A DNA stretch of 64,000 bases from contig PGXM01000002.1 in the NCBI GenBank assembly GCA_002839155.1, forward strand, positions 57,586 through 121,585, read 5' to 3'. The stretch comes from Tenericutes bacterium HGW-Tenericutes-1 (GTDB lineage: Bacteria; Bacillota_I; Bacilli_A; Izemoplasmatales; Hujiaoplasmataceae). The position numbers were made by a program, and so were the translations under genes. Numbering within the stretch: the stretch's first letter is position 1; the number at the start of each line of letters is the position of its first letter. Shown piece after piece: positions 1 to 64,000 of this stretch. Under the pieces are notes generated by a model. It made no database searches. It was not told where the DNA came from and saw nothing but the letters and a program-made list of their open reading frames with translations.

Positions 1-2
1 AA

Positions 3-389
3 GGCGTCGCAGAAGCGATTGTCGCTTGTGCACACTTTGGAGTGAGTAACACTTGCTACCCCGTTGGCATTCAAAACATGTCTTACCGTCACTTGATTGA
101 AACAATGATGTCAATTATCGGCGATCAACGAAAGTTTGTCGGTGTTCCAGCATGGGTGACTGCTATTTTCGCAGCGAAACTCGATAAAAAACTATTAAAA
201 AATGGAAAACAAAGCGGGCTAAACCACAAACTTTTGATGACAGATATCTTAAACCGACTCTTTTATATCGATCCTGATTTTATGAAGGAAAGACTTCATT
301 TTGAAGAACTTGGCTTTAATGGGGGTATCGATGTGAATAAAAGTATCGCCGATACCATGAAAGCTTGTTACCCAGAAAAATTTATGTAA
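3..389 (+). CDS. C-terminal fragment of a protein truncated by the window edge (possibly SDR/NAD-dependent epimerase-like)
   Basis: The frame is open from the window start (GVAEAIVACAHFG...) to TAA at 387-389, so GTG at 42 is only the ORF-caller start. A hairpin terminator follows. The family assignment is a weak visual resemblance only. Confidence 0.4.
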   Translation, partial: GVAEAIVACAHFGVSNTCYPVGIQNMSYRHLIETMMSIIGDQRKFVGVPAWVTAIFAAKLDKKLLKNGKQSGLNHKLLMTDILNRLFYIDPDFMKERLHFEELGFNGGIDVNKSIADTMKACYPEKFM

Positions 390-390
390 A

Positions 391-420
391 AAAAGGGTGA
401 GATTTTTTCTCACCTTTTCT
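391..420. terminator. bidirectional intrinsic terminator between convergent genes
   Basis: Stem GGTGAGA (396-402) pairs with TCTCACC (408-414) around a TTTTT loop, flanked by an A-run and a T-run. Confidence 0.7.
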
Positions 421-421
421 A

Positions 422-1996
422 TTATTTTTTTCTTAAGACAACGCCTGATTTAGGTTTTAAATAACGCCCATGGTCAATCGCGATTTCGCCATTGACGATG
501 GTATAAGATATCCCACCCGGTGTTGAATCCGGAACTTTAGGATTCACTACAACTGATTTTTCATCAAAGATAGTAATATCCGCTGCCATTCCTTCTTTTA
601 AAAACCCTCGATTCGTTATTTTAAATCGTTCAGCCGTCGCCCCAGTCATTTTATGAATGACACGTTCAATCGGTATCTGTCTTTCTCTCGCTTTTTGAAT
701 GAAAAATGGCATTGCTTGATAAGAGCCTGCATTTTGAGCACCAGATTCTTCATACCAAGCATCCGTCATGAAAATCGATAAATCATCATCCATCAGTTTT
801 TGAATGATTTCTTCACTGTAGTATTTTTCTAACATGATACGACCTTTTCCTTCGGATAAGTCGACGAGTTTCAGATACATATCAAAATCATTCATGGCTT
901 CAGTTTTAGCGATTTCAGAAACAGTTTTCCCTTCATATTGAGGATAATCTTTTCCAATATAAGCGATGATCATATCTGAAAATTCGATGCCTAATAATTT
1001 TTTCGTGATCGTAATCAAAGCTTTTAATTTAAAGCGGGTACTCTTCTTCTTTTTTTCATCTCCAGTCATCTTCATATACCAAGCAGGTAACACAACTGTG
1101 ATAACCGAAGCTCCGAAGGTAAAAGGATACATATCATACGCTAGTTCATAACCTTTTTCACGTTCTTCACGGAATTTTTTTAACATCGGATCAACCGATT
1201 TCCAAGATGCTTTACCAACGAAAATAAGGTGGGAGTACTCGGTTCTCACTTTGGTTTTTTCCATAATTTCAATGACTTCGTCTAACCCTTGTTCAATATG
1301 CGATTTACTCAATAGTGGGTATCCCATCGCTACTTTTGAACACGCTCTTGGATGGATGGTTAGAATCCCATCATATTTTTGAATCATTTCAGCGTATTTT
1401 TCTAATTCTTCTCTAGGTGCGTACATTGAAGGCTCATACATTAATCCAAACGAACCTCCAAACGCACCCATTTTTAAGTTTTCTTCTAATATTTCTAGCA
1501 TTTTAGCAAGTTCATAACGAGTTAACTCTCTTGATTCATAGCCTGATAAAGCAATTCTTGTCGTGCCATGCCCTACTAAAGGAACGATATTTACATCCAA
1601 ATTCCCTTCGGTTAATTTCACAAACTCATCGAGACTACCTGGCTTTTGAGCTTTAAACAGTTTTCCACCGACTAAATCTTTATATTTCGATTCTTTATGA
1701 ACGCCAAACGTCGAAAATCCACAGTTCCCTACGATTTGTGTCGTAATCCCTTGTTTTAAAAACGGAACGATGGCTTTTGATGAATCGACTTTATCAACAA
1801 AAAAATCATTATGTGAATGCGCATCGATAAATCCAGGTGTCACACTTAAATTCGTTGCATCAATGATCGTAGCTTTGTTTTGAACAATATTTTTTCCTAT
1901 TTTTTTGATGATTCCTTTTTCAATCAAAATATCCGCAACAACCGGCGGATTTAAAGAACCATCATACACGAATCCATTCTTAATTAATAGTGGCAA
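422..1996 (-). CDS. N-acyl-D-amino-acid deacylase (D-aminoacylase) family amidohydrolase
   Basis: 524 aa. N-terminal beta-sandwich plus the metal motif GFIDAHSHND (HxH), with length and layout typical of D-aminoacylases. Confidence 0.75.
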   Translation of the reverse strand: MPLLIKNGFVYDGSLNPPVVADILIEKGIIKKIGKNIVQNKATIIDATNLSVTPGFIDAHSHNDFFVDKVDSSKAIVPFLKQGITTQIVGNCGFSTFGVHKESKYKDLVGGKLFKAQKPGSLDEFVKLTEGNLDVNIVPLVGHGTTRIALSGYESRELTRYELAKMLEILEENLKMGAFGGSFGLMYEPSMYAPREELEKYAEMIQKYDGILTIHPRACSKVAMGYPLLSKSHIEQGLDEVIEIMEKTKVRTEYSHLIFVGKASWKSVDPMLKKFREEREKGYELAYDMYPFTFGASVITVVLPAWYMKMTGDEKKKKSTRFKLKALITITKKLLGIEFSDMIIAYIGKDYPQYEGKTVSEIAKTEAMNDFDMYLKLVDLSEGKGRIMLEKYYSEEIIQKLMDDDLSIFMTDAWYEESGAQNAGSYQAMPFFIQKARERQIPIERVIHKMTGATAERFKITNRGFLKEGMAADITIFDEKSVVVNPKVPDSTPGGISYTIVNGEIAIDHGRYLKPKSGVVLRKK

Positions 1997-2115
1997 TGTT
2001 GTCCCCTCCTGTATTCTTCATTATCATATCATATTTTGTCGTTTATTTCCATTCAAATCATGATAGAGTATTTTAAAAATCTCAATTATAGTGTAAGATA
2101 AATAAAGGTGATACT

Positions 2116-2649
2116 ATGCGAAATTTTATTTTGAAAAATGGAAAAATTTTAGCGATTTCATTGGTTAATACCGATGATGCTGAAGCTATTTTAAACTACA
2201 CAAAAATCATTGGTGGTGAATCTGATTTTATCACCTTTGGTCCTGAAGGTGTGCCTTATACCGTCGAAGAAGAAAAAAAGATGCTGAGTAGATATCACGA
2301 ACAATCACTCTATCCGATGTTTGTAGGCCGAATTGAGGGTGAAGTCGTGACCCTTGCAGATCTAGGCGGTATTGATAGAGCAAGATTACGTCATAACGCC
2401 GAAATTGGTATCAGCGTCTTAAGAAAATATTGGAATCAAGGTGTGGGTAAAGCGATGATGCAAGTCTTGATTGAGCATGCAAAAGATACACAAATCATCC
2501 AAAACATCTATTTAAAAGTTCGTAGTGATAATCAAAGTGCAATCCATCTTTATGAATCATTTGGATTTAAAGTCGTGGGTACTTATCCAAGACAAATGAA
2601 AATAAAAAATGAGTACTTCGATACTTTACTTATGGCATTACTACTCTAG
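2116..2649 (+). CDS. GNAT family N-acetyltransferase
   Basis: 177 aa. Acetyl-CoA motif A region YWNQGVGKAMM (Q/RxxGxG/A) and the GNAT-fold length. Confidence 0.8.
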   Translation: MRNFILKNGKILAISLVNTDDAEAILNYTKIIGGESDFITFGPEGVPYTVEEEKKMLSRYHEQSLYPMFVGRIEGEVVTLADLGGIDRARLRHNAEIGISVLRKYWNQGVGKAMMQVLIEHAKDTQIIQNIYLKVRSDNQSAIHLYESFGFKVVGTYPRQMKIKNEYFDTLLMALLL

Positions 2650-2663
2650 AAAGCGAGGATTTT

Positions 2664-3695
2664 ATGATTAAAGCTCCGTCTCCAAACATTGATTTTAACA
2701 ACTTATCGTTTTTACCGGTTCAAACCCCCTATTCTTTTGTTTCATACTACAAAGAAGGCAAATGGGATGAAGGTAAAATCACCGAAGGAACACAAGTATC
2801 TTTACACATGCTTTCAACGGGCATTCAATATGGGCAACAAGCTTTTGAAGGTATGAAGTGTTACCGTAGACGTGATGGTGGTATTCAGTTCTTTCGTCCT
2901 TATGAAAATGCGAAACGATTCCAAAAATCTTGTAAAAGAATTATGATGCCAGAAATTCCTATTGAAAAATTCATTGACGCCATTTGTCAAACAGTCAAAG
3001 CCAATAGCGAGTATGTTCCTCCTTATGAATCAAAGGCAACACTTTATGTTCGTCCTTTCATGATAGGCATAGGATCGAATTTGATTTTAGCGCCTTCAAA
3101 AGAGTATCTCTTTGGCGTTGTCACTCAACCGGTCGGACTCTTCTTTAAATCTGGACTCACGCCTTCCAACTTTATGGTATCAGACTATGACCGAGCCGCA
3201 GCGAAAGGTACGGGTGATATTAAAGTCGGTGGTAACTACGCTGCGAGTTTCTATCCGAACTATTTAGCAAAAAAAGACGGATTCACCGATTGTTTGTATT
3301 TAGATCCCTTAACGCATACAAAAATTGATGAAGGCGGAGCCGCAAACTTCTTTGCGATTACGAAAGATGGTACTTTCGTTACACCAGCATCTGATTCAAT
3401 TCTACCTTCAGTTACGAAAAGAGCACTGATTGATATTGCAAAAGAGTTCTTAAAAATCAAAGTTATAGAAGGAGATATCTTTGTTAATAACTTAGATATC
3501 TATAGTGAAGCTGGCACTTGCGGAACGGCAGCGATTATTACGCCGATTGGTGGCTTAATGGTTGAAAATGTCTTACATACTTTCGGTAATCCAAAAGAAG
3601 CGGGACCCATTACAAAAGAATTGTACCGCCTTCTTGTTGGGATCCAGTTTGGGGATATTTTAGCCCCTGATGGTTGGGTCTTAGACGTTAAATAA
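2664..3695 (+). CDS. ilvE: branched-chain amino acid aminotransferase (fold-type IV PLP enzyme)
   Basis: 343 aa. Motifs YGQQAFEGMKCYR, TLYVRPF and GDIKVGGNYA (PLP Lys region) are typical of long-form IlvE/YbgE-type BCAT. Confidence 0.8.
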   Translation: MIKAPSPNIDFNNLSFLPVQTPYSFVSYYKEGKWDEGKITEGTQVSLHMLSTGIQYGQQAFEGMKCYRRRDGGIQFFRPYENAKRFQKSCKRIMMPEIPIEKFIDAICQTVKANSEYVPPYESKATLYVRPFMIGIGSNLILAPSKEYLFGVVTQPVGLFFKSGLTPSNFMVSDYDRAAAKGTGDIKVGGNYAASFYPNYLAKKDGFTDCLYLDPLTHTKIDEGGAANFFAITKDGTFVTPASDSILPSVTKRALIDIAKEFLKIKVIEGDIFVNNLDIYSEAGTCGTAAIITPIGGLMVENVLHTFGNPKEAGPITKELYRLLVGIQFGDILAPDGWVLDVK

Positions 3696-3701
3696 AAGAT
3701 T

Positions 3702-3730
3702 AAGCACTTCAAAAATGAAGTGCTTTTTAT
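3702..3730. terminator. bidirectional intrinsic terminator
   Basis: Stem AAGCACTTC (3702-3710) pairs with GAAGTGCTT (3717-3725), followed by a T-run. It sits between convergent ilvE and the LTA-synthase-like gene. Confidence 0.7.
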
Positions 3731-5632
3731 TTAGTCTTCTGATTTGAAATAATTGATGCGATAAATTAGATTTAAGTGTTGCTGCTTCTTCATGGTATAA
3801 GCTACTGCCTCTTGAAAATTTTGATAATCACCACTTGATGCCTGAGGGGATTCATAAAGAATTGTCTTCCCATCGGTTGTATAATATAAATCATTGAATA
3901 TACCGCTTAATCGAGATATAATAACCGATTCATGATTTGAAAACAAATCATTTCCAACATACCATAAAGGATTAAATTCAATCCCTAAAAGGTTAAGAAT
4001 TGTTGGTGTGAAATCATTAACTGTTGAAAACTTATCGATTGAATCTAGTCCATTTATACTCATAGCATTCTTTAATTTTGTATCATATATAACTGCTGGC
4101 AAACGATACTGATCAATATAATATTCTTCGCTCGGATAAATTCCTCGCATCATTTCTGAAAAGCCATAATAATATGCGGTATGATCGGCATATAGAATAA
4201 TGGTAGTACAATCCAGTAAATTTAAAAGTTCAAGTCGGTCGAATAAGATGCCAATTGCACGGTCTAGATCCATCGCCGCAGCCATATATGTTCTAATATA
4301 CTGATCTAGACTTGTATCTTCTGTATGATACCCTATTAAATCAAAATAATCATACGTATCATTAAAGACTTCTCTTTTCTCGTAACCACCATGCATAGTA
4401 AAAGTCGTTATAAACGTCAAGAATTGTTCATTCTCAGGAATCATGTTTTCAACTTGATCTTTTAGCATATCTTCATCTGAATTAATCCAAAAACCTGTAT
4501 CTGATAAGACCATATCAGATGAATCGATATGTTCGTCAAACCCAAAATGCGGATGCGCATTATTTCGGTTATAAAAGGATCCTTCATTATTATGGTAGGA
4601 TTTTAATAGCGAAATTGTTGTATTCTCTTTTAGCAAATTAGGTAACGACGTCGGATAATCGTTTTGTCTAAAGTTTCGATATAAACTGCCTGTCGAAGGA
4701 TAACTACCAAAGAGACTCGATGCCTCAGCGACATCGGTTTTTACTTTTGAATGGAAATTATTAAGTAAGATGCCCTCTTCATAAAAAAGTTGATATAAGT
4801 TCGGTGTTAATGTTTCATCGATTGCAAAGTATTCAAATGATTCTAGTAAAATCATGATTACATTATTACCTTCGCTTATATTAGTGTACTCATTGGTTTC
4901 AAAGACACCTTCAGATAAATACTCATCAATAATGTCAAGAGAAGCCTCAGAGGATGTGTCAATTCCAATGTAATATGATAATCCTTTCATATAAAAAGGG
5001 TAAGTGCCAAATGTTTTAATGGTTGTTTCAGGTTGAAACATAGTTTCGTAAAGGTATGCTTCACTTAGCATGATTTCTTCTTCAGATGCGTCTTGGACTT
5101 GGATAGTTAAATCCTTATAAATGGCATTATTAAAGACAAATCCAGTGATAAAAAGAATTAAGGTCAAAACAAGTGAATAAACCCATTGATGTAGATTAAA
5201 TTTCTTCAAAGTTTTGATGCGATACTTCCATATCACAAAATGAATCACTTGATAAATTAAAAACAAACCACCAAAAAGCCATAAAGCCGATAAATCAAGA
5301 ATGGAAGTCCCTTCTAATGCTTGAGCCCCATCTTGTGCTAAAGCGAGCATATCCCAAAAAAAGATTTCACCCGTAATTGATTTTAAATTTACGTTGACTA
5401 CTGACAAAATAATTTGTAATAAAATGAGTAGTGTTTGCGTCCAAAACTGGACTTCAGGAAAAGGAATTAAGATGAGTATGGCACAAAGATAAAGGATAAA
5501 TGCCATATCCATCATAAAAAACTTTGGTAATAAACCAAAATTTAGCAACTTAAAATTAATTAATTCAATGCCAAATGCAAAAACAATAAATAGGAGTAAA
5601 TATAGAAATTTTCGTTTTGAAATAGATATCAT
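3731..5632 (-). CDS. LTA synthase family protein (polytopic N-terminus plus extracellular sulfatase-fold domain)
   Basis: 633 aa. About 5 N-terminal TM helices, then a sulfatase/alkaline-phosphatase-like domain (VIMILLESFEYF..., YADHTAYY). Confidence 0.75.
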   Translation of the reverse strand: MISISKRKFLYLLLFIVFAFGIELINFKLLNFGLLPKFFMMDMAFILYLCAILILIPFPEVQFWTQTLLILLQIILSVVNVNLKSITGEIFFWDMLALAQDGAQALEGTSILDLSALWLFGGLFLIYQVIHFVIWKYRIKTLKKFNLHQWVYSLVLTLILFITGFVFNNAIYKDLTIQVQDASEEEIMLSEAYLYETMFQPETTIKTFGTYPFYMKGLSYYIGIDTSSEASLDIIDEYLSEGVFETNEYTNISEGNNVIMILLESFEYFAIDETLTPNLYQLFYEEGILLNNFHSKVKTDVAEASSLFGSYPSTGSLYRNFRQNDYPTSLPNLLKENTTISLLKSYHNNEGSFYNRNNAHPHFGFDEHIDSSDMVLSDTGFWINSDEDMLKDQVENMIPENEQFLTFITTFTMHGGYEKREVFNDTYDYFDLIGYHTEDTSLDQYIRTYMAAAMDLDRAIGILFDRLELLNLLDCTTIILYADHTAYYYGFSEMMRGIYPSEEYYIDQYRLPAVIYDTKLKNAMSINGLDSIDKFSTVNDFTPTILNLLGIEFNPLWYVGNDLFSNHESVIISRLSGIFNDLYYTTDGKTILYESPQASSGDYQNFQEAVAYTMKKQQHLNLIYRINYFKSED

Positions 5633-5735
5633 TTAATCACACCAATCAATGTTGTATGTCATTATTATATCATTCATAGTAAAAACCTCAAATAGAAGAA
5701 AAAAGTCTATTCAAGATGAATAAACTTTTCTAAGA

Positions 5736-6605
5736 TTATTTTCTGATCGGTTTTAATTCGATGTAACCTCTAGTGCCAATCGGTTCCAATTGAATTCTAG
5801 GATTCGAATCATCAAATTGATAACCTAAGGGACTTGGATTATATTGTTCCATTGCTTCCCATAATGATTGAATCGCTTCTTCATAATCCTCTTCTTCAAA
5901 CGGTTCTCCTTGAAACATTAAATAGGATGATGCAGGTAATTCAATGATGTCAAAACCTTCTGGAATCACGCCCTGAAACTCTAGGTCAACTTCGACGCCT
6001 TGAACATATTCTGAGGTACCCGGTTTTATATAATGTTTGGGTAGCCATAAGCAAACCGGTTCACCTGATAATGACTTCATGCTCTTTAAAAGGCCCCAAA
6101 CATCACAACCAACTTCTTCTGAATAACTAAAGTACTCCGTTGCCTTTATGCCTCTTTTAATAATGACTTTTCTAGCGGGTTTGGTGATAACTGATAAAAA
6201 TACTGAATGAACTTTTGACATGGTATTGCGCTCCTTTGGTTCATATAATTTGAAGGGTGTAAATAAGTAAATCGGAACTGGATTTTTAGCATATTCATAA
6301 GGGTTTGTACCAAACTCTTTTTGAAACGCTCTTTGATATCCATCGACGCTCTCATAACCATAGAGATAAGCAATATCAGTAATTTTGATGGTATTGTCTC
6401 GCAATGCCATCGCTGACTTTGATAGTCTCATTTTTCGAATGTATTCGCTTGGCGTTAATCCAACCAATTCAGTAAATAATCGGTAAGAATACCAAGGAGA
6501 ATAATAACATACTTTTGCAAGGACAGCTAAGGTGATTTTTTCATCTAAATGATTTTCAATATAGGTTTGCATTGCTCTTACAGCGTCTATTCGACTCATT
6601 TTCAC
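5736..6605 (-). CDS. AraC family transcriptional regulator with GyrI-like effector-binding domain
   Basis: 289 aa. N-terminal double HTH (YESVDGYQRAFQKEFG is the AraC signature region). The C-terminal ~160 aa resembles GyrI/AraC_E_bind. Confidence 0.8.
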   Translation of the reverse strand: MKMSRIDAVRAMQTYIENHLDEKITLAVLAKVCYYSPWYSYRLFTELVGLTPSEYIRKMRLSKSAMALRDNTIKITDIAYLYGYESVDGYQRAFQKEFGTNPYEYAKNPVPIYLFTPFKLYEPKERNTMSKVHSVFLSVITKPARKVIIKRGIKATEYFSYSEEVGCDVWGLLKSMKSLSGEPVCLWLPKHYIKPGTSEYVQGVEVDLEFQGVIPEGFDIIELPASSYLMFQGEPFEEEDYEEAIQSLWEAMEQYNPSPLGYQFDDSNPRIQLEPIGTRGYIELKPIRK

Positions 6606-6833
6606 ACCTCCTAGTTCATATTATATAGAATAGCCCAAAGGAAAACTCGACTTATTTTGCTATTGTGTACACTATTATTACATATCCTTTATAAGTATAA
6701 AAAACCTGCAGATTCACTATAAATTGATTACTTCCCAATTTCAAATGAAAAAAACCATCAATTTCGATAGTTTTTCTCCCTAAGAGGACTTATACTCGGA
6801 TATACTTTTTTTTGTCCTCAATCATGTCCTTTA

Positions 6834-9800
6834 TTAATGTATCGATTTTAATACTTTTCCCAAAAATAGATTAGCTATTTTAGGATCAAACTGACTACCT
6901 GAGCATCGATTTATCTCTATTTCTGCATCTTCATGACTCATTCCTTTATGATATGGACGATCGGTTGTCATCGCTTCAAATGAGTCTGCAACATTAATAA
7001 TTCTTGAAAATAATGGAATTTCATCGCCTTTTAGACCTTTAGGATATCCTCGCCCATCCCATCTTTCATGATGAGATAAAGCATATTCAGCTAGACCAGA
7101 ATACTCATCGGCAGCTCTTAGAATTTGATACCCGATTTGTGTGTGTGTTTTAATCGTATTAAACTCTTCTTCTGTCAATTTTCCTGGTTTATCTAAAATC
7201 GCGTCTGGGATTGAAATCTTTCCAATATCATGATACATTCCCGCAAGTTCCAATACATCGACATCTTCTTTGTTTAATCCAAGTTCAATTCCAATTTTTT
7301 TACAGTAAAAACTTACTTTCGAGGAATGAGCTTTTTCTTCTTGATATTTATCGGTTAATGTATTAAATATTGCTTTAATTGCATGATTTCTAATACTTTC
7401 ACCAACAGTGACTTTATGTCTATATAACTGTTTCTCTGCTCTGCTTAATAAATCATCAACGTTCTTATCAGTATCATTAAGGAGTTCATATCCGATGGCT
7501 AGAGAAACTTGAACATTATCAATTAGAATCTCTTTAGTATTTTCAACCAAGTTATCTTTAAAAATTTGAATATCATCAGCAGTTTTATTTGTTAATAGAA
7601 TCGCGAATTCATCTCCTCCGATTCTAGCTACAACCCCTTCTTGATTAAACACTTTCATCAATAGATTCGATACCTTTTTAATCGCTTCATCGCCTTTTAC
7701 ATGGCCGTAAGCATCATTAATAATTTTTAACCCGTTAATATCAATCATTATCAAACCTATGGAAGTTCTATCTTCTGAAATCAATGAATTGAATTTTTCG
7801 ACAAAATAACGACGATTATTAAGATTGGTTAAGTAATCATGGTTACTAGCATAAGTAATTGCTTCTTCACTGACTTTCCGATCTGTTATATCCATAAAGA
7901 ATCCTTCAATAAACCATTCATTATCCTGGAAATAGGGTGTACCTTTTTCCCAAATCCAAATTCGAGAGCCATCTTTCCTAGTCAGTTCATATTCAATATT
8001 ACATGATTTTTTCGTACGTCTTGCTTCATTAAATTGTTTTGCAATAAACTCTCTATATTTAGGCACAATAAGTTCATTATAAGAAATAACTTTATTATCA
8101 ATTAATTCGGATGACTGATAACCCGTTAATGTCTCACAAACGTCAGACAAAAACAGCATTGTCCATGATTCATCAAATTTGCATTTATAGGATACACCCG
8201 GTAAATTTGAAATAATCCTACTCTTTTCTCTTTCATTTCTTCTAAGAAGTTCCTCTTGGATTTTGCGCTCGGTAATATCTTGAGCCGCGCCTGAAAGCGA
8301 TACAATTTCACCTTGATCATTATACTCTGCTTCTCCTCGAACCCACATCCATCCCTTAGTCATATCTTTTCTGGCCATTTCTAATTCTAATTCGTATGGA
8401 ATGCCTTTCGTACTCGTTAATGCGAGTGCTTTGGATAGCTGATCCCAACTTGATTTAGTAAATAATTTCATGTGTTCGGTATAGGGGGGAATAGGTTGAG
8501 TAGAATCAAATCCATACATCTTATATAGTTCTTCTGACCAAGTGACTTCATTGGTTTTTACATTTAAACGCCAAGTTCCCAATTTGGCTACTTTTTGTGA
8601 AGTTAACAAATCTTTATGTTTATTACTAAGTTCATTTTCAGCCAAGATACGATCAGTGATATCCTCTACAAGTACTGCAAATTGACCCTTCTTAGGAGAG
8701 TAGGAGGATACAGAATAATATTTCCCAATTTCTCTAGCATAACTCTCGAATTGAATAGACTTTCCTGTTAATGCCACTTCTCCATATTTATCTATCCATT
8801 CGTGTTCTAAATTGGGTAACACCTCTAAAACCGTCTTGCCGAGAACATCTTCTTTTTTTAATCCAGTTAGTTGTTCATAAGCCTCATTGACACTTAAAAA
8901 TCGATAGTCCGTTGGTTTGCCTTGATCACCGACAATAATTTCATGAAGTGCAAGCCCTAATTGCATCTCTGAAGTTAAAAGACGATATTGCTCTTCGCTT
9001 TTTAGTAATTTTTCAGTGGCTATTTTGGATAACGATATATCTGAAACTGAGCAGTGTGTTTGTAAAAAGGAACCATTTTCATTATAAGACACAATCCCAT
9101 CAAAACCAACAAAAATGGTATCTCCATTCTTCGTTTTCATCGAGAACTCAGAGTATATTACTCCTTTTTCCTTAAATAACTTAAACCGTTCGGCAAATTT
9201 TTCTTTCATATCTGGATTTAAGAAATCCCCAAACCATTTTCCAATGACTTCTTCTCTTTGATACCCCATGATTTCAAGCCACTTTTGATTAACTTCTAAA
9301 AAGTGACCTTCTTCATCAAGTGATTGATATCCAAAAGGTGCTAATTCAAACAATCTTCTAAATCGAGATTCGCTTTCTTTTAGTGTATGTGCTAGCATTT
9401 CAATTTCATGGTTAACTTTTTGAAGCAATGTATTTTCTTTGATAGATAATTCTAATTGTTCTAATTGATCTCTTTTTTCGCTGTATTGTTGCTGAAGCAA
9501 TAGATTGTAATCTGTTAACTTGATTGTATTTAAAAATAGAATTCGATTTGATTTTTCAATGTTGTAAGAACCAATCATTCCAATGATGTTAGCAGTAACC
9601 AAAAAAAACGAACTAAAAATAAGCGTTGTAGTAATTTCTTGATACTTAATAATGAAACCAATAATGTAAAACAAAATAATTAAATTGCCTGATAATGAAG
9701 CATATATAAACCTAAGCTTAATTAGTAAGTATCCTGAAAAGAGTACAATAAATAAACCGCCGATATACATGATAATTTCAGGTTTTAGAATTAGCATATA

Positions 9801-10100
9801 AGCTATTCCTATACCGCCAATAAGAAAACTAAATGCAAGTGCATATTGACTGTATTTTAAGAATGATTTGGTAAAGCTCAAAAGTATCGTTATTAACAAG
9901 ATAGGAATAACAATTACAAAACGAATGATAAATAGTAGACTTATTTGATCTGGAAAATATTGAAAATCAGCATAAAAAAATGCACCGTAAAATAAGATAA
10001 ATACTAAAAAAATACGCCTTATATATTTTGGGTTCGTGAACTCGGCAGAGTTTTTAAAAAGCTGATTGTTTTCTTGAGTATAACTCATTTTTAGGTTCAT
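6834..10100 (-). CDS. membrane sensor with PAS repeats plus GGDEF diguanylate cyclase and HD-GYP phosphodiesterase domains
   Basis: 1088 aa. About 6-8 N-terminal TM helices, a coiled coil and at least 3 PAS-like units. GGDEF motif RIGGDEF, HD motif YHDIGK, HHERWDGRGYP. SD AAGGAG lies 8 nt before the ATG. Confidence 0.85.
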   Translation of the reverse strand: MNLKMSYTQENNQLFKNSAEFTNPKYIRRIFLVFILFYGAFFYADFQYFPDQISLLFIIRFVIVIPILLITILLSFTKSFLKYSQYALAFSFLIGGIGIAYMLILKPEIIMYIGGLFIVLFSGYLLIKLRFIYASLSGNLIILFYIIGFIIKYQEITTTLIFSSFFLVTANIIGMIGSYNIEKSNRILFLNTIKLTDYNLLLQQQYSEKRDQLEQLELSIKENTLLQKVNHEIEMLAHTLKESESRFRRLFELAPFGYQSLDEEGHFLEVNQKWLEIMGYQREEVIGKWFGDFLNPDMKEKFAERFKLFKEKGVIYSEFSMKTKNGDTIFVGFDGIVSYNENGSFLQTHCSVSDISLSKIATEKLLKSEEQYRLLTSEMQLGLALHEIIVGDQGKPTDYRFLSVNEAYEQLTGLKKEDVLGKTVLEVLPNLEHEWIDKYGEVALTGKSIQFESYAREIGKYYSVSSYSPKKGQFAVLVEDITDRILAENELSNKHKDLLTSQKVAKLGTWRLNVKTNEVTWSEELYKMYGFDSTQPIPPYTEHMKLFTKSSWDQLSKALALTSTKGIPYELELEMARKDMTKGWMWVRGEAEYNDQGEIVSLSGAAQDITERKIQEELLRRNEREKSRIISNLPGVSYKCKFDESWTMLFLSDVCETLTGYQSSELIDNKVISYNELIVPKYREFIAKQFNEARRTKKSCNIEYELTRKDGSRIWIWEKGTPYFQDNEWFIEGFFMDITDRKVSEEAITYASNHDYLTNLNNRRYFVEKFNSLISEDRTSIGLIMIDINGLKIINDAYGHVKGDEAIKKVSNLLMKVFNQEGVVARIGGDEFAILLTNKTADDIQIFKDNLVENTKEILIDNVQVSLAIGYELLNDTDKNVDDLLSRAEKQLYRHKVTVGESIRNHAIKAIFNTLTDKYQEEKAHSSKVSFYCKKIGIELGLNKEDVDVLELAGMYHDIGKISIPDAILDKPGKLTEEEFNTIKTHTQIGYQILRAADEYSGLAEYALSHHERWDGRGYPKGLKGDEIPLFSRIINVADSFEAMTTDRPYHKGMSHEDAEIEINRCSGSQFDPKIANLFLGKVLKSIH

Positions 10101-10127
10101 ATAATAACTCCTTCATTTGATTGCATT

Positions 10128-10155
10128 ATCATATATGAATTTTATTTACGGTCAA
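10128..10155 (-). promoter_or_regulatory. candidate sigma-A promoter for the PAS-GGDEF-HD-GYP gene
   Basis: Minus-strand TTGACC (10155-10150), 16-nt spacer, TATGAT (10133-10128), about 25 nt upstream of the ATG. Confidence 0.4.
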
Positions 10156-10496
10156 AATACTTACTTTAGTTTATTCATTTAAGTTATCTTAAGTAAAAAT
10201 GGTTTTCAAACTATAAAAATCTATTCTAATATTCTATCATAATATTACAAATATTATACTAATCTTTGGTAATAAAACCGATTTATACATGTTTATTGAC
10301 AATTTATTCAGGGTCAATCCGCTTTATATAATATTTTTATCTTTAGGTGTTTACATGTCACTTTATCATTATTAATCATCAAAGGTTATATGTTTTCGGT
10401 TGCTCGTATTCCAATTAAAGGCGTGGTGTTACAATCTACCGAAAACATCTATGTAAAGCTAGAAAATTTGCATTAAATAAATTAAATTCATTTGAA

Positions 10497-10529
10497 TATT
10501 AAAAGGTCCGATACCATTGTATCAGACCT
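10497..10529 (-). terminator. intrinsic terminator downstream of the M1 peptidase gene
   Basis: The minus-strand RNA AGGUCUGAUA-CAAUGG-UAUCGGACCU forms a 10-bp stem with one G-U pair, followed by UUUUAAUAUU. Confidence 0.55.
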
Positions 10530-10702
10530 ATGTTTATGATATACATTAGGCTACCAATTTTTAAATCGAATTTAATCCTCATCATTTTCTTCTGTTCAAA
10601 AACCATTTAAGGATATTATAACTATTATAGTTACATTGTGTTGATTATCAGTAAAATTTAATATACTTAATCATCTGTATTTCTATCGTTGTATCTTATA
10701 GT

Positions 10703-12097
10703 TTATGGGCGATTATCGAAGTCCTGTAATTCATTCAATTGTAAATAGAACCATTCTTTTGTAATGGGTTCTGAACTTTCTCTTTCGAGTAGATCCAAAA
10801 ACTCATCTAGGGTGGCGATTTCTTGGGCATATTCATTGTAATATATGCTCAATATTTCCTTCATCTTCTCTATGTCTCCATCCAAAAATTCATCAACATA
10901 ATACCGAAACATCGCTGGTCCATGATAATAGATTAGAAAACCGTAATACTCACCGTATTCATCTACTTGTCTCAATAGATTAACTCCGATGTTCGCGTTA
11001 TACTTTTCAGAGAGTTCTGGTTTCAGGCTGGTTCGGTAATTCAAGTAGCCGTTGTATCCATTTAATCCATATAGATCATAATAATAAAACGCGGTCGCAT
11101 ACGTGGTAAGAGCCTCATCCAAAAACGATTCGTTCGCTTGATCGTTTCCAATCATTGAATAAAACCATTGATGAATCAGTTCATGGACGACGGTACTCTC
11201 CTGAATGTCAGACGAACAGTAGATGACACCACTGCTTTCCATTCCATAATAATGCCCATATTCTAAAGTGAAATGATCATAGTAATAGTCTCCGATTTCA
11301 TTTTCCATCATTTGCATAGTCGTATCGAGATACGAGAAAGAATTTTCGATTTCAGTACCAGTCAATTCTCGAATGGAATAAATCTCATAGTCGATTCCAT
11401 TTAATTTGCGATGATAAAAATGATATTCTGAAGATGCGCTGAACGAAAAATCACGAGCATCGATGAGTTCGTATTTTAATATTTTTCGTCCTGTTTCCAT
11501 ATAATCATCAATCAATTTTCCACTCGATGCAACCAAATAATCACTCGGAACATTGATTGAAACGTAATAGTCGCTTAAATTGTTGTAGTAAGTTTCTCCT
11601 CTGAATGAATAAGGGTCAATGTGCCAACCAGAGTCATCCTTCATGGCGACCCATGGGAAAAAGAATAAAGTCAGATAGTAATTATTTTCGACAAGAATCC
11701 GATCAATGTCCCAATAGTGAAACTGATATTTGAAAGTTATCGAGATTCGCTCGCCTTGGATCAGAGTCTCATCCAGTTGAACATGAAGCGCAGTTCTATC
11801 CGAACCTGTCAATTCATACGATGCCTCAATTTCATTAATCCTGAAATACTCGAAATCTACATTATCTCCAGATTCTGAAAGATTGTAAGCATTCGGATAA
11901 ACAATGACATACAATTCGTCTAAATCAACATCATCATTTTTGTAATATAGTTCACCTTCAACTATCAACGAGTCATTGTCCGCATCAAGTGTGAGTTCCA
12001 TTTGATACACGTTGTTCGGACTGTCGTAAATGGTTTTGTGTTGTCCACATCCGGACAGAAGGAATAAAGTCATCAATACGATAAATACCTTTTTCAT
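10703..12097 (-). CDS. M1-family zinc metallopeptidase, lipoprotein
   Basis: 464 aa. Signal peptide with lipobox LLSGC. HELIH followed by 18 residues then E (gluzincin HExxH-x18-E). SD AGGAGGG. Confidence 0.75.
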   Translation of the reverse strand: MKKVFIVLMTLFLLSGCGQHKTIYDSPNNVYQMELTLDADNDSLIVEGELYYKNDDVDLDELYVIVYPNAYNLSESGDNVDFEYFRINEIEASYELTGSDRTALHVQLDETLIQGERISITFKYQFHYWDIDRILVENNYYLTLFFFPWVAMKDDSGWHIDPYSFRGETYYNNLSDYYVSINVPSDYLVASSGKLIDDYMETGRKILKYELIDARDFSFSASSEYHFYHRKLNGIDYEIYSIRELTGTEIENSFSYLDTTMQMMENEIGDYYYDHFTLEYGHYYGMESSGVIYCSSDIQESTVVHELIHQWFYSMIGNDQANESFLDEALTTYATAFYYYDLYGLNGYNGYLNYRTSLKPELSEKYNANIGVNLLRQVDEYGEYYGFLIYYHGPAMFRYYVDEFLDGDIEKMKEILSIYYNEYAQEIATLDEFLDLLERESSEPITKEWFYLQLNELQDFDNRP

Positions 12098-12665
12098 TTG
12101 TACCCTCCTAGCTATTTCAATATATTCAGTGAAATATTATGATATTTATTCATAAATAAGCAATTGAGTATGATTTCTATTGTCATCCACTCATTCTAAT
12201 TAAAGAATCAAAGGACATTTTGATTATACATCAATTTAAATTTAGAATCACTATGGCTACCGAAATTCATGTCAGAATTCAAGGAAGAGAGACAAAAATT
12301 TCAACAAGGTAATGAAATGACAAATCCAAATTTATAAGAAGGACTATAAAAAAATCGTTAATTAATTAGATAATCATTTAAAAGTTGGTTAGCAATATAA
12401 AAGTAGACCAAAAAAATGTATTTATTTAGAATTTTTAGCACTCTACTGATTTTTTCCCACACCCATAACGAAAATCATAGAACCCACACGCAAAAAGGTT
12501 GGAAACCCTATGTTTTTTTTATGCATTTGGCATATCAAATTAACTGTTCAAAAACCATACCAATTCAGGTGAGTTGGCAGATTTATTATCCACTAAGATT
12601 TTCTCTTTTCTATTCTACTTCTTAATTGTTCTCTTTTTGAAACTCCATAAGATATTATACAATCG

Positions 12666-12694
12666 CAAATAAAAAGGACCTATAACTAGGTCCC
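12666..12694 (-). terminator. intrinsic terminator ending the FG-GAP two-gene operon
   Basis: Minus-strand GGGACCU-AGUUAU-AGGUCC followed by UUUUUAUUU, about 50 nt after the stop at 12742. Confidence 0.65.
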
Positions 12695-12741
12695 ATAATT
12701 AATCAAAAATCAATATCATATCATTCATATTATAAATCAGA

Positions 12742-13515
12742 TTATTTAGCTTCTTTATCTGGATTTTCTACAAATACCCAAGCATGTTTTTTCCGACTAG
12801 TTGGGGGCAACTTTGATGTGCAATAACAAATTCTATTTGCACTTTCAAACTTATCAGTGATTTCAAGGTAATATCCAGGCATAGTAGAAATATAGACCCC
12901 AGGATTGTATCTCATTGCGTTTTCATAAGAGATTACTTTTTCTTCTTTTTCCTCAATTTTAACCCAATAATAATTTTCTTTGGATGTTTTTGGCAAAACA
13001 TCAGTAGCATAAATATATCGATACATATTTTTATCTTGTGAATTAACTTCTAGAAAGTATCCTGGATTATCTTTGACTGATTGATCAGAAGTATATTTAA
13101 CTTTACTTTTAAAACTAATAATTTTATTGTAAAAATCATATGTCTCAAAACTAATGACCATATCTTCATTATAAGGGGGGATAGTCTTTGTGTGCTCAAT
13201 TGGTTCAACAACCACATTCTTCATATCTAAAGATTCAATGTTTTCTTCAATGAATTCTTTAGAATTCTTTCGTAAATCAAAAACATATACTAGATATAAA
13301 CCATACAGCGAAGACAGTATAAAAAGCACATATGAAGTCACTTTCAAAACAGTATAACTCATAAATACACTAAAAATTAATCCATTACTAGTTATACCTT
13401 GACCGTAAGTTATTGTGAAACTGACAATCGTCAAAATGATCGTTGATACAACTAACAGAATCAAGATTAAATAATCTCTCGTTGTTAATGCTCTTTTTTT
13501 TAATATGCTTAACAT
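12742..13515 (-). CDS. membrane protein of unknown function with a C-terminal tandem ~40-aa repeat
   Basis: 257 aa with 2-3 N-terminal TM helices. Two copies of PGY[FY]LE[VI]-x9-14-T-x2-LP-x-TS-x5-WV-x2-E. The start overlaps the upstream stop (ATGTTAA), and the SD AGGAGG lies inside the last codons of the upstream gene. Confidence 0.5.
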   Translation of the reverse strand: MLSILKKRALTTRDYLILILLVVSTIILTIVSFTITYGQGITSNGLIFSVFMSYTVLKVTSYVLFILSSLYGLYLVYVFDLRKNSKEFIEENIESLDMKNVVVEPIEHTKTIPPYNEDMVISFETYDFYNKIISFKSKVKYTSDQSVKDNPGYFLEVNSQDKNMYRYIYATDVLPKTSKENYYWVKIEEKEEKVISYENAMRYNPGVYISTMPGYYLEITDKFESANRICYCTSKLPPTSRKKHAWVFVENPDKEAK

Positions 13516-16500
13516 GATGACCTCCTATAAAACCTTCTGGTAAGAATAACACCCATGAGTAATATCAACATAATCCCACCAATAATCATATACGGTATCA
13601 AATTTGCTTCTACGGTTACTTGAACTGCTAACTCAGTAATATTACCTGCATTATCAGTCACGCTCAATTCTACTTGATAGACACCCGCTTTAGAAAACTT
13701 GTAATCTTCTTTAATGGTGACTTTATCACTTATGTCGCCATCAAAGTTATCGATTGCTTGAATGTAGTCGCTCAGATCAAATGATTTCCCATGAGTTACT
13801 ATAATGGGTGAAATAAGGGCGATATTCGGTCTTGTAGTATCATTGACGCTGACAGTGAATGACTTAATAGTTTTATTACCCGATTCATCTTCGACACTGA
13901 CTGAGACAGTGTAATTTCCAATAACAGAATAATTTACCGTATTCGATTCGATTTTAGTTATTAAATTCACTGTTGCCACATCATAAATATTATCGATTAA
14001 ATCAGTCCAAACCATTGGTGTAGTGCCCACTTCAATTGTTTGCGGTGCAATATCATCAAATGTCGGAGAAATGGTATCTTCTATCGTGAAATTTATAATA
14101 GTGGTGTTATTATTATCATCAATGATGACTAATGAATATTCACCAACTTCTGTCACAGAAGAACCACTATTAAATTCCTCATCATTCAATTTGGCAGTCC
14201 CTTCATTGAATGTTATTACTACGGAATTTCCAAACTCTATCGTTTCGTCATTTAATATTCCTGCTGCTTGAGGGGCAATATCATCAATATAGGTCGCTGT
14301 GATTGTTATATTACTGGCTCCCATCGCGGCTGGAATTGTGCCATTCCATCCTGTAAATGAATAACCATCTCTTGTAGGATTACTAGGCATCACAATGCCA
14401 CTTAAATCCGCTCCATAAGTATAATTCATAGATTGTAATACGGTTCCATCAAAGTCTACATATTCAACGATATATTGATTAATTGTATATTTGGCAAATA
14501 GTGTGATACTTGAATCAACCATTGTATTGAAGTCAAATAATGTTGTTAATTCAATGTCACTATACCAACCTTCAAAGGTATAGCCTTCTTTGATTGGATC
14601 TGTCGGTTTTACTGCTTGATAATCCACTTTATTTTTATACCATGAAAGTGTTGTCGTATTCATGCTTGAAGAAACGAAATCAATATCGCCATTATTGTCT
14701 AAATCAGCAGCAATGATTTTCCCATTTGAACCAATGGGTGATAATTCTGATTGCACAGGAAAGTTCCCGGTCCCATCGTTTACGTACCACGCTACTTTTG
14801 AACCATTATCATTGGTTGCTAATATATCAATGTCATTATCATTGTCAAGATCGATAGCTATAATGGCATATGGGTTATCCATTGTCGATGAAATGATTTG
14901 CTCTAAACCAAAAGTACCATCGCCATTGTTTTTATACCAAGAAACAGTATCATTTTCGATATTAGCTGCGATAATATCCATAAAACCATCAGAATCTAAA
15001 TCTTGCGAGTAAACTGCCGAAACCCCATCTGCTGTGGTAGAAATTTTTGTTTGCTCGGTAAATGCAGAATCACCATTGTTTTTATACCATGCAATCGTAT
15101 CATCATCAATACTAGCTGCGATGATATCTAAATGACCATCATTGTCTAAATCTGCGGCAAATACATCATATGCCCCTAAAGCGGTTGTTGAAAGTCGAGG
15201 TTGTTCAGTGAATGTACCATCGCCGTTGTTATTAAACCAAGTTACTGTACTAGCTTCGTAACTCGTCGATAAAATATCCGGATTGCCATCTTTATCGATA
15301 TCTGCTACATGCAGGGAGTAAGCACCATTAAACGTCGTTGTGATTGGTGTTTTTTCCGTAAATGTACCATCGCCATTATTTTTATACCATGAGATAGTAT
15401 CTGTATACATACTGCTTACAATTATATCGATATTATTATCATTATCTATATCTGCAGTACATATTTCATTTGCTGAAGAAGATGTTGAAGTAATCGGTGT
15501 TTGTTGTGTAAATGTACCATCTTTGTTATTCTTATACCACGTAATTACCGGTTCATAAAATCTTGAACTTATAACATCGATATAACCATCATTATCTAAA
15601 TCTGCTAAATTTGATACATATCCAATCGTACCTACTACTTCTTCAGTAATTTCATCGTATTCTACAAAAGATAGTGTTCCATTGAGTGGTTGGTTATTGA
15701 TATTTGAACCACCATTCGTATCAAATTTAACGATAAAATCAACGGTTTTGTTTTCAAACCAAGAAATACTGGTATCTTCATAATCCGCTGATACGACATC
15801 CATATCCCCATCGTTATCTAAGTCAACTATAACGATGGAAGAAGAAAATTTTTCATTGATTGATATGGGTGTCTTTTCTGTAAAGACACCGGTTCCGTCA
15901 TTTTCGAAATATTCTATGGCTGCATCAACAATTGCCACAGAAACAACATCCATATCGCCATCATTATCCATATCGACACCAAAAGCTGAGAATACTCCCA
16001 ATGAAGTCGTTGAAATAGCAGTTTGTTCAGTAAATGAATCATCGCCATTATTTTTATACCAAACTGTCAGATTGCTAAAAAGACTCGTTGTTAATATATC
16101 AAAATAGCCATCATTATTGAAATCGGCGGCATGAACTGTATTTACATCACCAGCAGTCGTTGAGATGGCTGCTTGTTCGGTAAAAGTAGCATTTCCATTA
16201 TTCTTATACCATATAACCGATTCATCTCTATTACTAGTTGATATGACATCTAAATCGCCGTCAGAATCTAAATCAGCGGTGTATACGGAAGTAGCACCAT
16301 CTGCGTTGACACTAATCAGTTGTTGTACACCAAAGGTTCCATCACCATTATTCTTATACCAAGCTATTTTATCATCTTCATAACTAGCTGATAAAAAATC
16401 GATGTATCCATCGTTATCTAAATCAGCTGCATGAAGGGATCGAACATCCGTTACTTCGGTTGTAATGAGTTGTTGAACCCCAAAAGTTCCATTCCCATTG

Positions 16501-16865
16501 TTGAAGTTTAATGAAATTGAATTATTGCTATCTGATAGAATATCGATGTATCCATCATTGTTAAAGTCTGCAGTGATAATCCCCATAACATCACTATTAG
16601 CGATAACACCCTGTTCAGTAAAAGCATTATTCCCATTGTTTTTGTACCAATGGATCGTTTTATCCGACTCTGATACTGCCAGAATATCCATATATCCGTC
16701 ATTATTTAAATCCGCAGAACAGACAGAGACAGGATTATTAATTACGGTTTGGTTAATGACATTCCCAGAATCAAATTCAACTGATTTTGCAAATAGAGTT
16801 GGAGATAATCCCCAGAAAATCATGATTAATGTAGCCAAAAGTAATTTACTAGCAAGTCTTTTCAT
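13509..16865 (-). CDS. FG-GAP/VCBS repeat surface protein with Listeria-Bacteroides (flg_new-type) repeats, Ig-like domains and a C-terminal TM anchor
   Basis: 1118 aa with a signal peptide. 14 repeats of ..ADLDNDGYxDI..-x20-..WYKNNGDGTF... Then EGYTFEGWY / DGYSFTGWNG repeats and about 3 Ig-like/HYR-like modules. C-terminal hydrophobic helix plus RRFYRRSSC tail, with no LPXTG. Confidence 0.85.
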   Translation of the reverse strand: MKRLASKLLLATLIMIFWGLSPTLFAKSVEFDSGNVINQTVINNPVSVCSADLNNDGYMDILAVSESDKTIHWYKNNGNNAFTEQGVIANSDVMGIITADFNNDGYIDILSDSNNSISLNFNNGNGTFGVQQLITTEVTDVRSLHAADLDNDGYIDFLSASYEDDKIAWYKNNGDGTFGVQQLISVNADGATSVYTADLDSDGDLDVISTSNRDESVIWYKNNGNATFTEQAAISTTAGDVNTVHAADFNNDGYFDILTTSLFSNLTVWYKNNGDDSFTEQTAISTTSLGVFSAFGVDMDNDGDMDVVSVAIVDAAIEYFENDGTGVFTEKTPISINEKFSSSIVIVDLDNDGDMDVVSADYEDTSISWFENKTVDFIVKFDTNGGSNINNQPLNGTLSFVEYDEITEEVVGTIGYVSNLADLDNDGYIDVISSRFYEPVITWYKNNKDGTFTQQTPITSTSSSANEICTADIDNDNNIDIIVSSMYTDTISWYKNNGDGTFTEKTPITTTFNGAYSLHVADIDKDGNPDILSTSYEASTVTWFNNNGDGTFTEQPRLSTTALGAYDVFAADLDNDGHLDIIAASIDDDTIAWYKNNGDSAFTEQTKISTTADGVSAVYSQDLDSDGFMDIIAANIENDTVSWYKNNGDGTFGLEQIISSTMDNPYAIIAIDLDNDNDIDILATNDNGSKVAWYVNDGTGNFPVQSELSPIGSNGKIIAADLDNNGDIDFVSSSMNTTTLSWYKNKVDYQAVKPTDPIKEGYTFEGWYSDIELTTLFDFNTMVDSSITLFAKYTINQYIVEYVDFDGTVLQSMNYTYGADLSGIVMPSNPTRDGYSFTGWNGTIPAAMGASNITITATYIDDIAPQAAGILNDETIEFGNSVVITFNEGTAKLNDEEFNSGSSVTEVGEYSLVIIDDNNNTTIINFTIEDTISPTFDDIAPQTIEVGTTPMVWTDLIDNIYDVATVNLITKIESNTVNYSVIGNYTVSVSVEDESGNKTIKSFTVSVNDTTRPNIALISPIIVTHGKSFDLSDYIQAIDNFDGDISDKVTIKEDYKFSKAGVYQVELSVTDNAGNITELAVQVTVEANLIPYMIIGGIMLILLMGVILTRRFYRRSSC
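14628..16748 (-). repeat. 14 tandem ~50-codon FG-GAP repeat units (coding repeats)
   Basis: DxDxDG-like motifs at approximately aa 51, 99, 148, 198, 248, 298, 348, 422, 471, 521, 571, 621, 671 and 720. A ~24-aa insertion lies between units 7 and 8. Confidence 0.8.
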
Positions 16866-16930
16866 AATTTCACCATAACGCTTTCTTTTTAGTTTTATTT
16901 ATAAATATAATGAAAATTTTGTTCTATATA

Positions 16931-16958
16931 AAATAAAAAAAAGACTAAAAACGTCTTT
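16931..16958 (-). terminator. weak intrinsic terminator in the tRNA / FG-GAP intergenic region
   Basis: Minus-strand AAAGAC-GUUUUUA-GUCUUU followed by U7-8. The stem is only 6 bp and AU-rich. Confidence 0.4.
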
Positions 16959-17047
16959 AATCAATGCCTTACCTACCATCATTCTTCAATCAAAAAATTG
17001 TTTTCGAAGAGAAAAGTACATAAATCATATCAGTAATGTTTGTATTT

Positions 17048-17076
17048 ATTTTATCTAACTTCTTTTACAATGTCAA
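17048..17076 (-). promoter_or_regulatory. candidate sigma-A promoter with no ORF before the next terminator
   Basis: Minus-strand TTGACA (17076-17071), 17-nt spacer, TAAAAT (17053-17048). Confidence 0.4.
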
Positions 17077-17191
17077 TGATTGTTCAAAATCATGATATGC
17101 TATCTATTAAAATATTTAGAAAAATCACAGATAATAGACCTTTAAACGTTAGAATAATAAAAAAATACCGAATTTTATCTCATGAAAATAA

Positions 17192-17267
17192 TGGTGGAGC
17201 CGACGAGGATCGAACTCGCGACCTCTAGCGTGCCACGCTAGCGCTCTCCCAGCTGAGCTACGGCCCC
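17192..17267 (-). tRNA. tRNA-Ala (anticodon GGC), CCA encoded
   Basis: 76 nt: GGGGCCG-UA-GCUC-AGCUGGGA-GAGC-G-CUAGC-GUGGCAC-GCUAG-AGGUC-GCGAG-UUCGAUC-CUCGU-CGGCUCC-ACCA. Full cloverleaf, G3:U70 Ala identity pair, anticodon loop U33-GGC-A37. Confidence 0.95.
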
Positions 17268-17313
17268 GTGACTATTATTTTAACAAATAGTCGATGAATT
17301 TTCCACAAAAATA

Positions 17314-18069
17314 TTACTTTCGATCTAAATTAATAAATATCTTTTCGATGGCCTCATTTAAATTTGTTTCATCCTTCAAAAAAGCAACGCTGAGTTTAAC
17401 AATCTTTTCTTCAAAAAGAATCAAACTTAAATAGAGTAAAAACAAAATGACTGTCACAAAGAACCAAAGTTCAAACAATCCCGATTTCCCAAATATGATT
17501 AAAGGTAATAATGATCCAATCCAAATAATAATCATCCAAAGTTTTAATACTTTTTCAAGCCTTGGATTTTCTCTTGAAATCCAGTTTACAAAAGGTACCA
17601 TTGATAATAAAAGGAATAAAGCATGAATACCTGCAAAGATAGTATGCAATAAATGCCAAAATGGATAAATGTCTTTTAAAGCTGGTATTACTGCGGTTAA
17701 AACAAGAAAGATAGATGATAATGCGACAAATGTGTATTTTGCTCTTGCCTGATAATGCTCTAAACGAAATAATGCCAAAAGACAAAGTTGAATTGATAAT
17801 CCTGATACTATCGACCACACAATAAACAAAACACGGTAATCAAAAAAATTACCGATATTGCTAAAGGTATAAATAAAAGGATTTTCCAAAGTTCCATAGA
17901 CTGTAGTTAATAATAATGCAGCGACTAAAACGCTCATAACGATGATTCTTAATCTTCGTTGTTTAATTAAATCACGGTGTACATCATAGAGATTTTTCTT
18001 GATGAGTTCTTCTTTTATTTGTACCTTATCAATCATCGTTATCAGTCCTTCTAGTTCATTAATCATCAT
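17314..18069 (-). CDS. polytopic membrane protein, unknown function
   Basis: 251 aa with about 6 predicted TM helices after a charged ~40-aa N-terminus. No motif recognised. Confidence 0.5.
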   Translation of the reverse strand: MMINELEGLITMIDKVQIKEELIKKNLYDVHRDLIKQRRLRIIVMSVLVAALLLTTVYGTLENPFIYTFSNIGNFFDYRVLFIVWSIVSGLSIQLCLLALFRLEHYQARAKYTFVALSSIFLVLTAVIPALKDIYPFWHLLHTIFAGIHALFLLLSMVPFVNWISRENPRLEKVLKLWMIIIWIGSLLPLIIFGKSGLFELWFFVTVILFLLYLSLILFEEKIVKLSVAFLKDETNLNEAIEKIFINLDRK

Positions 18070-18100
18070 TATACTAAAATATGATTATTTTGACTATCCT

Positions 18101-18135
18101 AAAAATAAAAGATGTTCGAATTATTCGAACATCTT
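18101..18135 (-). terminator. intrinsic terminator ending the 18-gene purine operon
   Basis: 13-bp palindrome AAGATGTTCGAAT/ATTCGAACATCTT (18109-18135), followed on the minus strand by UUAUUUUU. Confidence 0.75.
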
Positions 18136-18143
18136 ACTCTTAT

Positions 18144-19139
18144 TTATTTATCGCCCATCGTCATAGCCATGACTGCTTTCGCCGTATGGAGACGATTTTC
18201 GGCCTCTTGGTAAACAATTGAATGAGGACCATCAATAACACTGTCTTCTACTTCATTACCTCTATCTGCGGGTAATGCGTGCATATAAGAGACATCAGGC
18301 TTCGCTAAAGCTATCATTTCTTCAGTACATTTCCATAATTTATTCTTTTCTAATAAATCATCGATAACCGCTGACGATTGATTTGTCACCCAGCTACCCC
18401 AGTTCTTTGGAATAACGACATCAGCGTCTTTAAACGCTTCTTTCATGTTATGAGTAATTCTAAAAGAACCGCCATTGTCTTTTGCGTTTTTCTTTGCTTT
18501 CTCAATCGCCCAATCAGGGAGATCATACCCTTCTGGATATGCGAGTGTTACGTCCATGCCATAACGTGGGAATAATAAGATTTGAGTTAAAGGTACACTT
18601 ATCGGTTTTTTATGAGATGTTGCATAAGCCCAAATAATAGATACTTTTAAATTCTTTGTTTCTTTTTTTACTTCTTGAATCGTCATTAAATCTGCGAGAC
18701 CTTGCATTGGATGATAGAGATCATCTTGTAAGTTCATAATTGGAACCGTTGACCACTGTGCAAGTTCTCTTAAGTACTTATTTCCCACCTGCCAAAAACA
18801 GTTGCGACAAGCAATGCCATGACCGTAAGAAGAAAGAATAATTGCAGTATCTTTCGCTGATTCACCATGTGATATTTGCATCATGGAGGTATCTAAGAAA
18901 GTCGCGTGTCCACCTAATTGTGCAAGTCCTGATTCCATTGAGTTTCTCGTGCGAGTGGATTGTTCAAAGAACATTAGAAATGCCGTTTTATTGGTTAAAT
19001 AAGGTGTAGGTACATTGTTTTTAAATTCGTATTTCAATGTGTTTGAAACTTCTAGTAATTTGTCGATTTCTTCTTTAGTCCATTCTTCTAGCGTAATAAA
19101 ATGTCTTCCTTTAAATAGTGGTATCATAATATCCCTCAT
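18144..19139 (-). CDS. ygeW: YgeW-like carbamoyltransferase (OTCase/ATCase superfamily, second substrate unknown)
   Basis: 331 aa. Carbamoyl-phosphate motifs STRTR and HPMQ. HALP replaces HCLP, and there is no DxxxSMG ornithine motif. The start ATG overlaps the ygeY-like stop (ATGA). An alternative start at 19127 lies behind GAGGGA. Confidence 0.7.
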
Positions 19140-20347
19140 TTCTTTAGTTTATTGACATAAGTCATTGGAATGCTTGCGTACATCGCAGCAGCTTTAACAA
19201 GTTCATCTTTAAATGTTTTTTCATTCGGTGCATGGGCTTGATCTTCGTGTCCCGGACCAAAGCCGATACAAGGAATGTTATAGCGCCCCATAATTGAGAC
19301 TGCATTCGTCGAAAACGTCCATTTGTCGACTTTTGGTTCTTCTGAAAAAAGTTGTTTGTAACTATCGATTAAAGTTTGACAAGCAATATGTGATTCTTCT
19401 AATACCCACGTTGGGAAATAAGATTTGGTTGGATATACAAGACCGGTATAGGATGGGCGGTCGTAATCGTACATTTCAACTGTCGCATTGACTTTTTTAA
19501 CTGATTCTAAGTTCTTGATTTCTTCAATCGCAGAAAGATAGGTTTCACCCGCGGTTAAGCGTCGGTCAATCGAAATCGTACAGGAATCCGCAACGGCGCA
19601 TCTAGACGGTGAAGTAAAGAAGATTTCACTCACTGTAAGTGAACCTTTTCCTAAGAAATCATCGTGTTTGAGTCGCTTATGTAGTTCTTGTAATTCAAGA
19701 AGAATCGGAGCCATCTTAAAGATTGCATTATCGCCTCTTTCAGGCGCAGACCCATGACAAGAAATGCCTTCAACAATCACTTTGATTTCCATTCGACCGC
19801 GGTGACCGCGGTAGATATTTAAACTGGTCGGTTCGGTAATCACCACGAACTCTGGTTTGATTTTATCTTCTTCTATGATATATTGCCAACAAAGTCCATC
19901 GCAATCTTCTTCTTGAACGGTACCCGTAACTAATAACGTATAATCATCTAATAAATCCAAATCCTTGATGATCTTCGCTGCATACACCATTGAAGCCATT
20001 CCGCCTTCTTGGTCACTGCCGCCACGTCCAACAATGATATTATCATCCTCATAGCCTTGGTAAGGGTCAAAATGCCATAATTTGCGGTCGCCGATGCCCA
20101 CGGTATCGATATGAGCGTCCATTGCAATCAAATGTTTGCCTTTTCCGAGATAACCTAAAATATTGCCCATTGTATCAATTTCGATTCGGTCAAATCCGAC
20201 TTTTTCCATTTCTGCTTTAATGCGTTTAATGACTAATTCTTCATCACAAGATTCTGAAGGAATTGCAATCATATCTCTCAAAAATTTCGAGATATCATTG
20301 CGATAAAATTCAGCTCTTTCATTAATTTTTTGGTAGATTTTGTTCAT
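19136..20347 (-). CDS. ygeY: YgeY-like M20 family metallohydrolase
   Basis: 403 aa. M20/ArgE/DapE layout with [26 protein letters not shown] and a dimerisation insert. The start directly abuts the upstream stop (TAAATG). Confidence 0.75.
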
Positions 20348-21706
20348 TTACTCCACCCTCATTTTCCTGATTAGTTCATCATAATGATGGATTTTTTCGT
20401 ATTCATCATCCCAAAAATCCATCTTTCTCATTGAATCTAAATAGGCTTGCGTATATCCAAATTTCAACCAGTCCATCTCTTTTTGTTTAAAGAGTTTCTC
20501 TTTCATAAAATCAGGACGATAATCTAGTATATGGCAGGTGTCAGTTTCAACAAAAATCTCTTTAAACCAACGACGTTGAACAAAATCAACGGTCTCCAAA
20601 TAACGACGCTGTAAATCTTCTAAAACAGAAGGATATCGGTCAAATCCATCGGTTGCGATGGTCAAAACATTGTCAAGTGGTCCTAGTTTTAAATATTTAG
20701 CCATTTTGATGGCTCCTAAAATATTACAAATACCGGAAACACCAAATAGTTCACGCATCGCCACATATTGTTCATGGGTAACGCCTGCTTCTTTTAATAC
20801 ATGTTCACCATCATGTAAGATCTTTAATCCTCTTACTGCGTCATCATCTTTGACTAAACAGACAAAATCCGTATTCAAAACATTATGAATTAGCGTACAC
20901 ATCTTATCGCCAATACCTTCGATTCGGTGTTGACCGCGTCCACCATTCATTAAAGTCGAACATTCATAAGGTTCAATGGCGACCACTTTGGCTTCAGGAA
21001 ATGCTTTTTTAATTTGATCTCCCGCCGCTAAAGTACCAGCTGAACCAGGTGCTGATGTATAACAAGCAATTCGTCCGTTGCCAATTCCTTTCACGGCTTC
21101 AACGGCTGACAGACCGGTGACATGACGGTGAAAACGGTAATTGGGCAATAATTCAAATTGCGCTAAAGAACGATAGTTAGGGTTTTTCTTTAATTCAAAA
21201 GTTCTTTCTAATGTTAAGATGACATCAGACTCAGTGCCTGGAGTTAAATCGAGCTTCGCGCCGTATCTTCGAATACGATCATAACGTTCTTTACTCATGT
21301 TATCAGGCATAATGACGATAGCGTCATATTTCATTAAATTACAAATATAAGCTACACCGATGCCAAAATTACCTGTTGACGGGCCTAAGATGGTATGTTT
21401 TCCAGGGATAATCGTTTGATCAACACACCCTTCAATCAATGTAGAATACGCTGGACCAACTTTATGTGAACCGGACGGAAAGTATTTTCCTAACATCACA
21501 ACGATATTGGCATCAACGTTGGTCAGCGCTTTTGGCAAAACGATTTTATGAACTTCTCCATTTTCGTTTTTCCAATTGATATTAAATAAATTCATTGGAT
21601 CTAATTCATTGATTTTTGCTTTAATTGCTTTTTCATGAATTGCTTTTTCGAGCTTCTCCGGATGAAGCATTTCATCATACGTTGGCCCAAATGGTATTTT
21701 ACTCAT
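20348..21706 (-). CDS. fold-type II PLP-dependent enzyme (CysK/TrpB superfamily, lyase/thiolase (OrtB)-like) with ~100-aa C-terminal extension
   Basis: 452 aa. Candidate PLP-Lys motif SGSHKVGPAY, glycine loop SAPGSAGT. Overlaps the upstream gene by 8 nt. Confidence 0.65.
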   Translation of the reverse strand: MSKIPFGPTYDEMLHPEKLEKAIHEKAIKAKINELDPMNLFNINWKNENGEVHKIVLPKALTNVDANIVVMLGKYFPSGSHKVGPAYSTLIEGCVDQTIIPGKHTILGPSTGNFGIGVAYICNLMKYDAIVIMPDNMSKERYDRIRRYGAKLDLTPGTESDVILTLERTFELKKNPNYRSLAQFELLPNYRFHRHVTGLSAVEAVKGIGNGRIACYTSAPGSAGTLAAGDQIKKAFPEAKVVAIEPYECSTLMNGGRGQHRIEGIGDKMCTLIHNVLNTDFVCLVKDDDAVRGLKILHDGEHVLKEAGVTHEQYVAMRELFGVSGICNILGAIKMAKYLKLGPLDNVLTIATDGFDRYPSVLEDLQRRYLETVDFVQRRWFKEIFVETDTCHILDYRPDFMKEKLFKQKEMDWLKFGYTQAYLDSMRKMDFWDDEYEKIHHYDELIRKMRVE

Positions 21707-22952
21707 TGTTATCCTCTTCTTCCTTATTAAACATCGCTTCGATAAACGATTTTAAATCCGGTTTAACTAAAATCGGTTCATTCATCGCTTTGAGCGCACT
21801 GTCCGTGTCTTTCAGTCCGTTGCCAGTCACAATCAATGTCACCGACTCATCCCCATGAATCAGTCCTGATTCTAAGGCTTTCATTAAACCAGCCAATCCA
21901 GTTACTCCCGCAGGTTCACCAAATATGCCTTCGGTTTTCCCTAAAATAGCCATGGCTTCTAATATTTCTTGATCTGATGCAGTGATCCAAGCTCCGTTAG
22001 TTTGATTGACAGCATTTAAAGCTTTAACAGGATTCCTTGGAATACCAACCGCAATTGAATCAGCGATGGTTGATTCTTCGCTTTCTTTGATGGGGCTATG
22101 GGTCATCCAAGCCTGATAAAATGGTGCACACCCTTCAGCTTGAACACCGAGTAATTTTGGAATCTTCGTAATTAAATTCAATTGGAATAAATCATAAAAA
22201 CCTTTATAGACTGAAGCAATCGTACATCCATCTCCAACTGATACAACAACCCAGTCTGTCACCTCAAAATTTAATTGTTCTGCGATTTCAAACGCAACGG
22301 TTTTTTTACCCTCAACGAGGTGAGGATTAATAGCAGCGTTTCGGTTATACCATCCAAAGTGATTAATCGCAATTTTTGATAATTGGAAAGCAGCTTTATA
22401 ATCACCATCAACCTTCACCACATTAGATCCAAACGTCATAATTTGTGCTAACTTTCCTTTAGGGGCGCGTTTTGGAACAAATATATATGTTTTAAGTCCT
22501 AGTCTCGCAGCGTTACCTGCTAAAGACGAAGCAGCGTTACCTGTAGAACTGCAAGCGATAACAGATGCGTTGGCTTCGATCGCTTTTTGAATTGCGACGG
22601 CTGATGCACGGTCTTTCAATGATTGTGTTGGATTCATACCTTCATCTTTGATAAAAAGTTTTTGCAGCCCAATTAAGCGATTTAACCGGTTCGATGGATA
22701 CAGGGGTGTCCATCCTACTTTTAAAGGATTTTTTGGTATCCCTTCGATGCTCATCAGTGGTGCATAACGCCACATCGAATAATCTTTATTGCTTTTAAAA
22801 TATGAACGTGTGACGGTTCCTTTCATCAATTCATAATCATAGGTAATGTCTAGTATTCCTTTTTCGCCACAGTGCGGACAGGTCATAAGATCCTTGGAGT
22901 ATTCAAAGGTTTTATGACACAACGTACATTCAAATTCTTTGGCAAAACTCAT
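21699..22952 (-). CDS. threonine synthase-like fold-type II PLP enzyme with N-terminal zinc ribbon
   Basis: CTLCHK...CPHCGEK zinc ribbon. PLP-Lys motif SLKDRASA and the SSTGNAASS loop. I prefer ATG at 22952 (SD AGGTGA 5 nt upstream, 1 nt after the ade stop) over the ORF-caller GTG at 22961. Confidence 0.7.
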   Translation of the reverse strand: MSFAKEFECTLCHKTFEYSKDLMTCPHCGEKGILDITYDYELMKGTVTRSYFKSNKDYSMWRYAPLMSIEGIPKNPLKVGWTPLYPSNRLNRLIGLQKLFIKDEGMNPTQSLKDRASAVAIQKAIEANASVIACSSTGNAASSLAGNAARLGLKTYIFVPKRAPKGKLAQIMTFGSNVVKVDGDYKAAFQLSKIAINHFGWYNRNAAINPHLVEGKKTVAFEIAEQLNFEVTDWVVVSVGDGCTIASVYKGFYDLFQLNLITKIPKLLGVQAEGCAPFYQAWMTHSPIKESEESTIADSIAVGIPRNPVKALNAVNQTNGAWITASDQEILEAMAILGKTEGIFGEPAGVTGLAGLMKALESGLIHGDESVTLIVTGNGLKDTDSALKAMNEPILVKPDLKSFIEAMFNKEEEDNNE

Positions 22953-22953
22953 G

Positions 22954-24669
22954 TTAATCACCTGCTTCTAATGGAACAATCCGATACTCTGCAGTATCGA
23001 ATAAGCCCATGTCAGTTAATTTAAGTTCGGGAATAACCGGTAAAGATAAAAATGCAAGTTGTAAGAATGGATCAACAATTTCGCCACCAACACCCATACT
23101 TCTTACAATCTTTTCCATATTCCTCAGTTTACTTCGGACATATTCAGAAGGTTGTTCGGTCATTATTCCGGCAACTTCTAAAGTGAGTGAATCCATGATT
23201 TTTCCACCTTGGACTAATACAATTCCACCTTGAATTTCATGAATCTTCCTGATAGCCAACATCATATCGTAATCAGAATCACCAATACAAATTAAGTTAT
23301 GGGAATCATGGGCAATCGTCATAGCAACCGCACCATTTTGTAGACCGTAACCTTTGACAAGACCTAGCCCCGTTTTGTTTGTATGATGATGTCTTTCGAT
23401 AACTGCGAGTTTTAATATCTTTGAATTAGGCGTGTTTTGATAAATGCCATTATCAAGTTTTACTTGGATAATCTCTTTAGTCGTCGTAACATTGTTATTA
23501 ACAAGTCCAATAACTTTAACTAAAGGACTTTTTAACTTTAAATTCAGGTTAATTGCTTCTACGTCAAATTTAACTGTATTACAAACATCAGCTTGATTTA
23601 GAATCGGCGTTGTAAATAAGATATTTCCTTTATCAACAATCAGTTGACCATCTTTATAAACTTGTTTTGGCTGAATACAATCAAGCGAATCGAACACAAC
23701 TAAATCTGCTTTATATCCTGGTGCAATCGCACCAACTTGAGGCAATTTATACGCAATAGCGGTGTTAATCGTTGCCATTTGAATCGCCCATATTGGCGAT
23801 ATTCCATAGTTGATTGCGAGATTAATATTATAGTTAATATGTCCTTCGTTTGCGATGTCTTCAGGGTGCTTGTCATCTGTACAGAACAAAATTCTTGAAC
23901 GGTTTTTATCACTAATTCCTGGTAATAAATCTGTTACATTTCGCGTTTGAGATCCTTCACGCAGATGAACATAAAGTCCTCTTCGTGTTTTTTCGATGAG
24001 TTCATCAAGGGTCGATGATTCATGATCTGTTTGAATTCCAGCACTAATATACGCATTGAGCAATTTTGAAGTTAAACCAGGAGCGTGTCCATCGATGGGT
24101 CGATCTTTCATCGCCTTAATTTTATTCAACATGTCGTGGTCGCCCATGATGACTTCCGGATAACTCATCACTTCACCTAGTCCTAAAACGTTGTCACGTT
24201 TTAACATCTTTGTGATGTCTTTAACATTAATGACACTTCCTGATGTTTCGAACTTCGTTGCAGGAACACAAGAGGGAATCATCATATAAACATCGAGTGG
24301 GACTTTTGATGCACTATTCATCATGTAATCAATCCCTTTGACACCTAAAACATTGGCGATTTCATGAGGATCAGCAATGACAGAGGTCGTTCCACAAGGC
24401 AACACTAATTTGGCAAACTCATGTGGAACCATCATTGAAGACTCAATATGGACGTGACCGTCGATAAAACCGGGCGCAACGTACGCGCCTTTCATATCAA
24501 TGATATTCATACCTTTGTATTTACCAATACCAACGATTTGACCATTTTCAATAGCGATGTCACCTTGTTCAATTTCGGTCGTAAAAACGTTGATTATTTG
24601 ACAATTTTTGAGTACGAGTTCAGCTTTTTTTCTTCCTCCAGCAGCTTTTAGAACATTAGTTTTTATCAT
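22954..24669 (-). CDS. ade: adenine deaminase
   Basis: About 571 aa. GFIDGHVHIESS metal site, with the length and C-terminal domain typical of Ade. Start ATG at 24669 sits behind GAGGTG; the longer ORF to 24702 overlaps the upstream gene and lacks an SD. Confidence 0.85.
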   Translation of the reverse strand: MIKTNVLKAAGGRKKAELVLKNCQIINVFTTEIEQGDIAIENGQIVGIGKYKGMNIIDMKGAYVAPGFIDGHVHIESSMMVPHEFAKLVLPCGTTSVIADPHEIANVLGVKGIDYMMNSASKVPLDVYMMIPSCVPATKFETSGSVINVKDITKMLKRDNVLGLGEVMSYPEVIMGDHDMLNKIKAMKDRPIDGHAPGLTSKLLNAYISAGIQTDHESSTLDELIEKTRRGLYVHLREGSQTRNVTDLLPGISDKNRSRILFCTDDKHPEDIANEGHINYNINLAINYGISPIWAIQMATINTAIAYKLPQVGAIAPGYKADLVVFDSLDCIQPKQVYKDGQLIVDKGNILFTTPILNQADVCNTVKFDVEAINLNLKLKSPLVKVIGLVNNNVTTTKEIIQVKLDNGIYQNTPNSKILKLAVIERHHHTNKTGLGLVKGYGLQNGAVAMTIAHDSHNLICIGDSDYDMMLAIRKIHEIQGGIVLVQGGKIMDSLTLEVAGIMTEQPSEYVRSKLRNMEKIVRSMGVGGEIVDPFLQLAFLSLPVIPELKLTDMGLFDTAEYRIVPLEAGD

Positions 24670-24688
24670 AAGACACCTCAGAAATACT

Positions 24689-25528
24689 TTATAGCGTTTC
24701 AATAAAGGCTTTAATCATATTTAAAGCGACTTTATGACGGTACTCTTTCGTGGAGCGTTGATCATCAATCGGTGTAATTAGCGAAGCGTATTTTTTGGTA
24801 TAATCATCGATGTTGTTTTTAATCTCATCAATCGTTTTTCCAACGAATAGTTCATCGGTTTTAATGTTGCTTGCGACTTTGGGACCGACAGCACCGAATG
24901 CAATTCTAAATTTCGTAATGATATTATCTTTGACATTACAAAGAACACAAAGCGAGACTTTTGAAATTGCGTCAGCTTTTCGTCCGCCGACTTTATAAAA
25001 ATTAGCATAATCATGTTCGACATTTGGAATTTTTATCGATCGAATAATTTCGTTTGGTTTTAAGGTTGTTTTCTTAACGCCTATAATAAAATCACAGATT
25101 TTTTCTGTTCTAATTGAATTCGAACTCATAATTTCAACGATTGCATCTAACGCTATTAACGTACAGACTGCATCCGCTGCTGGAGAAGCATTTGCAATAT
25201 TTCCTCCAAGCGTTCCAACATGTCTAATGCCTGGAGCAGCAATTTCAATGATTGTATCTTTCAATACTTTTGGTACTAAAGATGAATTTAACAACGTTTC
25301 GTAGCTAGTAACTGAACCGATTTCGATATAGTCAGGAGTTTCTTCAATAAAGTTCAATTCTGAAAGTTGACTAATAAAAACTAGGGGTTTCACTAGTTTA
25401 GGAACCGTATTTGCCCAAGAACGTGATTGAACCATTAAATCAGTTCCTCCGCACATAACTTGGTAAAGATTTGTTTCAAGTAACTTTAATGTTTCTTCAA
25501 GGGTCGATGGAATATGATGAGTTACCAT
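24689..25528 (-). CDS. xanthine dehydrogenase family FAD-binding subunit (set 2)
   Basis: 279 aa. FAD_binding_5/CO-dehydrogenase flavoprotein layout (GGTDLM, TLGGNIANASPAAD). Confidence 0.8.
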   Translation of the reverse strand: MVTHHIPSTLEETLKLLETNLYQVMCGGTDLMVQSRSWANTVPKLVKPLVFISQLSELNFIEETPDYIEIGSVTSYETLLNSSLVPKVLKDTIIEIAAPGIRHVGTLGGNIANASPAADAVCTLIALDAIVEIMSSNSIRTEKICDFIIGVKKTTLKPNEIIRSIKIPNVEHDYANFYKVGGRKADAISKVSLCVLCNVKDNIITKFRIAFGAVGPKVASNIKTDELFVGKTIDEIKNNIDDYTKKYASLITPIDDQRSTKEYRHKVALNMIKAFIETL

Positions 25529-25995
25529 AATCCTTCCCCCCTTTCAGCCGCTATTTTCACTGCTTCTATAATCATGTTATAACCTGTACAACGACAGAGG
25601 CTACCTGACAAAGCAATCTTGATTTCAAAATCACTGGGAGATGGATTCATATGAAGCAAACTTTCAGTCGCCATCACCATTCCTGGGGTGCAAAAGCCAC
25701 ATTGTACTGCACCAGCGTCGATATAAGCTTGTTCAATGATTTGATATCTTTTTGTGGTTTTAAAGCCTTCAATGGTCATAATCTCTTGATTGATAATATT
25801 ACCTAAAGGTAGTAAACAAGAATTGACAACGTGATGATTAAGAAGAATTGAACAAGCTCCACATTCGCCTTCGCCACAACCTTCTTTAACGCCAATTAAA
25901 TTAAAATCACTTCTTAATACATCGAGTAAGCGTCTAGAAGGGTCTGACTCTATTTCCACGTGTTCTCCATTTAAGATAAATTTAATCATCATCAT
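25522..25995 (-). CDS. (2Fe-2S)-binding subunit of xanthine dehydrogenase family enzyme (set 2)
   Basis: 157 aa. CGEGECGACS plus CGFCTPG...CRCTGY cysteine clusters. Confidence 0.85.
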   Translation of the reverse strand: MMMIKFILNGEHVEIESDPSRRLLDVLRSDFNLIGVKEGCGEGECGACSILLNHHVVNSCLLPLGNIINQEIMTIEGFKTTKRYQIIEQAYIDAGAVQCGFCTPGMVMATESLLHMNPSPSDFEIKIALSGSLCRCTGYNMIIEAVKIAAERGEGLW

Positions 25996-28075
25996 GCATC
26001 AACTCCATCACATATTCCGGTGTTACTGGAATCTTTGTTATATTTTTATTGATCGCCATTTGAATCGCTAGCGCAACAGCCGGTGCGCCGCCGATGAGCG
26101 TCAATTCACCTGCGCCTTTCGCTCCAAACGGACCATATTGATAGGGATTATCTAATATATACGTTGACATCTTTGATACATCAAGGGTAGTTGGAATAAT
26201 ATAATCAGTTAAATTCTTTTGTTTGATAACACCCTTATTCGCTGACATATTTTCTAAATAACCGTATGCAATCCCTTGAACGATACCACCCTCCGCTTGT
26301 CCTTGGATGATTCTTTCATCGATTTCTTTTCCAACATCATAAGCAGAGACCACGTTCAGTATTTTAGTTTGATACGTTATCGGGTCGACTGAAACTTCTA
26401 CGACACTTACACCCCAGGAGTAAGCAGGATAAGCATCACCTTTGAATTTGGATTCATCATATTTAATGTAACTAGGTTGAACATAACGCTTAGTTACTAT
26501 TTGTTCAAGATTATCTATCCAATTTTCTTTTAATTCTTTCGCTGCTCTTGCGACTAAACCGCCGACAATCATAATAGTTCTCGACGCAACTGTAGGTCCT
26601 GAATCAGGAACATTGTCAGTATCTGGATAATTGAAAATACAGCGTTCAATCGGAATCTCGAGGATTTGAGAAACAATTTTTGGAAGCGTCGTTTTGATTC
26701 CCTGACCCATGTCTACGGCCGCAACTAAGATATGAACAAGTCCATCTTTTGTTTTTAATAATTTGACTTGAGCTTTAATGTGTGTCGATTCACCAGAACC
26801 TGTGAATCCACACCCATGAAGAAAGATACTCATGCCAATGCCTTTATAGATACCTGGCTGAGAATAAGCCAGTGCTTTTGAATGATATTTCGATTTTTCT
26901 GTCGCAACGCGAATTAAATCCTCTAAAAGAATCGGATCTCTAAACGTACCAGACGTAGATGTTTTATCGCCTTGTCTCGCGATATGCCGCATTCTAAATG
27001 CAAAAGAATCCTGATGAGTTTCTTTGGCAATATGATGCATAAACATTTCTATGGCAAAAAACATTTGCGGGGCACCAAAACCTCTAAACGCCCCATTAGG
27101 AACCGTATTGGTTTTAATTACATGACCTAATACTTCAAGATTTTCAAAGGTATACGCTCCCGATACAGCAATCATCGCTCTAGATAAAACGACACTTGAT
27201 AAACCGGTATAAGCCCCACCATCGATGGCGATATCAGCACTGATTGAAGTGACGTTATTCAATTCATTGATAGCTGCTTTTAAAGTAATTCTTGAGGGAT
27301 GCCTTTTCGTTGTAGATAGAATATCTTCTTCGCGTTCAAATATGAGTTTAATCGGCTTATGAACTTTCTTAACAGCGACGGCTAATTGACACGCTATCAA
27401 AGAAGGATATTCTTCTTTACCACCAAAAGCCCCCCCAACCGCTGCTTGAATGACTCGCACTTGATCACTTGAACAACCTAATGCATAAACAACCGCATTT
27501 TTTACATAATAAGGGCATTGAATCGAACCAATCAAAGTCACTTTTTCATCTTCTTCATAGACAATGAATCCTTGAGGTTCGATATAAGCTTGTTCCTGAA
27601 GCCCTGTATGATACGTCATTTCAATGACTTTTTCAGCATTTTTAAAAGCCCGTTTAGGATTTCCTTTTTTGAAGTGGTAAGCGATGGTTTTTTGACTTTC
27701 ATCAAAAACGCCATTTTCTTCGCTATACTCTATTTTGATTTCATCAACAATTTGCTTGATGATTTCCATATCTGACCCAACGACTAACATGATGGGTTCA
27801 TTGAGGTGATTGATTTCACCGGTAGAATAATAAGGCATATCCTCAAAAATGATTTTAACGATGTTTTTTGACAAGATATCTTCTCTTGACACAGTAAAAT
27901 ACCCCTCAGGCAGTGGAGGAATTGTTATCGACTTGATGGTGCCTTTAACGATTTTACTTCGAATGGTTTTAGCATACATCATGTCTTTCATATGAATATC
28001 AGAGACGTATAACGCTTGTCCACTGATTTTTTCTTTAGCATCGATTTTAGGAATTGATTTAGTAATATCCGTGAT
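25982..28075 (-). CDS. xanthine dehydrogenase family molybdopterin-binding subunit (set 2), probably initiated at a non-AUG codon
   Basis: GGAFGGKEE, GAFRGFGAPQ and GAKGAGEL motifs. The frame stays open 28 codons upstream of the first ATG (27991) and encodes ITDITKSIPKIDAKEKISGQALYVSDIH, a typical XDH N-terminus. GGGAGG lies 5 nt before ATC at 28075. Confidence 0.75.
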   Translation of the reverse strand: MTDITKSIPKIDAKEKISGQALYVSDIHMKDMMYAKTIRSKIVKGTIKSITIPPLPEGYFTVSREDILSKNIVKIIFEDMPYYSTGEINHLNEPIMLVVGSDMEIIKQIVDEIKIEYSEENGVFDESQKTIAYHFKKGNPKRAFKNAEKVIEMTYHTGLQEQAYIEPQGFIVYEEDEKVTLIGSIQCPYYVKNAVVYALGCSSDQVRVIQAAVGGAFGGKEEYPSLIACQLAVAVKKVHKPIKLIFEREEDILSTTKRHPSRITLKAAINELNNVTSISADIAIDGGAYTGLSSVVLSRAMIAVSGAYTFENLEVLGHVIKTNTVPNGAFRGFGAPQMFFAIEMFMHHIAKETHQDSFAFRMRHIARQGDKTSTSGTFRDPILLEDLIRVATEKSKYHSKALAYSQPGIYKGIGMSIFLHGCGFTGSGESTHIKAQVKLLKTKDGLVHILVAAVDMGQGIKTTLPKIVSQILEIPIERCIFNYPDTDNVPDSGPTVASRTIMIVGGLVARAAKELKENWIDNLEQIVTKRYVQPSYIKYDESKFKGDAYPAYSWGVSVVEVSVDPITYQTKILNVVSAYDVGKEIDERIIQGQAEGGIVQGIAYGYLENMSANKGVIKQKNLTDYIIPTTLDVSKMSTYILDNPYQYGPFGAKGAGELTLIGGAPAVALAIQMAINKNITKIPVTPEYVMELMHDDD

Positions 28076-28089
28076 AAAAACCTCCCTTG

Positions 28090-29166
28090 TTATTCAACGA
28101 CCAAAGCCTTTGTTGGACATTTAGAAACGCACAATCCACATCTAAAGCATTGATTTGGATCAATTGTAATAATACCTGGAAATTCAATGGCGAAATAGGG
28201 ACAAACATCTTTACATATCAAGCATTGAATACATTTTTCTTTGATGAGGCTAGGGACGGTTCCAGTATACTCACAAGTCTTGTCTAAAACGATTTTTTGA
28301 ACTTCTTCTACGGAAGAAAAACCATATTTTTCTAAAGCTTTTGGAAGGTCTTCTATGATTTTATGATACAGTTGTTTTCCTTTAAGTAATGCACCCGAAA
28401 GCATTTGAACGCCACTTGCACCCGCAAGTAAAAACTCAATAACATCATCGGCGCTTTTGACACCACCAGTCCCAATGATGGTTAAAGTAGGTTCGGCTTG
28501 TTTGATTTTATAGACTGTCGCTAACGCTAAATTCTTGATGACGGGTCCACTCGTCCAGACAAAACCAGAATCATTACCGTACTCTATTTTTCGTTTTTCA
28601 ATATTGATTTTCATAGTCGGTCCTAAGGAATTAATCGCAACAATCCCATTCGCACCAGCATTTTTAATCGCTTTTGCGAATAATTCAGGACTGGGAATGT
28701 GAGGACTGATCTTCATAAATATCGGTTTTGTTGTATGGGAACGAATCATCTTGACAATGCCTTCGATCACCGATAGATTTGTTCCTACATAATGTGTCGA
28801 TACTTCAAATGCATCAGCGAATTGATCTAGTAATGGAATCAAAATTTCCATATCAGACTCTGAATATCCAACTGAGACAATTAACGGTCGATTCTTGATT
28901 TTCATAAAATCAGGCAATATTTGATGAACCCATTGTTCAAGTGGTAATTCACTCCAAAGTTCTGAATTCATGATATATTCTTTATCCCCATAAATACAAG
29001 GTTTCGGAATTACAGGCAACTTTGTAGAAATCGTTTTGGTCACGACTGCGCCGCATCCAGCATCTTGCATAAATTTAAGTTTTTGATAATCCCCGACAAG
29101 CGGCCCAGAAGCCGGCATTAAAGGATTTTCTAAGATAAGTCCGTTAAATGTTGTTTTTAAATTCAT
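28090..29166 (-). CDS. dihydroorotate/dihydropyrimidine dehydrogenase (PreA)-like FMN protein with C-terminal 2x[4Fe-4S] ferredoxin domain
   Basis: 358 aa. TIM-barrel motifs NPLMPASGP, MKISPH, GTGGV, LAGASGVQ. C-terminal CIQCLICKDVCP and CFRCGLCVSKCP. Confidence 0.7.
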   Translation of the reverse strand: MNLKTTFNGLILENPLMPASGPLVGDYQKLKFMQDAGCGAVVTKTISTKLPVIPKPCIYGDKEYIMNSELWSELPLEQWVHQILPDFMKIKNRPLIVSVGYSESDMEILIPLLDQFADAFEVSTHYVGTNLSVIEGIVKMIRSHTTKPIFMKISPHIPSPELFAKAIKNAGANGIVAINSLGPTMKINIEKRKIEYGNDSGFVWTSGPVIKNLALATVYKIKQAEPTLTIIGTGGVKSADDVIEFLLAGASGVQMLSGALLKGKQLYHKIIEDLPKALEKYGFSSVEEVQKIVLDKTCEYTGTVPSLIKEKCIQCLICKDVCPYFAIEFPGIITIDPNQCFRCGLCVSKCPTKALVVE

Positions 29167-30470
29167 TATACATTCTCCTTTTTAAGACGATTCCATAAAA
29201 TTTCAGCTTGATTTTCGGCTGATGCGTAAAGCGTATCGATATTCTTATCTAACTGATAATCCTTTAAAACTTGAATGCCACTAACAAAAACATGTCTTGG
29301 TTTGAAAGAATTAAACAACCCAAAGAATAAATGTCCAAATGCATTAGAGTGATTCAAGGGTGTTGGTGGGATATACGGTATAATTTGAAAATCCGCTTCA
29401 TATTTGACATCAATTCTACCCAGTTTAACATCAAATAATTGACTTGCGTACTGATAATTATTCTCAATGATATCTAGTAAATCGTTGAGTGTAAAGGCTG
29501 TCGGTGAATTAGTTTGATGATGCATCAAATAATAGATCGCTTGAAATTCATTCACAATCGATGAGCCAAGACCATCATTACCGACAAGAACACAAATTCC
29601 TTTTTCTTTCATTTTCATCATATCGGGCAATCCAACCGCATTATTCATATTCGATGTCAAATTAACGACAACTTTACAATTTTTCTCTTTGATGATATCC
29701 ATATCTTTTTCACTAATATGAACACAGTGAATTAACAAAGAATTTTCTAGTAATAATCCATGACGGTTTAGTCTTTCAATGACGGATTCATGATATTGAT
29801 TCATTGAATCGAGCTCATCTAGTTGACTTTCAGAGACATGAATATGGATGGGATTCATTCCAAGATTATCTTTAACTTTTTTTAAGGTTTCCTCTGATAA
29901 GGACATTGATGCATGAAGCCCAAATAATCCTCTTGAATGGGATGTATGATTGTTTAATGCAAATTCTGCATTTTCTCTAATGCACATATCGACATCAAAT
30001 CGATCACTGGTTTCAAAACAGAAACATCCTCGTAATTTCAAGGTATCCACAATCGCTTTTTTCACCGAGTTTAACGAATTATATATGTCTAATTTAGACG
30101 CATGATGATCAATAATCGTCGTTATTCCATTTTTAATGCAATCACTGCCGTAGACAATCCCCGAGCAATAACTGATATCATTATCAATTTGCGAGTCTAA
30201 TTTCCACCATAATTGATCTAATATTTCTTGAAAATTAGAAGGATTAAAAGGAAGAGATAATCCTCTCGCAAATGTTGAATAAATATGTGTATGTGCTAAG
30301 ACAAATGAAGGCATGACAATATGATTTTCGCAGTCGATTAATTCATAGTTATGATTAATAAACTCTTTCATAAGTCCAACTTCAAATATTTGTTTATCAA
30401 ATAAGACATAAGCATTTTTTAAGAAACGATCTCGATCATATAAAGTCGCATTGATTAACGCTTTAACCAT
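29166..30470 (-). CDS. ssnA: SsnA-like / chlorohydrolase-type amidohydrolase
   Basis: 434 aa. LAHTHIY (HxH), HVSES and GNDG motifs of the ATZ/TRZ-SsnA aminohydrolase group. Confidence 0.65.
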   Translation of the reverse strand: MVKALINATLYDRDRFLKNAYVLFDKQIFEVGLMKEFINHNYELIDCENHIVMPSFVLAHTHIYSTFARGLSLPFNPSNFQEILDQLWWKLDSQIDNDISYCSGIVYGSDCIKNGITTIIDHHASKLDIYNSLNSVKKAIVDTLKLRGCFCFETSDRFDVDMCIRENAEFALNNHTSHSRGLFGLHASMSLSEETLKKVKDNLGMNPIHIHVSESQLDELDSMNQYHESVIERLNRHGLLLENSLLIHCVHISEKDMDIIKEKNCKVVVNLTSNMNNAVGLPDMMKMKEKGICVLVGNDGLGSSIVNEFQAIYYLMHHQTNSPTAFTLNDLLDIIENNYQYASQLFDVKLGRIDVKYEADFQIIPYIPPTPLNHSNAFGHLFFGLFNSFKPRHVFVSGIQVLKDYQLDKNIDTLYASAENQAEILWNRLKKENV

Positions 30471-30471
30471 C

Positions 30472-31773
30472 TTAATCCACTCCTTTGATTAACATGCCTT
30501 GATGAGGGATAAATCGTGAATTTTGAACAATAATTTTGCCTCTTAAAACCGTTCTAACCACTTTTGTCGTCACTCTCATGCCTAAATAAATATCGTTATC
30601 TGCCGCAGAGTGACTGTCGCGAATGGTAAAAGGAGGGGTCATTTCATAAAAACAAAAATCTGCGTCCATTCCGGCTTTTATCAGCCCTTTTGTCGGTAAT
30701 TGATAAATTGAAGCGACATTTTTCGTCATTTTATCAATAATTTTATCGCCAAACATCGAATGCATGATTGAAAATGAATGTTCAATGCCACCAATCCCTA
30801 AAGGCATTTGATTTAATAAAGTCTTGTGTTTGAGAGTAATGTCATAAGAACAATGATCTGTCCCTATCGTGTTTATATAATCAATATTATTTTTGAGTTT
30901 CAATTGATCATTCTTGGTTCGTAAAGGCGGAGCCATCGTATATAAATACCCATCACTTTTAGACAATGCATCTTCTGTAAAAACAAAATAATGCGGACAA
31001 CTTTCAATTAAAAACTTTTGATTAATTAGATCAGGATATTTAGCTTTTATTTTCTCGATTGTTTCTCCCGAAGTTAAATGGACCATATAAAATGTACCAC
31101 CTGTTTCTTTGACAAAACCAGCTATTTTCATGGCTTCTTCAGTTTCTGCAATGACAGGTCGAGATAGTGGCAAGAGTTGGAAAGGATAATCAGGATTCAA
31201 ATCAATTAATTGGTCATTTTCAACATGTCCGATTAATATAAAAGGATGATACGTCGTTAACTTGAGAAGCGTCTTGATGGCATCATCATCGGTACGGCGG
31301 TGTGAATCTGAATAAGTCGTGAATATCTTAAGCGATTTTAAATGAAGTTGTTCCATCCGGAATACAAAGTCTTCTAACGATTGATTTGGTTCTCGTAATG
31401 TTGCGTGAAACTGATAATCAATCGCACACTCTTTTGCTTCATTACAACGTTTTAGATAGTTTTGATTTAATTCATCGACATTTCTCGACGGATCTAAGAA
31501 ATCGATAATTGTTGTGACTCCACCAAACGCAGCTGCGATGGAGCCTGATAGAAAATCATCCTTTGATCTTCTTTCTCCGGTTCCTAAAGCGAAATGGACG
31601 TGGGGATCAATAATCCCTGGAATCACGTATTCATTGGTCGCATTGATGACTTCTGAAGCCTCAAAACGAGATGCTGAAAGACAAGCAATTTTACCACCTA
31701 ATACGTAAATATTTAGACGGTGAAATGCTTCGTCAATCCACACTTTCCCATTTATAATCGCCAAATCATACAT
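30472..31773 (-). CDS. dihydropyrimidinase/hydantoinase-type cyclic amidohydrolase (HyuA-like)
   Basis: 433 aa. PGIIDPHVHF, SLKIFTTY (candidate carboxylated Lys), GHVEN and GTDHCS metal-ligand motifs. Confidence 0.75.
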   Translation of the reverse strand: MYDLAIINGKVWIDEAFHRLNIYVLGGKIACLSASRFEASEVINATNEYVIPGIIDPHVHFALGTGERRSKDDFLSGSIAAAFGGVTTIIDFLDPSRNVDELNQNYLKRCNEAKECAIDYQFHATLREPNQSLEDFVFRMEQLHLKSLKIFTTYSDSHRRTDDDAIKTLLKLTTYHPFILIGHVENDQLIDLNPDYPFQLLPLSRPVIAETEEAMKIAGFVKETGGTFYMVHLTSGETIEKIKAKYPDLINQKFLIESCPHYFVFTEDALSKSDGYLYTMAPPLRTKNDQLKLKNNIDYINTIGTDHCSYDITLKHKTLLNQMPLGIGGIEHSFSIMHSMFGDKIIDKMTKNVASIYQLPTKGLIKAGMDADFCFYEMTPPFTIRDSHSAADNDIYLGMRVTTKVVRTVLRGKIIVQNSRFIPHQGMLIKGVD

Positions 31774-31786
31774 GAGACCACTTCCT

Positions 31787-32257
31787 TTATGTCAGGATTT
31801 GATATGACTTAATCTTGAACTTCTCTAGAAACATTGGGATAAATTGGTCCCGAATCGTGAAATAACAATCTCTTTCTGAATATAACATCTGAATGATTGT
31901 TTGATAAAATCCATATCCATCGATTTCAAGTTTTCCAACCTCATCTAAAAATAGGGATTTTACATGGTTATTAATCATCATTAACATTTCATTTTCCACC
32001 CAATGAAAGGCTTCATCATTAAAGACATAGGGGCCTAACTCTTGAGTATAATTAAACTGATGATTAAAATAGGGTTTTGTCATTGCTAATAATTTCGTTT
32101 CTTTCGTCGATAATTTCATAACATCGAACTTAACAACATTTCCCTGATCCATTGTTTTTAGAGAAACGAATCCATCTGAGGATAAAATCTTATTCGCTAT
32201 TTCTATTGTTTTGGTCGTTTTTTGGTGATTAATCTTACCAGTAATGAGGTACACCAT
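31787..32257 (-). CDS. THEP1/DUF2478-like small NTPase homologue with degenerate Walker A
   Basis: 156 aa. ITGKINHQKTT aligns to ITGxxGxGKTT (the G before K is Q). Walker B-like LFLDEVGKLE. Overlaps the xdhC-like gene by 23 nt. Confidence 0.5.
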   Translation of the reverse strand: MVYLITGKINHQKTTKTIEIANKILSSDGFVSLKTMDQGNVVKFDVMKLSTKETKLLAMTKPYFNHQFNYTQELGPYVFNDEAFHWVENEMLMMINNHVKSLFLDEVGKLEIDGYGFYQTIIQMLYSERDCYFTIRDQFIPMFLEKFKIKSYQILT

Positions 32258-33071
32258 CGGTGGTCTCCCGCATATGGTTATGATTTATCTTGCCATTACT
32301 AACCGCCAATATTTCAGAACTTATAGAGATAGCAATCTCAGAAGGAGATCCTCCCCCTAAATTTAAGCCTATTGGAGAATAAAAGTTTGATAGATCAACT
32401 TCTTGACCAAATTGTTCATACGTTTTATCCAAGTAATCTCGTAATTTTATTGGAGAACATAACATTCCCATATATTTAGGCTTTAATTTTAACTCAAGAA
32501 TTTTATTAATGACGTGATAATCATGTAGATGTGCTGGCGTACAAACCACCACAAAACTATCTTCTTTAATTGAGTACTTTTCAATGTACTCAACGAATCC
32601 CATATCATAGACTAAATCAGCGTTTTTAAAAGCTTTGGCTACATCTTTTCTTTCATCAATAACCGTAATATGAAACGGCATGGTTTTTAATACATTCGCC
32701 AATGCTTGACCGACATGTCCTGCCCCAAAGATATACACATATTCTTTCGCTCCTAAATATTCGTACATCAAAGATACTTTACCGCCACAGGCCATCGGTA
32801 AAGTAATGGTATCAGGATAGACTTTTCCTTCTGCGAGTAAATATTTTTCATATCGATTTTCGCGTTTTTGGAGAAGTTCTTTACATAATTCGCGGGCATG
32901 AAATTCAAGGGCTCCGCCACCAACCGTACCATACGCTTCTAAATTCTCGCCAACAATCATTTTTTTACCTACTTCAACGGGTCCTTCACCGGTCTTTTCA
33001 ATGACAGTAACCATCATTAAAGGAATTCCACGACGTTGTAAGTCAATCAGTTTTTCATAGAGGTTTTCCAT
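32235..33071 (-). CDS. XdhC/CoxI family molybdenum-hydroxylase maturation protein
   Basis: 278 aa. N-terminal XdhC_CoxI region (MVTVIEKTGEGP, GTVGGGALE) and C-terminal Rossmann IFGAGHVGQALA. Confidence 0.8.
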   Translation of the reverse strand: MENLYEKLIDLQRRGIPLMMVTVIEKTGEGPVEVGKKMIVGENLEAYGTVGGGALEFHARELCKELLQKRENRYEKYLLAEGKVYPDTITLPMACGGKVSLMYEYLGAKEYVYIFGAGHVGQALANVLKTMPFHITVIDERKDVAKAFKNADLVYDMGFVEYIEKYSIKEDSFVVVCTPAHLHDYHVINKILELKLKPKYMGMLCSPIKLRDYLDKTYEQFGQEVDLSNFYSPIGLNLGGGSPSEIAISISSEILAVSNGKINHNHMRETTDGVPHYW

Positions 33072-33090
33072 AGAGACTCCTAAGTAATTG

Positions 33091-33720
33091 TTATAATAAG
33101 ATAGTTAATATTACCGCCACGGCTAACGATACAAGTGAAAGAATTGGTGAAATAGGGACCATTGGTTTTTTTAATTTATTCGGTAGCTCAATGATAAATA
33201 ACAAGCCAATGCTCATCATAGCGGACAGTAGCCCAGATACAACGCTAAATGATAAAATGGCTTCTAGCGATCCAATTTGAACAGCGACAAAACCTGTCGT
33301 TATTGCTTGAATTCCCATATAACCTAAGAAGAGCATTCTCCAAGTGATACTTGCGATTGATATAATCGCTGTCTTTATTACCCAGTTGGACTTGACAAAA
33401 CTTCTCATTACAACCATGACAACCAATGCTTCAAGCAGAATTGAAATCATGGGATTAATAACCTTAAAAATATTTGTAACAGGCAGCAAGAAGTTTACAG
33501 CTTTAATCATCGCTGCTATAACACCAACGCCTAATACTGCATAATTAGAATTGGTTTGTTTATAAGTTTTATACAAAATAAGTGATGCAAAAGGAAACAA
33601 AATCGTACCGGCAATTAATGCAGGTAAAAAGTGAAGGACATAACCGACACTTGCTTCAACAATGCCCCATATTGCGCCATAAAAAACAATTACTGATATA
33701 GTTTTTAAATTAATTTTCAT
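33091..33720 (-). CDS. six-TM membrane protein (possibly ECF-type S component or other small-solute carrier)
   Basis: 209 aa and entirely hydrophobic. The start overlaps the stop of the set-1 Mo subunit by 11 nt. The family is not recognised with confidence. Confidence 0.45.
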   Translation of the reverse strand: MKINLKTISVIVFYGAIWGIVEASVGYVLHFLPALIAGTILFPFASLILYKTYKQTNSNYAVLGVGVIAAMIKAVNFLLPVTNIFKVINPMISILLEALVVMVVMRSFVKSNWVIKTAIISIASITWRMLFLGYMGIQAITTGFVAVQIGSLEAILSFSVVSGLLSAMMSIGLLFIIELPNKLKKPMVPISPILSLVSLAVAVILTILL

Positions 33721-36028
33721 GATTTTTTCTCCTTAGTTCCATTAATATTTTTTCAGGGGTTGCTGGTAATGTTTTGATTCTAACGCCGCAAGCATTAAAT
33801 ATGGCGTTTGTGATAGCAGCTGGAGGTGTATCAATGCCGATTTCACCGACAGATTTAGCACCAAATGGACCGCTTGGTTCATGACTAATTGCAAATTCAG
33901 TAATGAGTTCTGGAGTTTCATTTCTTGAAGGAATGCGGTAACTCATGAAATCGTTAGAAATGAGTTTACCTTGTGAAGAAACTTTGACATCTTCATAGAG
34001 TGCCATACCCATTCCTTGAACTATCGCACCTTCAACTTGCCCTTTAGCAAGTTTTGGATTAATCGTAACACCACAATCTACAACACTGACATATTTGTTA
34101 ACTTTCACTTCGCCGGTTTCTGTATCTAAATCAATTTCGGCAAAACCTGCCATGAAAGGCGGTGGTGATTTGTGTCCAACATAACTTTCTGTAACCATCA
34201 ATTGTTTTTGATCATGATTATAATATAAACGGTTTGATAGAGCTTTTAGTGTAATCGAATCTTTCGTTTTGATTTGCGTGAATACTTCACCATTAAATTC
34301 AACCAGTATGATATCACAATTGAAATAGTTCGCTGCTTCTTCAACAAGTTTTGATTTCATGGTTTTAGCAGCCTTTAAGACAGCATTACCAGAAACGAAT
34401 GTTGTGGAAGATGCATATGCCCCAACATCAAAAGGAGTTAAGTCAGTATCAGATGAATAGACAATCACTTTATCAACAGTAGTCATTAACTCTTCGGCGG
34501 CAATTTGAGTCAAAATCGTATCTGATCCTTGACCAATTTCAGTGGCACCGACAAGTAAATTATAAAAACCATCGTCATTCAGTTTGATTGTTGCAGCTCC
34601 CATATCGATATAAGGAATGCCTGATCCCTGCATCGCAATGGCCATTCCAACACTTCTAACAGTATGATCATCTATTTGAATTCTCGGATACGTTTTTTGC
34701 CAATTGATTAATTCTAATCCTCGGTTTAGACAAAATTCCAGTTTACATGTTTCCATGTTCATTGCAGTTCCTTCAGTGCCTTCACCCATGATTGCGAAAA
34801 TTGGACTAGTTTCTGTTTCCTTAATCATGTTTATTTGTCGGAAAGCAATCGGACTCATCTTCAATTTTTCACACAACATATCTACTGCAGATTCAAGGGC
34901 AAAATTCCCTTGAATTGCACCATATCCTCTAAATGCACCTGCTGGTGTATGATTCGTATATACGACATGACCATGGAAACGAACAGAGTCAACTTTATTG
35001 TAGAGTGGTAAGACTTTTGATCCTGTTACCATAAAGACTGTTAATGCATGTTCTCCATAAGCCCCAGTGTCTGATAACACATAACAATCAATGGCTTTTA
35101 AATGACCTTCTAAGTCAGCTCCTAAGGTCATATCAATACGCATAGGGTGTCTTGAATAACTTGATTCGAAAACTTCTTTACGGGTGTAGACTAGTTTGGC
35201 CGGTTTCCCAGTTTTAATGGTAACCGCACTACAGATAATTTCACCATGAATCGCTTGTTTACCGCCAAAACCTCCACCCACTCTCGGTTTAATAACCCGA
35301 ATTCTTGAGAGTGGAAAATTAAGCGCTTGACTAATGATTCTTCGCACATGAAAAGGCGTTTGAGTCGAAGAATATAACACCAAACGATTTTGATAATCAA
35401 ACCTGCTATTCACCGCATGAGGCTCCATCATCGCGTGGGCTTGTGCTTGCGTATAAAATGATTCTTTAATGACTACGTCACATTGAGCTAATGATTTTTC
35501 AACGTTTCCAATATGCATTTGATAACTAGCTGCAATATTTTTCTTTGGTTCAAAACCAATCGGAAACATTTCATGAATTTCTGGTTCTGGATGAATGATA
35601 CTTTGATGATTCATCGCAGACTCAAAGTCTAAGACGCTTTCAAGTATTTGATATTCAACTTTGATTAAAGCGAGCGCTTTTTCAGCGGTAACTTCATCAA
35701 TGGCCGCAACACATAATACTTCATCGCCAACATAGCGGACATATTCATCAAAAACAAATTTATCATGAGGAGATGGTTCGGGATATCCTTGGCCTGCTCT
35801 TGTAAAAGGTCTACGATCAAAGTCTTTGTAAGATAAAATACATTCAACGCCTTTTAATTTTAAAGCTTCACTGTCATTAATCGATACAATTTTTGCATAC
35901 GGATGAGGACTTCTCAACACCTTGATAATCAATGAATTTTTATCTGAAAAATCATTGGTATACCCAGGTTTTCCCATCATCAATCCTTGACCATCAATCG
36001 ATGGAGTAATGATATTGACTGCTTTCAT
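33710..36028 (-). CDS. xanthine dehydrogenase family molybdopterin-binding subunit (set 1)
   Basis: About 772 aa from MKAVNIITPSIDGQG. Motifs GGGFGGKQA, GAFRGYGAIQ, GAKSVGEIG. ATG at 36028 overlaps the upstream TGA (ATGA), so the longer ORF to 36091 is rejected. Confidence 0.85.
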   Translation of the reverse strand: MKAVNIITPSIDGQGLMMGKPGYTNDFSDKNSLIIKVLRSPHPYAKIVSINDSEALKLKGVECILSYKDFDRRPFTRAGQGYPEPSPHDKFVFDEYVRYVGDEVLCVAAIDEVTAEKALALIKVEYQILESVLDFESAMNHQSIIHPEPEIHEMFPIGFEPKKNIAASYQMHIGNVEKSLAQCDVVIKESFYTQAQAHAMMEPHAVNSRFDYQNRLVLYSSTQTPFHVRRIISQALNFPLSRIRVIKPRVGGGFGGKQAIHGEIICSAVTIKTGKPAKLVYTRKEVFESSYSRHPMRIDMTLGADLEGHLKAIDCYVLSDTGAYGEHALTVFMVTGSKVLPLYNKVDSVRFHGHVVYTNHTPAGAFRGYGAIQGNFALESAVDMLCEKLKMSPIAFRQINMIKETETSPIFAIMGEGTEGTAMNMETCKLEFCLNRGLELINWQKTYPRIQIDDHTVRSVGMAIAMQGSGIPYIDMGAATIKLNDDGFYNLLVGATEIGQGSDTILTQIAAEELMTTVDKVIVYSSDTDLTPFDVGAYASSTTFVSGNAVLKAAKTMKSKLVEEAANYFNCDIILVEFNGEVFTQIKTKDSITLKALSNRLYYNHDQKQLMVTESYVGHKSPPPFMAGFAEIDLDTETGEVKVNKYVSVVDCGVTINPKLAKGQVEGAIVQGMGMALYEDVKVSSQGKLISNDFMSYRIPSRNETPELITEFAISHEPSGPFGAKSVGEIGIDTPPAAITNAIFNACGVRIKTLPATPEKILMELRRKNHEN

Positions 36029-36477
36029 GATTGATCCTCCAAATAATGAAGAATTGCAATGTGTTGTGCTTGATATCCTGTACAACGACATAAATTACCA
36101 ACTAAGTAACTTTTGATTGTCTCTATCGTTGGATCCTTCAATTCTTTCTTCATCGCGTAAACCGTTAATGCCATTGATGGATTACAAAATCCACATTGAT
36201 CTGCACCTTCTAATCCGAAATAATGTGCTAATTTCTCAGCTTCTTTTTGAATTCCTTCAACGGTAGTGATTGATTTCCCTTCAAGACGAACGGTTAATAA
36301 AGAACAGGATGGAACTGGCTTACCCTCTAAAAGTACAGTACAAACACCACATGACGTCGATTCGCAACCACGTCTGACCGAAACAACATTATTTTTTTGT
36401 AACGTATCTAATAAAAAATCTCCAGGTTCAACTTGTAATGTTTTTGCTTCTCCGTTTAAGAATAAATTAACTAACAT
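36025..36477 (-). CDS. (2Fe-2S)-binding subunit (set 1)
   Basis: 150 aa. CESTSCGVCT plus CGFCNPS...CRCTGY. Confidence 0.85.
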   Translation of the reverse strand: MLVNLFLNGEAKTLQVEPGDFLLDTLQKNNVVSVRRGCESTSCGVCTVLLEGKPVPSCSLLTVRLEGKSITTVEGIQKEAEKLAHYFGLEGADQCGFCNPSMALTVYAMKKELKDPTIETIKSYLVGNLCRCTGYQAQHIAILHYLEDQS

Positions 36478-37270
36478 GATTGATCACCGCCTTCAAACCT
36501 CTTTTGATATATACGAAAGCAAGGGATTTACGATACTCTTTTGTCCCTCTGAAATTGGATGAAAACGATAATTCGTCAGCTGCGAGTTCACAGGTTTTTT
36601 CGATGTCCTGTTCAGTAATATTCTTTAGTTGATTAATATAATTCATCGCACTTAATGCGAAAGCAGCCGTCCCAGGACGCGCTCCAACAACGATAGAGTA
36701 ACGATTATTATTGTTCGTTACTGCAACATTAATAATCGCGAAATCGAGCGAAGTCCTCGACACTTTGTGATAGTATCCCAACGTTTGATTTTTCTCAATA
36801 ATGATGGATAATAAAATATCCTTAACTGGATAATTTGTTGTTAAAAACGTCGATAATTTTAGTTTACCTTTTGAATGAAAAACCAACGTAACATCAATTG
36901 CTAGTAAAGCCGTTAACAAATCAGAAAAAGAATATTTACCCACAATCGTGCCACCAATCGTCGCTAGGTTTTTCACGGTTATTCCCATGATGGATTGACT
37001 GGCTTTGGCGATAATGCCGCCAAAATATTGCTTGAGAAGAGCACTTTCTTCTAAATCATGGAGTGTGCACATCGCTCCAATTTCAATATAATTTGGATAT
37101 TCTTTGATTTTCGAATCAATTAATGTCGACAACTCAATGGCAGTATCAATTTTCTTTAATGTGTTTTTAATCCAAGCTCCTCCGGCAAAAACATGATTAT
37201 CAGGGCTCTGATTCAATACCATGATTGCTTCATCTAAAGATTTCGGTACTAAATAATTTCTAATTTCCAT
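36467..37270 (-). CDS. FAD-binding subunit (set 1)
   Basis: 267 aa. CO-dehydrogenase flavoprotein-like (AGGAWIKN, TIGGTIVG). Confidence 0.8.
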   Translation of the reverse strand: MEIRNYLVPKSLDEAIMVLNQSPDNHVFAGGAWIKNTLKKIDTAIELSTLIDSKIKEYPNYIEIGAMCTLHDLEESALLKQYFGGIIAKASQSIMGITVKNLATIGGTIVGKYSFSDLLTALLAIDVTLVFHSKGKLKLSTFLTTNYPVKDILLSIIIEKNQTLGYYHKVSRTSLDFAIINVAVTNNNNRYSIVVGARPGTAAFALSAMNYINQLKNITEQDIEKTCELAADELSFSSNFRGTKEYRKSLAFVYIKRGLKAVINHVS

Positions 37271-37274
37271 ATCA

Positions 37275-37835
37275 TCACTCCTTTGTTAAGACTAATTGTT
37301 CTAAATCTTTTAATGTATCAATATCCTGTAAAATTCCTGCATCGTTGACAGTAACTTCTTCATAGAAATATCTGTTTCTAAATACTTTCAAATTAGAATC
37401 AAGTGGTTCTTTGCGTAAATCATCAATTAATGATTTTTTGATGAATAATGGATGTCCTTTTTTATTTTGATATACCGGAACTGAAATAAATGCTTTGTTA
37501 TCTAACAAGCTTTCATATGTGTTTGAGAGTACATTTGGATAATCACCAGGAATGATAAAAAAATCTTCAGTCACATGATTAACTCCAGCTAATACGGATG
37601 TAAACATCCCCTGATGATAAATTTCATTATAAATAACACTCACTTTAGGTATTTTTTCAAGAATCGGTAAAAGTTCTTGATGATAATGACCAGTAACGAC
37701 AAATATATCAGTGACAAAAGGAGTCATTGATTTTATACAATGACAAATGAGTGGTTCTCCAAGATATGAAAGCGTCATTTTGTTTTGGCCAATTCTGCTA
37801 GAATAGCCACCAGCCAATATGATCCCTTGTGCCAT
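37275..37835 (-). CDS. MobA/MocA-like molybdenum cofactor nucleotidyltransferase
   Basis: 186 aa. N-terminal GIILAGGYSSRIGQNKM (LAGGxSxRxG). First gene of the operon, with SD AAGAGGTG. Confidence 0.75.
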   Translation of the reverse strand: MAQGIILAGGYSSRIGQNKMTLSYLGEPLICHCIKSMTPFVTDIFVVTGHYHQELLPILEKIPKVSVIYNEIYHQGMFTSVLAGVNHVTEDFFIIPGDYPNVLSNTYESLLDNKAFISVPVYQNKKGHPLFIKKSLIDDLRKEPLDSNLKVFRNRYFYEEVTVNDAGILQDIDTLKDLEQLVLTKE

Positions 37836-37947
37836 AGTTCACCTCTTAAAGCGCTTACATAAGCCGATAAAAAAAATATGGGTAACAGATGGTAATTTAA
37901 TCACGAATGGGAAAACATCATAAGAGTAATTATTTTTAGTATTTGAT

Positions 37948-37976
37948 ATTATAACACTATATTGTATTATTTACTA
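37948..37976 (-). promoter_or_regulatory. candidate extended -10 promoter of the purine operon
   Basis: Minus-strand TGTTATAAT (37956-37948) with a poor -35 TAGTAA (37976-37971). About 105-nt leader. Confidence 0.45.
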
Positions 37977-38071
37977 TGTGTTTTTAAGAAAAAAATCAAT
38001 GTTTTTATCGCAAAATAACCAATTTTTTCATTATTTTATCTTATTAGTTAATTTAAAAGAGTGAATAATCA

Positions 38072-38103
38072 TTAAAAAAGATGATTGCGATTAACAATCA
38101 TCT
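38072..38103 (-). terminator. intrinsic terminator after the 5TM-PAS-GGDEF-HD-GYP gene
   Basis: Stem AGATGATTG (38079-38087) pairs with CAATCATCT (38095-38103), then U6 on the minus strand. Confidence 0.75.
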
Positions 38104-38113
38104 CTTAATGATA

Positions 38114-40114
38114 TTATCTGTTTTCAAAATTTGAAGTAATCATATGAATAAATTCTATTGATAAAATCGGATCAAACTGAGTACCTGCATTTTTTCTAAT
38201 CTCTTCAATGGCTTCATTTTGAGAAAGCGGTGAACGATAAGTTCTCGCTTCCGTCATTGCATCAAAGGCATCCGCTAAAGCAATAATCCGGGCGCGAAGT
38301 GGAATTTCTTCTCCCTTTAATCCTTTAGGATATCCAAACCCATCCCAACGTTCATGATGACATAAAATATCTTCTGCCATTTCAGCATAATCTGTTGAAG
38401 CAGCTAAGATGCGGTAGCCAATTTCTGGATGTCTTCTGATTAAAGTCCATTCTTCAGGCGTCAATTTCCCAGGTTTATTTAAAACCGATTCATCAATCGC
38501 AATTTTTCCGATATCGTGGAGATTGCCGATGACTTTTAATTGCTTGATATCATCTCTACTCATTTTGAGATGTTCACCCATTAACATACATATTTCGCTG
38601 ACTCTACGAGAATGACTTTCTTCTCTAGGGTTTTTAACATAAAGCGTTGATAGAATTGCTTTAATTGTTTCAGAACGGTCGGAAGTCGATTCAAACAGTT
38701 TATTACGATACATTTCAACTTCTGCGAGCTTCATTGTTTCAACATCTTTATCAAGTTCCGTCATGGTCGCAACACCAAACGAAACGGATATATTAATGCC
38801 ATGAAAGACGGTAGCACCTAAAGTATTTTTTATTTTTTCGATAATCTTTAACGCATCTTGTTTCGATGAATTTTTCATAGCGATAATGAATTCATCGCCA
38901 CCGGACCGACAAACAATGTCTTCTTTTCTAAAATTCTTTTGAAGCGTTTTAGAAACAAGAATTATCAACTCATCACCAAAGTAATGTCCAAAGGCATCAT
39001 TGGTTAATTTTAATCCATTGATATCCGCAATCACAAAGGTAAGGGGTAAATCCATATTCTTTAAGTTTTCAATCGATTCACTGAAGTATCGACGATTATA
39101 TAGATTCGTTAAAAAATCATGATAACTAATATGTAATATTTCTTCTTCTCTACGTCTTTTTTCAGATATGTCTTGTCCAAACAAAGTCAATCCTATGACT
39201 TTATCTTGCTCATCAAGAATAGGGTTGATTGAAACTTCGACATACTTAATTCCTTCTATTTTATGACACTCGTACACCATCGTAATCCGGTGATTTTGTA
39301 AAACAAGATCAAATTTGCTCTTAAAATTTTTAGATAATGTATCATCATTGAGACTTTCAAGAAAATTAGTTTGAAGTGAAACATTAGCACCGAATTCATG
39401 TTTCATGAAATGGATATGCATCTCATTGAAAGTTAAATGATTATAGTTTTTGTCGAGAGAACACATAATTAAATTCGAAGGACTTTCTATTGAAGCTTTT
39501 AATAATAATTCAGATTGACGAATCTTATCATTCGCTTCCAAGCGGTCAATCTGATTTTTTAATGCAATTGCTAAAATTGCCCCTACTAATGGATATAACG
39601 TTAAGTATGGTAATATAATTGCGGGTATGACTATCATAGCTTTTTCCCAAGGTAAAGCCAGTTGACATAACACAACTACGACATGCACGATAAATCCAAG
39701 AATTATGAATTCAAAAAATACATTCTTTTTCATGTATTTTTTTCTGAGTACTCTCCAAAGCAAACCAATACCAGAAGCCGTAATAATTGATAATACTCCA
39801 GCTATGGCCCCATCACCACCAATGATGATACGGTAGGTAACAGATGCGATCATAGCAATTAAAGTTGCTAAGGGATTAAAAAAAGCTGCAGCGACACTCA
39901 AGATGACGCTTCTCGTATCATAGAAAATAGTTGCACTAGTTCCTGTTTCAAACCGCCAAGGATACATCATAATCATAATGGTGAAAAAACCAATCATAAG
40001 ACCGGCCACGATGATTTTGATTCGTTTTGTTTCATTGGGTTTGAAATTAAGAGCACCATATACAAATATCAAACCAAATAAAAGGATTGAATTTCTTACA
40101 AGATCAGAAAGCAT
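38114..40114 (-). CDS. 5TMR-LYT-type membrane sensor with PAS, GGDEF and HD-GYP domains
   Basis: About 666 aa from MLSDLVRNS (SD AAAGGAG 9 nt upstream). GGDEF motif RSGGDEF with I-site RKED 5 residues upstream. LHDIGK and HHERWDGFGYP. Confidence 0.85.
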   Translation of the reverse strand: MLSDLVRNSILLFGLIFVYGALNFKPNETKRIKIIVAGLMIGFFTIMIMMYPWRFETGTSATIFYDTRSVILSVAAAFFNPLATLIAMIASVTYRIIIGGDGAIAGVLSIITASGIGLLWRVLRKKYMKKNVFFEFIILGFIVHVVVVLCQLALPWEKAMIVIPAIILPYLTLYPLVGAILAIALKNQIDRLEANDKIRQSELLLKASIESPSNLIMCSLDKNYNHLTFNEMHIHFMKHEFGANVSLQTNFLESLNDDTLSKNFKSKFDLVLQNHRITMVYECHKIEGIKYVEVSINPILDEQDKVIGLTLFGQDISEKRRREEEILHISYHDFLTNLYNRRYFSESIENLKNMDLPLTFVIADINGLKLTNDAFGHYFGDELIILVSKTLQKNFRKEDIVCRSGGDEFIIAMKNSSKQDALKIIEKIKNTLGATVFHGINISVSFGVATMTELDKDVETMKLAEVEMYRNKLFESTSDRSETIKAILSTLYVKNPREESHSRRVSEICMLMGEHLKMSRDDIKQLKVIGNLHDIGKIAIDESVLNKPGKLTPEEWTLIRRHPEIGYRILAASTDYAEMAEDILCHHERWDGFGYPKGLKGEEIPLRARIIALADAFDAMTEARTYRSPLSQNEAIEEIRKNAGTQFDPILSIEFIHMITSNFENR

Positions 40115-40251
40115 GCAAATGCACTCCTTTCGCAGCAATATTACCTTATTAATATTAGAACTATTATACTTGTTATCATAAACTATCACAATAGTATATA
40201 AAATATTACTTAAATAAAAAACATTCTTCAAATATTCTTATTTTACACAAA

Positions 40252-41433
40252 TTAATCCCAATCAAGTAATCGTTTCTCTCCTATGAAGTTTTTCATGTTC
40301 GAAATATCTTGTGTTGTTTCAATAACCCCTTTATAAATACCTTCATGATTTCTAACTGCATAATAAGAAATCAACAGTTTAACTCCTTTAAAATCCATCC
40401 AAAATTGAGCTGTTGATTGACTTCCTGACTTAAATTCAGTTAAGATTTTTTCAACGATGTGAACACTTTTTTCAGGATGACAATATTTCACTTCACGACC
40501 AATAGTCTGTGCTGTTCTTGGAAAATGTCTTTCTTTTGTTTGATTAAAATAACGAACTTTATCAAATTCATCGACATAGGTTATCGCAATGGGTAGATGC
40601 GACATTATTAAGTTAAATTGATCTAGTGATAAAGTTCCAGTTTCAGTTGATATTTCAAAACTTGAAATCGGATGATTAGTTGAATTTTTAATGAATTTAG
40701 GGGTATCAATAAAAGCATAACCCGTGTCTTGTAAAGCATTAATCATCGAATTCCATGTGTCATGTTTAATATACTTACTTGCAAGCGGTAAAACAATAAT
40801 ATCTTCTTTTTGAATAAGTCCCGCTAATTGATAGTAAAATTGACCTATTTCTATTTTTAATGTTTGCCAATCAATGAAGTCTGATTTTAGTAATTCTATG
40901 ATCTTTACTCTAGAAACAAGTAAATCATCTTCTACACTCCATAAGACTTTAAAGGGGGTTTTTGAAGGCAACAATTTTTCTAGCACAGGATAAAGTATCA
41001 TTTGAGATTTGATAAATTTTTTCTCGATGACTTGCATACTTTCAAAAAAATCAAGGATTTGATGCGCTGAGTTTTCGATTATATTGTTTTCAAAATATGG
41101 TTTAATACTTTCTAATTGATTCATAATCGCTTGATTTTCATCAATAAAACTTTCCAATACATCCGATGAATGATTATCCCATTCGAATGCGATGAGACCA
41201 TGGTAAAACAAATTGACAAAACGATTCGCATAGTTTTTAATTTCATCGATGGAATACACTGTCGTATCTTGAAACATCGGAGCGTAAAACAAATCAATCG
41301 GTCTTACACTCTTTAACAAGGATTCATATTCACGATATAATGCGACTTTATCTTTTGAATCTAAATAACGACTCATAAATTCTCCAATTTGGATAGAACG
41401 ATTATGGTCATCATTCGAAAAAAGTTCAGACAT
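40252..41433 (-). CDS. DUF438 domain protein with C-terminal PAS domain
   Basis: 393 aa. C-terminal KYCHPEKSVHIVEKILTEFKSG...FWMDF matches the signature region of DUF438/PAS proteins. 20 nt upstream of the GGDEF-HD-GYP gene. Confidence 0.7.
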   Translation of the reverse strand: MSELFSNDDHNRSIQIGEFMSRYLDSKDKVALYREYESLLKSVRPIDLFYAPMFQDTTVYSIDEIKNYANRFVNLFYHGLIAFEWDNHSSDVLESFIDENQAIMNQLESIKPYFENNIIENSAHQILDFFESMQVIEKKFIKSQMILYPVLEKLLPSKTPFKVLWSVEDDLLVSRVKIIELLKSDFIDWQTLKIEIGQFYYQLAGLIQKEDIIVLPLASKYIKHDTWNSMINALQDTGYAFIDTPKFIKNSTNHPISSFEISTETGTLSLDQFNLIMSHLPIAITYVDEFDKVRYFNQTKERHFPRTAQTIGREVKYCHPEKSVHIVEKILTEFKSGSQSTAQFWMDFKGVKLLISYYAVRNHEGIYKGVIETTQDISNMKNFIGEKRLLDWD

Positions 41434-41608
41434 TTATATCCCTCCTAAATATCATAACTCATAATTTCATTATACCTTATCTATTCTATTTTTAGACATA
41501 AAACGTTAATTTTTATGTTCTATCAACCAATATATATTCATATTTGAGTATCTCATTTGCAAATTTTAATATCTGAGCATAAAATGAAATTAAAAGGAGA
41601 ATATTCAT

Positions 41609-41965
41609 ATGAACGAAGAACGATTGATTCAATCCTTTAAAAAAGGTGAACTATTATATCTAAGGTTGACGTATATCATGATTACAATCACCGTTATTCT
41701 ATTTGCGGTGGGTCTTTATGCCGTTAAGATGATCGTCGCAGTCCCAGCAGCAATCATTGAAGCATCTGCAATGTTTTTGTATGTTAATTTGGCCCATTTT
41801 ATCTATGGCATTGGCAGAATTATCTATTACGTTAGTAAAATTCGACCCTTAGGCGAGAAAGTCTCCATAAAGCGATCATTTATTTCAATTATTCTTTCTC
41901 CCGTCAATGCTTTGATATTATACATCGCTCTAATATTTATTGCTCTATCAAGCTGTGCAGCGTAA
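41609..41965 (+). CDS. small membrane protein, unknown function
   Basis: 118 aa with 3-4 TM helices. SD AAGGAG before the ATG. Confidence 0.45.
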   Translation: MNEERLIQSFKKGELLYLRLTYIMITITVILFAVGLYAVKMIVAVPAAIIEASAMFLYVNLAHFIYGIGRIIYYVSKIRPLGEKVSIKRSFISIILSPVNALILYIALIFIALSSCAA

Positions 41966-42057
41966 TCTTTTTTTAAAAATATCGTATTAGGTACTATACA
42001 AACAAAATCCTCTTATTCTATAATATAAATAGAATCATAGAATAGGGGGATATTTTT

Positions 42058-43395
42058 ATGAGAAGAAATTTGGCGTCCAAAATTCTTGTTTTAAGTATTG
42101 CTTTGCTATTTTTGCTCACGGGTTGTGCATTAAAATCTATACCAGACAATTTATTTAGTGAAGGTTTGTTAGCAATTGAAAAAGATGGCAGATATGGATA
42201 CCTTGATACAAAAGGCAATAAAGTCATTGACTTCTACTTTGATGAAGCCTATGCATTTAATGGTAAATATGCGATTATTGTCAGAAATAATGGTTACAAC
42301 ATCATCGATAAATCAGGCATCACTCAGTTCGATGACGATTTAGACTATTTGTATTTTGATTACGAAACTGGGTATTTGTGGTATGTCAAAGACGAACTCC
42401 TCGGATTAATGAAAACCAATGGTGATATCGTCGTCGAAGCGAAATACGAACTCACCGTAGAAGATGATTATTCTTCTTCTTTAGAATCTTTCTCTTACTT
42501 CCAAGAAGGTTTGGCAAGAGTTGTTAAAAATGGTAAATTCGGATATATTGATAAAACCGGTGAGATTATTATTGATTTTGATTATGAGGATGCTGGCCAT
42601 TTTAGTCAAGGATTAGCTTATTATGCAAATAGCGAAGGAAAATATGGTTATATCAATAAAAAAGGTGAAATTATTATTTCACCAAAATACGATTACGCTG
42701 AAGAGTTTAATTTAAACAAACAAGCCATCGTCGCAGATATTACAACTGAGTATGATTATATTTATGCACTCATCAATAAAGATGGTGAAGAAATTATCGG
42801 AAGTCTATCTGACATTGAAGATCATAACGATATTTATATTGTAATAAAAGACGAAAAATGTTACTTGATAAACACCAAAGGAAAAATGATATCTGAAGAT
42901 ATCTTTAATGATTTCGCAGAGATGGGTGAATTCATTCTACTCGCTGTTTTAAATGATGATTACGACGCAACCGCAATTACGATATTTAAACTTAATGGTG
43001 ATGTTTATTATGAATTAACTGAAAATGAAGTCTCAGGAGAGGAACTCGCTGATTTCTTCGCTATCGATGATAAACTTTACTTATTATTTAAACCAAAAAG
43101 TGGATCAACAATTACTTTAAAACTAAAAAAAGATACTTGGACATTTGAAGCAGACTCAGTCAATGATATTCATGGTAAATATGTAATTACTGAAAGAAAT
43201 GATGAGTATGGCGTCAGAACTTTTAAAGACGCAATGGTCATTGACTATTTATACGATTACATTTGGGCTTATGATGATGGGTATTTCTTAGCGAGACTGG
43301 ATGGTAAAATCGGGATACTTAACGAACGTGGAAAAACCATAGCTGAATTTCTTTATACCTCATGCAATACTGATATTAATTCATATAACAAATAG
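42058..43395 (+). CDS. WG repeat-containing lipoprotein
   Basis: 445 aa. Lipobox LLTGC. Repeated G[KR]YGY[IL][DN]K.GE..I units (KWG-type repeats). Confidence 0.8.
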   Translation: MRRNLASKILVLSIALLFLLTGCALKSIPDNLFSEGLLAIEKDGRYGYLDTKGNKVIDFYFDEAYAFNGKYAIIVRNNGYNIIDKSGITQFDDDLDYLYFDYETGYLWYVKDELLGLMKTNGDIVVEAKYELTVEDDYSSSLESFSYFQEGLARVVKNGKFGYIDKTGEIIIDFDYEDAGHFSQGLAYYANSEGKYGYINKKGEIIISPKYDYAEEFNLNKQAIVADITTEYDYIYALINKDGEEIIGSLSDIEDHNDIYIVIKDEKCYLINTKGKMISEDIFNDFAEMGEFILLAVLNDDYDATAITIFKLNGDVYYELTENEVSGEELADFFAIDDKLYLLFKPKSGSTITLKLKKDTWTFEADSVNDIHGKYVITERNDEYGVRTFKDAMVIDYLYDYIWAYDDGYFLARLDGKIGILNERGKTIAEFLYTSCNTDINSYNK

Positions 43396-43414
43396 TAAAA
43401 AAGGATAAAAAAAT

Positions 43415-43444
43415 AGGTGCATCCAAACGGATAGCACCTTTTTA
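43415..43444. terminator. bidirectional intrinsic terminator
   Basis: AGGTGC(ATCC-AAAC-GGAT)AGCACCT hairpin, flanked by an A-run and a T-run, between the convergent WG-repeat and lemA-like genes. Confidence 0.7.
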
Positions 43445-43448
43445 ATGA

Positions 43449-44039
43449 TTAAAATTTAACTTTAACGGCTTGTCTTTCTGCTGCATCTTCAACTTCAAAG
43501 TATTCAGCACTCTTGAACCCAAACATATTCGCTACAACATTTGTTGGGAATACTTCTTTGGTGTTATTGAACTTAAGCGCGGTGTCATTGTAAAATTGAC
43601 GACCATATGCAATTTTGTCTTCTGTGTCTTTGAGTTGAGCCATGAGATCACGGAAGTTTTCATTGGCTTTTAATTCTGGATATTGTTCTTGTACCACCAT
43701 TAAACGGCTTAATGCGCCTGTGATGCCTTTATCAGCTTCAGCGGCTTGCGCAACATTTCCCGTCTTTTGCGCTTGAGCGAATAATCCTCTCGCTCTTGCG
43801 AATTCACCGAAAATCGATTCTTCATGCGCTGCGTAACCTTTAACGGTTTCAACTAAGTTGGGAATCATATCAAAACGACGTTTTAATTGAACATCAATTT
43901 GACTCCAACTATTTTTGACTTTATTTCTGAGAACGACTAACTTGTTATAAACGCTTATTACAAAAAATGCCACTAAAACGACAATCACTAAAACGATGAT
44001 ACCAATAACTGCTCCTGCACCAATTGCTAAAAAATTCAT
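43449..44039 (-). CDS. LemA family protein
   Basis: 196 aa. N-terminal TM helix plus the conserved NKLVVLRN...WSQIDVQLKRR.D.IPNLV...YA.HE signature. Confidence 0.85.
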   Translation of the reverse strand: MNFLAIGAGAVIGIIVLVIVVLVAFFVISVYNKLVVLRNKVKNSWSQIDVQLKRRFDMIPNLVETVKGYAAHEESIFGEFARARGLFAQAQKTGNVAQAAEADKGITGALSRLMVVQEQYPELKANENFRDLMAQLKDTEDKIAYGRQFYNDTALKFNNTKEVFPTNVVANMFGFKSAEYFEVEDAAERQAVKVKF

Positions 44040-44061
44040 TTATTCATTCTCCCTTCTATAT

Positions 44062-46008
44062 TTAGCGGCTTCTGCCGCCTCCTCCGCCACCGCCAAACGA
44101 ACTTCCACCACCAAAGCTACCGCCACGGCCGCCTGATGATACCTTAGCAGCATTATGGGCTGCAATGGTTTGGAATGAGTTCGCTTTCGCTGTGGAAAAT
44201 GAGCGATTAAATCTGCCTAAGGCATAACCCCAGAAAAAATCCCGTGAACGATACCTTGTATTTAAGAAAGTACCTTCACTTTCTTCAGATGCGATTTGCG
44301 GTAATTTCACCTTTAACTGATCCATGACTTTATCCGCTATCTTTAAAGATGTTGCATAAACCAAGTAATGTTCCCAAACGATAATCCCTGGAATAGGATA
44401 ATCTTTCATGTTTGAAAAATCAAGCAAGAAATTTCTAAATGCTTTCCATTTGGCATAAAGTTCATTACCATATCGACTGCGTTTTTGAATGGTACTGACA
44501 TAGATGCCGTAGATAGCAGTGACTACGATTGAAATGACAATTGCAACAATATTATTAAGGGTGTACACTGACTGTGTCCAAAGTGATACTAGTAACATGA
44601 CAATCGGTATGATGATAAATATCATTGCCTTGCTTTTTGATTCTGAGATTCCTGATTCAAAATAAGGTCTTTTATCCGCAACCCGTTTGATGGATCTAAC
44701 AAATTGTCTTGCTGAAGCTTGGAACTGTTCTGCTTTTGTCACATTGCCTTTACCATAACCTTCAATCTTCGCGATTGAAACGCGAGTCCCATCACCGATT
44801 TTTCTAAAAATCCAATCGATTAAAAACTTTTCATGTTCGAGTAACTCTGATTGATCTTTCTCTTTCACTAACTCAAATGTAAAGTCGGGATTGCTGGTTG
44901 ATAATTCGTTAGGATTATAATCAAGAACAATATATTTTCTACGGATTAAATCGAGTAATGTCGCGGTGAAATCCTCATCATTGGTTTTCTTCATGTAGTA
45001 AAGATAACTCATTTCTGCAGGCGTTTCATCACTCGGTAAATCACGGAAGTATTCGCCTTGAAAATCAGGCGTATATTCCTTATCATATTTTTTATAAACA
45101 TAATAGATAATGAATGCCATTCCGAATAGCATCGCAATTGAAGTGTAATAAACAAATTGAGCGATGATAATTCTACGGTTCGTCTCAATAGCTAAATTTT
45201 CTTCATAATTAGAAATAACTTCTAAATTCATGTCTGGGTGGATAAATCGGTTCACAGACCGTAATGTTGGATAAAGGGACGTTGGTGTTAAAATTCTAAA
45301 TTCTAACATTTCCTCAGTTTTAATTTTATTAATGGTCATTTCAATCGTATGATTATCGACGATTTCAATCGTTCCATCACTCAACCCATGACCCCAGACA
45401 TATAATTCTTCAGTTGTGTAGGCGTTTGCTGGTAAATTAACTAATACATGTGCCTCATCAATATCAGCTTCCATATAGTCAAATAGGACCCAGTTCAACT
45501 CAGAAATATCAGAATATTCGGTGATAACGCCATTAATCGTGTAGTCATATTGAAACTTAATATCACCCACCATTTGGTCGGGTCCAAAATTTACAAATAA
45601 AGATTCACAAGAACTACTATAAGGATAACAGGTAATTAAATCACCTAGTTCATCATAATCCCCATTAAATGAGTAACCTATTTCGACGTTATTGGTAATT
45701 TCTTGACCATCTTTCCATACTCGAACTGCGACGTTTGTCTCATCAAATGTCGCGACATTCTGCGCGCTTTTTGTTAATGGGTATCCTTCTGGATATTTAT
45801 TAAATTTAATATCACGAAAACGAACGGATAATGCTTCTAAATATTCCATATCCCAGGTCTCTGAGACATGCATATCTCCTTCGCTGTCAATGGTTATTAC
45901 GGCGTCATATTGATTGATTTTAATGCTTGAAGCATCAAATATACTCACAATAACGAAAAACGCAACGAATAAAACCCCTAAAGTGATAAACCGAACATAT
46001 TTTGTCAT
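44062..46008 (-). CDS. DUF2207 domain membrane protein with Gly-rich C-terminus
   Basis: N-terminal TM, extracellular beta-rich domain, 3 internal TM helices, C-terminal GGRGGSFGGGSSFGGGGGGGRSR. Classic partner of LemA. I prefer ATG at 46008 (GGAGGAAG upstream) over the ORF-caller TTG at 46035. Confidence 0.7.
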   Translation of the reverse strand: MTKYVRFITLGVLFVAFFVIVSIFDASSIKINQYDAVITIDSEGDMHVSETWDMEYLEALSVRFRDIKFNKYPEGYPLTKSAQNVATFDETNVAVRVWKDGQEITNNVEIGYSFNGDYDELGDLITCYPYSSSCESLFVNFGPDQMVGDIKFQYDYTINGVITEYSDISELNWVLFDYMEADIDEAHVLVNLPANAYTTEELYVWGHGLSDGTIEIVDNHTIEMTINKIKTEEMLEFRILTPTSLYPTLRSVNRFIHPDMNLEVISNYEENLAIETNRRIIIAQFVYYTSIAMLFGMAFIIYYVYKKYDKEYTPDFQGEYFRDLPSDETPAEMSYLYYMKKTNDEDFTATLLDLIRRKYIVLDYNPNELSTSNPDFTFELVKEKDQSELLEHEKFLIDWIFRKIGDGTRVSIAKIEGYGKGNVTKAEQFQASARQFVRSIKRVADKRPYFESGISESKSKAMIFIIIPIVMLLVSLWTQSVYTLNNIVAIVISIVVTAIYGIYVSTIQKRSRYGNELYAKWKAFRNFLLDFSNMKDYPIPGIIVWEHYLVYATSLKIADKVMDQLKVKLPQIASEESEGTFLNTRYRSRDFFWGYALGRFNRSFSTAKANSFQTIAAHNAAKVSSGGRGGSFGGGSSFGGGGGGGRSR

Positions 46009-46154
46009 AAAGCTATGCTTCCTCCAATCATTCAAGTGGGTGATTTTAGCGTAAAAATAACTATAAATACGCTATTAATTATATACCTGATAAGGTAAAC
46101 CGTAAATACATAATTTTTAATTTATTTGTAAATATTTTTATGATATTTTTTTAA

Positions 46155-46466
46155 TTAACTTGGGAGGGATGTCCCCACAATAATCATGATGAAACCAAAA
46201 AGAGATGTTAGTATAAAAGCTAATGAAATAATCCATCTTGTTTTCTTGGTAAAAGGTCTTGTAAGCCACATATAAGGTAGTCCGTAAGGAAATATAAAGA
46301 TTAGCAATAGAATTGTAAAAAACCGATTACTTTCTGTGTTATTACAACCAATATAATCCTTTTTTGTGGTTTTCGAATCAAGACTATCAATCATAATCTT
46401 TTCTCCACAATATGGACAAAATTGAAAGCGGCTGTCAATCGTTCTATTGCAATACTTGCATGTCAT
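46155..46466 (-). CDS. zinc-ribbon domain membrane protein
   Basis: 103 aa. CKYC...CPYCG zinc ribbon followed by 2 TM helices. SD AAAGGAG. Confidence 0.6.
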   Translation of the reverse strand: MTCKYCNRTIDSRFQFCPYCGEKIMIDSLDSKTTKKDYIGCNNTESNRFFTILLLIFIFPYGLPYMWLTRPFTKKTRWIISLAFILTSLFGFIMIIVGTSLPS

Positions 46467-46523
46467 AAAATATGACTCCTTTAATATATAATTATCTCTA
46501 TATTACCACAATGATGACTTAAA

Positions 46524-46565
46524 TACAAAAAAAGAAGCAATTTAGGTTTCCCTATTTTGCTTCTT
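46524..46565 (-). terminator. intrinsic terminator after oppA
   Basis: Stem AAGAAGCAA (46532-46540) pairs with TTGCTTCTT (46557-46565), then U7 on the minus strand. Confidence 0.7.
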
Positions 46566-46583
46566 ATTTATTTTATGTATTAA

Positions 46584-48323
46584 TTATCTTTCTAATTTTG
46601 CATGAGTGAAGTCTACAGAACCTAATACTGAACGGCCCCAATCCTTCAAATATGACTTAGCCATCATAACATCCGAATAGTAATAAATCGGAATCATTGG
46701 CATATCAGCCATTAACATATCGTTAGCTGCATACAATTTTTGGAAATGTAAAGCCATATCTGTTGTTGATTGTGATTCAGAAAGTAATGCGTCATAAGCA
46801 GCTTTTTCATAGTTTGGATCATTATAAGCATTGCCAGTTGTGAAAATAGCTAACATGCCTGCAGGATCCATAAAGTCTGTTAACCAGCCGCCGCGTGCAA
46901 CGTCAAAGTTTCCAGCTTTTCTAGTGTCTTGGAATACTGCCCATTCTTGGTTTTGAAGCGTTAATTCAACGCCAAGAACTTGTTTCCAGTCTTCTTGAAC
47001 CATTTCAGCAACCATTCTATGAGCTTCACTTGTATTATATAGAATAACTTTGCCATCTAAGTAAGTTTTTAATTCAGCAACAGTTTTGCCCATTTCAGCA
47101 GCTGCTGCAGCGAATAATGTTACTGCTTCAGCTTCGCCACCGCTACCAGTTGACATTCCATAGTCTCCTGATTCAGTTGCGAAATCTTTACCTTCATTGT
47201 CAGTAAATCCAACTGGAACGAATCCTTTTGCTGGAATTTGACCTCCTGATAAAGCTTCAGTAATATCTTCTCTGTTGATAGCTAATGCTAAAGCTCTACG
47301 GAGTTTCGCATTTTGCCATTCAGGTCTGTCTAAGTTAAAGCTGTAATAATAGGTTCCTAATAATGGGAAAGCATAGAATTCTTCACTTAATGCCATTAAG
47401 TCTGGAATCATCATTGAAGGAACTGCAGGGATGAAATCATATTCGCCAGCATTGTATTTTGCATAAGCGGTTGTTTCAAGGTCAACGAAATCGCCTTCAA
47501 TTGCTTCAATATAAACTTCTTTTTTGTTCCAGTATTCATCGTTCTTTTCAAGTCTTAATCCTTCGCCAGCTGTATAATCAACTAAAACGAAAGGTCCATT
47601 TGAAACAACGAGGTCAGGATTTTTAGCCCATAGTCCATCTTCTCCACCAACTGCTTCAACAGCAGATTGTTTAACTGGTAAGAAATGATAGAAAGCCATT
47701 AAGCTTACGAAGTAAGCAGCTGGATTCACTAATTTAACTTCTAATGTTAAATCATCAATCGCTTTAACACCAACTAAAGCGAGTTGTTCATCAACAGTTA
47801 AACCAGTTTCGTCATCTTTGTCGTCTGAATAATCAGTTCCAACTAAAGCGCCGTCATCATCGTATTCGTTGCAATCATCAGTTGCATTGTCGCAAACGTC
47901 AGTCCAATAGATTGTTTCTAAAGAACCAACTACGTTTGTATATTCCCAAATCCAAGCATATTCGCTGGCAGTTCTTGGGTCCATACCACGTTTCCACGAG
48001 TAAACGAAATCAGAAGCTGTTAATGGTGTGCCATCGCTCCAATTTGATTCTCTCAAAGTAAACGTTACTGTTTTACCATCAGCTGAAGTAACCCATGATT
48101 CTGCGATACCAGGGTAAACCACACTGTCGATTTCACGAACGAGGCCTTCAAACGTTTGGTTGATGACGTCGCCGCCATCAGAAGCACCATTGAGGGTTGG
48201 GTCGATGGTGAGTGGATCTGCACCAATGTTCCAGAATAACGTGTTGTCTTCAACACTGCCGTTACATGCGGCGATTCCTAACACAAGTGCTAGTACTACA
48301 AACACAGAAAACAATTTTTTCAT
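46584..48323 (-). CDS. oppA: oligopeptide ABC transporter substrate-binding lipoprotein
   Basis: 579 aa. Lipobox LGIAAC. SBP family 5 layout. Last gene of the opp operon. Confidence 0.8.
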   Translation of the reverse strand: MKKLFSVFVVLALVLGIAACNGSVEDNTLFWNIGADPLTIDPTLNGASDGGDVINQTFEGLVREIDSVVYPGIAESWVTSADGKTVTFTLRESNWSDGTPLTASDFVYSWKRGMDPRTASEYAWIWEYTNVVGSLETIYWTDVCDNATDDCNEYDDDGALVGTDYSDDKDDETGLTVDEQLALVGVKAIDDLTLEVKLVNPAAYFVSLMAFYHFLPVKQSAVEAVGGEDGLWAKNPDLVVSNGPFVLVDYTAGEGLRLEKNDEYWNKKEVYIEAIEGDFVDLETTAYAKYNAGEYDFIPAVPSMMIPDLMALSEEFYAFPLLGTYYYSFNLDRPEWQNAKLRRALALAINREDITEALSGGQIPAKGFVPVGFTDNEGKDFATESGDYGMSTGSGGEAEAVTLFAAAAAEMGKTVAELKTYLDGKVILYNTSEAHRMVAEMVQEDWKQVLGVELTLQNQEWAVFQDTRKAGNFDVARGGWLTDFMDPAGMLAIFTTGNAYNDPNYEKAAYDALLSESQSTTDMALHFQKLYAANDMLMADMPMIPIYYYSDVMMAKSYLKDWGRSVLGSVDFTHAKLER

Positions 48324-48377
48324 TTCTTCTTCTCCTCCATTTTTTTTGTTTCAAAATCTATTTAATCACCTTTGGTG

Positions 48378-49364
48378 TTAAATACCGTTTATTTCTTCAA
48401 TGTAATGACACGAAGCAAAATGTCCTTCTTTGATTTCTCTTAATTCTGGGGTTTCTGTAAAACAATTCGGTTTTGCATATTGGCAACGAGATGCGAATCT
48501 GCATCCTGGTTTTGGATTGATGGGACTCCCTACGTCGCCTTTTAAAATGACTCTACGATCTCTAATTGAAGAGGTTGGATCCGGAATCGGAATGGCAGAT
48601 AATAGTGATTTTGTATAAGGATGGAGTGCATTCTCATACAACTCATCTGCGGTTGTAATTTCCATCATCTTACCTAAATACATAACACCGATTCGATCGG
48701 AAATATGTCTAACCATAGATAAATCATGGGCAATGAATAAGTAGGTTAATCCAAATTCATCTTGTAAATCTTCTAACATATTGACAACTTGTGCCTGGAT
48801 GGAAACGTCTAAAGCTGAAATCGGTTCATCGCAGATAATGAGTTCTGGATTAACTGCCAATGCTCTAGCGATACCGATACGTTGTCGTTGACCACCCGAG
48901 AACTCATGAGGATAACGACTCGCATGTTCGCGCTTCAAACCGACTTTTTCCAGTAATTCATAAATTCTTTCTTGTTTGGCATCGCCTTCTAGCAAATGAT
49001 GGGTATCAATACCTTCTGCGATAATATCTGTAACCGTCATTCGACTGTTTAAAGAAGCATAAGGATCTTGGAAAATCATTTGCATTCTTTTGCGATAAGG
49101 TTTTAACTCTCTTTCTGATAAGTGGCCTATTTCTTCGCCATCAAATAAGATTTCGCCGTCAGTTGGATTATAAAGACGGATAATGGTACGACCAATGGTC
49201 GTTTTACCACATCCTGACTCACCTACAAGTCCAAAGGTTTCACCTTTGTAAATGACAAAATCAATGCCATCTACAGCGGTTAATACTTTTCGTTTTTTAA
49301 GTATACCTGAAATGAAATGCTTTTTCAGGTTTCTAACTTCTAATAAAGGAATGCGATCACTCAT
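48378..49364 (-). CDS. oppF: oligopeptide ABC transporter ATP-binding protein
   Basis: GESGCGKTT Walker A, FSGGQRQR signature, C-terminal oligo_HPY region. Confidence 0.85.
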   Translation of the reverse strand: MSDRIPLLEVRNLKKHFISGILKKRKVLTAVDGIDFVIYKGETFGLVGESGCGKTTIGRTIIRLYNPTDGEILFDGEEIGHLSERELKPYRKRMQMIFQDPYASLNSRMTVTDIIAEGIDTHHLLEGDAKQERIYELLEKVGLKREHASRYPHEFSGGQRQRIGIARALAVNPELIICDEPISALDVSIQAQVVNMLEDLQDEFGLTYLFIAHDLSMVRHISDRIGVMYLGKMMEITTADELYENALHPYTKSLLSAIPIPDPTSSIRDRRVILKGDVGSPINPKPGCRFASRCQYAKPNCFTETPELREIKEGHFASCHYIEEINGI

Positions 49365-50377
49365 GATTGTTCACCTTCGACTTTCACCATTCCAGAAACT
49401 TCTGGTGCATCTTGATGGTGTAACCAACATGAAGCTTCTTGCGTTTCAGATATTTTGAATAATGGTGCTGCTTTCTTTAAGCAAATCTCCATTGCATGGG
49501 GACACCTTGGCGAAAACGGACAACCAGAGGGCGGATCCATTAAATCAGGGGGTGATCCCTCAATCGGAATTAAGCGTTTCTTTTTCCCGGTCACATTTGT
49601 TGGAATTGATAATAACAATCCACGGGTATAAGGATGTTGCGGATGAGCAAATAAATTCTTAATGTCTGCCTTTTCCATAATCATACCGCCATACATGACA
49701 ATGACTTTGTCACATATTTCGGAAATGACGCCTAAATCATGGGTAATTAAAATAACAGATGAATTAATCTTATCTTTTAAATCACGCATCAATTCAAGGA
49801 TTTGGGCTTGGATAGTTACGTCAAGAGCAGTTGTAGGTTCATCGGCGATTAACAATTTTGGATTATTTGCAATCGCCATCGCAATTAAGGCTCTTTGACG
49901 CATTCCACCAGAAAATTGGTAAGGAAAATTCTTGATTCTTGATTCAGGATCAGGAATTCCAACCATTTTCAATAATTCCAATGCCCGTTCATGAGCTTGG
50001 TCTTTATTTAAGTCACTATGAGCCATGATAACTTCACGTAGTTGATTCCCAATGGTGAATGCAGGATTAATTGAAGTCATAGGATCTTGGAAAATCATCG
50101 AAATTTCATTACCACGAAACTGCATCATGTCTTTATGATCAAGTTTCGTCAAATCTGTACCTTGAAAAAATATTTCGCCTTCAACAATTTTTCCTGGTTC
50201 ATCAACGAGACCCATTATCGATAACGAAGTCACACTTTTTCCGGAGCCAGATTCCCCAACAATACCAAGAATTCCACCTTCATCTAGATCAAAACTGATA
50301 CCTCGAACTGCTTGAACTTCACCTAAGTGAGTAAAGAAGGTTGTCCGAAGATTTTTAACTTCTAGTATTTTACTCAT
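49361..50377 (-). CDS. oppD: oligopeptide ABC transporter ATP-binding protein
   Basis: GESGSGKS Walker A, FSGGMRQR signature, LLIADEPTTALD Walker B. Confidence 0.85.
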   Translation of the reverse strand: MSKILEVKNLRTTFFTHLGEVQAVRGISFDLDEGGILGIVGESGSGKSVTSLSIMGLVDEPGKIVEGEIFFQGTDLTKLDHKDMMQFRGNEISMIFQDPMTSINPAFTIGNQLREVIMAHSDLNKDQAHERALELLKMVGIPDPESRIKNFPYQFSGGMRQRALIAMAIANNPKLLIADEPTTALDVTIQAQILELMRDLKDKINSSVILITHDLGVISEICDKVIVMYGGMIMEKADIKNLFAHPQHPYTRGLLLSIPTNVTGKKKRLIPIEGSPPDLMDPPSGCPFSPRCPHAMEICLKKAAPLFKISETQEASCWLHHQDAPEVSGMVKVEGEQS

Positions 50378-50384
50378 CTTCGGC

Positions 50385-51566
50385 CTACCCCTTTCTCAGT
50401 CTTGGGTCTAACGCAGAACGGAGTCCATCGCCCAAGAAGTTGAATGATAACATTGTTAATGCAATCGCTATAGATGGTGCGAATAATTGATATGGATAAG
50501 TCGATAAACCTGCAAGAGCATCATTGGCTAAAGTACCCCATGAAGCCATTGGAGCACTGACACCGAGCCCAATAAAACTTAAGAATGCTTCGGTAAATAC
50601 GGCAGAAGGTATCATCATCGTCATTGAAACAATGATAGGACCCATGGCGTTAGGAATTAAGTGTTTTGAAATAATTTTAGCTTTAGAAACACCAATAGTT
50701 CTTGCAGCTAAAACATATTCTTGTTCTTTTAGCCCCAACACCTGCCCTCGAACCAGCCTTGCCATGCCGACCCAGTAAACTGAACCCAGTGTTATAATGA
50801 TTGTCCATAAGCCTTGGTCATCGATGATAACCATTAATAAAATGACATAAAGTACGAGTGGTATTGAGTTAATAACATCAACGCTTCTCATCATGATGTC
50901 ATCTGCCGTACCACCTTCTAAACCAGATATTGCACCATATGTGACACCAATAATTAAATTAACTAATGTAGCTACGAAAGCAACAGTTAATGAAATTCGA
51001 GCACCAAACATAATGCGGGTTAACATATCACGACCTAAATTATCTGTTCCCCATGGGAATGTTTTATTGCTGACAGTTTTAGTCGGATAAATCGAAGTAA
51101 CATTTTTATAAGTCACTTTAATATCAACACCGCCATCGTCCTCCAACAAGCGGTTTTTAAAGTCAACTTCAATCTCTTCACCCTCATAGTCGTAAGTATA
51201 AATCTTATTAATTGCATCCATATTTGTTCTTACTAATTTATCGAGCAATTCACCTTTTTCGTTGACTAAAATTAGGTTATATTGAGATGATAAAAACACG
51301 TATCCATCATCTGCGATGGCATATATTTCAAATCTTGGTGGAATATTCGTAAAACGATTATCCTGATCAGAATAACTATAAGGCGAAAACCAAGGGCCAA
51401 TGACGCCAAACAATATAATCAAGATGACGCCTGCGAGTCCAACCATGGCTAAGCGATTATTTTTAAGTCTTCGCCAAGCGTCTTTCCAGTATGTTAAGCT
51501 TCTTCTAGTTTGTTCCTTATTCATTTTTTTTGAACTTTCAACGAGTTCAAAATCTGGATTTCTCAT
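50385..51566 (-). CDS. oppC: oligopeptide ABC transporter permease with enlarged first extracytoplasmic loop
   Basis: Start ATG at 51566, one nt after the oppB stop. OppC_N helix, ~100-aa insertion, then WGTDNLGRD and the EAA-loop region. Confidence 0.8.
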   Translation of the reverse strand: MRNPDFELVESSKKMNKEQTRRSLTYWKDAWRRLKNNRLAMVGLAGVILIILFGVIGPWFSPYSYSDQDNRFTNIPPRFEIYAIADDGYVFLSSQYNLILVNEKGELLDKLVRTNMDAINKIYTYDYEGEEIEVDFKNRLLEDDGGVDIKVTYKNVTSIYPTKTVSNKTFPWGTDNLGRDMLTRIMFGARISLTVAFVATLVNLIIGVTYGAISGLEGGTADDIMMRSVDVINSIPLVLYVILLMVIIDDQGLWTIIITLGSVYWVGMARLVRGQVLGLKEQEYVLAARTIGVSKAKIISKHLIPNAMGPIIVSMTMMIPSAVFTEAFLSFIGLGVSAPMASWGTLANDALAGLSTYPYQLFAPSIAIALTMLSFNFLGDGLRSALDPRLRKG

Positions 51567-51567
51567 T

Positions 51568-52500
51568 CTAGTCACCACTCTTTCTGCCAAGTTTAATCCT
51601 TGGATCAATGAGCGAGTAACCGATATCTACTAACAATACCATGACGATATACAATGCTGAATAAAAGACTGTCATCCCGATGATTACCGTGTAATCTCGG
51701 TTATTAACGCTTTCTACGAAGTAACGACCAATACCATTAATTGAGAAAATTCTTTCAACGACGAATGATCCGGTTAAGATTGCCGCAATCATTGGACCTA
51801 CATATGTTATAACGGGAATCATCGCATTCTTTAAAGCATGTTTCCCAATAACTCTAAATTCAGATAAACCATTCGCACGTGCTGTACGAATATAGTCTTG
51901 ACGCAAGACTTCTAACATTGAAGAACGGGTTAAACGTGCAACATATGATAAAGAATAACCTGATAAAGCAATCGCTGGTCCAATGTAAGCCAGCGGATTG
52001 GATAACCCCGTTATCGGTATCCATGATATCCTTGAAGAGATGAAATAAATATAGAGGGTAGCGACAACGAAACTAGGTACAGTAACCCCAATTGTCGCCA
52101 TGACCATGACAACGTGGTCAATCGCTTTATTTTGTTTTAGAGCTGAAATAATGCCCAATGGAATACCAAATAGTATAATGAACATCACAGCGACGAAGCC
52201 GACTTTCATACTACCTGGGAATCCTTGTCTAATCAAATCATTGACAGTTAATCCAAGTTCTTTAAAAGAAGGACCTAAATCAAAAGTCGCAATGCCTTTC
52301 ATGTAATTAAAATACTGAACAATAACTGGATCGTCCAGATTATATTTGGCATTGAGCTGCGCAATAATCTGAGGTGGTAACGGTTTTTCTCTGGTAAATG
52401 GTCCGCCCGGTATCGCTCTCATCATAAAGAAGGTTAAAGTGGCAATGATGAAGAGCGTAAATAGGGCGGAAACTATTCTTTTTAAATAATATCCTATCAT
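51568..52500 (-). CDS. oppB: oligopeptide ABC transporter permease
   Basis: BPD_transp_1 layout (YIRTARANGLSE EAA loop). I prefer ATG at 52500 (GGGGGA 6 nt upstream) over 52515. Confidence 0.85.
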   Translation of the reverse strand: MIGYYLKRIVSALFTLFIIATLTFFMMRAIPGGPFTREKPLPPQIIAQLNAKYNLDDPVIVQYFNYMKGIATFDLGPSFKELGLTVNDLIRQGFPGSMKVGFVAVMFIILFGIPLGIISALKQNKAIDHVVMVMATIGVTVPSFVVATLYIYFISSRISWIPITGLSNPLAYIGPAIALSGYSLSYVARLTRSSMLEVLRQDYIRTARANGLSEFRVIGKHALKNAMIPVITYVGPMIAAILTGSFVVERIFSINGIGRYFVESVNNRDYTVIIGMTVFYSALYIVMVLLVDIGYSLIDPRIKLGRKSGD

Positions 52501-52843
52501 TAGAAGTCCCCCCATAAATTAATCATAGATTATAAACAAGTAATGCTTTGAATGCAAGTGCATGTTAAAAAATAATTAGGAAAAACGCTTTCATTGGATA
52601 CAATAATAAAAACATATGCGAAAATATTGAAAAATAGCGATAAAATCCCTAAAAAATGAATGAAAATTCAATAAAGAACCCATATTTATTAATTTGTAAT
52701 GAAAATAAATCATTTTAGCGAATTGAGATATTCTATCTAAAAACATTATACACTTATCTATAAAACAAAACAATGCAAGGTCCAAAATCGTTTGTAAATA
52801 CTTTGAACTATTAAGCATTATTAATCATAAAATACAAAAATAA

Positions 52844-52872
52844 CAAAAAACGGTTCAAAAAGAACCGCTTTT
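52844..52872. terminator. intrinsic terminator after the MATE gene
   Basis: CGGTTC-AAAAA-GAACCG hairpin with flanking A and T runs. Confidence 0.7.
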
Positions 52873-52887
52873 ACCGAAAGACTTTAT

Positions 52888-54312
52888 TTAAATTGCACTA
52901 ACATCTGGCGTATAATTGTCAATACTTTCAATATCAACTTTTGGAATTCGACTTTGAATTGCTTTCATCTCATAGATTAATAAACCTAATCCTAACAATC
53001 CAGCAACTGTATCTGAAATAGCAAAGCTTATCCACAATCCTTGCAATCCCAATAAAGAGGTCAATATATACGCAAGTGGAATGAATAAGATAACTTGTCT
53101 TGAGATTGCGACAATCATCGCTTTTAATGGATAGCCAATCGCTTGATATACGGAACTGATAATAATTTGAAATCCAACCAACAAAAATCCTAAAGCAATG
53201 ACTTTGAAAGCTTCACTTCCACTTTGAATAAAGATTTGATTATCTGTTTCAGAAAAGATTGAAAAGATAGATTCCGCAAATAGTTGAATAAAAATAAACC
53301 CTAGTAAGAAATACACCATAATTATCTCCGTTGCGAACCTGATTACCGATTTTAATCGTTGATGATTTTTTGCACCATAATTAAAACCAACGATAGGAGT
53401 CATTCCTTGTATTATTCCAAACGCCGGCATAAAGACAAACATCATGACGCGGTTGATTACACCATAAATTGAAATGTATATTGCCGGATCACCTTCGGTA
53501 TATTTTCCAATCAAGCGGTAGATGATGATTGCTAAAAATGCACCAATGGAGTTTCTTAAAAAAGAGGGTAATCCAATGATAGATATCTCCTTCACCATTT
53601 TAAGTGGGATATTGAAGAAATGCTTTAAACTAATCATCAATGAAGATTTGTGATTAATTGAAACTGAGAATATGTAGATAAACGCCACGATTTGTGAAAT
53701 GATCGTCGCAATGGCAGCACCACGAACCCCCATACCAAATCCCCAATCAAAGATAAAGATGGGATCTAAAACGATATTAAGTCCCGTTCCAATCATCATG
53801 GAGTACATGGCTATTTTTGCTCTACCTTCTGCTCTTGTCAGATTATTTAAAACCATGGTTAGAGATAAGGGTGCTAGTCCAATTAAAATGACAATCATGT
53901 AATCTTCAGCATAAACAATATTCGAAGCACTTGCGCCAAAAAATATGAGTAAATCATCTAAGAAAATAAACCCTAATATTGACATAACTAACGAACTTAA
54001 CAATGCAATTCTTAAGGCGGTATTGACTGCTGATTTCATCGTTTCGGTATCGCCTCTACCAAATGCACGTGAAAAGATTGAAGCACTGCCCATACCGATC
54101 ATTAAACTGACGGCCATCGCAATCATTTGAACTGGGAATGCAAACGCTAGTCCGCCAATCGCTATTTCACCAACACCGATTGAAACAAATAACGTGTCAA
54201 CGAAATTATATAGAGCATTCACCACCATTCCTAATATGGCAGGAATCGATAATTGAATTAATACTTTTTTTATATTATGCTTTCCAAGCATTTCAGCATT
54301 ACTAACTTTCAT
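52888..54312 (-). CDS. MATE family efflux transporter
   Basis: About 474 aa with 12 TM helices and the N-terminal IPAILGMVVNALYNFVDTLFV motif. I prefer ATG at 54312 over GTG at 54321. Confidence 0.85.
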   Translation of the reverse strand: MKVSNAEMLGKHNIKKVLIQLSIPAILGMVVNALYNFVDTLFVSIGVGEIAIGGLAFAFPVQMIAMAVSLMIGMGSASIFSRAFGRGDTETMKSAVNTALRIALLSSLVMSILGFIFLDDLLIFFGASASNIVYAEDYMIVILIGLAPLSLTMVLNNLTRAEGRAKIAMYSMMIGTGLNIVLDPIFIFDWGFGMGVRGAAIATIISQIVAFIYIFSVSINHKSSLMISLKHFFNIPLKMVKEISIIGLPSFLRNSIGAFLAIIIYRLIGKYTEGDPAIYISIYGVINRVMMFVFMPAFGIIQGMTPIVGFNYGAKNHQRLKSVIRFATEIIMVYFLLGFIFIQLFAESIFSIFSETDNQIFIQSGSEAFKVIALGFLLVGFQIIISSVYQAIGYPLKAMIVAISRQVILFIPLAYILTSLLGLQGLWISFAISDTVAGLLGLGLLIYEMKAIQSRIPKVDIESIDNYTPDVSAI

Positions 54313-54402
54313 ATTACACACCCTAACTCATGTTCAATGGATAAAAAATCTCGAAGTCTATTATATCATAAATATAAAATATGTGTTGTGATAAACTCAT
54401 GA

Positions 54403-54430
54403 AAATAAAAAAGGACAACGAGTGTCCTTT
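54403..54430 (-). terminator. intrinsic terminator after the flotillin gene
   Basis: AAGGACA-ACGAG-TGTCCTT hairpin, then U-rich sequence on the minus strand. Confidence 0.7.
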
Positions 54431-54438
54431 TAAATTGA

Positions 54439-55875
54439 TTATTTCTTTTCTTCAACGACAGGTACAGTCTTTTCAACTTTAACTTCTTCTACAGGTTTAG
54501 CAAGTGTATCTTCACCTAAATATTTAGGTAAATCCATGCCAGCCATTTTGAAAAGATCATTCATCGGTGGAATTGATTTCATTAAATTTGATGCAAAGTT
54601 CGCAGTGGCTGAACCGTCTTTAGAAGAACCGTTATCCCAAACTGTAATCTTATCAAATTTAAGATTTTTAATCGCTTCAACTTGAATCTTAACTAATGCC
54701 TCTAATTTATCAGCAATTAACATTTTGATTGCTGCATCAGGGCTAGAACCAGCGGCTTCTACTAAATCTTTAAATCCGGCAGCTTGTTTTGATAATATTT
54801 CTAATGTACCACGTGCTTGTGCTTCCATCTTAGAATAGATTCCATCAGCTTCACCTTTTGCTTTGCGACGAATTTCTTCAGCTCCAGCTTCAGCTTGTAA
54901 GACTCTTTGAAGTTTCTCAATTTCAGTCTTGACGATGATATCGGCTTCTAAGGTTGCTTTTTCACGATTAGCACGCGCTAATTCAGCTGTTTTTTCTGCG
55001 AGATAAGCATCTTCTAATGCTTTTGCTGTTGCAATTTTTTCAGCTGTCATGGCTCTTCTTAATGCTTCGGCTTCAATCTCACGGCGAGTTGCATTGGATT
55101 GCGAAATCAATCCTAAAGATTCATTTTCACCGGTAATAGCAGTTGAGTTTGCACTTGCAACTTGAATTCTTTGGTCACGAACAGCATTTGCTTCGCCGAT
55201 GGATCCATCACGGTTTTTTTCAGCAACGGATTTTTTAGCATCATTGATGGCTTTTGCGGCAGCTTCTTTACCTAACGCTTGGATATACCCTGATTCATCG
55301 TTGATGTCGGTGACGTTGACGTTAATCAAACGAAGACCAATTTTTTTCAATTCAGTTTCAACATTTCTTGAAACTGCTTCTAAGAATTTGTCTCTATCCG
55401 TGTTGATTTCTTCGATATCCATAGTAGCGATGATTAAACGCAATTGACCGAAGATGATATCTTTTGCTAATTCTTGGATTTCATTCATTTCTAATCCAAG
55501 TAATCTTTCTGCGGCGTTTTGCATAATGCCAGGTTCAGTTGAAATACCAACTGTAAAACGAGATGGAACGTCAATACGAATATTTTGACGAGAAAGTGCA
55601 TTTTTCAAGTCAACGCTTATGGAAATCGGTGTCAAATCTAAAAATTGGTAGGCTTGGATAAATGGATAGATAAATTTTGCTCCACCATGAACACACGTTG
55701 CTGATTTAGAAGTTCCGTCAGCGTTTTCTCCAACCTTACCATAAATGACCATGATTTTGTCAGAAGGACATTTATGAATTCTTGATACGATGAAAATTAG
55801 AACTGTGAATAAAATGACGATAAGTGCGACGACGAGTCCAACCCAGTCGCCTGTTGCTAAAAATAATGGATTCAT
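54439..55875 (-). CDS. flotillin-like SPFH domain protein (YqiK/FloT type)
   Basis: 478 aa. N-terminal hairpin anchor, SPFH domain, long Ala/Glu-rich coiled-coil flotillin repeats. Confidence 0.85.
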   Translation of the reverse strand: MNPLFLATGDWVGLVVALIVILFTVLIFIVSRIHKCPSDKIMVIYGKVGENADGTSKSATCVHGGAKFIYPFIQAYQFLDLTPISISVDLKNALSRQNIRIDVPSRFTVGISTEPGIMQNAAERLLGLEMNEIQELAKDIIFGQLRLIIATMDIEEINTDRDKFLEAVSRNVETELKKIGLRLINVNVTDINDESGYIQALGKEAAAKAINDAKKSVAEKNRDGSIGEANAVRDQRIQVASANSTAITGENESLGLISQSNATRREIEAEALRRAMTAEKIATAKALEDAYLAEKTAELARANREKATLEADIIVKTEIEKLQRVLQAEAGAEEIRRKAKGEADGIYSKMEAQARGTLEILSKQAAGFKDLVEAAGSSPDAAIKMLIADKLEALVKIQVEAIKNLKFDKITVWDNGSSKDGSATANFASNLMKSIPPMNDLFKMAGMDLPKYLGEDTLAKPVEEVKVEKTVPVVEEKK

Positions 55876-55906
55876 TGAGTTTCTCCTTTATATATATTAA
55901 TTTTTA

Positions 55907-56524
55907 TTACTTGTTATTGTTGTTTTTTGTGACGATAACCGTTGTTTCATTTTCCATACTTATAACCGTAATGCTCATACCCGTCGTTAAATCGGAATCA
56001 TCATCGGTCATTGCGTCAACTTCGACAAAACGTTCTTGGAAGGTTAAAGTGACTTTTCCCATTCCTTGTCTTTTTGCTGGGACTCTAATGTAGACCGTTC
56101 CATTTTTACCAACTGCGTTAATGTATGACAAATTCCCTTCTGATTCTAGTTTCATTGAAGCTCTAAAAGCGTAAGCAAGTAAGTATGATGCGATAATTCC
56201 AGCGATAACGCCAAACAATCCCGCTAACAATGGATGAACTATTCCAGCGAAGCCATAGGCGGTCCATGCTCCAACAGAAAGAAAAGCTAATACGCCTCTA
56301 ACGGTCAAAATTCTTAATCCGCTAAATCCTGATAATGGTTCATCGTTGAGTGGATCAATGTCATCCAATTGATCATCGAGTGATATGTCGCCATCAGCTT
56401 CAAATCCTTCGCCATCACCACCAAAAAGCATTAACACCAAAAATATAATCATCACAACTGTCGCTGCTGTCGCTAAGACAAACATGACTTGTTGAAATGA
56501 AGTTAGTGCTTCCCACCATTGCAT
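55907..56524 (-). CDS. YqiJ/NfeD-like membrane protein with C-terminal OB-fold
   Basis: 205 aa. TM helix, acidic linker, 2 TM helices, then a C-terminal beta-rich ~70 aa (GTVYIRVP...GKVTLTF). It sits immediately upstream of the flotillin gene, as in yqiJK / yuaF-floT. Confidence 0.65.
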   Translation of the reverse strand: MQWWEALTSFQQVMFVLATAATVVMIIFLVLMLFGGDGEGFEADGDISLDDQLDDIDPLNDEPLSGFSGLRILTVRGVLAFLSVGAWTAYGFAGIVHPLLAGLFGVIAGIIASYLLAYAFRASMKLESEGNLSYINAVGKNGTVYIRVPAKRQGMGKVTLTFQERFVEVDAMTDDDSDLTTGMSITVISMENETTVIVTKNNNNK

Positions 56525-56631
56525 AGAAAATCCTCCTTGTTTGTGAATTATAAATATCTATATTTAATTATATCACTGAAAAAGACAAATGAAATAAATT
56601 TTTTATGTGTTTTTTTTGCTAAACAAAATGT

Positions 56632-56678
56632 TAAATAAAATAAGGGATTGCTACACAATTGAGTGTATTAATCCCTTT
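56632..56678 (-). terminator. probable terminator after the ribBA-like gene
   Basis: AAGGGATT (56642-56649) pairs with AATCCCTT (56670-56677), with an inner stem. The U-tract on the minus strand is interrupted. Confidence 0.45.
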
Positions 56679-56693
56679 ATTGATATTAAATAA

Positions 56694-57878
56694 TCATTTC
56701 TTTTTAAAATCTAGCATATGTCCCATCTTATCTTTTTTGGTTCGCATGTAAAATTCATTTCTTTCGTTATGATTGAGTTGTATTTTAACGCGGTTGACAA
56801 TTTCAATGCCATAGCCTGATAACCCATGAATTTTTTTAGGATTATTGGTCATCAATTTCATTTTCTTAACGCCCAAGTTCGATAACATTTGAGCACCGAT
56901 GCCATAGTCTCTTAAATCATCAGGGAACCCTAATGCAATATTGGCTTCAACGGTATCTAATCCTTGATCTTGTAAAGCATAAGCTCTAATTTTATTGATG
57001 AGACCTATGCCTCTGCCTTCCTGGCGCATGTAAAGAATAATCCCCCTTCCGGCTTTTTCAATTCTTCGCATCGCGGTGTGTAATTGTTCGCCGCAATCAC
57101 AGCGTTGAGATCCAAAAGAATCACCCGTTAAACATTCGGAGTGAACTCGAACTAAAACAGGATCTTCTGTTGATACATCGCCTTTTACCAAAGCAACATG
57201 ATGTTCGCCGTTGAGTTTGTTAATGAATCCAACCATTTGAAACTCACCATATTTTGTTGGCATTTTCGCCGAAGCGACACGTTCAATCAAGACATCGGTT
57301 TGTCGACGCGCATAAATTAAGTCCGATATTTTTAATAACGGGTATTCATCTTTTTCTTTTTTTAAGTAATTGGCAGTAACGGATTTTCCATCACTGGTGA
57401 CCAAGGAATAAAATAATCCAACCGGAGGAAGATTCGCTAACCAGCACAAATCAATAATAGCTTCGGATGCCGCTGCTCTTTTTAGAACGCCACCTTGTCT
57501 CGTGGAAACCACTTGATATTGACCACCGATACGGAAATCATCGATAGAAGCATTGGCATTAAGCAAAGCAGAAATAAAACCATCAATGGTATCTTTAGAG
57601 CGTTTTGATTCAACGCCTAGATTGACGAAATCTTCATCATATTCAAAATTGATGTTCTTTTTAACACCGGTTACTTGTCCGTATTTTTCATAACCTAAGA
57701 CAATTGTCGGTCCGGTTTGATAAGGGCAAAAATGCGATAAGAGTTTTTCGTCTAAAACTGGCTTTGCGATAGCGACATAATGACATTCATTTTCTAGACT
57801 GTCATCGTCAACTAAGATAATCTTATTTCCTTCTTTTAATAATTCAATAGATTCCTCAACGGTTAGATACTTAAGCAT
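56694..57878 (-). CDS. RibBA-like protein: intact GTP cyclohydrolase II domain fused to a degenerate DHBP-synthase domain
   Basis: The GCH II motifs [20 protein letters not shown] and [11 protein letters not shown] are intact. The N-terminal domain has LENECHY where DRENEGD is expected, RIGGQYQV for RPGHIFPL, and KRAAASE for KRAGHTE. Start ATG at 57878 lies behind AAGGAG and overlaps the ribD-like stop. Confidence 0.8.
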
Positions 57879-58974
57879 GGTTATTCTCCTTTGTATTATC
57901 GAATTTTTGAGTTGCTTCAAAAATATAATCTTGTCCTAATTGAAACACATGATCAAAATTGAGTTTAACAGCGTTATTAAGTGTTAAAAAACCTTCTCCG
58001 GATACTGCCGTTTTTGCGTTTTGGCCCCCTATAATAATGGGTGAAATTGTCGAGTATAACCGGTTAAAATACTTTGATTTGATGAAAGAAAAATGTATGG
58101 TTCCTCCCCCTTCAACTAAAATTGATTCAATGCCGATTGATTTTAATTTGGTTAAGATTTCATATAAATCCATGGGAGTGGATGGATTTTCAACTTCAAC
58201 AATGATGACTTTCAGTTTTTTTAATCGCGTTTTTTTCGCTTGGTTTGACTCTTTTCTTGTGACGATAATTGTTCTTGCAAGGTTGTTTTGATAAAGTAAA
58301 GGTTCTGCTTCATCAATTTGTAAGTTTGAATCGAGAATGATTTTATCGGGGTTTCTTGAAATGCCTTGGTCAAGTCTTGTCGTCAGCGACGGATGATCAA
58401 CTTTCACCGTATTAATACCAACAAGAATCGCTTGATGCTTATTTCTTAATTGGTGAATGAATACTCTTGATTCATTTCCAGAAATATATTTCGAATCACC
58501 AGTCACTGTCGCAATTTTACCATCCAGTGACATGCCAAAACTTAAGGTGATAAAAGGAATATCGCTTGTAATCGAGTGGTATAATACCTCATTCAGTTTT
58601 TGACCGTCTTTTTTTAACAATCCAACATGGACTTCAATTTTATTTTCTTCAGCCCATCGAACAAATGCATTAGGGGTAAATGCATTTAGAGAACTAATTT
58701 CAATCCTTATAATCCCTGAATGTAAAATCCAAAGCCTTAATTTGGGAATCATATCTGGCTCATAAGGAAGATAAAGAATTCCGCCTTGTTTAATGCTTTG
58801 ACGGTTTAATGCTTCATCAAGGGTTTCTTTCCCATCTTCAGCCCAAGAAAACAAAATGTCATCACCAGAAACTAATAATAAACTTTGATAAGGTTGATGC
58901 AAAACATAACCCTCACCTTGTCTTGCAAGTTCAAGTGCCTTTTCCATCCAAAGTTTCTTATTCATTCTTTTCAC
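57871..58974 (-). CDS. RibD-like protein: intact pyrimidine reductase domain fused to a deaminase-like domain lacking zinc ligands
   Basis: The reductase region [25 protein letters not shown]...HPSLTTRL is conserved. The N-terminal domain has GKETLDEAL for GEAHAEVHA and YEPDMIPK for LEPCSHYGKTPPC. Confidence 0.8.
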
Positions 58975-58997
58975 CTCCCATAAACTAAAACACTATC

Positions 58998-59026
58998 ATT
59001 ATATCTCAATTTGATACAACGAACAA
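58998..59026 (-). promoter_or_regulatory. candidate sigma-A promoter of the ribD/ribBA-like pair
   Basis: Minus-strand TTGTTC (59026-59021), 17-nt spacer, TATAAT (59003-58998). This leaves only a ~20-nt leader to the ATG. Confidence 0.5.
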
Positions 59027-59084
59027 ATAGGACGCTCATACAATAAATTATAGTAACACTGATAGATTGATACATCAATAACTT

Positions 59085-59120
59085 AGAGAAAAAAACAATC
59101 CAAAAAAAACCGGATTGTTT
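59085..59120 (-). terminator. intrinsic terminator after the histidine kinase gene
   Basis: AAACAATCC (59093-59101) pairs with GGATTGTTT (59112-59120), followed by a U-run on the minus strand. Confidence 0.7.
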
Positions 59121-59129
59121 AGTATATTA

Positions 59130-60371
59130 TTAAAACTCTAGTGTCACAGTGCTACCACTGCCTAATGTACTTTCAATTCGAATACATCCATGATATTTAT
59201 GCATGATGTCTTTGACAATTTGAAGCCCTATTCCGCTGCCTTTTTGATGAAATTTAATAGAATCTTCGTTCCGATAAGGCCCAACATTTAACTTATCAAT
59301 CGTATCTTGACTCATTCCGATACCTTGGTCTTGAACCGAGATTGTTTTGTTTTTCGCATTGATACTTACCTTGATAATTGTTTTAGAATTTGAATAATAA
59401 AATGCATTAAAAGTTAAGTGTTCAATTAATCTTACAACATCAGCAGAAGCAATTTGAAGTTCGAAATCCTCTAAATCATATTCTAATTCAATAGATTTGG
59501 TCTTGAAAACAGATGTTAATTTTTCTAAATGATTCTTGATAATAGGCGTTATATTTTGTTTGATCGCGAGTTGATTTAATTCAGTTGCGATGAATTGTGG
59601 AACGAGTTTTTCTATTTCTAGTATTTCTTCAAGTAGCACGTTTTCTATTTCTTGATTATATTCTAACCGCTTGGATTGCATCCCTTCAATATAAGCCTTC
59701 ATAACTGTTAAGGGTGTTTTTATATCATGCGCTAAGACTTTAACGTAATGACTTTGGATGGCTTTTAGTTCCATTTCAGTATTTAAAGCTTTAATATATC
59801 TTTCATTGACGGATTCAATGTCAGAAAAGGTAAAAGTATTATCTTCACTTCCGACGCTATCCATGTCATGTTTTAAGAGAGAGTATTGTTTATCGAGATG
59901 ATTTTTTAAAATCCATAAGCCAACAAAGAAAAGTATTAAAGTCAATCCGTTATAAATAATCAAACCAAATGAAATATCTTGTCCAAAAAATGAAGATTGA
60001 TTATCGATTGTCACTTTACCTAAGTATTGTTGATCCGAGTCATATAGCGAGATTGATTGAACTGAAATAGGTGCATCATCGCTTTCAAACAATAATTCAT
60101 TGAATTCATTCCAAAAGGCGATTCTCACACCATGTGTATGATCATAATGTTCGAGATAAACTAATGTAGTCTCGGTATTTTCCATTGATAACAAATGACT
60201 TACCATGGCGACAAAAGCACTGTTTTGACGATTTACTTCTCGATCAAATTGGACTTTCGCAATAATATAAAAGCCTAGATTTCCTATTATAATCATAATC
60301 GCAAAAAGAATGGCAAAAAAACGCACCATTTTTTGTTTAAAAAAATCTTTAAAGTTCATCATCATGTTCAC
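59130..60371 (-). CDS. sensor histidine kinase
   Basis: 413 aa with 2 TM helices. H-box LAHDIKTPLT, G-boxes DQGIGM and GSGIGL. Overlaps the response regulator gene by 23 nt; the true start may be one of the later Met codons. Confidence 0.85.
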   Translation of the reverse strand: MNMMMNFKDFFKQKMVRFFAILFAIMIIIGNLGFYIIAKVQFDREVNRQNSAFVAMVSHLLSMENTETTLVYLEHYDHTHGVRIAFWNEFNELLFESDDAPISVQSISLYDSDQQYLGKVTIDNQSSFFGQDISFGLIIYNGLTLILFFVGLWILKNHLDKQYSLLKHDMDSVGSEDNTFTFSDIESVNERYIKALNTEMELKAIQSHYVKVLAHDIKTPLTVMKAYIEGMQSKRLEYNQEIENVLLEEILEIEKLVPQFIATELNQLAIKQNITPIIKNHLEKLTSVFKTKSIELEYDLEDFELQIASADVVRLIEHLTFNAFYYSNSKTIIKVSINAKNKTISVQDQGIGMSQDTIDKLNVGPYRNEDSIKFHQKGSGIGLQIVKDIMHKYHGCIRIESTLGSGSTVTLEF

Positions 60372-61047
60372 CTATGAACTGATATCCTAATCCATAAACT
60401 GTTTTTATAAAGGAAGGATTTACCGCATCATCACTCAGTTTTTTTCGAATATTTTTTATATAAACATCAATGATACGGTCAAATGCTTCACTTTCAGAAA
60501 AACAAGATTCAATTAATTGATCTCTAGATAAAGTTCTAAATCGATTTGATATCAGTTGCCATAAAATATTATACTCATAATGAGTTAGTTCAATCAGTTT
60601 TCCATCAATCCACACATCATTTTCTAGCGGTTGAATTTTTAGTTTCCCATGATTATATGATTGAATAATAGGAACATGTGATACTATTCTTTTTTCAAGG
60701 TTTTTGAGTTTTGCCATCACTTCTTCAACGGAAAATGGTTTTGTGATATAGTCATCTGCACCAATCGAAAACACATCGAGTTTTTCATGAATATCAATTT
60801 TTGCTGAAATGACAATGATATATATATCACTGACTTTGCGAATTTGAGTGATTAAGTCTTCTCCTTGCATATCAGGCAACATTAAATCTGTGATGATGAC
60901 ATCAAATCCTTGATTAGTTAATTGTTTGATAGCATCTTCTGCATTTAACACTTGAACAACGTGGTGTCCATCTTGCCTTGCAAACTGAGTTAATAATTGA
61001 TTAATATGTCGATTATCCTCTACAATTAATAATTTCAAATGAATCAC
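60349..61047 (-). CDS. OmpR family response regulator
   Basis: 232 aa. Receiver domain (LIVEDN, ITDLMLPDMQG) plus a winged-helix C-terminus (VYGLGYQF). Confidence 0.9.
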   Translation of the reverse strand: MIHLKLLIVEDNRHINQLLTQFARQDGHHVVQVLNAEDAIKQLTNQGFDVIITDLMLPDMQGEDLITQIRKVSDIYIIVISAKIDIHEKLDVFSIGADDYITKPFSVEEVMAKLKNLEKRIVSHVPIIQSYNHGKLKIQPLENDVWIDGKLIELTHYEYNILWQLISNRFRTLSRDQLIESCFSESEAFDRIIDVYIKNIRKKLSDDAVNPSFIKTVYGLGYQFIGEHDDEL

Positions 61048-61096
61048 CTCACACTATCATTATATGATTATAAGTTGAAAAAAAGAAGGATTATGA

Positions 61097-61339
61097 TTAA
61101 TCCTCCAATTTTTCAATGTAACTCGAAAGCTTCATAACCCCATATCCGGTTTTTTCAATCGCTTTGAGGTAAGTAATTTCATCCTCAATTTCACCTTTGA
61201 AATAGAAACTCCCGATTGTTGAGTAAAAATCATATTCAAACTTTTCCGCATCTAGAATGGTCAATATACGATCAATACTATTTAAACAGCCAGCACAACG
61301 AATACCAGTTAGTTTGACGACTAATCGAACTTTATTCAT
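61097..61339 (-). CDS. heavy-metal-associated (HMA) domain protein, CopZ-like
   Basis: 80 aa. GIRCAGC (CxxC) at the canonical HMA loop position, with the length of a beta-alpha-beta-beta-alpha-beta fold. Confidence 0.75.
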   Translation of the reverse strand: MNKVRLVVKLTGIRCAGCLNSIDRILTILDAEKFEYDFYSTIGSFYFKGEIEDEITYLKAIEKTGYGVMKLSSYIEKLED

Positions 61340-61893
61340 GATTGTACCAGCAATAAATCAGTCAAACACGTGAAAGAATCATCAAACGTTTGAATCGACT
61401 TCGTTACACTCCATTGACCGTAAGTAATATAAATCGTTCCCTGAATGTCTCTAGGCAACCACACTCCTACAAACCCATTATCATGTGAAATGAGTGTATC
61501 GTCCACAAGTACATTCCCTATTTGATCAACGATAAGTATATCAAATGATTGATTTTTTAGTTCCCCTCTACATGTCACTAAGTTATGTGTCCCACAAGGA
61601 TGGGTTTTAGTGATATACGGTGCGAATGATAAGTAAAATAAGTCATCGGGTATCGAATATTTTAATACTGAGTCTTCAGTAGAAATCGTTAACTCAGTGG
61701 CTGAAATACTAGCGACCATTTCGTCACGATCAATGGTTTGTGCTTCTAACGAGTCAACCATTTCAGTTACTGATAAACCAAGTAAATCATACTCAGACAA
61801 GATTTTATTAGAATTATTTTTTAAGAAATATGTTAATAAACTACCAATGATAACGATTAGCGCGATTGGAATAATGACTTTTTTCATCGCCAC
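61336..61893 (-). CDS. CueP-like metal-binding protein, membrane-anchored
   Basis: 185 aa with an N-terminal TM anchor. FYLSFAPYITKTHPCGTHNLVTCRGEL and NGFVGVWLPRD match my recollection of the conserved CueP core. Confidence 0.6.
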   Translation of the reverse strand: MAMKKVIIPIALIVIIGSLLTYFLKNNSNKILSEYDLLGLSVTEMVDSLEAQTIDRDEMVASISATELTISTEDSVLKYSIPDDLFYLSFAPYITKTHPCGTHNLVTCRGELKNQSFDILIVDQIGNVLVDDTLISHDNGFVGVWLPRDIQGTIYITYGQWSVTKSIQTFDDSFTCLTDLLLVQS

Positions 61894-62267
61894 GATCCAA
61901 TCACAAATTCATTATCTTCAATATAAGTCACTAATTCTTCTTTCAAATTATCAATGGCATCAAGACGTTCTTCCTCGGTCATCGAACCTAAATCAATTTC
62001 AAGTAAAAGTTCAATATACTTTGCATCCACTAAATCTTGATCTTCTTCATTTAAATGAGCATAAATCCACTCATAACTTGTCGTATCGATTCGGTTATAA
62101 TGACAACGAGCATAAGTAGGATATGTTTCTGTCAATGCTAATTCATTGGCAGATTGTGGAAAATTAAACGGCTGTGCAGTCAGTGAACTTGAACTTAATC
62201 TTATACCAACACCGAACATAACAGCGCCAAAGCCTAACAGTAATGCAATTATTCCAAATTTTTTCAT
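61884..62267 (-). CDS. membrane-anchored acidic protein, unknown function
   Basis: 127 aa. N-terminal TM helix, then an Asp/Glu-rich helical domain. Overlaps both neighbouring genes. Confidence 0.45.
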   Translation of the reverse strand: MKKFGIIALLLGFGAVMFGVGIRLSSSSLTAQPFNFPQSANELALTETYPTYARCHYNRIDTTSYEWIYAHLNEEDQDLVDAKYIELLLEIDLGSMTEEERLDAIDNLKEELVTYIEDNEFVIGSWR

Positions 62268-62614
62268 TCTTGATTCTCCTTTATTTTTTGATAGATTGAT
62301 TCATATTCTTCAATCGATATTTCTCCGCATGCAAGACGGTTTTTTAATTGTGATAACGACGTTTCTTTAATGTTATTTCTACGGTTATCAAATACAGCCA
62401 ATACAATATAAATACATGAAATCCAAACTAAAATCATTAATATCATTCCAAACGGCATCATCCATCCACTCATCATATGATATTGTAAATAAGGATAGTA
62501 ATCCTGGGTAAAATATGGCATAGCGAACCATACAACCATTACAATTAAAAAAATGCTTGTTACTAAAACCAGTCTTTTTGTATTCTTTCTTTTCACATTC
62601 ATCACCGCCAGCAC
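62264..62614 (-). CDS. SHOCT domain membrane protein with Met-rich segment
   Basis: 116 aa with 2 TM helices. HMMSGWMMPFGM segment. C-terminal LKNRLACGEISIEEYESIYQKI is a SHOCT motif. The caller start is GTG at 62614, with an alternative ATG at 62602. Confidence 0.65.
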   Translation of the reverse strand: MLAVMNVKRKNTKRLVLVTSIFLIVMVVWFAMPYFTQDYYPYLQYHMMSGWMMPFGMILMILVWISCIYIVLAVFDNRRNNIKETSLSQLKNRLACGEISIEEYESIYQKIKENQE

Positions 62615-62648
62615 GATTATATAATATAAATGTGAATCAATTATGAAT

Positions 62649-62680
62649 CAAAAAAACACTCTCCAATATTTGGAAAGTGT
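62649..62680 (-). terminator. intrinsic terminator after the glutathione peroxidase gene
   Basis: Minus-strand ACACUUUCC-AAAUAUU-GGAGAGUGU followed by U7. Confidence 0.7.
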
Positions 62681-62698
62681 TCAATGCTTCGAAACTTT

Positions 62699-63211
62699 TT
62701 ATAAAAGTGATTTGATGTCCTCAATTAATTGATCGGGAGTCACAGTAGGAGAGAAACGTTTAATGACATTCCCATTTTTATCTATGAGAAATTTCGTAAA
62801 GTTCCATTCAATTTTTGAACCGAAAAAGATTTTTTTAATCAATCCCTTGCCTTTAACTGGTTCAGATAAGGGTTTTTCTTTTCGTAAATAAACATAAAGC
62901 GGATCTGCGTTTTTTCCATTAACAGCTATTTTGCCAAATGTTTTAAATGTCACACCATAGTTTAGTTGACAAAATTCAACGATCTCTTTATTAGTTCCTG
63001 GTGCTTGATTGAGGAACTGATTACAAGGAAAATCAAGAATTTCTAGCCCTTGAGGCTTTAATTCTTGATACAATTTCTCAAGTCCTTCATATTGGGGAGT
63101 AAACCCACATCCTGTAGCCGTATTGACAATCAATAAGACTTTTCCTAAATATTGTTTCAACTCAACTTTATTACCTTGAGAATCTAAAACATTAAAATCA
63201 TATACGTTCAT
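62699..63211 (-). CDS. glutathione peroxidase (Cys type)
   Basis: About 170 aa. [23 protein letters not shown] and WNFTKFL catalytic-tetrad motifs. ATG at 63211 sits behind GGAGG. Confidence 0.9.
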
Positions 63212-63348
63212 AGATACCTCCAAATTATGAATATCTAATTTAATTGTATACTTTTAAAATGAATTGTCAAAGTATTCGCTTGGATTTTGAATGCGTGTTT
63301 CTTGAAAAATCATCATCACTAATGATATAATCTAAAAAGGTGATATTT

Positions 63349-63735
63349 ATGAAAAAATTAGTTTTGATTTTATTTCTTCTCATTGCACTAGTTTCGTGCG
63401 CTGAAGCAACGACTGTTGAACAAAACGATCCTGTTTTAATTTCTGCGACAACCGGTAAAACCATGATGGATGATAATCCAGAAATTATCCTCGTTGACGT
63501 TAGAACGCAAAGTGAGTTTGATGAAGGTCACATCGAAGGTGCAATTCTATTACCGCTGGATACGCTATCTTCAAACGCACAAAAAGTGTTAAAAGATAAA
63601 TCCGCCATCATCATCGTCTATTGTCGCAGTGGAAACCGTAGTGCTACTGCCGTTGATTTATTATACGATTTAGGTTATGCAAACCTCTATGATATGGGTG
63701 GAATCATTTATTGGCCTTATGGCATCGTTAACTAA
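63349..63735 (+). CDS. rhodanese-like domain lipoprotein
   Basis: About 128 aa. Lipobox LVSC, active-site loop YCRSGNRS. ATG at 63349 lies behind AAAGGTGA; the caller GTG at 63340 is rejected. Confidence 0.85.
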   Translation: MKKLVLILFLLIALVSCAEATTVEQNDPVLISATTGKTMMDDNPEIILVDVRTQSEFDEGHIEGAILLPLDTLSSNAQKVLKDKSAIIIVYCRSGNRSATAVDLLYDLGYANLYDMGGIIYWPYGIVN

Positions 63736-63742
63736 TAATATC

Positions 63743-63770
63743 AAGACTCAAGTCAATTTGAGTCTTTTTT
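63743..63770 (+). terminator. intrinsic terminator after the rhodanese gene
   Basis: AAGACTCA (63743-63750) pairs with TGAGTCTT (63759-63766), followed by TTTT. Confidence 0.75.
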
Positions 63771-63844
63771 CATTAACTGATCCGCGTAAAAATTGACAAT
63801 ATAGAATTCATCAGTTATACTATAGAAAATTCATGGAGGGCAAT

Positions 63845-64000
63845 ATGATTACGACAATTTTATTTGATTTAGATGGCACCTTATTACCACTCAATGACAA
63901 TGAATTCTTAAGACTGTATTTTGGCTTAATGACCAAGTATTTTAATGAACTAGGTTATGATGGTAACGCTATAACAAAAGCTGTTTTAGAAGGCACTGAA
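63845..64000 (+). CDS. HAD family hydrolase, N-terminal fragment (truncated by window end)
   Basis: MITTILFDLDGTLLP carries HAD motif I (DxDGT). SD GGAGGG. The frame is open to the window edge. Confidence 0.7.
   Translation, partial: MITTILFDLDGTLLPLNDNEFLRLYFGLMTKYFNELGYDGNAITKAVLEGTE

Follow-up and report, generated by a model that had tools for sequence, protein, structure and literature searches.

A tightly packed 18-gene block, probably for anaerobic purine breakdown, with a conserved ThrC-like/CysK-like enzyme pair

Gene content and organization

We analyzed a 64-kb window from the MAG "Tenericutes bacterium HGW-Tenericutes-1", a free-living, wall-less bacterium. Within it, 18 ORFs run on the minus strand from position 37835 to 18144:

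37275..37835 (-): g1, MocA-like molybdenum cofactor cytidylyltransferase (TIGR03310 119 bits, cutoff 186; 32% identity to E. coli MocA)
36467..37270 (-): g2, YgfM-like FAD-binding subunit, set A (Pfam FAD_binding_5, CO_deh_flav_C; top E. coli match YgfM, 26%)
36025..36477 (-): g3, 2x[2Fe-2S] subunit, set A (XdhC_XDHase 124 bits)
33710..36028 (-): g4, XdhD-type Mo-binding subunit, set A (36% identity to XdhD, 473 bits, versus 33% to XdhA)
33091..33720 (-): g5, orphan 7-helix membrane protein (place between g4 and g6 conserved)
32235..33071 (-): g6, XdhC-family Mo-enzyme maturation factor (NF045664 177 bits, TIGR02964 122 bits, both below cutoff; 27% identity to part of YqeB)
31787..32257 (-): g7, THEP1-like NTPase, P-loop deviant (PRK13695 54 bits; Pfam NTPase_1)
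30472..31773 (-): g8, cyclic amidohydrolase, HyuA-like hydantoinase (D-hydantoinase 212 bits, cutoff 393; 30% identity to HyuA)
29166..30470 (-): g9, SsnA-like aminohydrolase (PRK07203 373.5 bits, cutoff 444; TIGR03314 338 bits, cutoff 455; 30% identity to E. coli SsnA)
28090..29166 (-): g10, UacX-type reductase (Pfam PF01180 and Fer4; PreA 127 bits)
25982..28075 (-): g11, divergent XdhA-like second Mo-binding subunit, set B (25% identity to XdhA)
25522..25995 (-): g12, 2x[2Fe-2S] subunit, set B (XdhC_XDHase 165 bits)
24689..25528 (-): g13, XdhB-like FAD subunit, set B (XdhB_XDHase 168.5 bits; top E. coli match XdhB)
22954..24669 (-): g14, adenine deaminase (TIGR01178 623 bits, above the 472.5 cutoff)
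21699..22952 (-): g15, PLP enzyme of ThrC fold, N-terminal Zn ribbon (top PDB match ThrC 2zsj, 238 bits)
20348..21706 (-): g16, CysK-like PLP enzyme of 452 aa (cysK models ~130 bits, cutoff ~350; top Foldseek match CysK)
19136..20347 (-): g17, YgeY, M20 amidohydrolase predicted to cleave a ureido group (TIGR03526 707 bits, cutoff 321.5)
18144..19139 (-): g18, short YgeW-like carbamoyltransferase, "mini-YgeW" (37% identity to YgeW)

The genes, their order and coupling, and the states of their motifs are shown by the sequence itself. With the best SD-preceded starts, junctions range from -23 to +19 nt and seven overlap, including g7/g6 (23 nt) and the stop/start overlaps that an earlier note on this DNA had named: ATGA at 36025-36028 (g3/g4) and 19136-19139 (g17/g18), and TAATG at 29164-29168 (g9/g10). 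Its statement that no gap exceeds ~20 nt depends on the start of g11. The longest canonical ORF, used by public gene callers, begins at ATG 27991 and leaves 98 nt after g10. Homology runs upstream of this codon, and an ATC at 28075, 5 nt past AAGGGAGG, lines up exactly with the initiator Met of orthologues (M-x-D-I-S-K-S-I) and is retained in two strain variants. This non-canonical ATC is probably the start, and only with it is the gap 14 nt.

Because almost the entire window is minus-strand, co-directionality by itself is weak evidence for an operon. Tight packing combined with a gene order conserved in ~100 related loci is far beyond chance, and we read the block as a single catabolic operon, presumably yielding one transcript. 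The same order occurs in dozens of genomes of Izemoplasmatales, Acholeplasmataceae and other Bacillota, with g8-g18 conserved in ~55 of 80 genomes and g1-g14 on ~45 metagenome contigs. Gene set and order are not unique to this genome but the usual layout in Izemoplasmatales and their relatives, and this arrangement had already been noticed and left uninterpreted (PMC8289736, PMC8397711, PMC10470597).

Transcription signals

Three signals lie at the ends of the block:

37948..37956 (-): extended -10 TGTTATAAT, by sequence reading, with a weak -35 TAGTAA at 37976-37971
37846..37859 (-): cre-like palindromic box TGTAAGCGCTTTAA in the g1 leader, a candidate CcpA operator
18109..18135 (-): intrinsic terminator, a 12-bp stem and 3-nt loop, then the T-run TTATTTTT

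The extended -10 sits after a terminator-like hairpin (~38098-38070) of the upstream GGDEF/HD gene. Both bounding signals are where the earlier note had placed them, the terminator stem being 12 bp rather than 13 bp. Terminator-like matches number 19, versus 12.2 ± 3.3 in shuffles, and promoter-like matches are at chance level. The claim that the block contains no internal hairpin with a T-run needs only slight amendment: the sole notable match, inside the adenine deaminase gene, is a weak 6-bp GC stem (24489-24473) with a poor T-run.

Counted upstream from the g1 start codon, the cre-like box starts at 24 nt and ends at 10 nt, and on both strands it agrees with TGWAANCGNTNWCA at 10 of the 11 specified positions. 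Equivalent boxes (≥10/11) precede g1 orthologues at 11 of 44 loci, against 0.12 expected, and the cre core does so at 17 of 44 (0.49 expected). This suggests that the operon may be under CcpA-type catabolite repression.

Enzyme families and proposed pathway

The profile searches left most of the family assignments made earlier in place. Adenine deaminase and YgeY score above their curated cutoffs; g8, g9, g10, g18 and both Mo-binding subunits fall below those of their named families, so the substrates of any of these could differ. For g4, the XdhD-only insertion with the equivalent of Glu606 (IMGEGTE), absent from XdhA and g11, marks a candidate urate/2,8-dioxopurine oxidoreductase (for the role of Glu606 in XdhD, see PMC12507026). 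In g8, the metal motifs HxH...K...H...H...D are readable. The g10 product joins a class-1 DHODH/PreA-like FMN domain to a C-terminal 2x[4Fe-4S] domain; its gene overlaps g9 by 1 nt, and YgfK holds its slot in some relatives. The terminal g18, which the note had called YgeW-like, is below both the YgeW and OTC cutoffs (OTC 256 versus 281) and lacks four insertions and the C-terminal tail of YgeW, but has the YgeW-specific motifs PKNWGS/PKSWAP, WAYxxSxxKPxSVP and GMDVTLAxPEGYDL. Its orthologues overlap a carbamate kinase gene in Desulfitobacteriaceae. The membrane protein g5 has no match in Pfam or NCBIfam. In Foldseek, its AF2 model (pLDDT 92.7) has usable TM-scores (0.5-0.58) only with ThiT, at non-significant E-values; it may be a substrate-capture (ECF S-component-like) transporter part with a role in uptake.

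The earlier note considered most steps of such clusters biochemically unassigned. This is outdated, as two 2025 studies solved the pathway from urate through 2,8-dioxopurine to pyruvate (PMC12507026; bioRxiv 10.1101/2025.04.24.650524). Its assignment to purine/urate catabolism is supported by the family matches, the XdhD signature and the 69.5% identity of g17 to the characterized E. coli YgeY. From homology and context, we think it probable that the operon serves anaerobic purine breakdown via this reductive uric-acid (2,8-dioxopurine) pathway, in an Izemoplasmatales-type arrangement. Adenine deaminase would convert adenine to hypoxanthine, and set B (g11-g13) would oxidize hypoxanthine and xanthine to urate, the two together feeding purines into the 2,8-dioxopurine core. 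The XdhD/YgfM-type set A (g2-g4) would strip the 6-oxo group from urate to give 2,8-dioxopurine, which the ferredoxin-type flavoenzyme g10 would dearomatize. SsnA-like g9 and hydantoinase-like g8 would then open both rings to 2,3-diureidopropionate, from which g18 would phosphorolyze one ureido group to carbamoyl phosphate (with a gain of ATP, should a carbamate kinase gene lie elsewhere in the genome) and YgeY would hydrolyze the second, leaving 2,3-diaminopropionate. Lastly, the translationally coupled g15 and g16 would act for DpaL/YgeX, releasing pyruvate and ammonia from the C3 amino acid. Maturation of the Mo cofactor enzymes would fall to g1, g6 and g7. Starting from hypoxanthine, two oxidations would balance two reductions, such that no external electron acceptor would be needed.

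Counting against this assignment, every previously studied carrier of the pathway had YqeBC and SelD (bioRxiv 10.1101/2025.04.24.650524). Carbamate kinase, a nucleobase permease, YgfK, YqeC and DpaL were all looked for in the 64-kb window and not found, in agreement with the earlier note as to the kinase, a classical purine permease and YgfK; with 10 kb added on one side (~74 kb), carbamate kinase, SelD, YqeB/YqeC and known purine transporters were likewise missing. The missing kinase is less of an oddity than proposed, since one adjoins the operon in some relatives.

A conserved PLP enzyme pair in place of DpaL/YgeX

The two fold-type-II PLP enzymes at the DpaL/YgeX position, pointed out in the earlier note, are a genuine, conserved and undescribed difference. 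In g15, the invariant Arg of the ThrC NPxR motif is replaced by Leu and VGNAGN by VGDGCT, both conserved in 74 orthologues; g15 thus lacks the ThrC phosphate-site residues and is not a threonine synthase. The g16 protein carries N- and C-terminal extensions and remains 73-94% identical across distant Bacillota, occurring at no fewer than 560 genome loci (≥560). The two genes adjoin in 67 of 71 loci, and in 64 of 66 YgeY and the carbamoyltransferase come next; YgeX is absent from 75 of 80. Only where YgeX is present is g15 missing. Three loci have both the pair and YgeX, and two more have YgeX with g16 only, which speaks against the enzymes being simply redundant and suggests a role of its own for g16. 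The Asp120 base found in E. coli DpaL is missing from both proteins.

Assigning the pair to the final step is the weakest link in the proposed pathway, and we advance it tentatively. Of the earlier suspicion of a partly undescribed variant, a narrower version stands: the core matches the 2025 pathway, and what is new is this tightly conserved ThrC-like/CysK-like pair in place of DpaL/YgeX, counted in ≥560 species genomes. Further distinctive points are the orphan g5, the lack of YqeB/YqeC markers and the conserved cre-like box.

Alternative readings

The pathway could be the same with g15 and g16 performing other chemistry than that of DpaL. Here g16 might catalyze β-elimination or β-replacement on albizziin (3-ureido-alanine) or diaminopropionate, releasing urea or, with sulfide or thiosulfate, forming cysteine or S-sulfocysteine; g15 might be a lyase or racemase for D-configured intermediates. 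Consistent with this, g16 is the invariant partner whereas g15 and YgeX vary, the DpaL Asp120 is absent from both, and distant g16 relatives again lie beside YgeW-type carbamoyltransferases (loci L162 and P0133) or, outside any purine cluster, beside a g15 homologue (L169). CysK relatives include O-ureidoserine synthase, the similarly composed zrk13 cluster is thiosulfate-induced (PMC8397711), and for the known pathway neither the stereochemistry nor which ureido group is cleaved first has been settled (PMC12990295). Because the near-identical YgeY (69.5%) suggests that diaminopropionate is still made, no urease was seen in the window and the thiosulfate link is circumstantial, we regard such chemistry as unlikely, though worth keeping in view. 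That g15, g16 and g18 are biosynthetic enzymes merely co-located here is scarcely credible. Public records do call them threonine synthase, cysteine synthase and ornithine carbamoyltransferase, and g15 passes the old TIGR00260 cutoff, but g15 is without the conserved ThrC Arg and Asn, g16 scores 130 against ~350, g18 carries YgeW motifs in place of OTC ones, and in 64 of 66 loci the link with YgeY and the purine genes holds.

An embedded reductive pyrimidine (PydA/PydB/PydC-like) pathway, with the operon handling both base classes, would draw on g10 (PreA/PydA-like), g8 (annotated as dihydropyrimidinase) and g17 (M20, like some β-ureidopropionases), and enzymes of the reductive urate pathway are indeed homologous to Pyd enzymes (PMC12507026). 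We consider it very unlikely, given that g17 matches YgeY, a urate-pathway enzyme in E. coli, at 707 bits, that g10 shows coupling with its SsnA-like neighbour and gives way to YgfK in relatives, and that g8 reaches only 212 of the 393 bits of the dihydropyrimidinase cutoff. As for the single operon, internal promoters could divide it into at least two transcription units, such as g1-g7 (enzyme A and maturation) and g8-g18. This would accommodate the subsets of genes found in several relatives, the splitting of the Desulfitobacteriaceae genes around a sigma-54 activator, the weak start codon at g10/g11 and the weak hairpin in g14. Such a division seems improbable with a largest gap of 19 nt and seven overlapping junctions (best starts), promoter-like matches at chance, and similarly composed clusters up-regulated as blocks in transcriptomes of two cultured relatives. 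One of these has 18 locus tags and is induced by DNA/RNA; the other, with its [quoted passage not shown], is induced by thiosulfate and in situ (PMC8397711, PMC10470597).

Comparison with known systems

The reductive uric-acid pathway region of E. coli K-12 comprises ygeW-ygeX-ygeY-hyuA-yqeA ... mocA-ygfK-ssnA-ygfM-xdhD plus xdhABC (PMC12507026). Shared with the window are an XdhD/YgfM-type enzyme carrying the Glu606 insertion, a second XDH set, SsnA, hydantoinase, YgeY, a YgeW-related carbamoyltransferase and MocA; two Mo-hydroxylase sets (xdhABC and xdhD-ygfM in E. coli) are hence not the non-canonical feature they were taken for. By contrast, the window has UacX where E. coli has YgfK, adenine instead of guanine deaminase, and a separate subunit for the Fe-S domain of the XdhD-type enzyme; it lacks DpaL/YgeX, carbamate kinase, YqeB/YqeC, the sigma-54 activator and an NCS2/AzgA permease, and forms one tight operon rather than several units.

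The PreA-like protein, also thought non-canonical, corresponds to the described UacX variant of C. difficile, where a ferredoxin-type PydA-like reductase adjoins SsnA in the place of YgfK (PMC12507026). The two reductases share an architecture of PF01180 and Fe-S clusters without the FAD domain. The C. difficile cluster has the hydrolase UacY for the carbamoyltransferase, keeps YgeX, and has XdhD without a YgfM subunit; the window retains FAD subunits and a phosphorolytic, potentially ATP-yielding option but no YgeX. Clostridium sporogenes (DOPDH, DOPOR/YgfK, SsnA, HyuA, YgeW, YgeY, YgeX and YqeA; bioRxiv 10.1101/2025.04.24.650524) resembles the window in overall chemistry and in a separate XDH feeding in hypoxanthine and xanthine. 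Its system is selenium-dependent (SelD, YqeBC), whereas in the window only an XdhC-family factor and a THEP1-like NTPase are seen; the terminal lyases are also different.

A matching composition is published for the up-regulated "Fe-S protein gene clusters" of Xianfuyuplasma coldseepsis zrk13 (G4Z02_01105-01195) and of Hujiaoplasma nucleasis zrk29 (HF295_00920-01005), each co-regulated as a block. Their gene lists name XDH subunits along with adenine deaminase, NTPase, dihydropyrimidinase, and [quoted passage not shown]; zrk13 additionally has guanine deaminase. We infer orthology from these published descriptions and related Mycoplasmatota loci, not from the zrk13 and zrk29 sequences. Both clusters were read as general nucleotide and amino-acid metabolism, without a link to 2,8-dioxopurine (PMC8397711, PMC10470597).

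Layout and boundaries of the operon

The co-directional block proposed in the earlier note is real, comprising 18 minus-strand open reading frames from 37835 to 18144, numbered here g1 to g18 in that order. With the start of each gene chosen as the one with a Shine–Dalgarno-like sequence, no overlap at the 17 junctions is longer than 23 nt and no gap longer than 19 nt, and the overlaps pointed out previously are present (ATGA at 36025-36028 and 19136-19139, TAATG at 29164-29168). The terminator at 18109-18135 (stem of 12 bp) and the extended -10 element TGTTATAAT at 37956-37948 were likewise borne out. Within the block, promoter-like hexamer pairs occur at chance level, and the sole hairpin of note (24489-24473) is without a proper T-run.

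Tight packing of all 18 genes holds only if g11, which encodes the second molybdenum subunit, uses a non-canonical ATC start. Its longest canonical open reading frame begins at ATG 27991, 98 nt after g10. The frame is open upstream of this ATG and encodes the usual N-terminus of such molybdenum subunits, with an apparent start at ATC 28073-28075 (minus strand), 5 nt after AAGGGAGG. Public gene calls keep the 98-nt gap, giving a 669-aa protein that starts 28 codons downstream of the ATC. At the position aligned to the ATC, orthologues have an ATG, TTG or GTG with which M-x-D-I-S-K-S-I starts, and the ATC itself is kept in two strain variants with SNPs nearby. Selenocysteine insertion or read-through across the g10/g11 gap was rejected: the in-frame TGA found upstream (28096-28094) falls in another frame of g10, and N-terminal homology begins at the ATC.

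Several neighbours were recorded in passing. Directly downstream of the terminator are tRNA-Ala(GGC) (17192-17267) and a 251-aa open reading frame that lacks a family match (17314-18069), both on the minus strand; 13509-16865 (minus) encodes a 1118-aa FG-GAP/Listeria-Bacteroides-repeat/Ig-like surface protein, in a genome labelled Tenericutes. Two large signalling proteins with GGDEF and HD-GYP-type (HD_5) domains are encoded on the minus strand, at 6834-10100 and 38114-40231. One has multiple PAS domains and the other a 5TMR-LYT sensor; the gene at 38114-40231 is immediately upstream of the operon and is preceded by one for a PAS_10 protein. A 524-aa amidohydrolase (422-1996, minus; Amidohydro_1/Amidohydro_3) is assigned to the same Pfam family as C. 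difficile UacY, with only weak family matches. It is encoded 16 kb from the operon, beside GNAT and branched-chain aminotransferase genes, and has no evident link to it.

Assignment to anaerobic purine degradation

The anaerobic urate route was established by two 2025 studies. In it, XdhD-YgfM (DOPDH) reduces urate to 2,8-dioxopurine, which is dearomatised by YgfK or, in C. difficile, by UacX. Ring opening by SsnA and HyuA then leaves 2,3-diureidopropionate, from which YgeW (using phosphate) and YgeY take off the two ureido groups, and YgeX/DpaL converts 2,3-diaminopropionate to pyruvate (PMC12507026; bioRxiv 10.1101/2025.04.24.650524). Profile-HMM searches and comparison with these enzymes indicate that the general reading of the block as a purine/urate-catabolism operon was right.

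Among the molybdenum enzymes, g4 is closer to XdhD (36% identity, 473 bits) than to XdhA (387 bits), and the closest E. coli protein to g2 is YgfM. In the alignment, g4 has the XdhD-only insertion with the equivalent of Glu606 (IMGEGTE versus AIGEGKA), which is absent from XdhA and g11; in the proposal of Li et al., it is this residue that determines 2,8-dioxopurine formation (PMC12507026). By these features g4 is predicted to have XdhD/DOPDH-type activity. The second set, g11-g13, is a divergent XdhA/B/C-like set. Next to the SsnA-like gene g9, with a 1-nt overlap, g10 combines PF01180 with two [4Fe-4S] motifs and no FAD domain. This is the architecture of UacX, making g10 a predicted UacX-type dearomatising reductase; a 1003-aa YgfK fills its slot in some relatives (L001, L016, L032, L034, L117).

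The best matches of g9 are SsnA models (PRK07203, 373.5 versus a cutoff of 444; TIGR03314, 338 versus 455), and it shares 30% identity with E. coli SsnA. The hydantoinase-like g8 scores 212 against a D-hydantoinase cutoff of 393, with 30% identity to HyuA and its metal-ligand motifs present. By its score of 623 bits (cutoff 472.5), g14 is predicted to be a bona fide adenine deaminase. Similarly, g17 is by homology an unambiguous YgeY (TIGR03526, 707 versus 321.5; 69.5% identity to the E. coli protein). The remaining product, g18, carries YgeW-specific motifs but scores 185 and 202 against the YgeW models TIGR03316 and PRK07200 (cutoffs 500 and 453). At 331 aa, compared with ~396 aa for full-length YgeW, it is without four insertions and the C-terminal tail. 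It is therefore YgeW-like by its motifs but falls outside the curated family, and we expect it to work like YgeW ("mini-YgeW"). As an ornithine carbamoyltransferase, the ornithine-binding motifs of which are SMG and HCLP, g18 was rejected: it falls short of TIGR00658 (256 versus 280.85) and has PKNWGS and HALP at these positions.

As the earlier note held, the window encodes neither a carbamate kinase nor a classical purine permease: YqeA, YqeC, YgfK, YgeX, YgeV and the NCS2/AzgA permeases gave no match there, and a further 10 kb on one side added no match to any of them and contained no carbamate kinase, selD or dpaL. In some relatives a carbamate kinase gene adjoins the cluster, and in Desulfitobacteriaceae it is overlapped by g18 orthologues (66-69% identity). 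We also observed it directly upstream of g1, either co-directional (L094, L095, L098, L121, L133, L134) or on the opposite strand (L115, L120, L122, L130, L139). An OTC-like gene accompanies the opposite-strand kinase in three of the latter five loci, and given this neighbour and orientation such copies may represent an arginine deiminase unit rather than part of the purine operon.

A ThrC-like/CysK-like pair in the place of DpaL

Where DpaL/YgeX is usually found, the operon instead carries two PLP-enzyme genes, g15 and g16, the stop and start of which overlap by 8 nt. Neither product resembles DpaL closely: the best scores against DpaL models are 56.7 (g15) and 29.7 (g16), compared with a cutoff of 276, g15 is 23% identical to YgeX, and the position of E. 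coli DpaL Asp120 (TTDGNHG) is Thr in both. No other YgeX-like sequence was found in the window by tblastn.

The families whose folds they share do not account for them either. The product of g15 has a ThrC fold with an N-terminal Zn ribbon and passes the threonine synthase model TIGR00260 (212 versus 167). However, the NPxR Arg, invariant in all four solved ThrC matches as is the GNAGN Asn, is Leu in g15 (NPHL), and the GNAGN loop has become GDGCT (VGDGCT). This Arg and the GNAGN Asn form part of the phosphate site of ThrC. With both residues replaced, and both changes kept in 74 orthologues, g15 is not a threonine synthase; it passes TIGR00260 despite the missing residues, so the score alone misleads here. 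For g16, the fold and the Lys/Asn loop are CysK-like, and an AlphaFold2 model of moderate confidence (pLDDT 73) retrieved only CysK-type matches with Foldseek, which gave no lead on the substrate. As a cysteine synthase (CysK/CysM) it was nonetheless rejected, at 129-130 bits versus cutoffs of 344-351. Compared with cysteine synthase (~300 aa), the 452-aa g16 product has N- and C-terminal extensions that are conserved, with a mean column identity of 84% across selected homologues, and a HMMER search against 50%-identity representatives placed it in a small family of long (~450-500 aa) relatives.

The two genes are usually adjacent. Among the best 80 relatives of g16, the gene directly upstream is g15 in 67 of 71 testable loci, and YgeY and mini-YgeW follow the pair in 64 of 66. 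Only 5 of the 80 loci have YgeX, all from Desulfitobacteriaceae/Peptococcaceae. In only two loci is g15 missing, both with YgeX, and three loci have g15, g16 and YgeX. Such a distribution points to a functional overlap between g15 and YgeX, and to g16 as an indispensable partner that has a role of its own. Similar partnerships recur outside this operon among more distant relatives of g16: a 37% paralogue with true YgeW and YgeY (L162), a 34% relative beside a 401-aa OTCace-family protein (contig of P0133), and a 43% relative head-to-head with a 30% homologue of g15, away from purine genes (L169, 6644-9395). Our literature search found no paper on the pair in a urate cluster, and the role we assign to it is predicted from position, distribution and motif state.

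The window genes correspond to records PKL01298-PKL01310 by exact protein matches, under the public names ornithine carbamoyltransferase, threonine synthase, cysteine synthase, dihydroorotate dehydrogenase, dihydropyrimidinase and aldehyde oxidase. The g16-g17 stretch (19136-21706) is intact and present in JGI, ENA and Logan gene calls and has no NCBI protein accession; the genes flanking it are numbered consecutively (PKL01298 and PKL01299). The GenBank record may have left these two genes without annotation or flagged them as pseudogenes.

Conservation and expression in relatives

Using one genome per species, we found at least 560 relatives of g16, and analysed the best 80 (73-88% identity) by annotating their loci with the window proteins and the ygeW-xdhD region of E. 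coli K-12 as references. Their hosts are Izemoplasmatales, Acholeplasmataceae, Liberiplasma and several cultured Mycoplasmatota, as well as Desulfitobacteriaceae/Peptococcaceae, Vallitaleaceae, Syntrophomonadaceae and one Gemmiger formicilis MAG. The gene-neighbourhood comparison showed a conserved order: g8-g18 is kept in ~55 of the 80 loci, and a metagenome scan with g4 recovered the g1-g14 order in ~45 contigs at 40-75% identity. The 18-gene order is thus the standard arrangement of the lineage, not a peculiarity of the window. The Gemmiger formicilis MAG, from human gut (L083), has g4, g8-g13 and g15-g18 without adenine deaminase and without YgeX, and the latter absence means that it would fail marker-gene screens requiring ygeX.

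Similar clusters have been seen in expression data from cultured relatives. In H. nucleasis zrk29, a cluster of 18 locus tags (HF295_00920-01005) is upregulated as a block on DNA/RNA (PMC10470597). Block-wise upregulation, with thiosulfate and in situ, was likewise published for G4Z02_01105-01195 of X. coldseepsis zrk13 (PMC8397711). We likened both to the operon by their gene lists, and orthology is presumed from these lists rather than from sequence. XDH genes beside purine deaminases had been noted earlier in Izemoplasmatales (PMC8289736). None of these three papers ties the cluster to a defined pathway (PMC10470597, PMC8397711, PMC8289736).

An orphan membrane protein and a different maturation set

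The position of g5, a membrane protein gene, between g4 and g6 is conserved. Its product falls into 59 database clusters, all named hypothetical, and profile searches, including Pfam, returned no family match. The structural model is confident (pLDDT 92.7) and has seven helices, compared with the six-helix fold of ECF S components. The only structural neighbour with a usable TM-score (0.5-0.58) is ThiT, the thiamine S component of ECF transporters, at E-values of ~1 that are not significant. As a hint from this model, g5 could be the missing uptake component.

The maturation genes also differ from those described. The selenium-cofactor markers YqeB and YqeC were found in all carriers analysed before (bioRxiv 10.1101/2025.04.24.650524). 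In this operon, g6 matches only XdhC-family models and not YqeB (TIGR03309), YqeC (TIGR03172) has no match in the window by hmmscan or tblastn, and no SelD-like family occurs among the window proteins scanned. The place of YqeB/YqeC in the operon is taken by the XdhC-family factor g6 and the THEP1-like NTPase g7; g1 encodes a MocA-like transferase. Judged from the 74 kb examined, the molybdenum enzymes may be either selenium-dependent or selenium-independent.

A conserved cre-like box in the operon leader

One candidate regulatory element was found in the leader:

37859-37846, minus strand: cre-like palindromic box TGTAAGCGCTTTAA, in the operon leader

This box matches the cre consensus TGWAANCGNTNWCA, known from the established Bacillus literature, at 10 of 11 positions on both strands. 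Cre-like matches in the window alone are not significant (7 versus 7.04 expected), and one match like the leader box is expected there by chance. The box gains meaning only through its conservation in orthologous leaders: upstream of g1 orthologues it occurs in 11 of 44 cases, compared with 0.12 expected from shuffles, and the cre core occurs in 17 of 44 (0.49 expected). Together, these counts suggest a candidate cre box through which the operon may undergo CcpA-type catabolite repression. Such repression agrees with the in situ data for zrk13, in which the cluster is up and glycolysis genes are down (PMC8397711).

A search of the 278-nt upstream region for a riboswitch or attenuator gave no Rfam match at the gathering score or at E ≤ 1, and the leader folds no better than shuffles (z = +0.9), with no stable fold. 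Among the upstream regions of g1 orthologues (L089-L163), many have a recurrent GGTTAACAATTTTATTTTT motif just past the -10 element. Some relatives (L091, L100, L128/L129/L163) have a clear leader hairpin with a T-run, absent from the window leader.

Discussion

We read the operon, from its genes, as a complete, self-contained purine route, an assignment drawn from homology to, and synteny with, characterised enzymes. Adenine would be deaminated to hypoxanthine, which the XDH-like set g11-g13 would oxidise to xanthine and then urate. The XdhD/YgfM-type enzyme g2-g4 would convert urate to 2,8-dioxopurine, to be dearomatised by UacX (g10), and the SsnA-like and hydantoinase-like hydrolases would open the rings. 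Mini-YgeW would then release carbamoyl phosphate, YgeY would cleave the second ureido group, and the PLP pair would yield pyruvate and ammonia. Carbamoyl phosphate would supply ATP provided that the genome has a carbamate kinase gene elsewhere, and pyruvate would supply more. Starting from hypoxanthine, two two-electron oxidations and two two-electron reductions would cancel, and this redox balance may explain why both molybdenum enzymes and UacX are co-transcribed.

A broader proposal, which we put forward tentatively and consider rather unlikely to hold in all its parts, is that the PLP pair is an unrecognised two-enzyme end module with non-DpaL chemistry, found in at least 560 species including the human-gut Gemmiger MAG, and that the Izemoplasmatales-type operon in addition relies on selenium-independent molybdenum enzymes and on purine import by g5 as a new ECF-like capture protein. 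An example of such chemistry, as doubtful as the proposal it belongs to, would be beta-elimination or beta-replacement acting directly on albizziin or diaminopropionate in the D configuration, perhaps with sulfur nucleophiles. The role of the pair would bear on the order of ureido cleavage and on the D/L stereochemistry of the C3 intermediates (PMC12990295).

The anaerobic urate pathway of 2025 now serves gut and environmental microbiome surveys and the design of urate-lowering probiotics. A large group of carriers is without the marker ygeX/dpaL and has the conserved PLP pair instead. It includes Izemoplasmatales and further sediment bacteria that scavenge DNA, many Bacillota and at least one taxon from the human gut. 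Surveys requiring YgeX would miss these carriers, for example under a five-gene criterion (bioRxiv 10.1101/2022.12.12.520169). Furthermore, the 'Fe-S gene cluster' that dominates in situ transcriptomes of cultured Izemoplasma relatives would, on our reading of the operon, represent redox-balanced purine fermentation, with extracellular DNA as the purine source.

Compared with known systems, the oddities claimed in the earlier note hold only in part. UacX in the YgfK slot is already described in C. difficile, and g10 is likewise placed; the use of two molybdenum enzymes has also been described, and other features are common to the whole lineage. The PLP pair stands. New here are this ThrC-like/CysK-like module, which is conserved, widespread and found where DpaL would be, the short form of YgeW, the orphan membrane protein g5, the differing set of maturation genes and the conserved cre-like operator.

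Follow-up and report, generated by a model that had tools for sequence, protein, structure and literature searches.

A wall-less marine Izemoplasmatales bacterium (genome G000; 1.97 Mb, 93% complete) carries two three-subunit molybdenum hydroxylases within one 18-gene operon, and on balance we favour the view that this pair handles the purine-ring redox chemistry of the reductive urate (2,8-dioxopurine) pathway, of which Izemoplasmatales would have their own variant. Considering together gene content, residues, phylogeny and co-occurrence, from which the substrates, catalytic direction and electron partners of both sets are predicted, we read set 1 as a split, three-polypeptide 2,8-dioxopurine dehydrogenase (DOPDH) related to YgfM–XdhD and set 2 as a xanthine dehydrogenase. 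These two sets are the only Mo hydroxylases found genome-wide. The operon falls within the 64,000-nucleotide stretch that was analysed as a whole (the window), from whose first letter all positions below are counted, and all of its genes lie on the minus strand.

The first operon gene encodes a MocA-like molybdenum cofactor cytidylyltransferase (37275..37835; PF12804, 1e-31; TIGR03310, 119 bits), which occupies the same first position in all syntenic loci. Set 1 follows, comprising a YgfM-like FAD subunit (36467..37270; PF00941 and PF03450), a 2Fe-2S subunit on a separate polypeptide (36025..36477; PF00111 and PF01799) and the XdhD-type Mo subunit of 772 amino acids that we propose as 2,8-dioxopurine dehydrogenase (33710..36028), the ATG of which overlaps the stop codon of the FeS gene as ATGA. 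Next come a membrane protein of 209 amino acids (33091..33720), an XdhC-like cofactor insertion factor (32235..33071; PF02625 and PF13478) and an NTPase_1 (THEP1-like) protein (31787..32257; PF03266, 1.5e-12). The gene neighbourhood bears out the preliminary description in that these three genes and the MocA-like gene adjoin set 1 only. The membrane protein has zero Pfam or NCBIfam matches, even at E = 1; it is kept in nearly all operon copies, with orthologues of 38–60% identity in most syntenic loci examined and none detected in loci L021 and L026. The XdhC-like protein shows 27% identity to residues 2–252 of YqeB and covers just the N-terminal half of the E. coli protein.

Between the two sets lie genes for a HyuA-like cyclic amidohydrolase (30472..31773; TIGR02033, 212 bits; 30% identity to E. 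coli HyuA), an SsnA-like aminohydrolase (29166..30470; TIGR03314, 338 bits; NF005540, 373 bits, under the cut-off of 444) and, in the place of YgfK, a UacX-like reductase (28090..29166; PF01180 and Fer4) that combines a dihydroorotate-dehydrogenase fold with two 4Fe-4S motifs. Set 2 consists of the Mo subunit that we propose as xanthine dehydrogenase (25982..28075; 697 amino acids from an ATC at 28075), a 2Fe-2S subunit (25522..25995; PF00111 and PF01799) and an XdhB-like FAD subunit (24689..25528; PF00941 and PF03450). Further downstream are adenine deaminase (22954..24702; TIGR01178, 623 bits, over the cut-off), two PLP enzymes (ThrC-like and CysK-like; 20348..22961) at the place of E. coli YgeX that are kept in all syntenic loci, a YgeY hydrolase (19136-20347; TIGR03526, 707 bits, over the cut-off; 70% identity to E. 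coli YgeY) and an OTC/YgeW-like carbamoyltransferase (18144-19139; 37% identity to YgeW), while the carbamate kinase gene is located on another contig. Gene calls and Pfam agree on both three-subunit sets and on their opposite gene order, as previously described, with all six subunit proteins matching the expected domains (E from 1e-8 to 1e-78). Both sets show the domain architecture of the three-subunit xanthine oxidase family (hammerhead, MoCoBD_1 and MoCoBD_2 in the Mo subunit; Fer2 and Fer2_2 in the 2Fe-2S subunit; FAD_binding_5 and CO_deh_flav_C in the FAD subunit) together with the catalytic Glu (bovine E1261) and Q767.

Apart from its Mo enzymes, the operon brings together SsnA, HyuA, UacX-like, YgeY and YgeW-like carbamoyltransferase genes, and its gene set is that of the anaerobic urate pathway with SsnA, HyuA, YgeY and further enzymes reconstituted in 2025 by Liu et al. 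(10.1101/2025.04.24.650524) and Li et al. (PMC12507026). In C. difficile, UacX replaces YgfK (Li et al. 2025, PMC12507026), and cultured relatives of the present bacterium possess an 18-gene cluster of the same annotated content that is induced by DNA/RNA or rich medium (PMC10470597, PMC8397711). Xianfuyuplasma coldseepsis zrk13 and Hujiaoplasma nucleasis zrk29 are relatives available in culture. For the reductive urate pathway, SsnA is the marker gene.

In the route that we envisage, the adenine deaminase encoded next to set 2 would supply hypoxanthine, and set 2 would hydroxylate hypoxanthine and xanthine to urate via the canonical Glu/Arg/Glu triad, its electrons passing from Mo through 2Fe-2S to FAD. 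Set 1 would run the chemistry of the family in reverse, removing the 6-oxo group of urate to yield 2,8-dioxopurine, and a Glu on its XdhD-type insertion may help to orient urate. Ring opening would then proceed through the UacX-like reductase, SsnA, HyuA, the carbamoyltransferase, YgeY and the PLP enzymes. The preliminary description had instead likened the two sets to the purine hydroxylase and xanthine dehydrogenase of purinolytic clostridia; on such a model both would be oxidative purine hydroxylases of different site preference, with no urate-reducing step. The FAD subunits of both sets are typical of NAD-linked dehydrogenases, adenine deaminase is encoded within the operon, and a purine hydroxylase and a xanthine dehydrogenase were reportedly separated in C. 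purinolyticum by Self and Stadtman in 2000, all of which would count for such a model. However, the operon holds the full set of genes downstream of 2,8-dioxopurine (UacX-like, SsnA, HyuA and YgeY), the genome has no other Mo enzyme to make this compound, and E. coli XdhD–YgfM, FAD subunit included, reduces urate with NADH (Li et al. 2025, PMC12507026). The analogy with the clostridial hydroxylase pair has been overtaken by the 2025 pathway of xanthine dehydrogenase plus 2,8-dioxopurine dehydrogenase, which fits both the operon and the kinship of set 1 with XdhD, and we regard a purely oxidative role of both sets as quite improbable.

A phylogeny of the kind proposed in the preliminary description separates the two sets, placing set 1 with E. 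coli XdhD and set 2 on the XOR/XdhB wing. E. coli XdhD falls together with the Mo subunit of set 1 and a 'Mid' group in one clade (support 100/99) that is sister to the XdhA clade; approximately unbiased (AU) testing rejected a grouping of set 1 with XdhA (p = 1.3e-7), and on this basis set 1 was rejected as an XdhA orthologue. A clade of set 1 and XdhD that excludes Mid was likewise rejected (p = 0.002). Mid, the nearest sister of set 1, has neither the insertion nor an SsnA context, and function therefore varies inside this clade. The set 1 Mo subunit is 36% identical to E. coli XdhD. Among NCBIfam models it scores highest with NF043082 (620 bits; cut-off 780) and reaches 553.9 bits with TIGR03313 (cut-off 1101.9), a model that includes a fused FeS domain. 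Every subunit of both sets scores below all NCBIfam equivalog cut-offs, and scores for TIGR03311, the model of the clostridial DOPDH, are 287–290 bits against a cut-off of 830.

That set 1 acts on a non-purine substrate, for example an aromatic acyl-CoA or a pyridine, could be read from its best PDB match, 4-hydroxybenzoyl-CoA reductase (1rm6_A, 329 bits, versus 150 bits for bovine XDH). We consider this highly improbable: the NCBIfam XdhA/XdhD models (620, 577 and 554 bits) outscore that of 4-hydroxybenzoyl-CoA reductase (507 bits), the latter enzyme has no insertion, and the operon context is wholly one of purine/urate catabolism. An assignment of set 1 to the 4-hydroxybenzoyl-CoA reductase type was rejected on the lower HMM score for that type and its lack of the insertion.

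The Mo subunit of set 1 carries a 13-residue insertion, SPIFAIMGEGTEG (34769..34807), the E416 of which (34781-34783) aligns with E606 of E. coli XdhD. This Glu was singled out as the difference between XdhD and XdhA, a role that rests on a Boltz-1 model (Li et al. 2025, PMC12507026). Every one of the 80 loci that we sampled from the XdhD superclade, across many phyla, has the insertion, and in 29 of them SsnA lies within 10 kb. XdhA, set 2, bovine XO and 4-hydroxybenzoyl-CoA reductase have no such insertion. We suggest that the Glu-bearing insertion may serve as a marker of XdhD-type urate reductases in many different phyla. Beyond the shared clade, the insertion and a Gln at the E802 position, set 1 resembles E. 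coli XdhD–YgfM in the residues at positions 873 (His), 876 (Thr) and 914 (Tyr), in a shortened 1009–1011 loop and in an SsnA/HyuA/YgeY cluster. Its YgfM-like FAD subunit is encoded upstream in the ygfM–xdhD gene order and matches E. coli YgfM better than XdhB in BLAST (68 versus 41 bits), although its TIGR03312 score (69.8 bits) is under the cut-off of 241.5. Unlike E. coli XdhD, in which the FeS domain is fused to the Mo subunit and the R912 position holds Gln, set 1 has a separate FeS gene and an Arg (R367), but many of the SsnA-linked XdhD members in other phyla are likewise split, with Arg at this position. The set 1 locus further differs from that of E. coli XdhD–YgfM in having no neighbouring yqeB/yqeC, in a genome without selD, and in carrying the UacX-like gene in place of YgfK. 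From E. coli XdhABC (the NF043082 type), with which it shares the Gln at E802 and a missing Arg at R880, set 1 is set apart by its Glu-bearing insertion and by its place in the tree.

Active-site residues were mapped with HMMER, MAFFT and HHalign alignments in a bovine numbering that reproduces 22 known bovine active-site residues. The Mo subunit of set 1 contains the motifs GGGFGGKQA, AFRGYG and GAKSVGEIG, with key residues Q223 (bovine Q767), Q258 (E802), V334 (R880), R367 (R912), Y369 (F914) and E729 (E1261); that of set 2 contains GGAFGGKEE, AFRGFG and GAKGAGEL, with Q186 (Q767), E221 (E802), R299 (R880), R331 (R912), F333 (F914) and E657 (E1261). Several of the earlier assignments hold in this frame. 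The catalytic Glu is the E1261 equivalent in both sets (E657 of set 2 by HMMER against bovine XO; E729 of set 1), the Glu following GGxFGGK in set 2 aligns with bovine E802 (E221, again by HMMER against bovine XO), and Q258 of set 1 aligns with set 2 E221 by MAFFT and by profile–profile comparison, which places the Gln opposite E802 in these sequence alignments; a position other than that of E802 had been named beforehand as grounds for refutation. The Arg of AFRG[FY]G, previously equated with R880, proved to be bovine R912, with F914 as the F of RGF. The true R880 lies in bovine SIMERALF; at this position set 2 has R299 (VVLSRAM) and set 1 has V334 (MAFFT) or a gap (HHalign).

Nor did the reading of the Gln as a diagnostic change of specificity in set 1 survive comparison, for this residue is invariant in 88 of 88 XdhA/XdhD-type sequences, including both E. 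coli enzymes. Since one member of the Gln superclade is E. coli XdhA, which carries the annotation of putative xanthine dehydrogenase, the Gln alone does not predict lost xanthine specificity, and a tempting rule is thereby corrected: Gln in place of E802 characterises an entire clade and does not signal a switch of substrate. The two sets are nevertheless, as earlier proposed, deeply diverged paralogues (25% identity), and it is very likely that their purine substrates differ.

Set 2 retains all the canonical xanthine dehydrogenase residues E802, R880 and E1261 as well as F914, and in the tree it falls on one wing with bovine XO and XdhB-like enzymes (support 95), in keeping with the earlier view of it as the xanthine dehydrogenase of the pair. 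With bovine XOR and bacterial XdhB-type enzymes it shares Q767, E802, L873, R880, R912, F914 and E1261; its best solved-structure matches are bovine XO and mouse AOX3 (172–179 bits), and its FAD subunit matches E. coli XdhB better than YgfM in BLAST (94 versus 41 bits). It departs from these enzymes in its low identity, a short hammerhead domain, an altered 1005–1014 loop and Val at A1078, and its HMM scores (about 280–300 bits) are below the NCBIfam pucD, xdhB and XdhA cut-offs. The unusual loop, HGCGFTGSGEST (26783-26818), lies opposite the bovine 1003–1014 region and reads CGFTGSGEST at 1005–1014 with three extra residues, so that no residue can be matched with confidence to F1009 or T1010; read ungapped, these positions hold Gly and Ser, with an F-T pair two residues upstream beside the three-residue insertion, in a loop whose alignment is uncertain.

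The roles of the two sets could conceivably be exchanged, set 2 being the urate/2,8-dioxopurine enzyme and set 1 an XdhA-like xanthine dehydrogenase. E802 and R880 alone cannot make set 2 a xanthine dehydrogenase, because the clostridial DOPDH type keeps both too: TIGR03311-type enzymes have E802, R880, F914 and E1261, as set 2 does. Moreover, XdhA-type enzymes, annotated as xanthine dehydrogenases, have the Gln of set 1 and no R880, and set 2 adjoins the UacX-like reductase, whose substrate is 2,8-dioxopurine. The signature of DOPDH, however, is F1009V plus A1078T/S (Liu et al. 2025, 10.1101/2025.04.24.650524), and it appears in neither set (Gly and Val in set 2; a gap and Tyr in set 1). TIGR03311 members from Bacilli genomes, which served as stand-ins for the clostridial DOPDH sequences, show A1078T and, read ungapped, F1009V, in agreement with this signature. 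The C. sporogenes enzyme (XdhAC, TIGR03311 type) would catalyse the very step that we propose for set 1, but it is a selenium-dependent FeS–Mo fusion without an FAD subunit and, as placed via the stand-ins, belongs to another clade than both sets. On its separate clade and the missing signature, set 2 was rejected as a TIGR03311-type DOPDH. Set 2-like Mo–FeS–FAD trios also occur directly upstream of clear ygfM–xdhD orthologues on Spirochaetaceae and Oscillospiraceae contigs, one of which is an SsnA/YgfK cluster, and the presence of such trios alongside true XdhD orthologues in Spirochaetaceae argues against an exchange of roles, as do the AU rejection of set 1 with XdhA and the XdhD insertion and YgfM-like FAD subunit that set 1 carries. 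We thus consider the exchange unlikely and retain set 1 as the putative urate-reducing enzyme and set 2 as the putative xanthine dehydrogenase.

The set 2 Mo gene has an unusual start. An ATC at 28075 stands at the conserved N-terminus, where the homologous codon is ATG in seven of seven alignable orthologues, including one from a same-genus genome, and there is no ATG, GTG or TTG between the in-frame TGA (28094-28096) and the ATG at 27991. Initiation at 27991 would remove 28 residues of the hammerhead domain, lowering the PF01315 score from 42 to 25 bits, and the domain passes its threshold solely when read from ATC 28075. Set 2 might accordingly be impaired or decaying in this genome, given the lack of a usual start upstream of 27991 where the aligned orthologues have ATG and the shortening that a start at 27991 would bring. 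We give this only a small chance, as the frame is otherwise intact across 697 codons, the ATC is preceded by a strong AAGGGAGG site at a distance of 5 nt, all active-site residues are kept and the ATC could be an assembly error; ATH codons, moreover, permit translation initiation at a low rate.

The pathway itself is already known from 2025; the selenium genes that have hitherto accompanied this route are missing here. In gut clostridia the anaerobic urate pathway has been tied to selenium, every library strain with a urate cluster having SelD and YqeBC (Liu et al. 2025, 10.1101/2025.04.24.650524). Searches of the present genome, 93% complete, for SelD, YqeB (TIGR03309) and YqeC (TIGR03172) returned no match. 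Within the class, 36 of the 301 genomes carry set 1-type genes and fall in four families, and selD and TIGR03309 (the yqeB maturation domain) were found in none of these 36 sampled genomes, nor in any of 81 genomes across the four operon-carrying families (0/81 for each), not all genomes in either sample being complete. Because the lineage is without selD and the YqeB maturation domain, and the present genome also without yqeC, both enzymes are probably matured with an ordinary sulfido cofactor by MocA and the XdhC-like protein, perhaps with a contribution from the NTPase and the membrane protein. Selenium independence of both sets is predicted from these gene distributions.

It is possible, though we advance this more tentatively than the pathway assignment, that Izemoplasmatales and allied lineages run a 2,8-dioxopurine pathway without selenium, using two FAD-bearing sulfido Mo enzymes and an internal NAD(H) redox loop in which the electrons that set 2 gains from hypoxanthine and xanthine oxidation would be spent by set 1 on urate reduction. 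If so, adenine fermentation would be redox-neutral up to ring opening, and set 2 would represent a new xanthine dehydrogenase clade. Should the arrangement be widespread in genomes without selD, selenium would not be intrinsic to the chemistry of the urate pathway, and the engineering of urate-lowering probiotics would be affected, because a selenium supply and the YqeB/YqeC machinery would be unneeded. For the organisms themselves, such a route would be relevant to how DNA-degrading bacteria of marine sediment recycle nucleic acids.

The two molybdenum (Mo) hydroxylases lie within a single tightly packed run of minus-strand genes at 17.3–37.8 kb, which reads, in order: MocA; the FAD, 2Fe-2S and Mo subunits of set 1 (33710–37270); a 209-amino-acid (aa) membrane protein followed by XdhC-like and NTPase_1 proteins; a HyuA-like amidohydrolase and an SsnA-like aminohydrolase, then a reductase that combines a dihydroorotate-dehydrogenase fold with two 4Fe-4S motifs; the Mo, 2Fe-2S and FAD subunits of set 2 (24689–28075); and finally adenine deaminase, ThrC-like and CysK-like PLP enzymes, YgeY and a carbamoyltransferase resembling OTC/YgeW, together with a 251-aa unknown protein. 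Re-reading the sequence bore out the coordinates, gene orders and motifs that a preliminary description had given for both sets. Each has the complete domain set of three-subunit Mo hydroxylases, and the ATG at 36028 that opens the set 1 Mo gene overlaps the FeS stop as ATGA. They are the only Mo hydroxylases in the genome (1.97 Mb, 26 contigs, 93% complete), whose carbamate kinase (C23:3612–4532) and two nucleobase permeases sit on other contigs.

Close homologues carry the labels Izemoplasmatales, Izemoplasma or Mycoplasmatota. The gene order is kept, with small omissions only, in all 16 copies examined, which come from Izemoplasmatales, from two other families of the class and from several MAGs named 'Clostridia bacterium'. 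In these MAG versions (L041, L042, L045), carbamate kinase follows the carbamoyltransferase, unlike in the window, where the 251-aa protein (17314–18069) takes that place. The 209-aa polytopic membrane protein (33091–33720) matches no family and lies between the set 1 Mo and XdhC-like genes in most copies (38–60% identity); no orthologue was detected in loci L021 or L026.

This operon corresponds to the gene set of the anaerobic reductive urate pathway, in its UacX flavour, as described in two 2025 papers (Li et al., PMC12507026; Liu et al., bioRxiv 10.1101/2025.04.24.650524). In that pathway, a Mo enzyme (XdhAC of C. sporogenes, named DOPDH, or XdhD–YgfM of E. coli) converts urate to 2,8-dioxopurine, which is reduced by YgfK or, in C. 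difficile, by the PydA-like UacX; SsnA, HyuA, YgeW/UacY, YgeY and YgeX act in later steps, and a separate xanthine dehydrogenase (XDH) takes hypoxanthine and xanthine to urate. Wasmund et al. 2021 had already recorded XDH genes next to purine deaminases in the order Izemoplasmatales, and transcriptomes of two cultured relatives, zrk13 and zrk29, include an XDH-rich cluster of the same annotated content induced by rich medium or DNA/RNA (PMC10470597, PMC8397711); these sources neither connect it with the 2,8-dioxopurine pathway nor distinguish the two enzymes. No guanine deaminase reached the TIGR02967 cut-off in the whole genome, where the best matches below it were SsnA itself and a 424-aa amidohydrolase outside the window (C20:39523–40677). 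The ThrC-like enzyme, with an N-terminal zinc ribbon, and the 452-aa CysK-like enzyme (20348–22961) co-travel in urate clusters of several phyla, including loci L019, L024, L027, L056, L058, L072 and L074, often without YgeX; the pair may replace or supplement diaminopropionate ammonia-lyase.

We mapped active-site positions by HMMER alignment to bovine xanthine oxidase (XO), with the bovine chain transcribed from the HMMER output; the resulting numbering recovers 22 known active-site residues, including Q767, K771, F798, G799, E802, L873, S876, R880, R912, F914, F1009, T1010, V1011, L1014, A1078, A1079 and E1261. In set 2, GGAFGGKEE aligns with bovine GGGFGGKET (E802) and GAKGAGEL with ASKAVGEP (E1261). 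The Arg of AFRG[FY]G, previously equated with R880, falls at R912, with the aromatic residue two positions on at F914; the true R880 lies within bovine SIMERALF, where set 2 reads VVLSRAM (R299) and set 1 reads FMVTG (V334) by MAFFT or has a gap in the profile–profile alignment. Set 1 Q258 pairs with set 2 E221 in both MAFFT and HHalign (probability 100%), so the Gln proposed at the E802 position of set 1 holds, and the refuting condition set in the preliminary description, a Gln that aligns elsewhere, did not arise. The same Gln occurs in E. coli XdhA (GGGFGNKQD) and XdhD (GGGFGSKQD), and in all 88 collected XdhA/XdhD-type sequences; judged from these alignments, it is a clade character rather than a substitution peculiar to set 1. 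The feature first described is thus real and largely well observed, one mis-mapped residue aside, and its reading as altered specificity pointed in the right direction while leaning on a non-diagnostic Gln.

The affinity of set 1 is with XdhD. Its Mo subunit matches E. coli XdhD (473 bits, 36% identity) better than XdhA (387 bits), and its FAD subunit matches YgfM (68 bits) better than XdhB (41 bits); the gene order equals that of ygfM–xdhD, but the FeS–Mo fusion is split. Maximum-likelihood analysis (LG+C20, 30 sequences) recovered a clade of set 1, its nearest sister group ('Mid') and E. coli XdhD (support 100/99), with the XdhA clade as sister. Constraining set 1 to group with XdhA cost 83 log-likelihood units (AU p = 1.3e-7). 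Modelling singles out E606, an XdhD residue that XdhA lacks, as the likely urate-orienting residue (Li et al., PMC12507026). This residue falls within an 11–13-residue insertion that set 1 carries as SPIFAIMGEGTEG, with E416, and that is absent from aligned XdhA, set 2, bovine XO and 4-hydroxybenzoyl-CoA reductase.

Scanning species-representative genomes yielded 80 loci of the XdhD superclade, spread over many phyla, among them Proteobacteria, Spirochaetes, Chloroflexi, Elusimicrobia, Bipolaricaulota, Verrucomicrobia and Asgard archaea. The insertion's GEG/EG core is present in every one of the 80, and SsnA lies within the 10-kb flanks of 29. They comprise two subtypes, with Gln (E. coli-like) or Arg (set 1-like) at the R912 position, each occurring in fused or split forms and beside SsnA/YgfK. 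The nearest non-Izemoplasma relatives of set 1 (46–49% identity; Thermotogae, Bipolaricaulota, Acidimicrobiia and Verrucomicrobia) have separate FAD and FeS genes alongside and lie next to SsnA and YgfK. The 'Mid' group (L030 7275–11310; L031; L032 8089–12236), a FAD–FeS–Mo(–MocA) set with about 46% identity to set 1, lacks the Glu-bearing insertion. Its neighbours are a nucleobase permease of the xanthine/uracil type and an ABC transporter of the FecCD type, and SsnA was not found near these loci, which cautions that function varies inside the set 1/XdhD clade.

Set 2 shares only 25% identity with set 1 and scores about 280–300 bits against every XDH model, and is thus a close orthologue of none. 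It retains Q767, E802, L873, R880, R912, F914 and E1261. TIGR03311 members from Bacilli show A1078T by alignment and F1009V when read ungapped, in agreement with the DOPDH signature of Liu et al. (bioRxiv 10.1101/2025.04.24.650524), whereas set 2 differs from clostridial DOPDH in having Gly and Val at 1009 and 1078 and lies outside the TIGR03311 clade. In a wider-sampled tree it groups (support 100) with Mo–FeS–FAD trios of Oscillospiraceae and Spirochaetaceae that have its odd loop, HG[CG][GA]FTG[SN]GE, and lie directly upstream of clear ygfM–xdhD orthologues, on one contig inside an SsnA/YgfK/YgeY/YgeW cluster. This group joins Asgard homologues, then bovine XO and XdhB-like enzymes (FGISF motif), in a wing with support 95 and long branches. 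On Elusimicrobia contigs, a set 1-like enzyme occurs together with a canonical XDH of the bovine XO/XdhB-like kind; the pattern that recurs is an XdhD-type enzyme accompanied by an XDH of some lineage. Given the neighbouring adenine deaminase, set 2 is most readily interpreted as a putative XDH, with the alignment of its F1009/T1010 loop uncertain.

Asgard-labelled contigs (L084 and L098, Hermodarchaeota/Hodarchaeota MAGs) carry two three-subunit enzymes, one resembling set 1 (44–46% identity) and the other set 2 (33–34% identity), along with genes for MocA and an XdhC-like protein. In Bacilli clusters with the selenium trait, a third Mo hydroxylase lies next to genes for adenine and guanine deaminase (L019 11413–14951; L028 4555–8129; L025 5151–8725). 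It is made up of FAD, FeS and Mo subunits, the last encoded by two genes in L019 and L028 but by one 747-aa gene in L025, and has W873, N876 and K880 replacing L, S and R.

The set 2 Mo gene reads ATC at 28075, 5 nt downstream of AAGGGAGG, with an in-frame TGA at 28094–28096 and the next ATG at 27991. The homologous codon is ATG in all seven orthologues with an alignable start region, a same-genus genome among them, and the hammerhead domain scores 42 bits with the 28 codons from ATC included, against 25 bits without them. Possible readings of the ATC are a non-canonical start codon, an error in the assembly and incipient decay.

SelD and YqeB/YqeC occur in every cluster-bearing strain of Liu et al. 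(bioRxiv 10.1101/2025.04.24.650524), where a selD mutant lost DOPDH activity. In the present genome, at 93% completeness, neither selD nor the YqeB maturation domain nor YqeC has a match, and the similarity of the operon's XdhC-like protein to YqeB is confined to the N-terminal half of the latter. Of 301 genomes sampled evenly across the class, 36 carry set 1-type genes (at least 64% identity), and these come from four families in which selD and TIGR03309 were each found in 0 of 81 genomes; TIGR03311-bearing families have both. From this negative genomic evidence we infer that maturation is sulfido-type and selenium-independent.

The pair is best explained as an XDH and a split XdhD-type 2,8-dioxopurine dehydrogenase in a lineage without selD. 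We propose that adenine would be deaminated to hypoxanthine, which set 2 would hydroxylate at C2 and C8, passing four electrons out via FeS and FAD. Set 1 would draw two electrons through its YgfM-like FAD subunit, an entry modelled on E. coli XdhD–YgfM, which uses NADH, and remove the 6-oxo group of urate; the UacX-like enzyme would take two more. The breakdown would be finished by the hydrolases, the carbamoyltransferase with carbamate kinase (the presumed ATP-making step), YgeY and the PLP enzymes.
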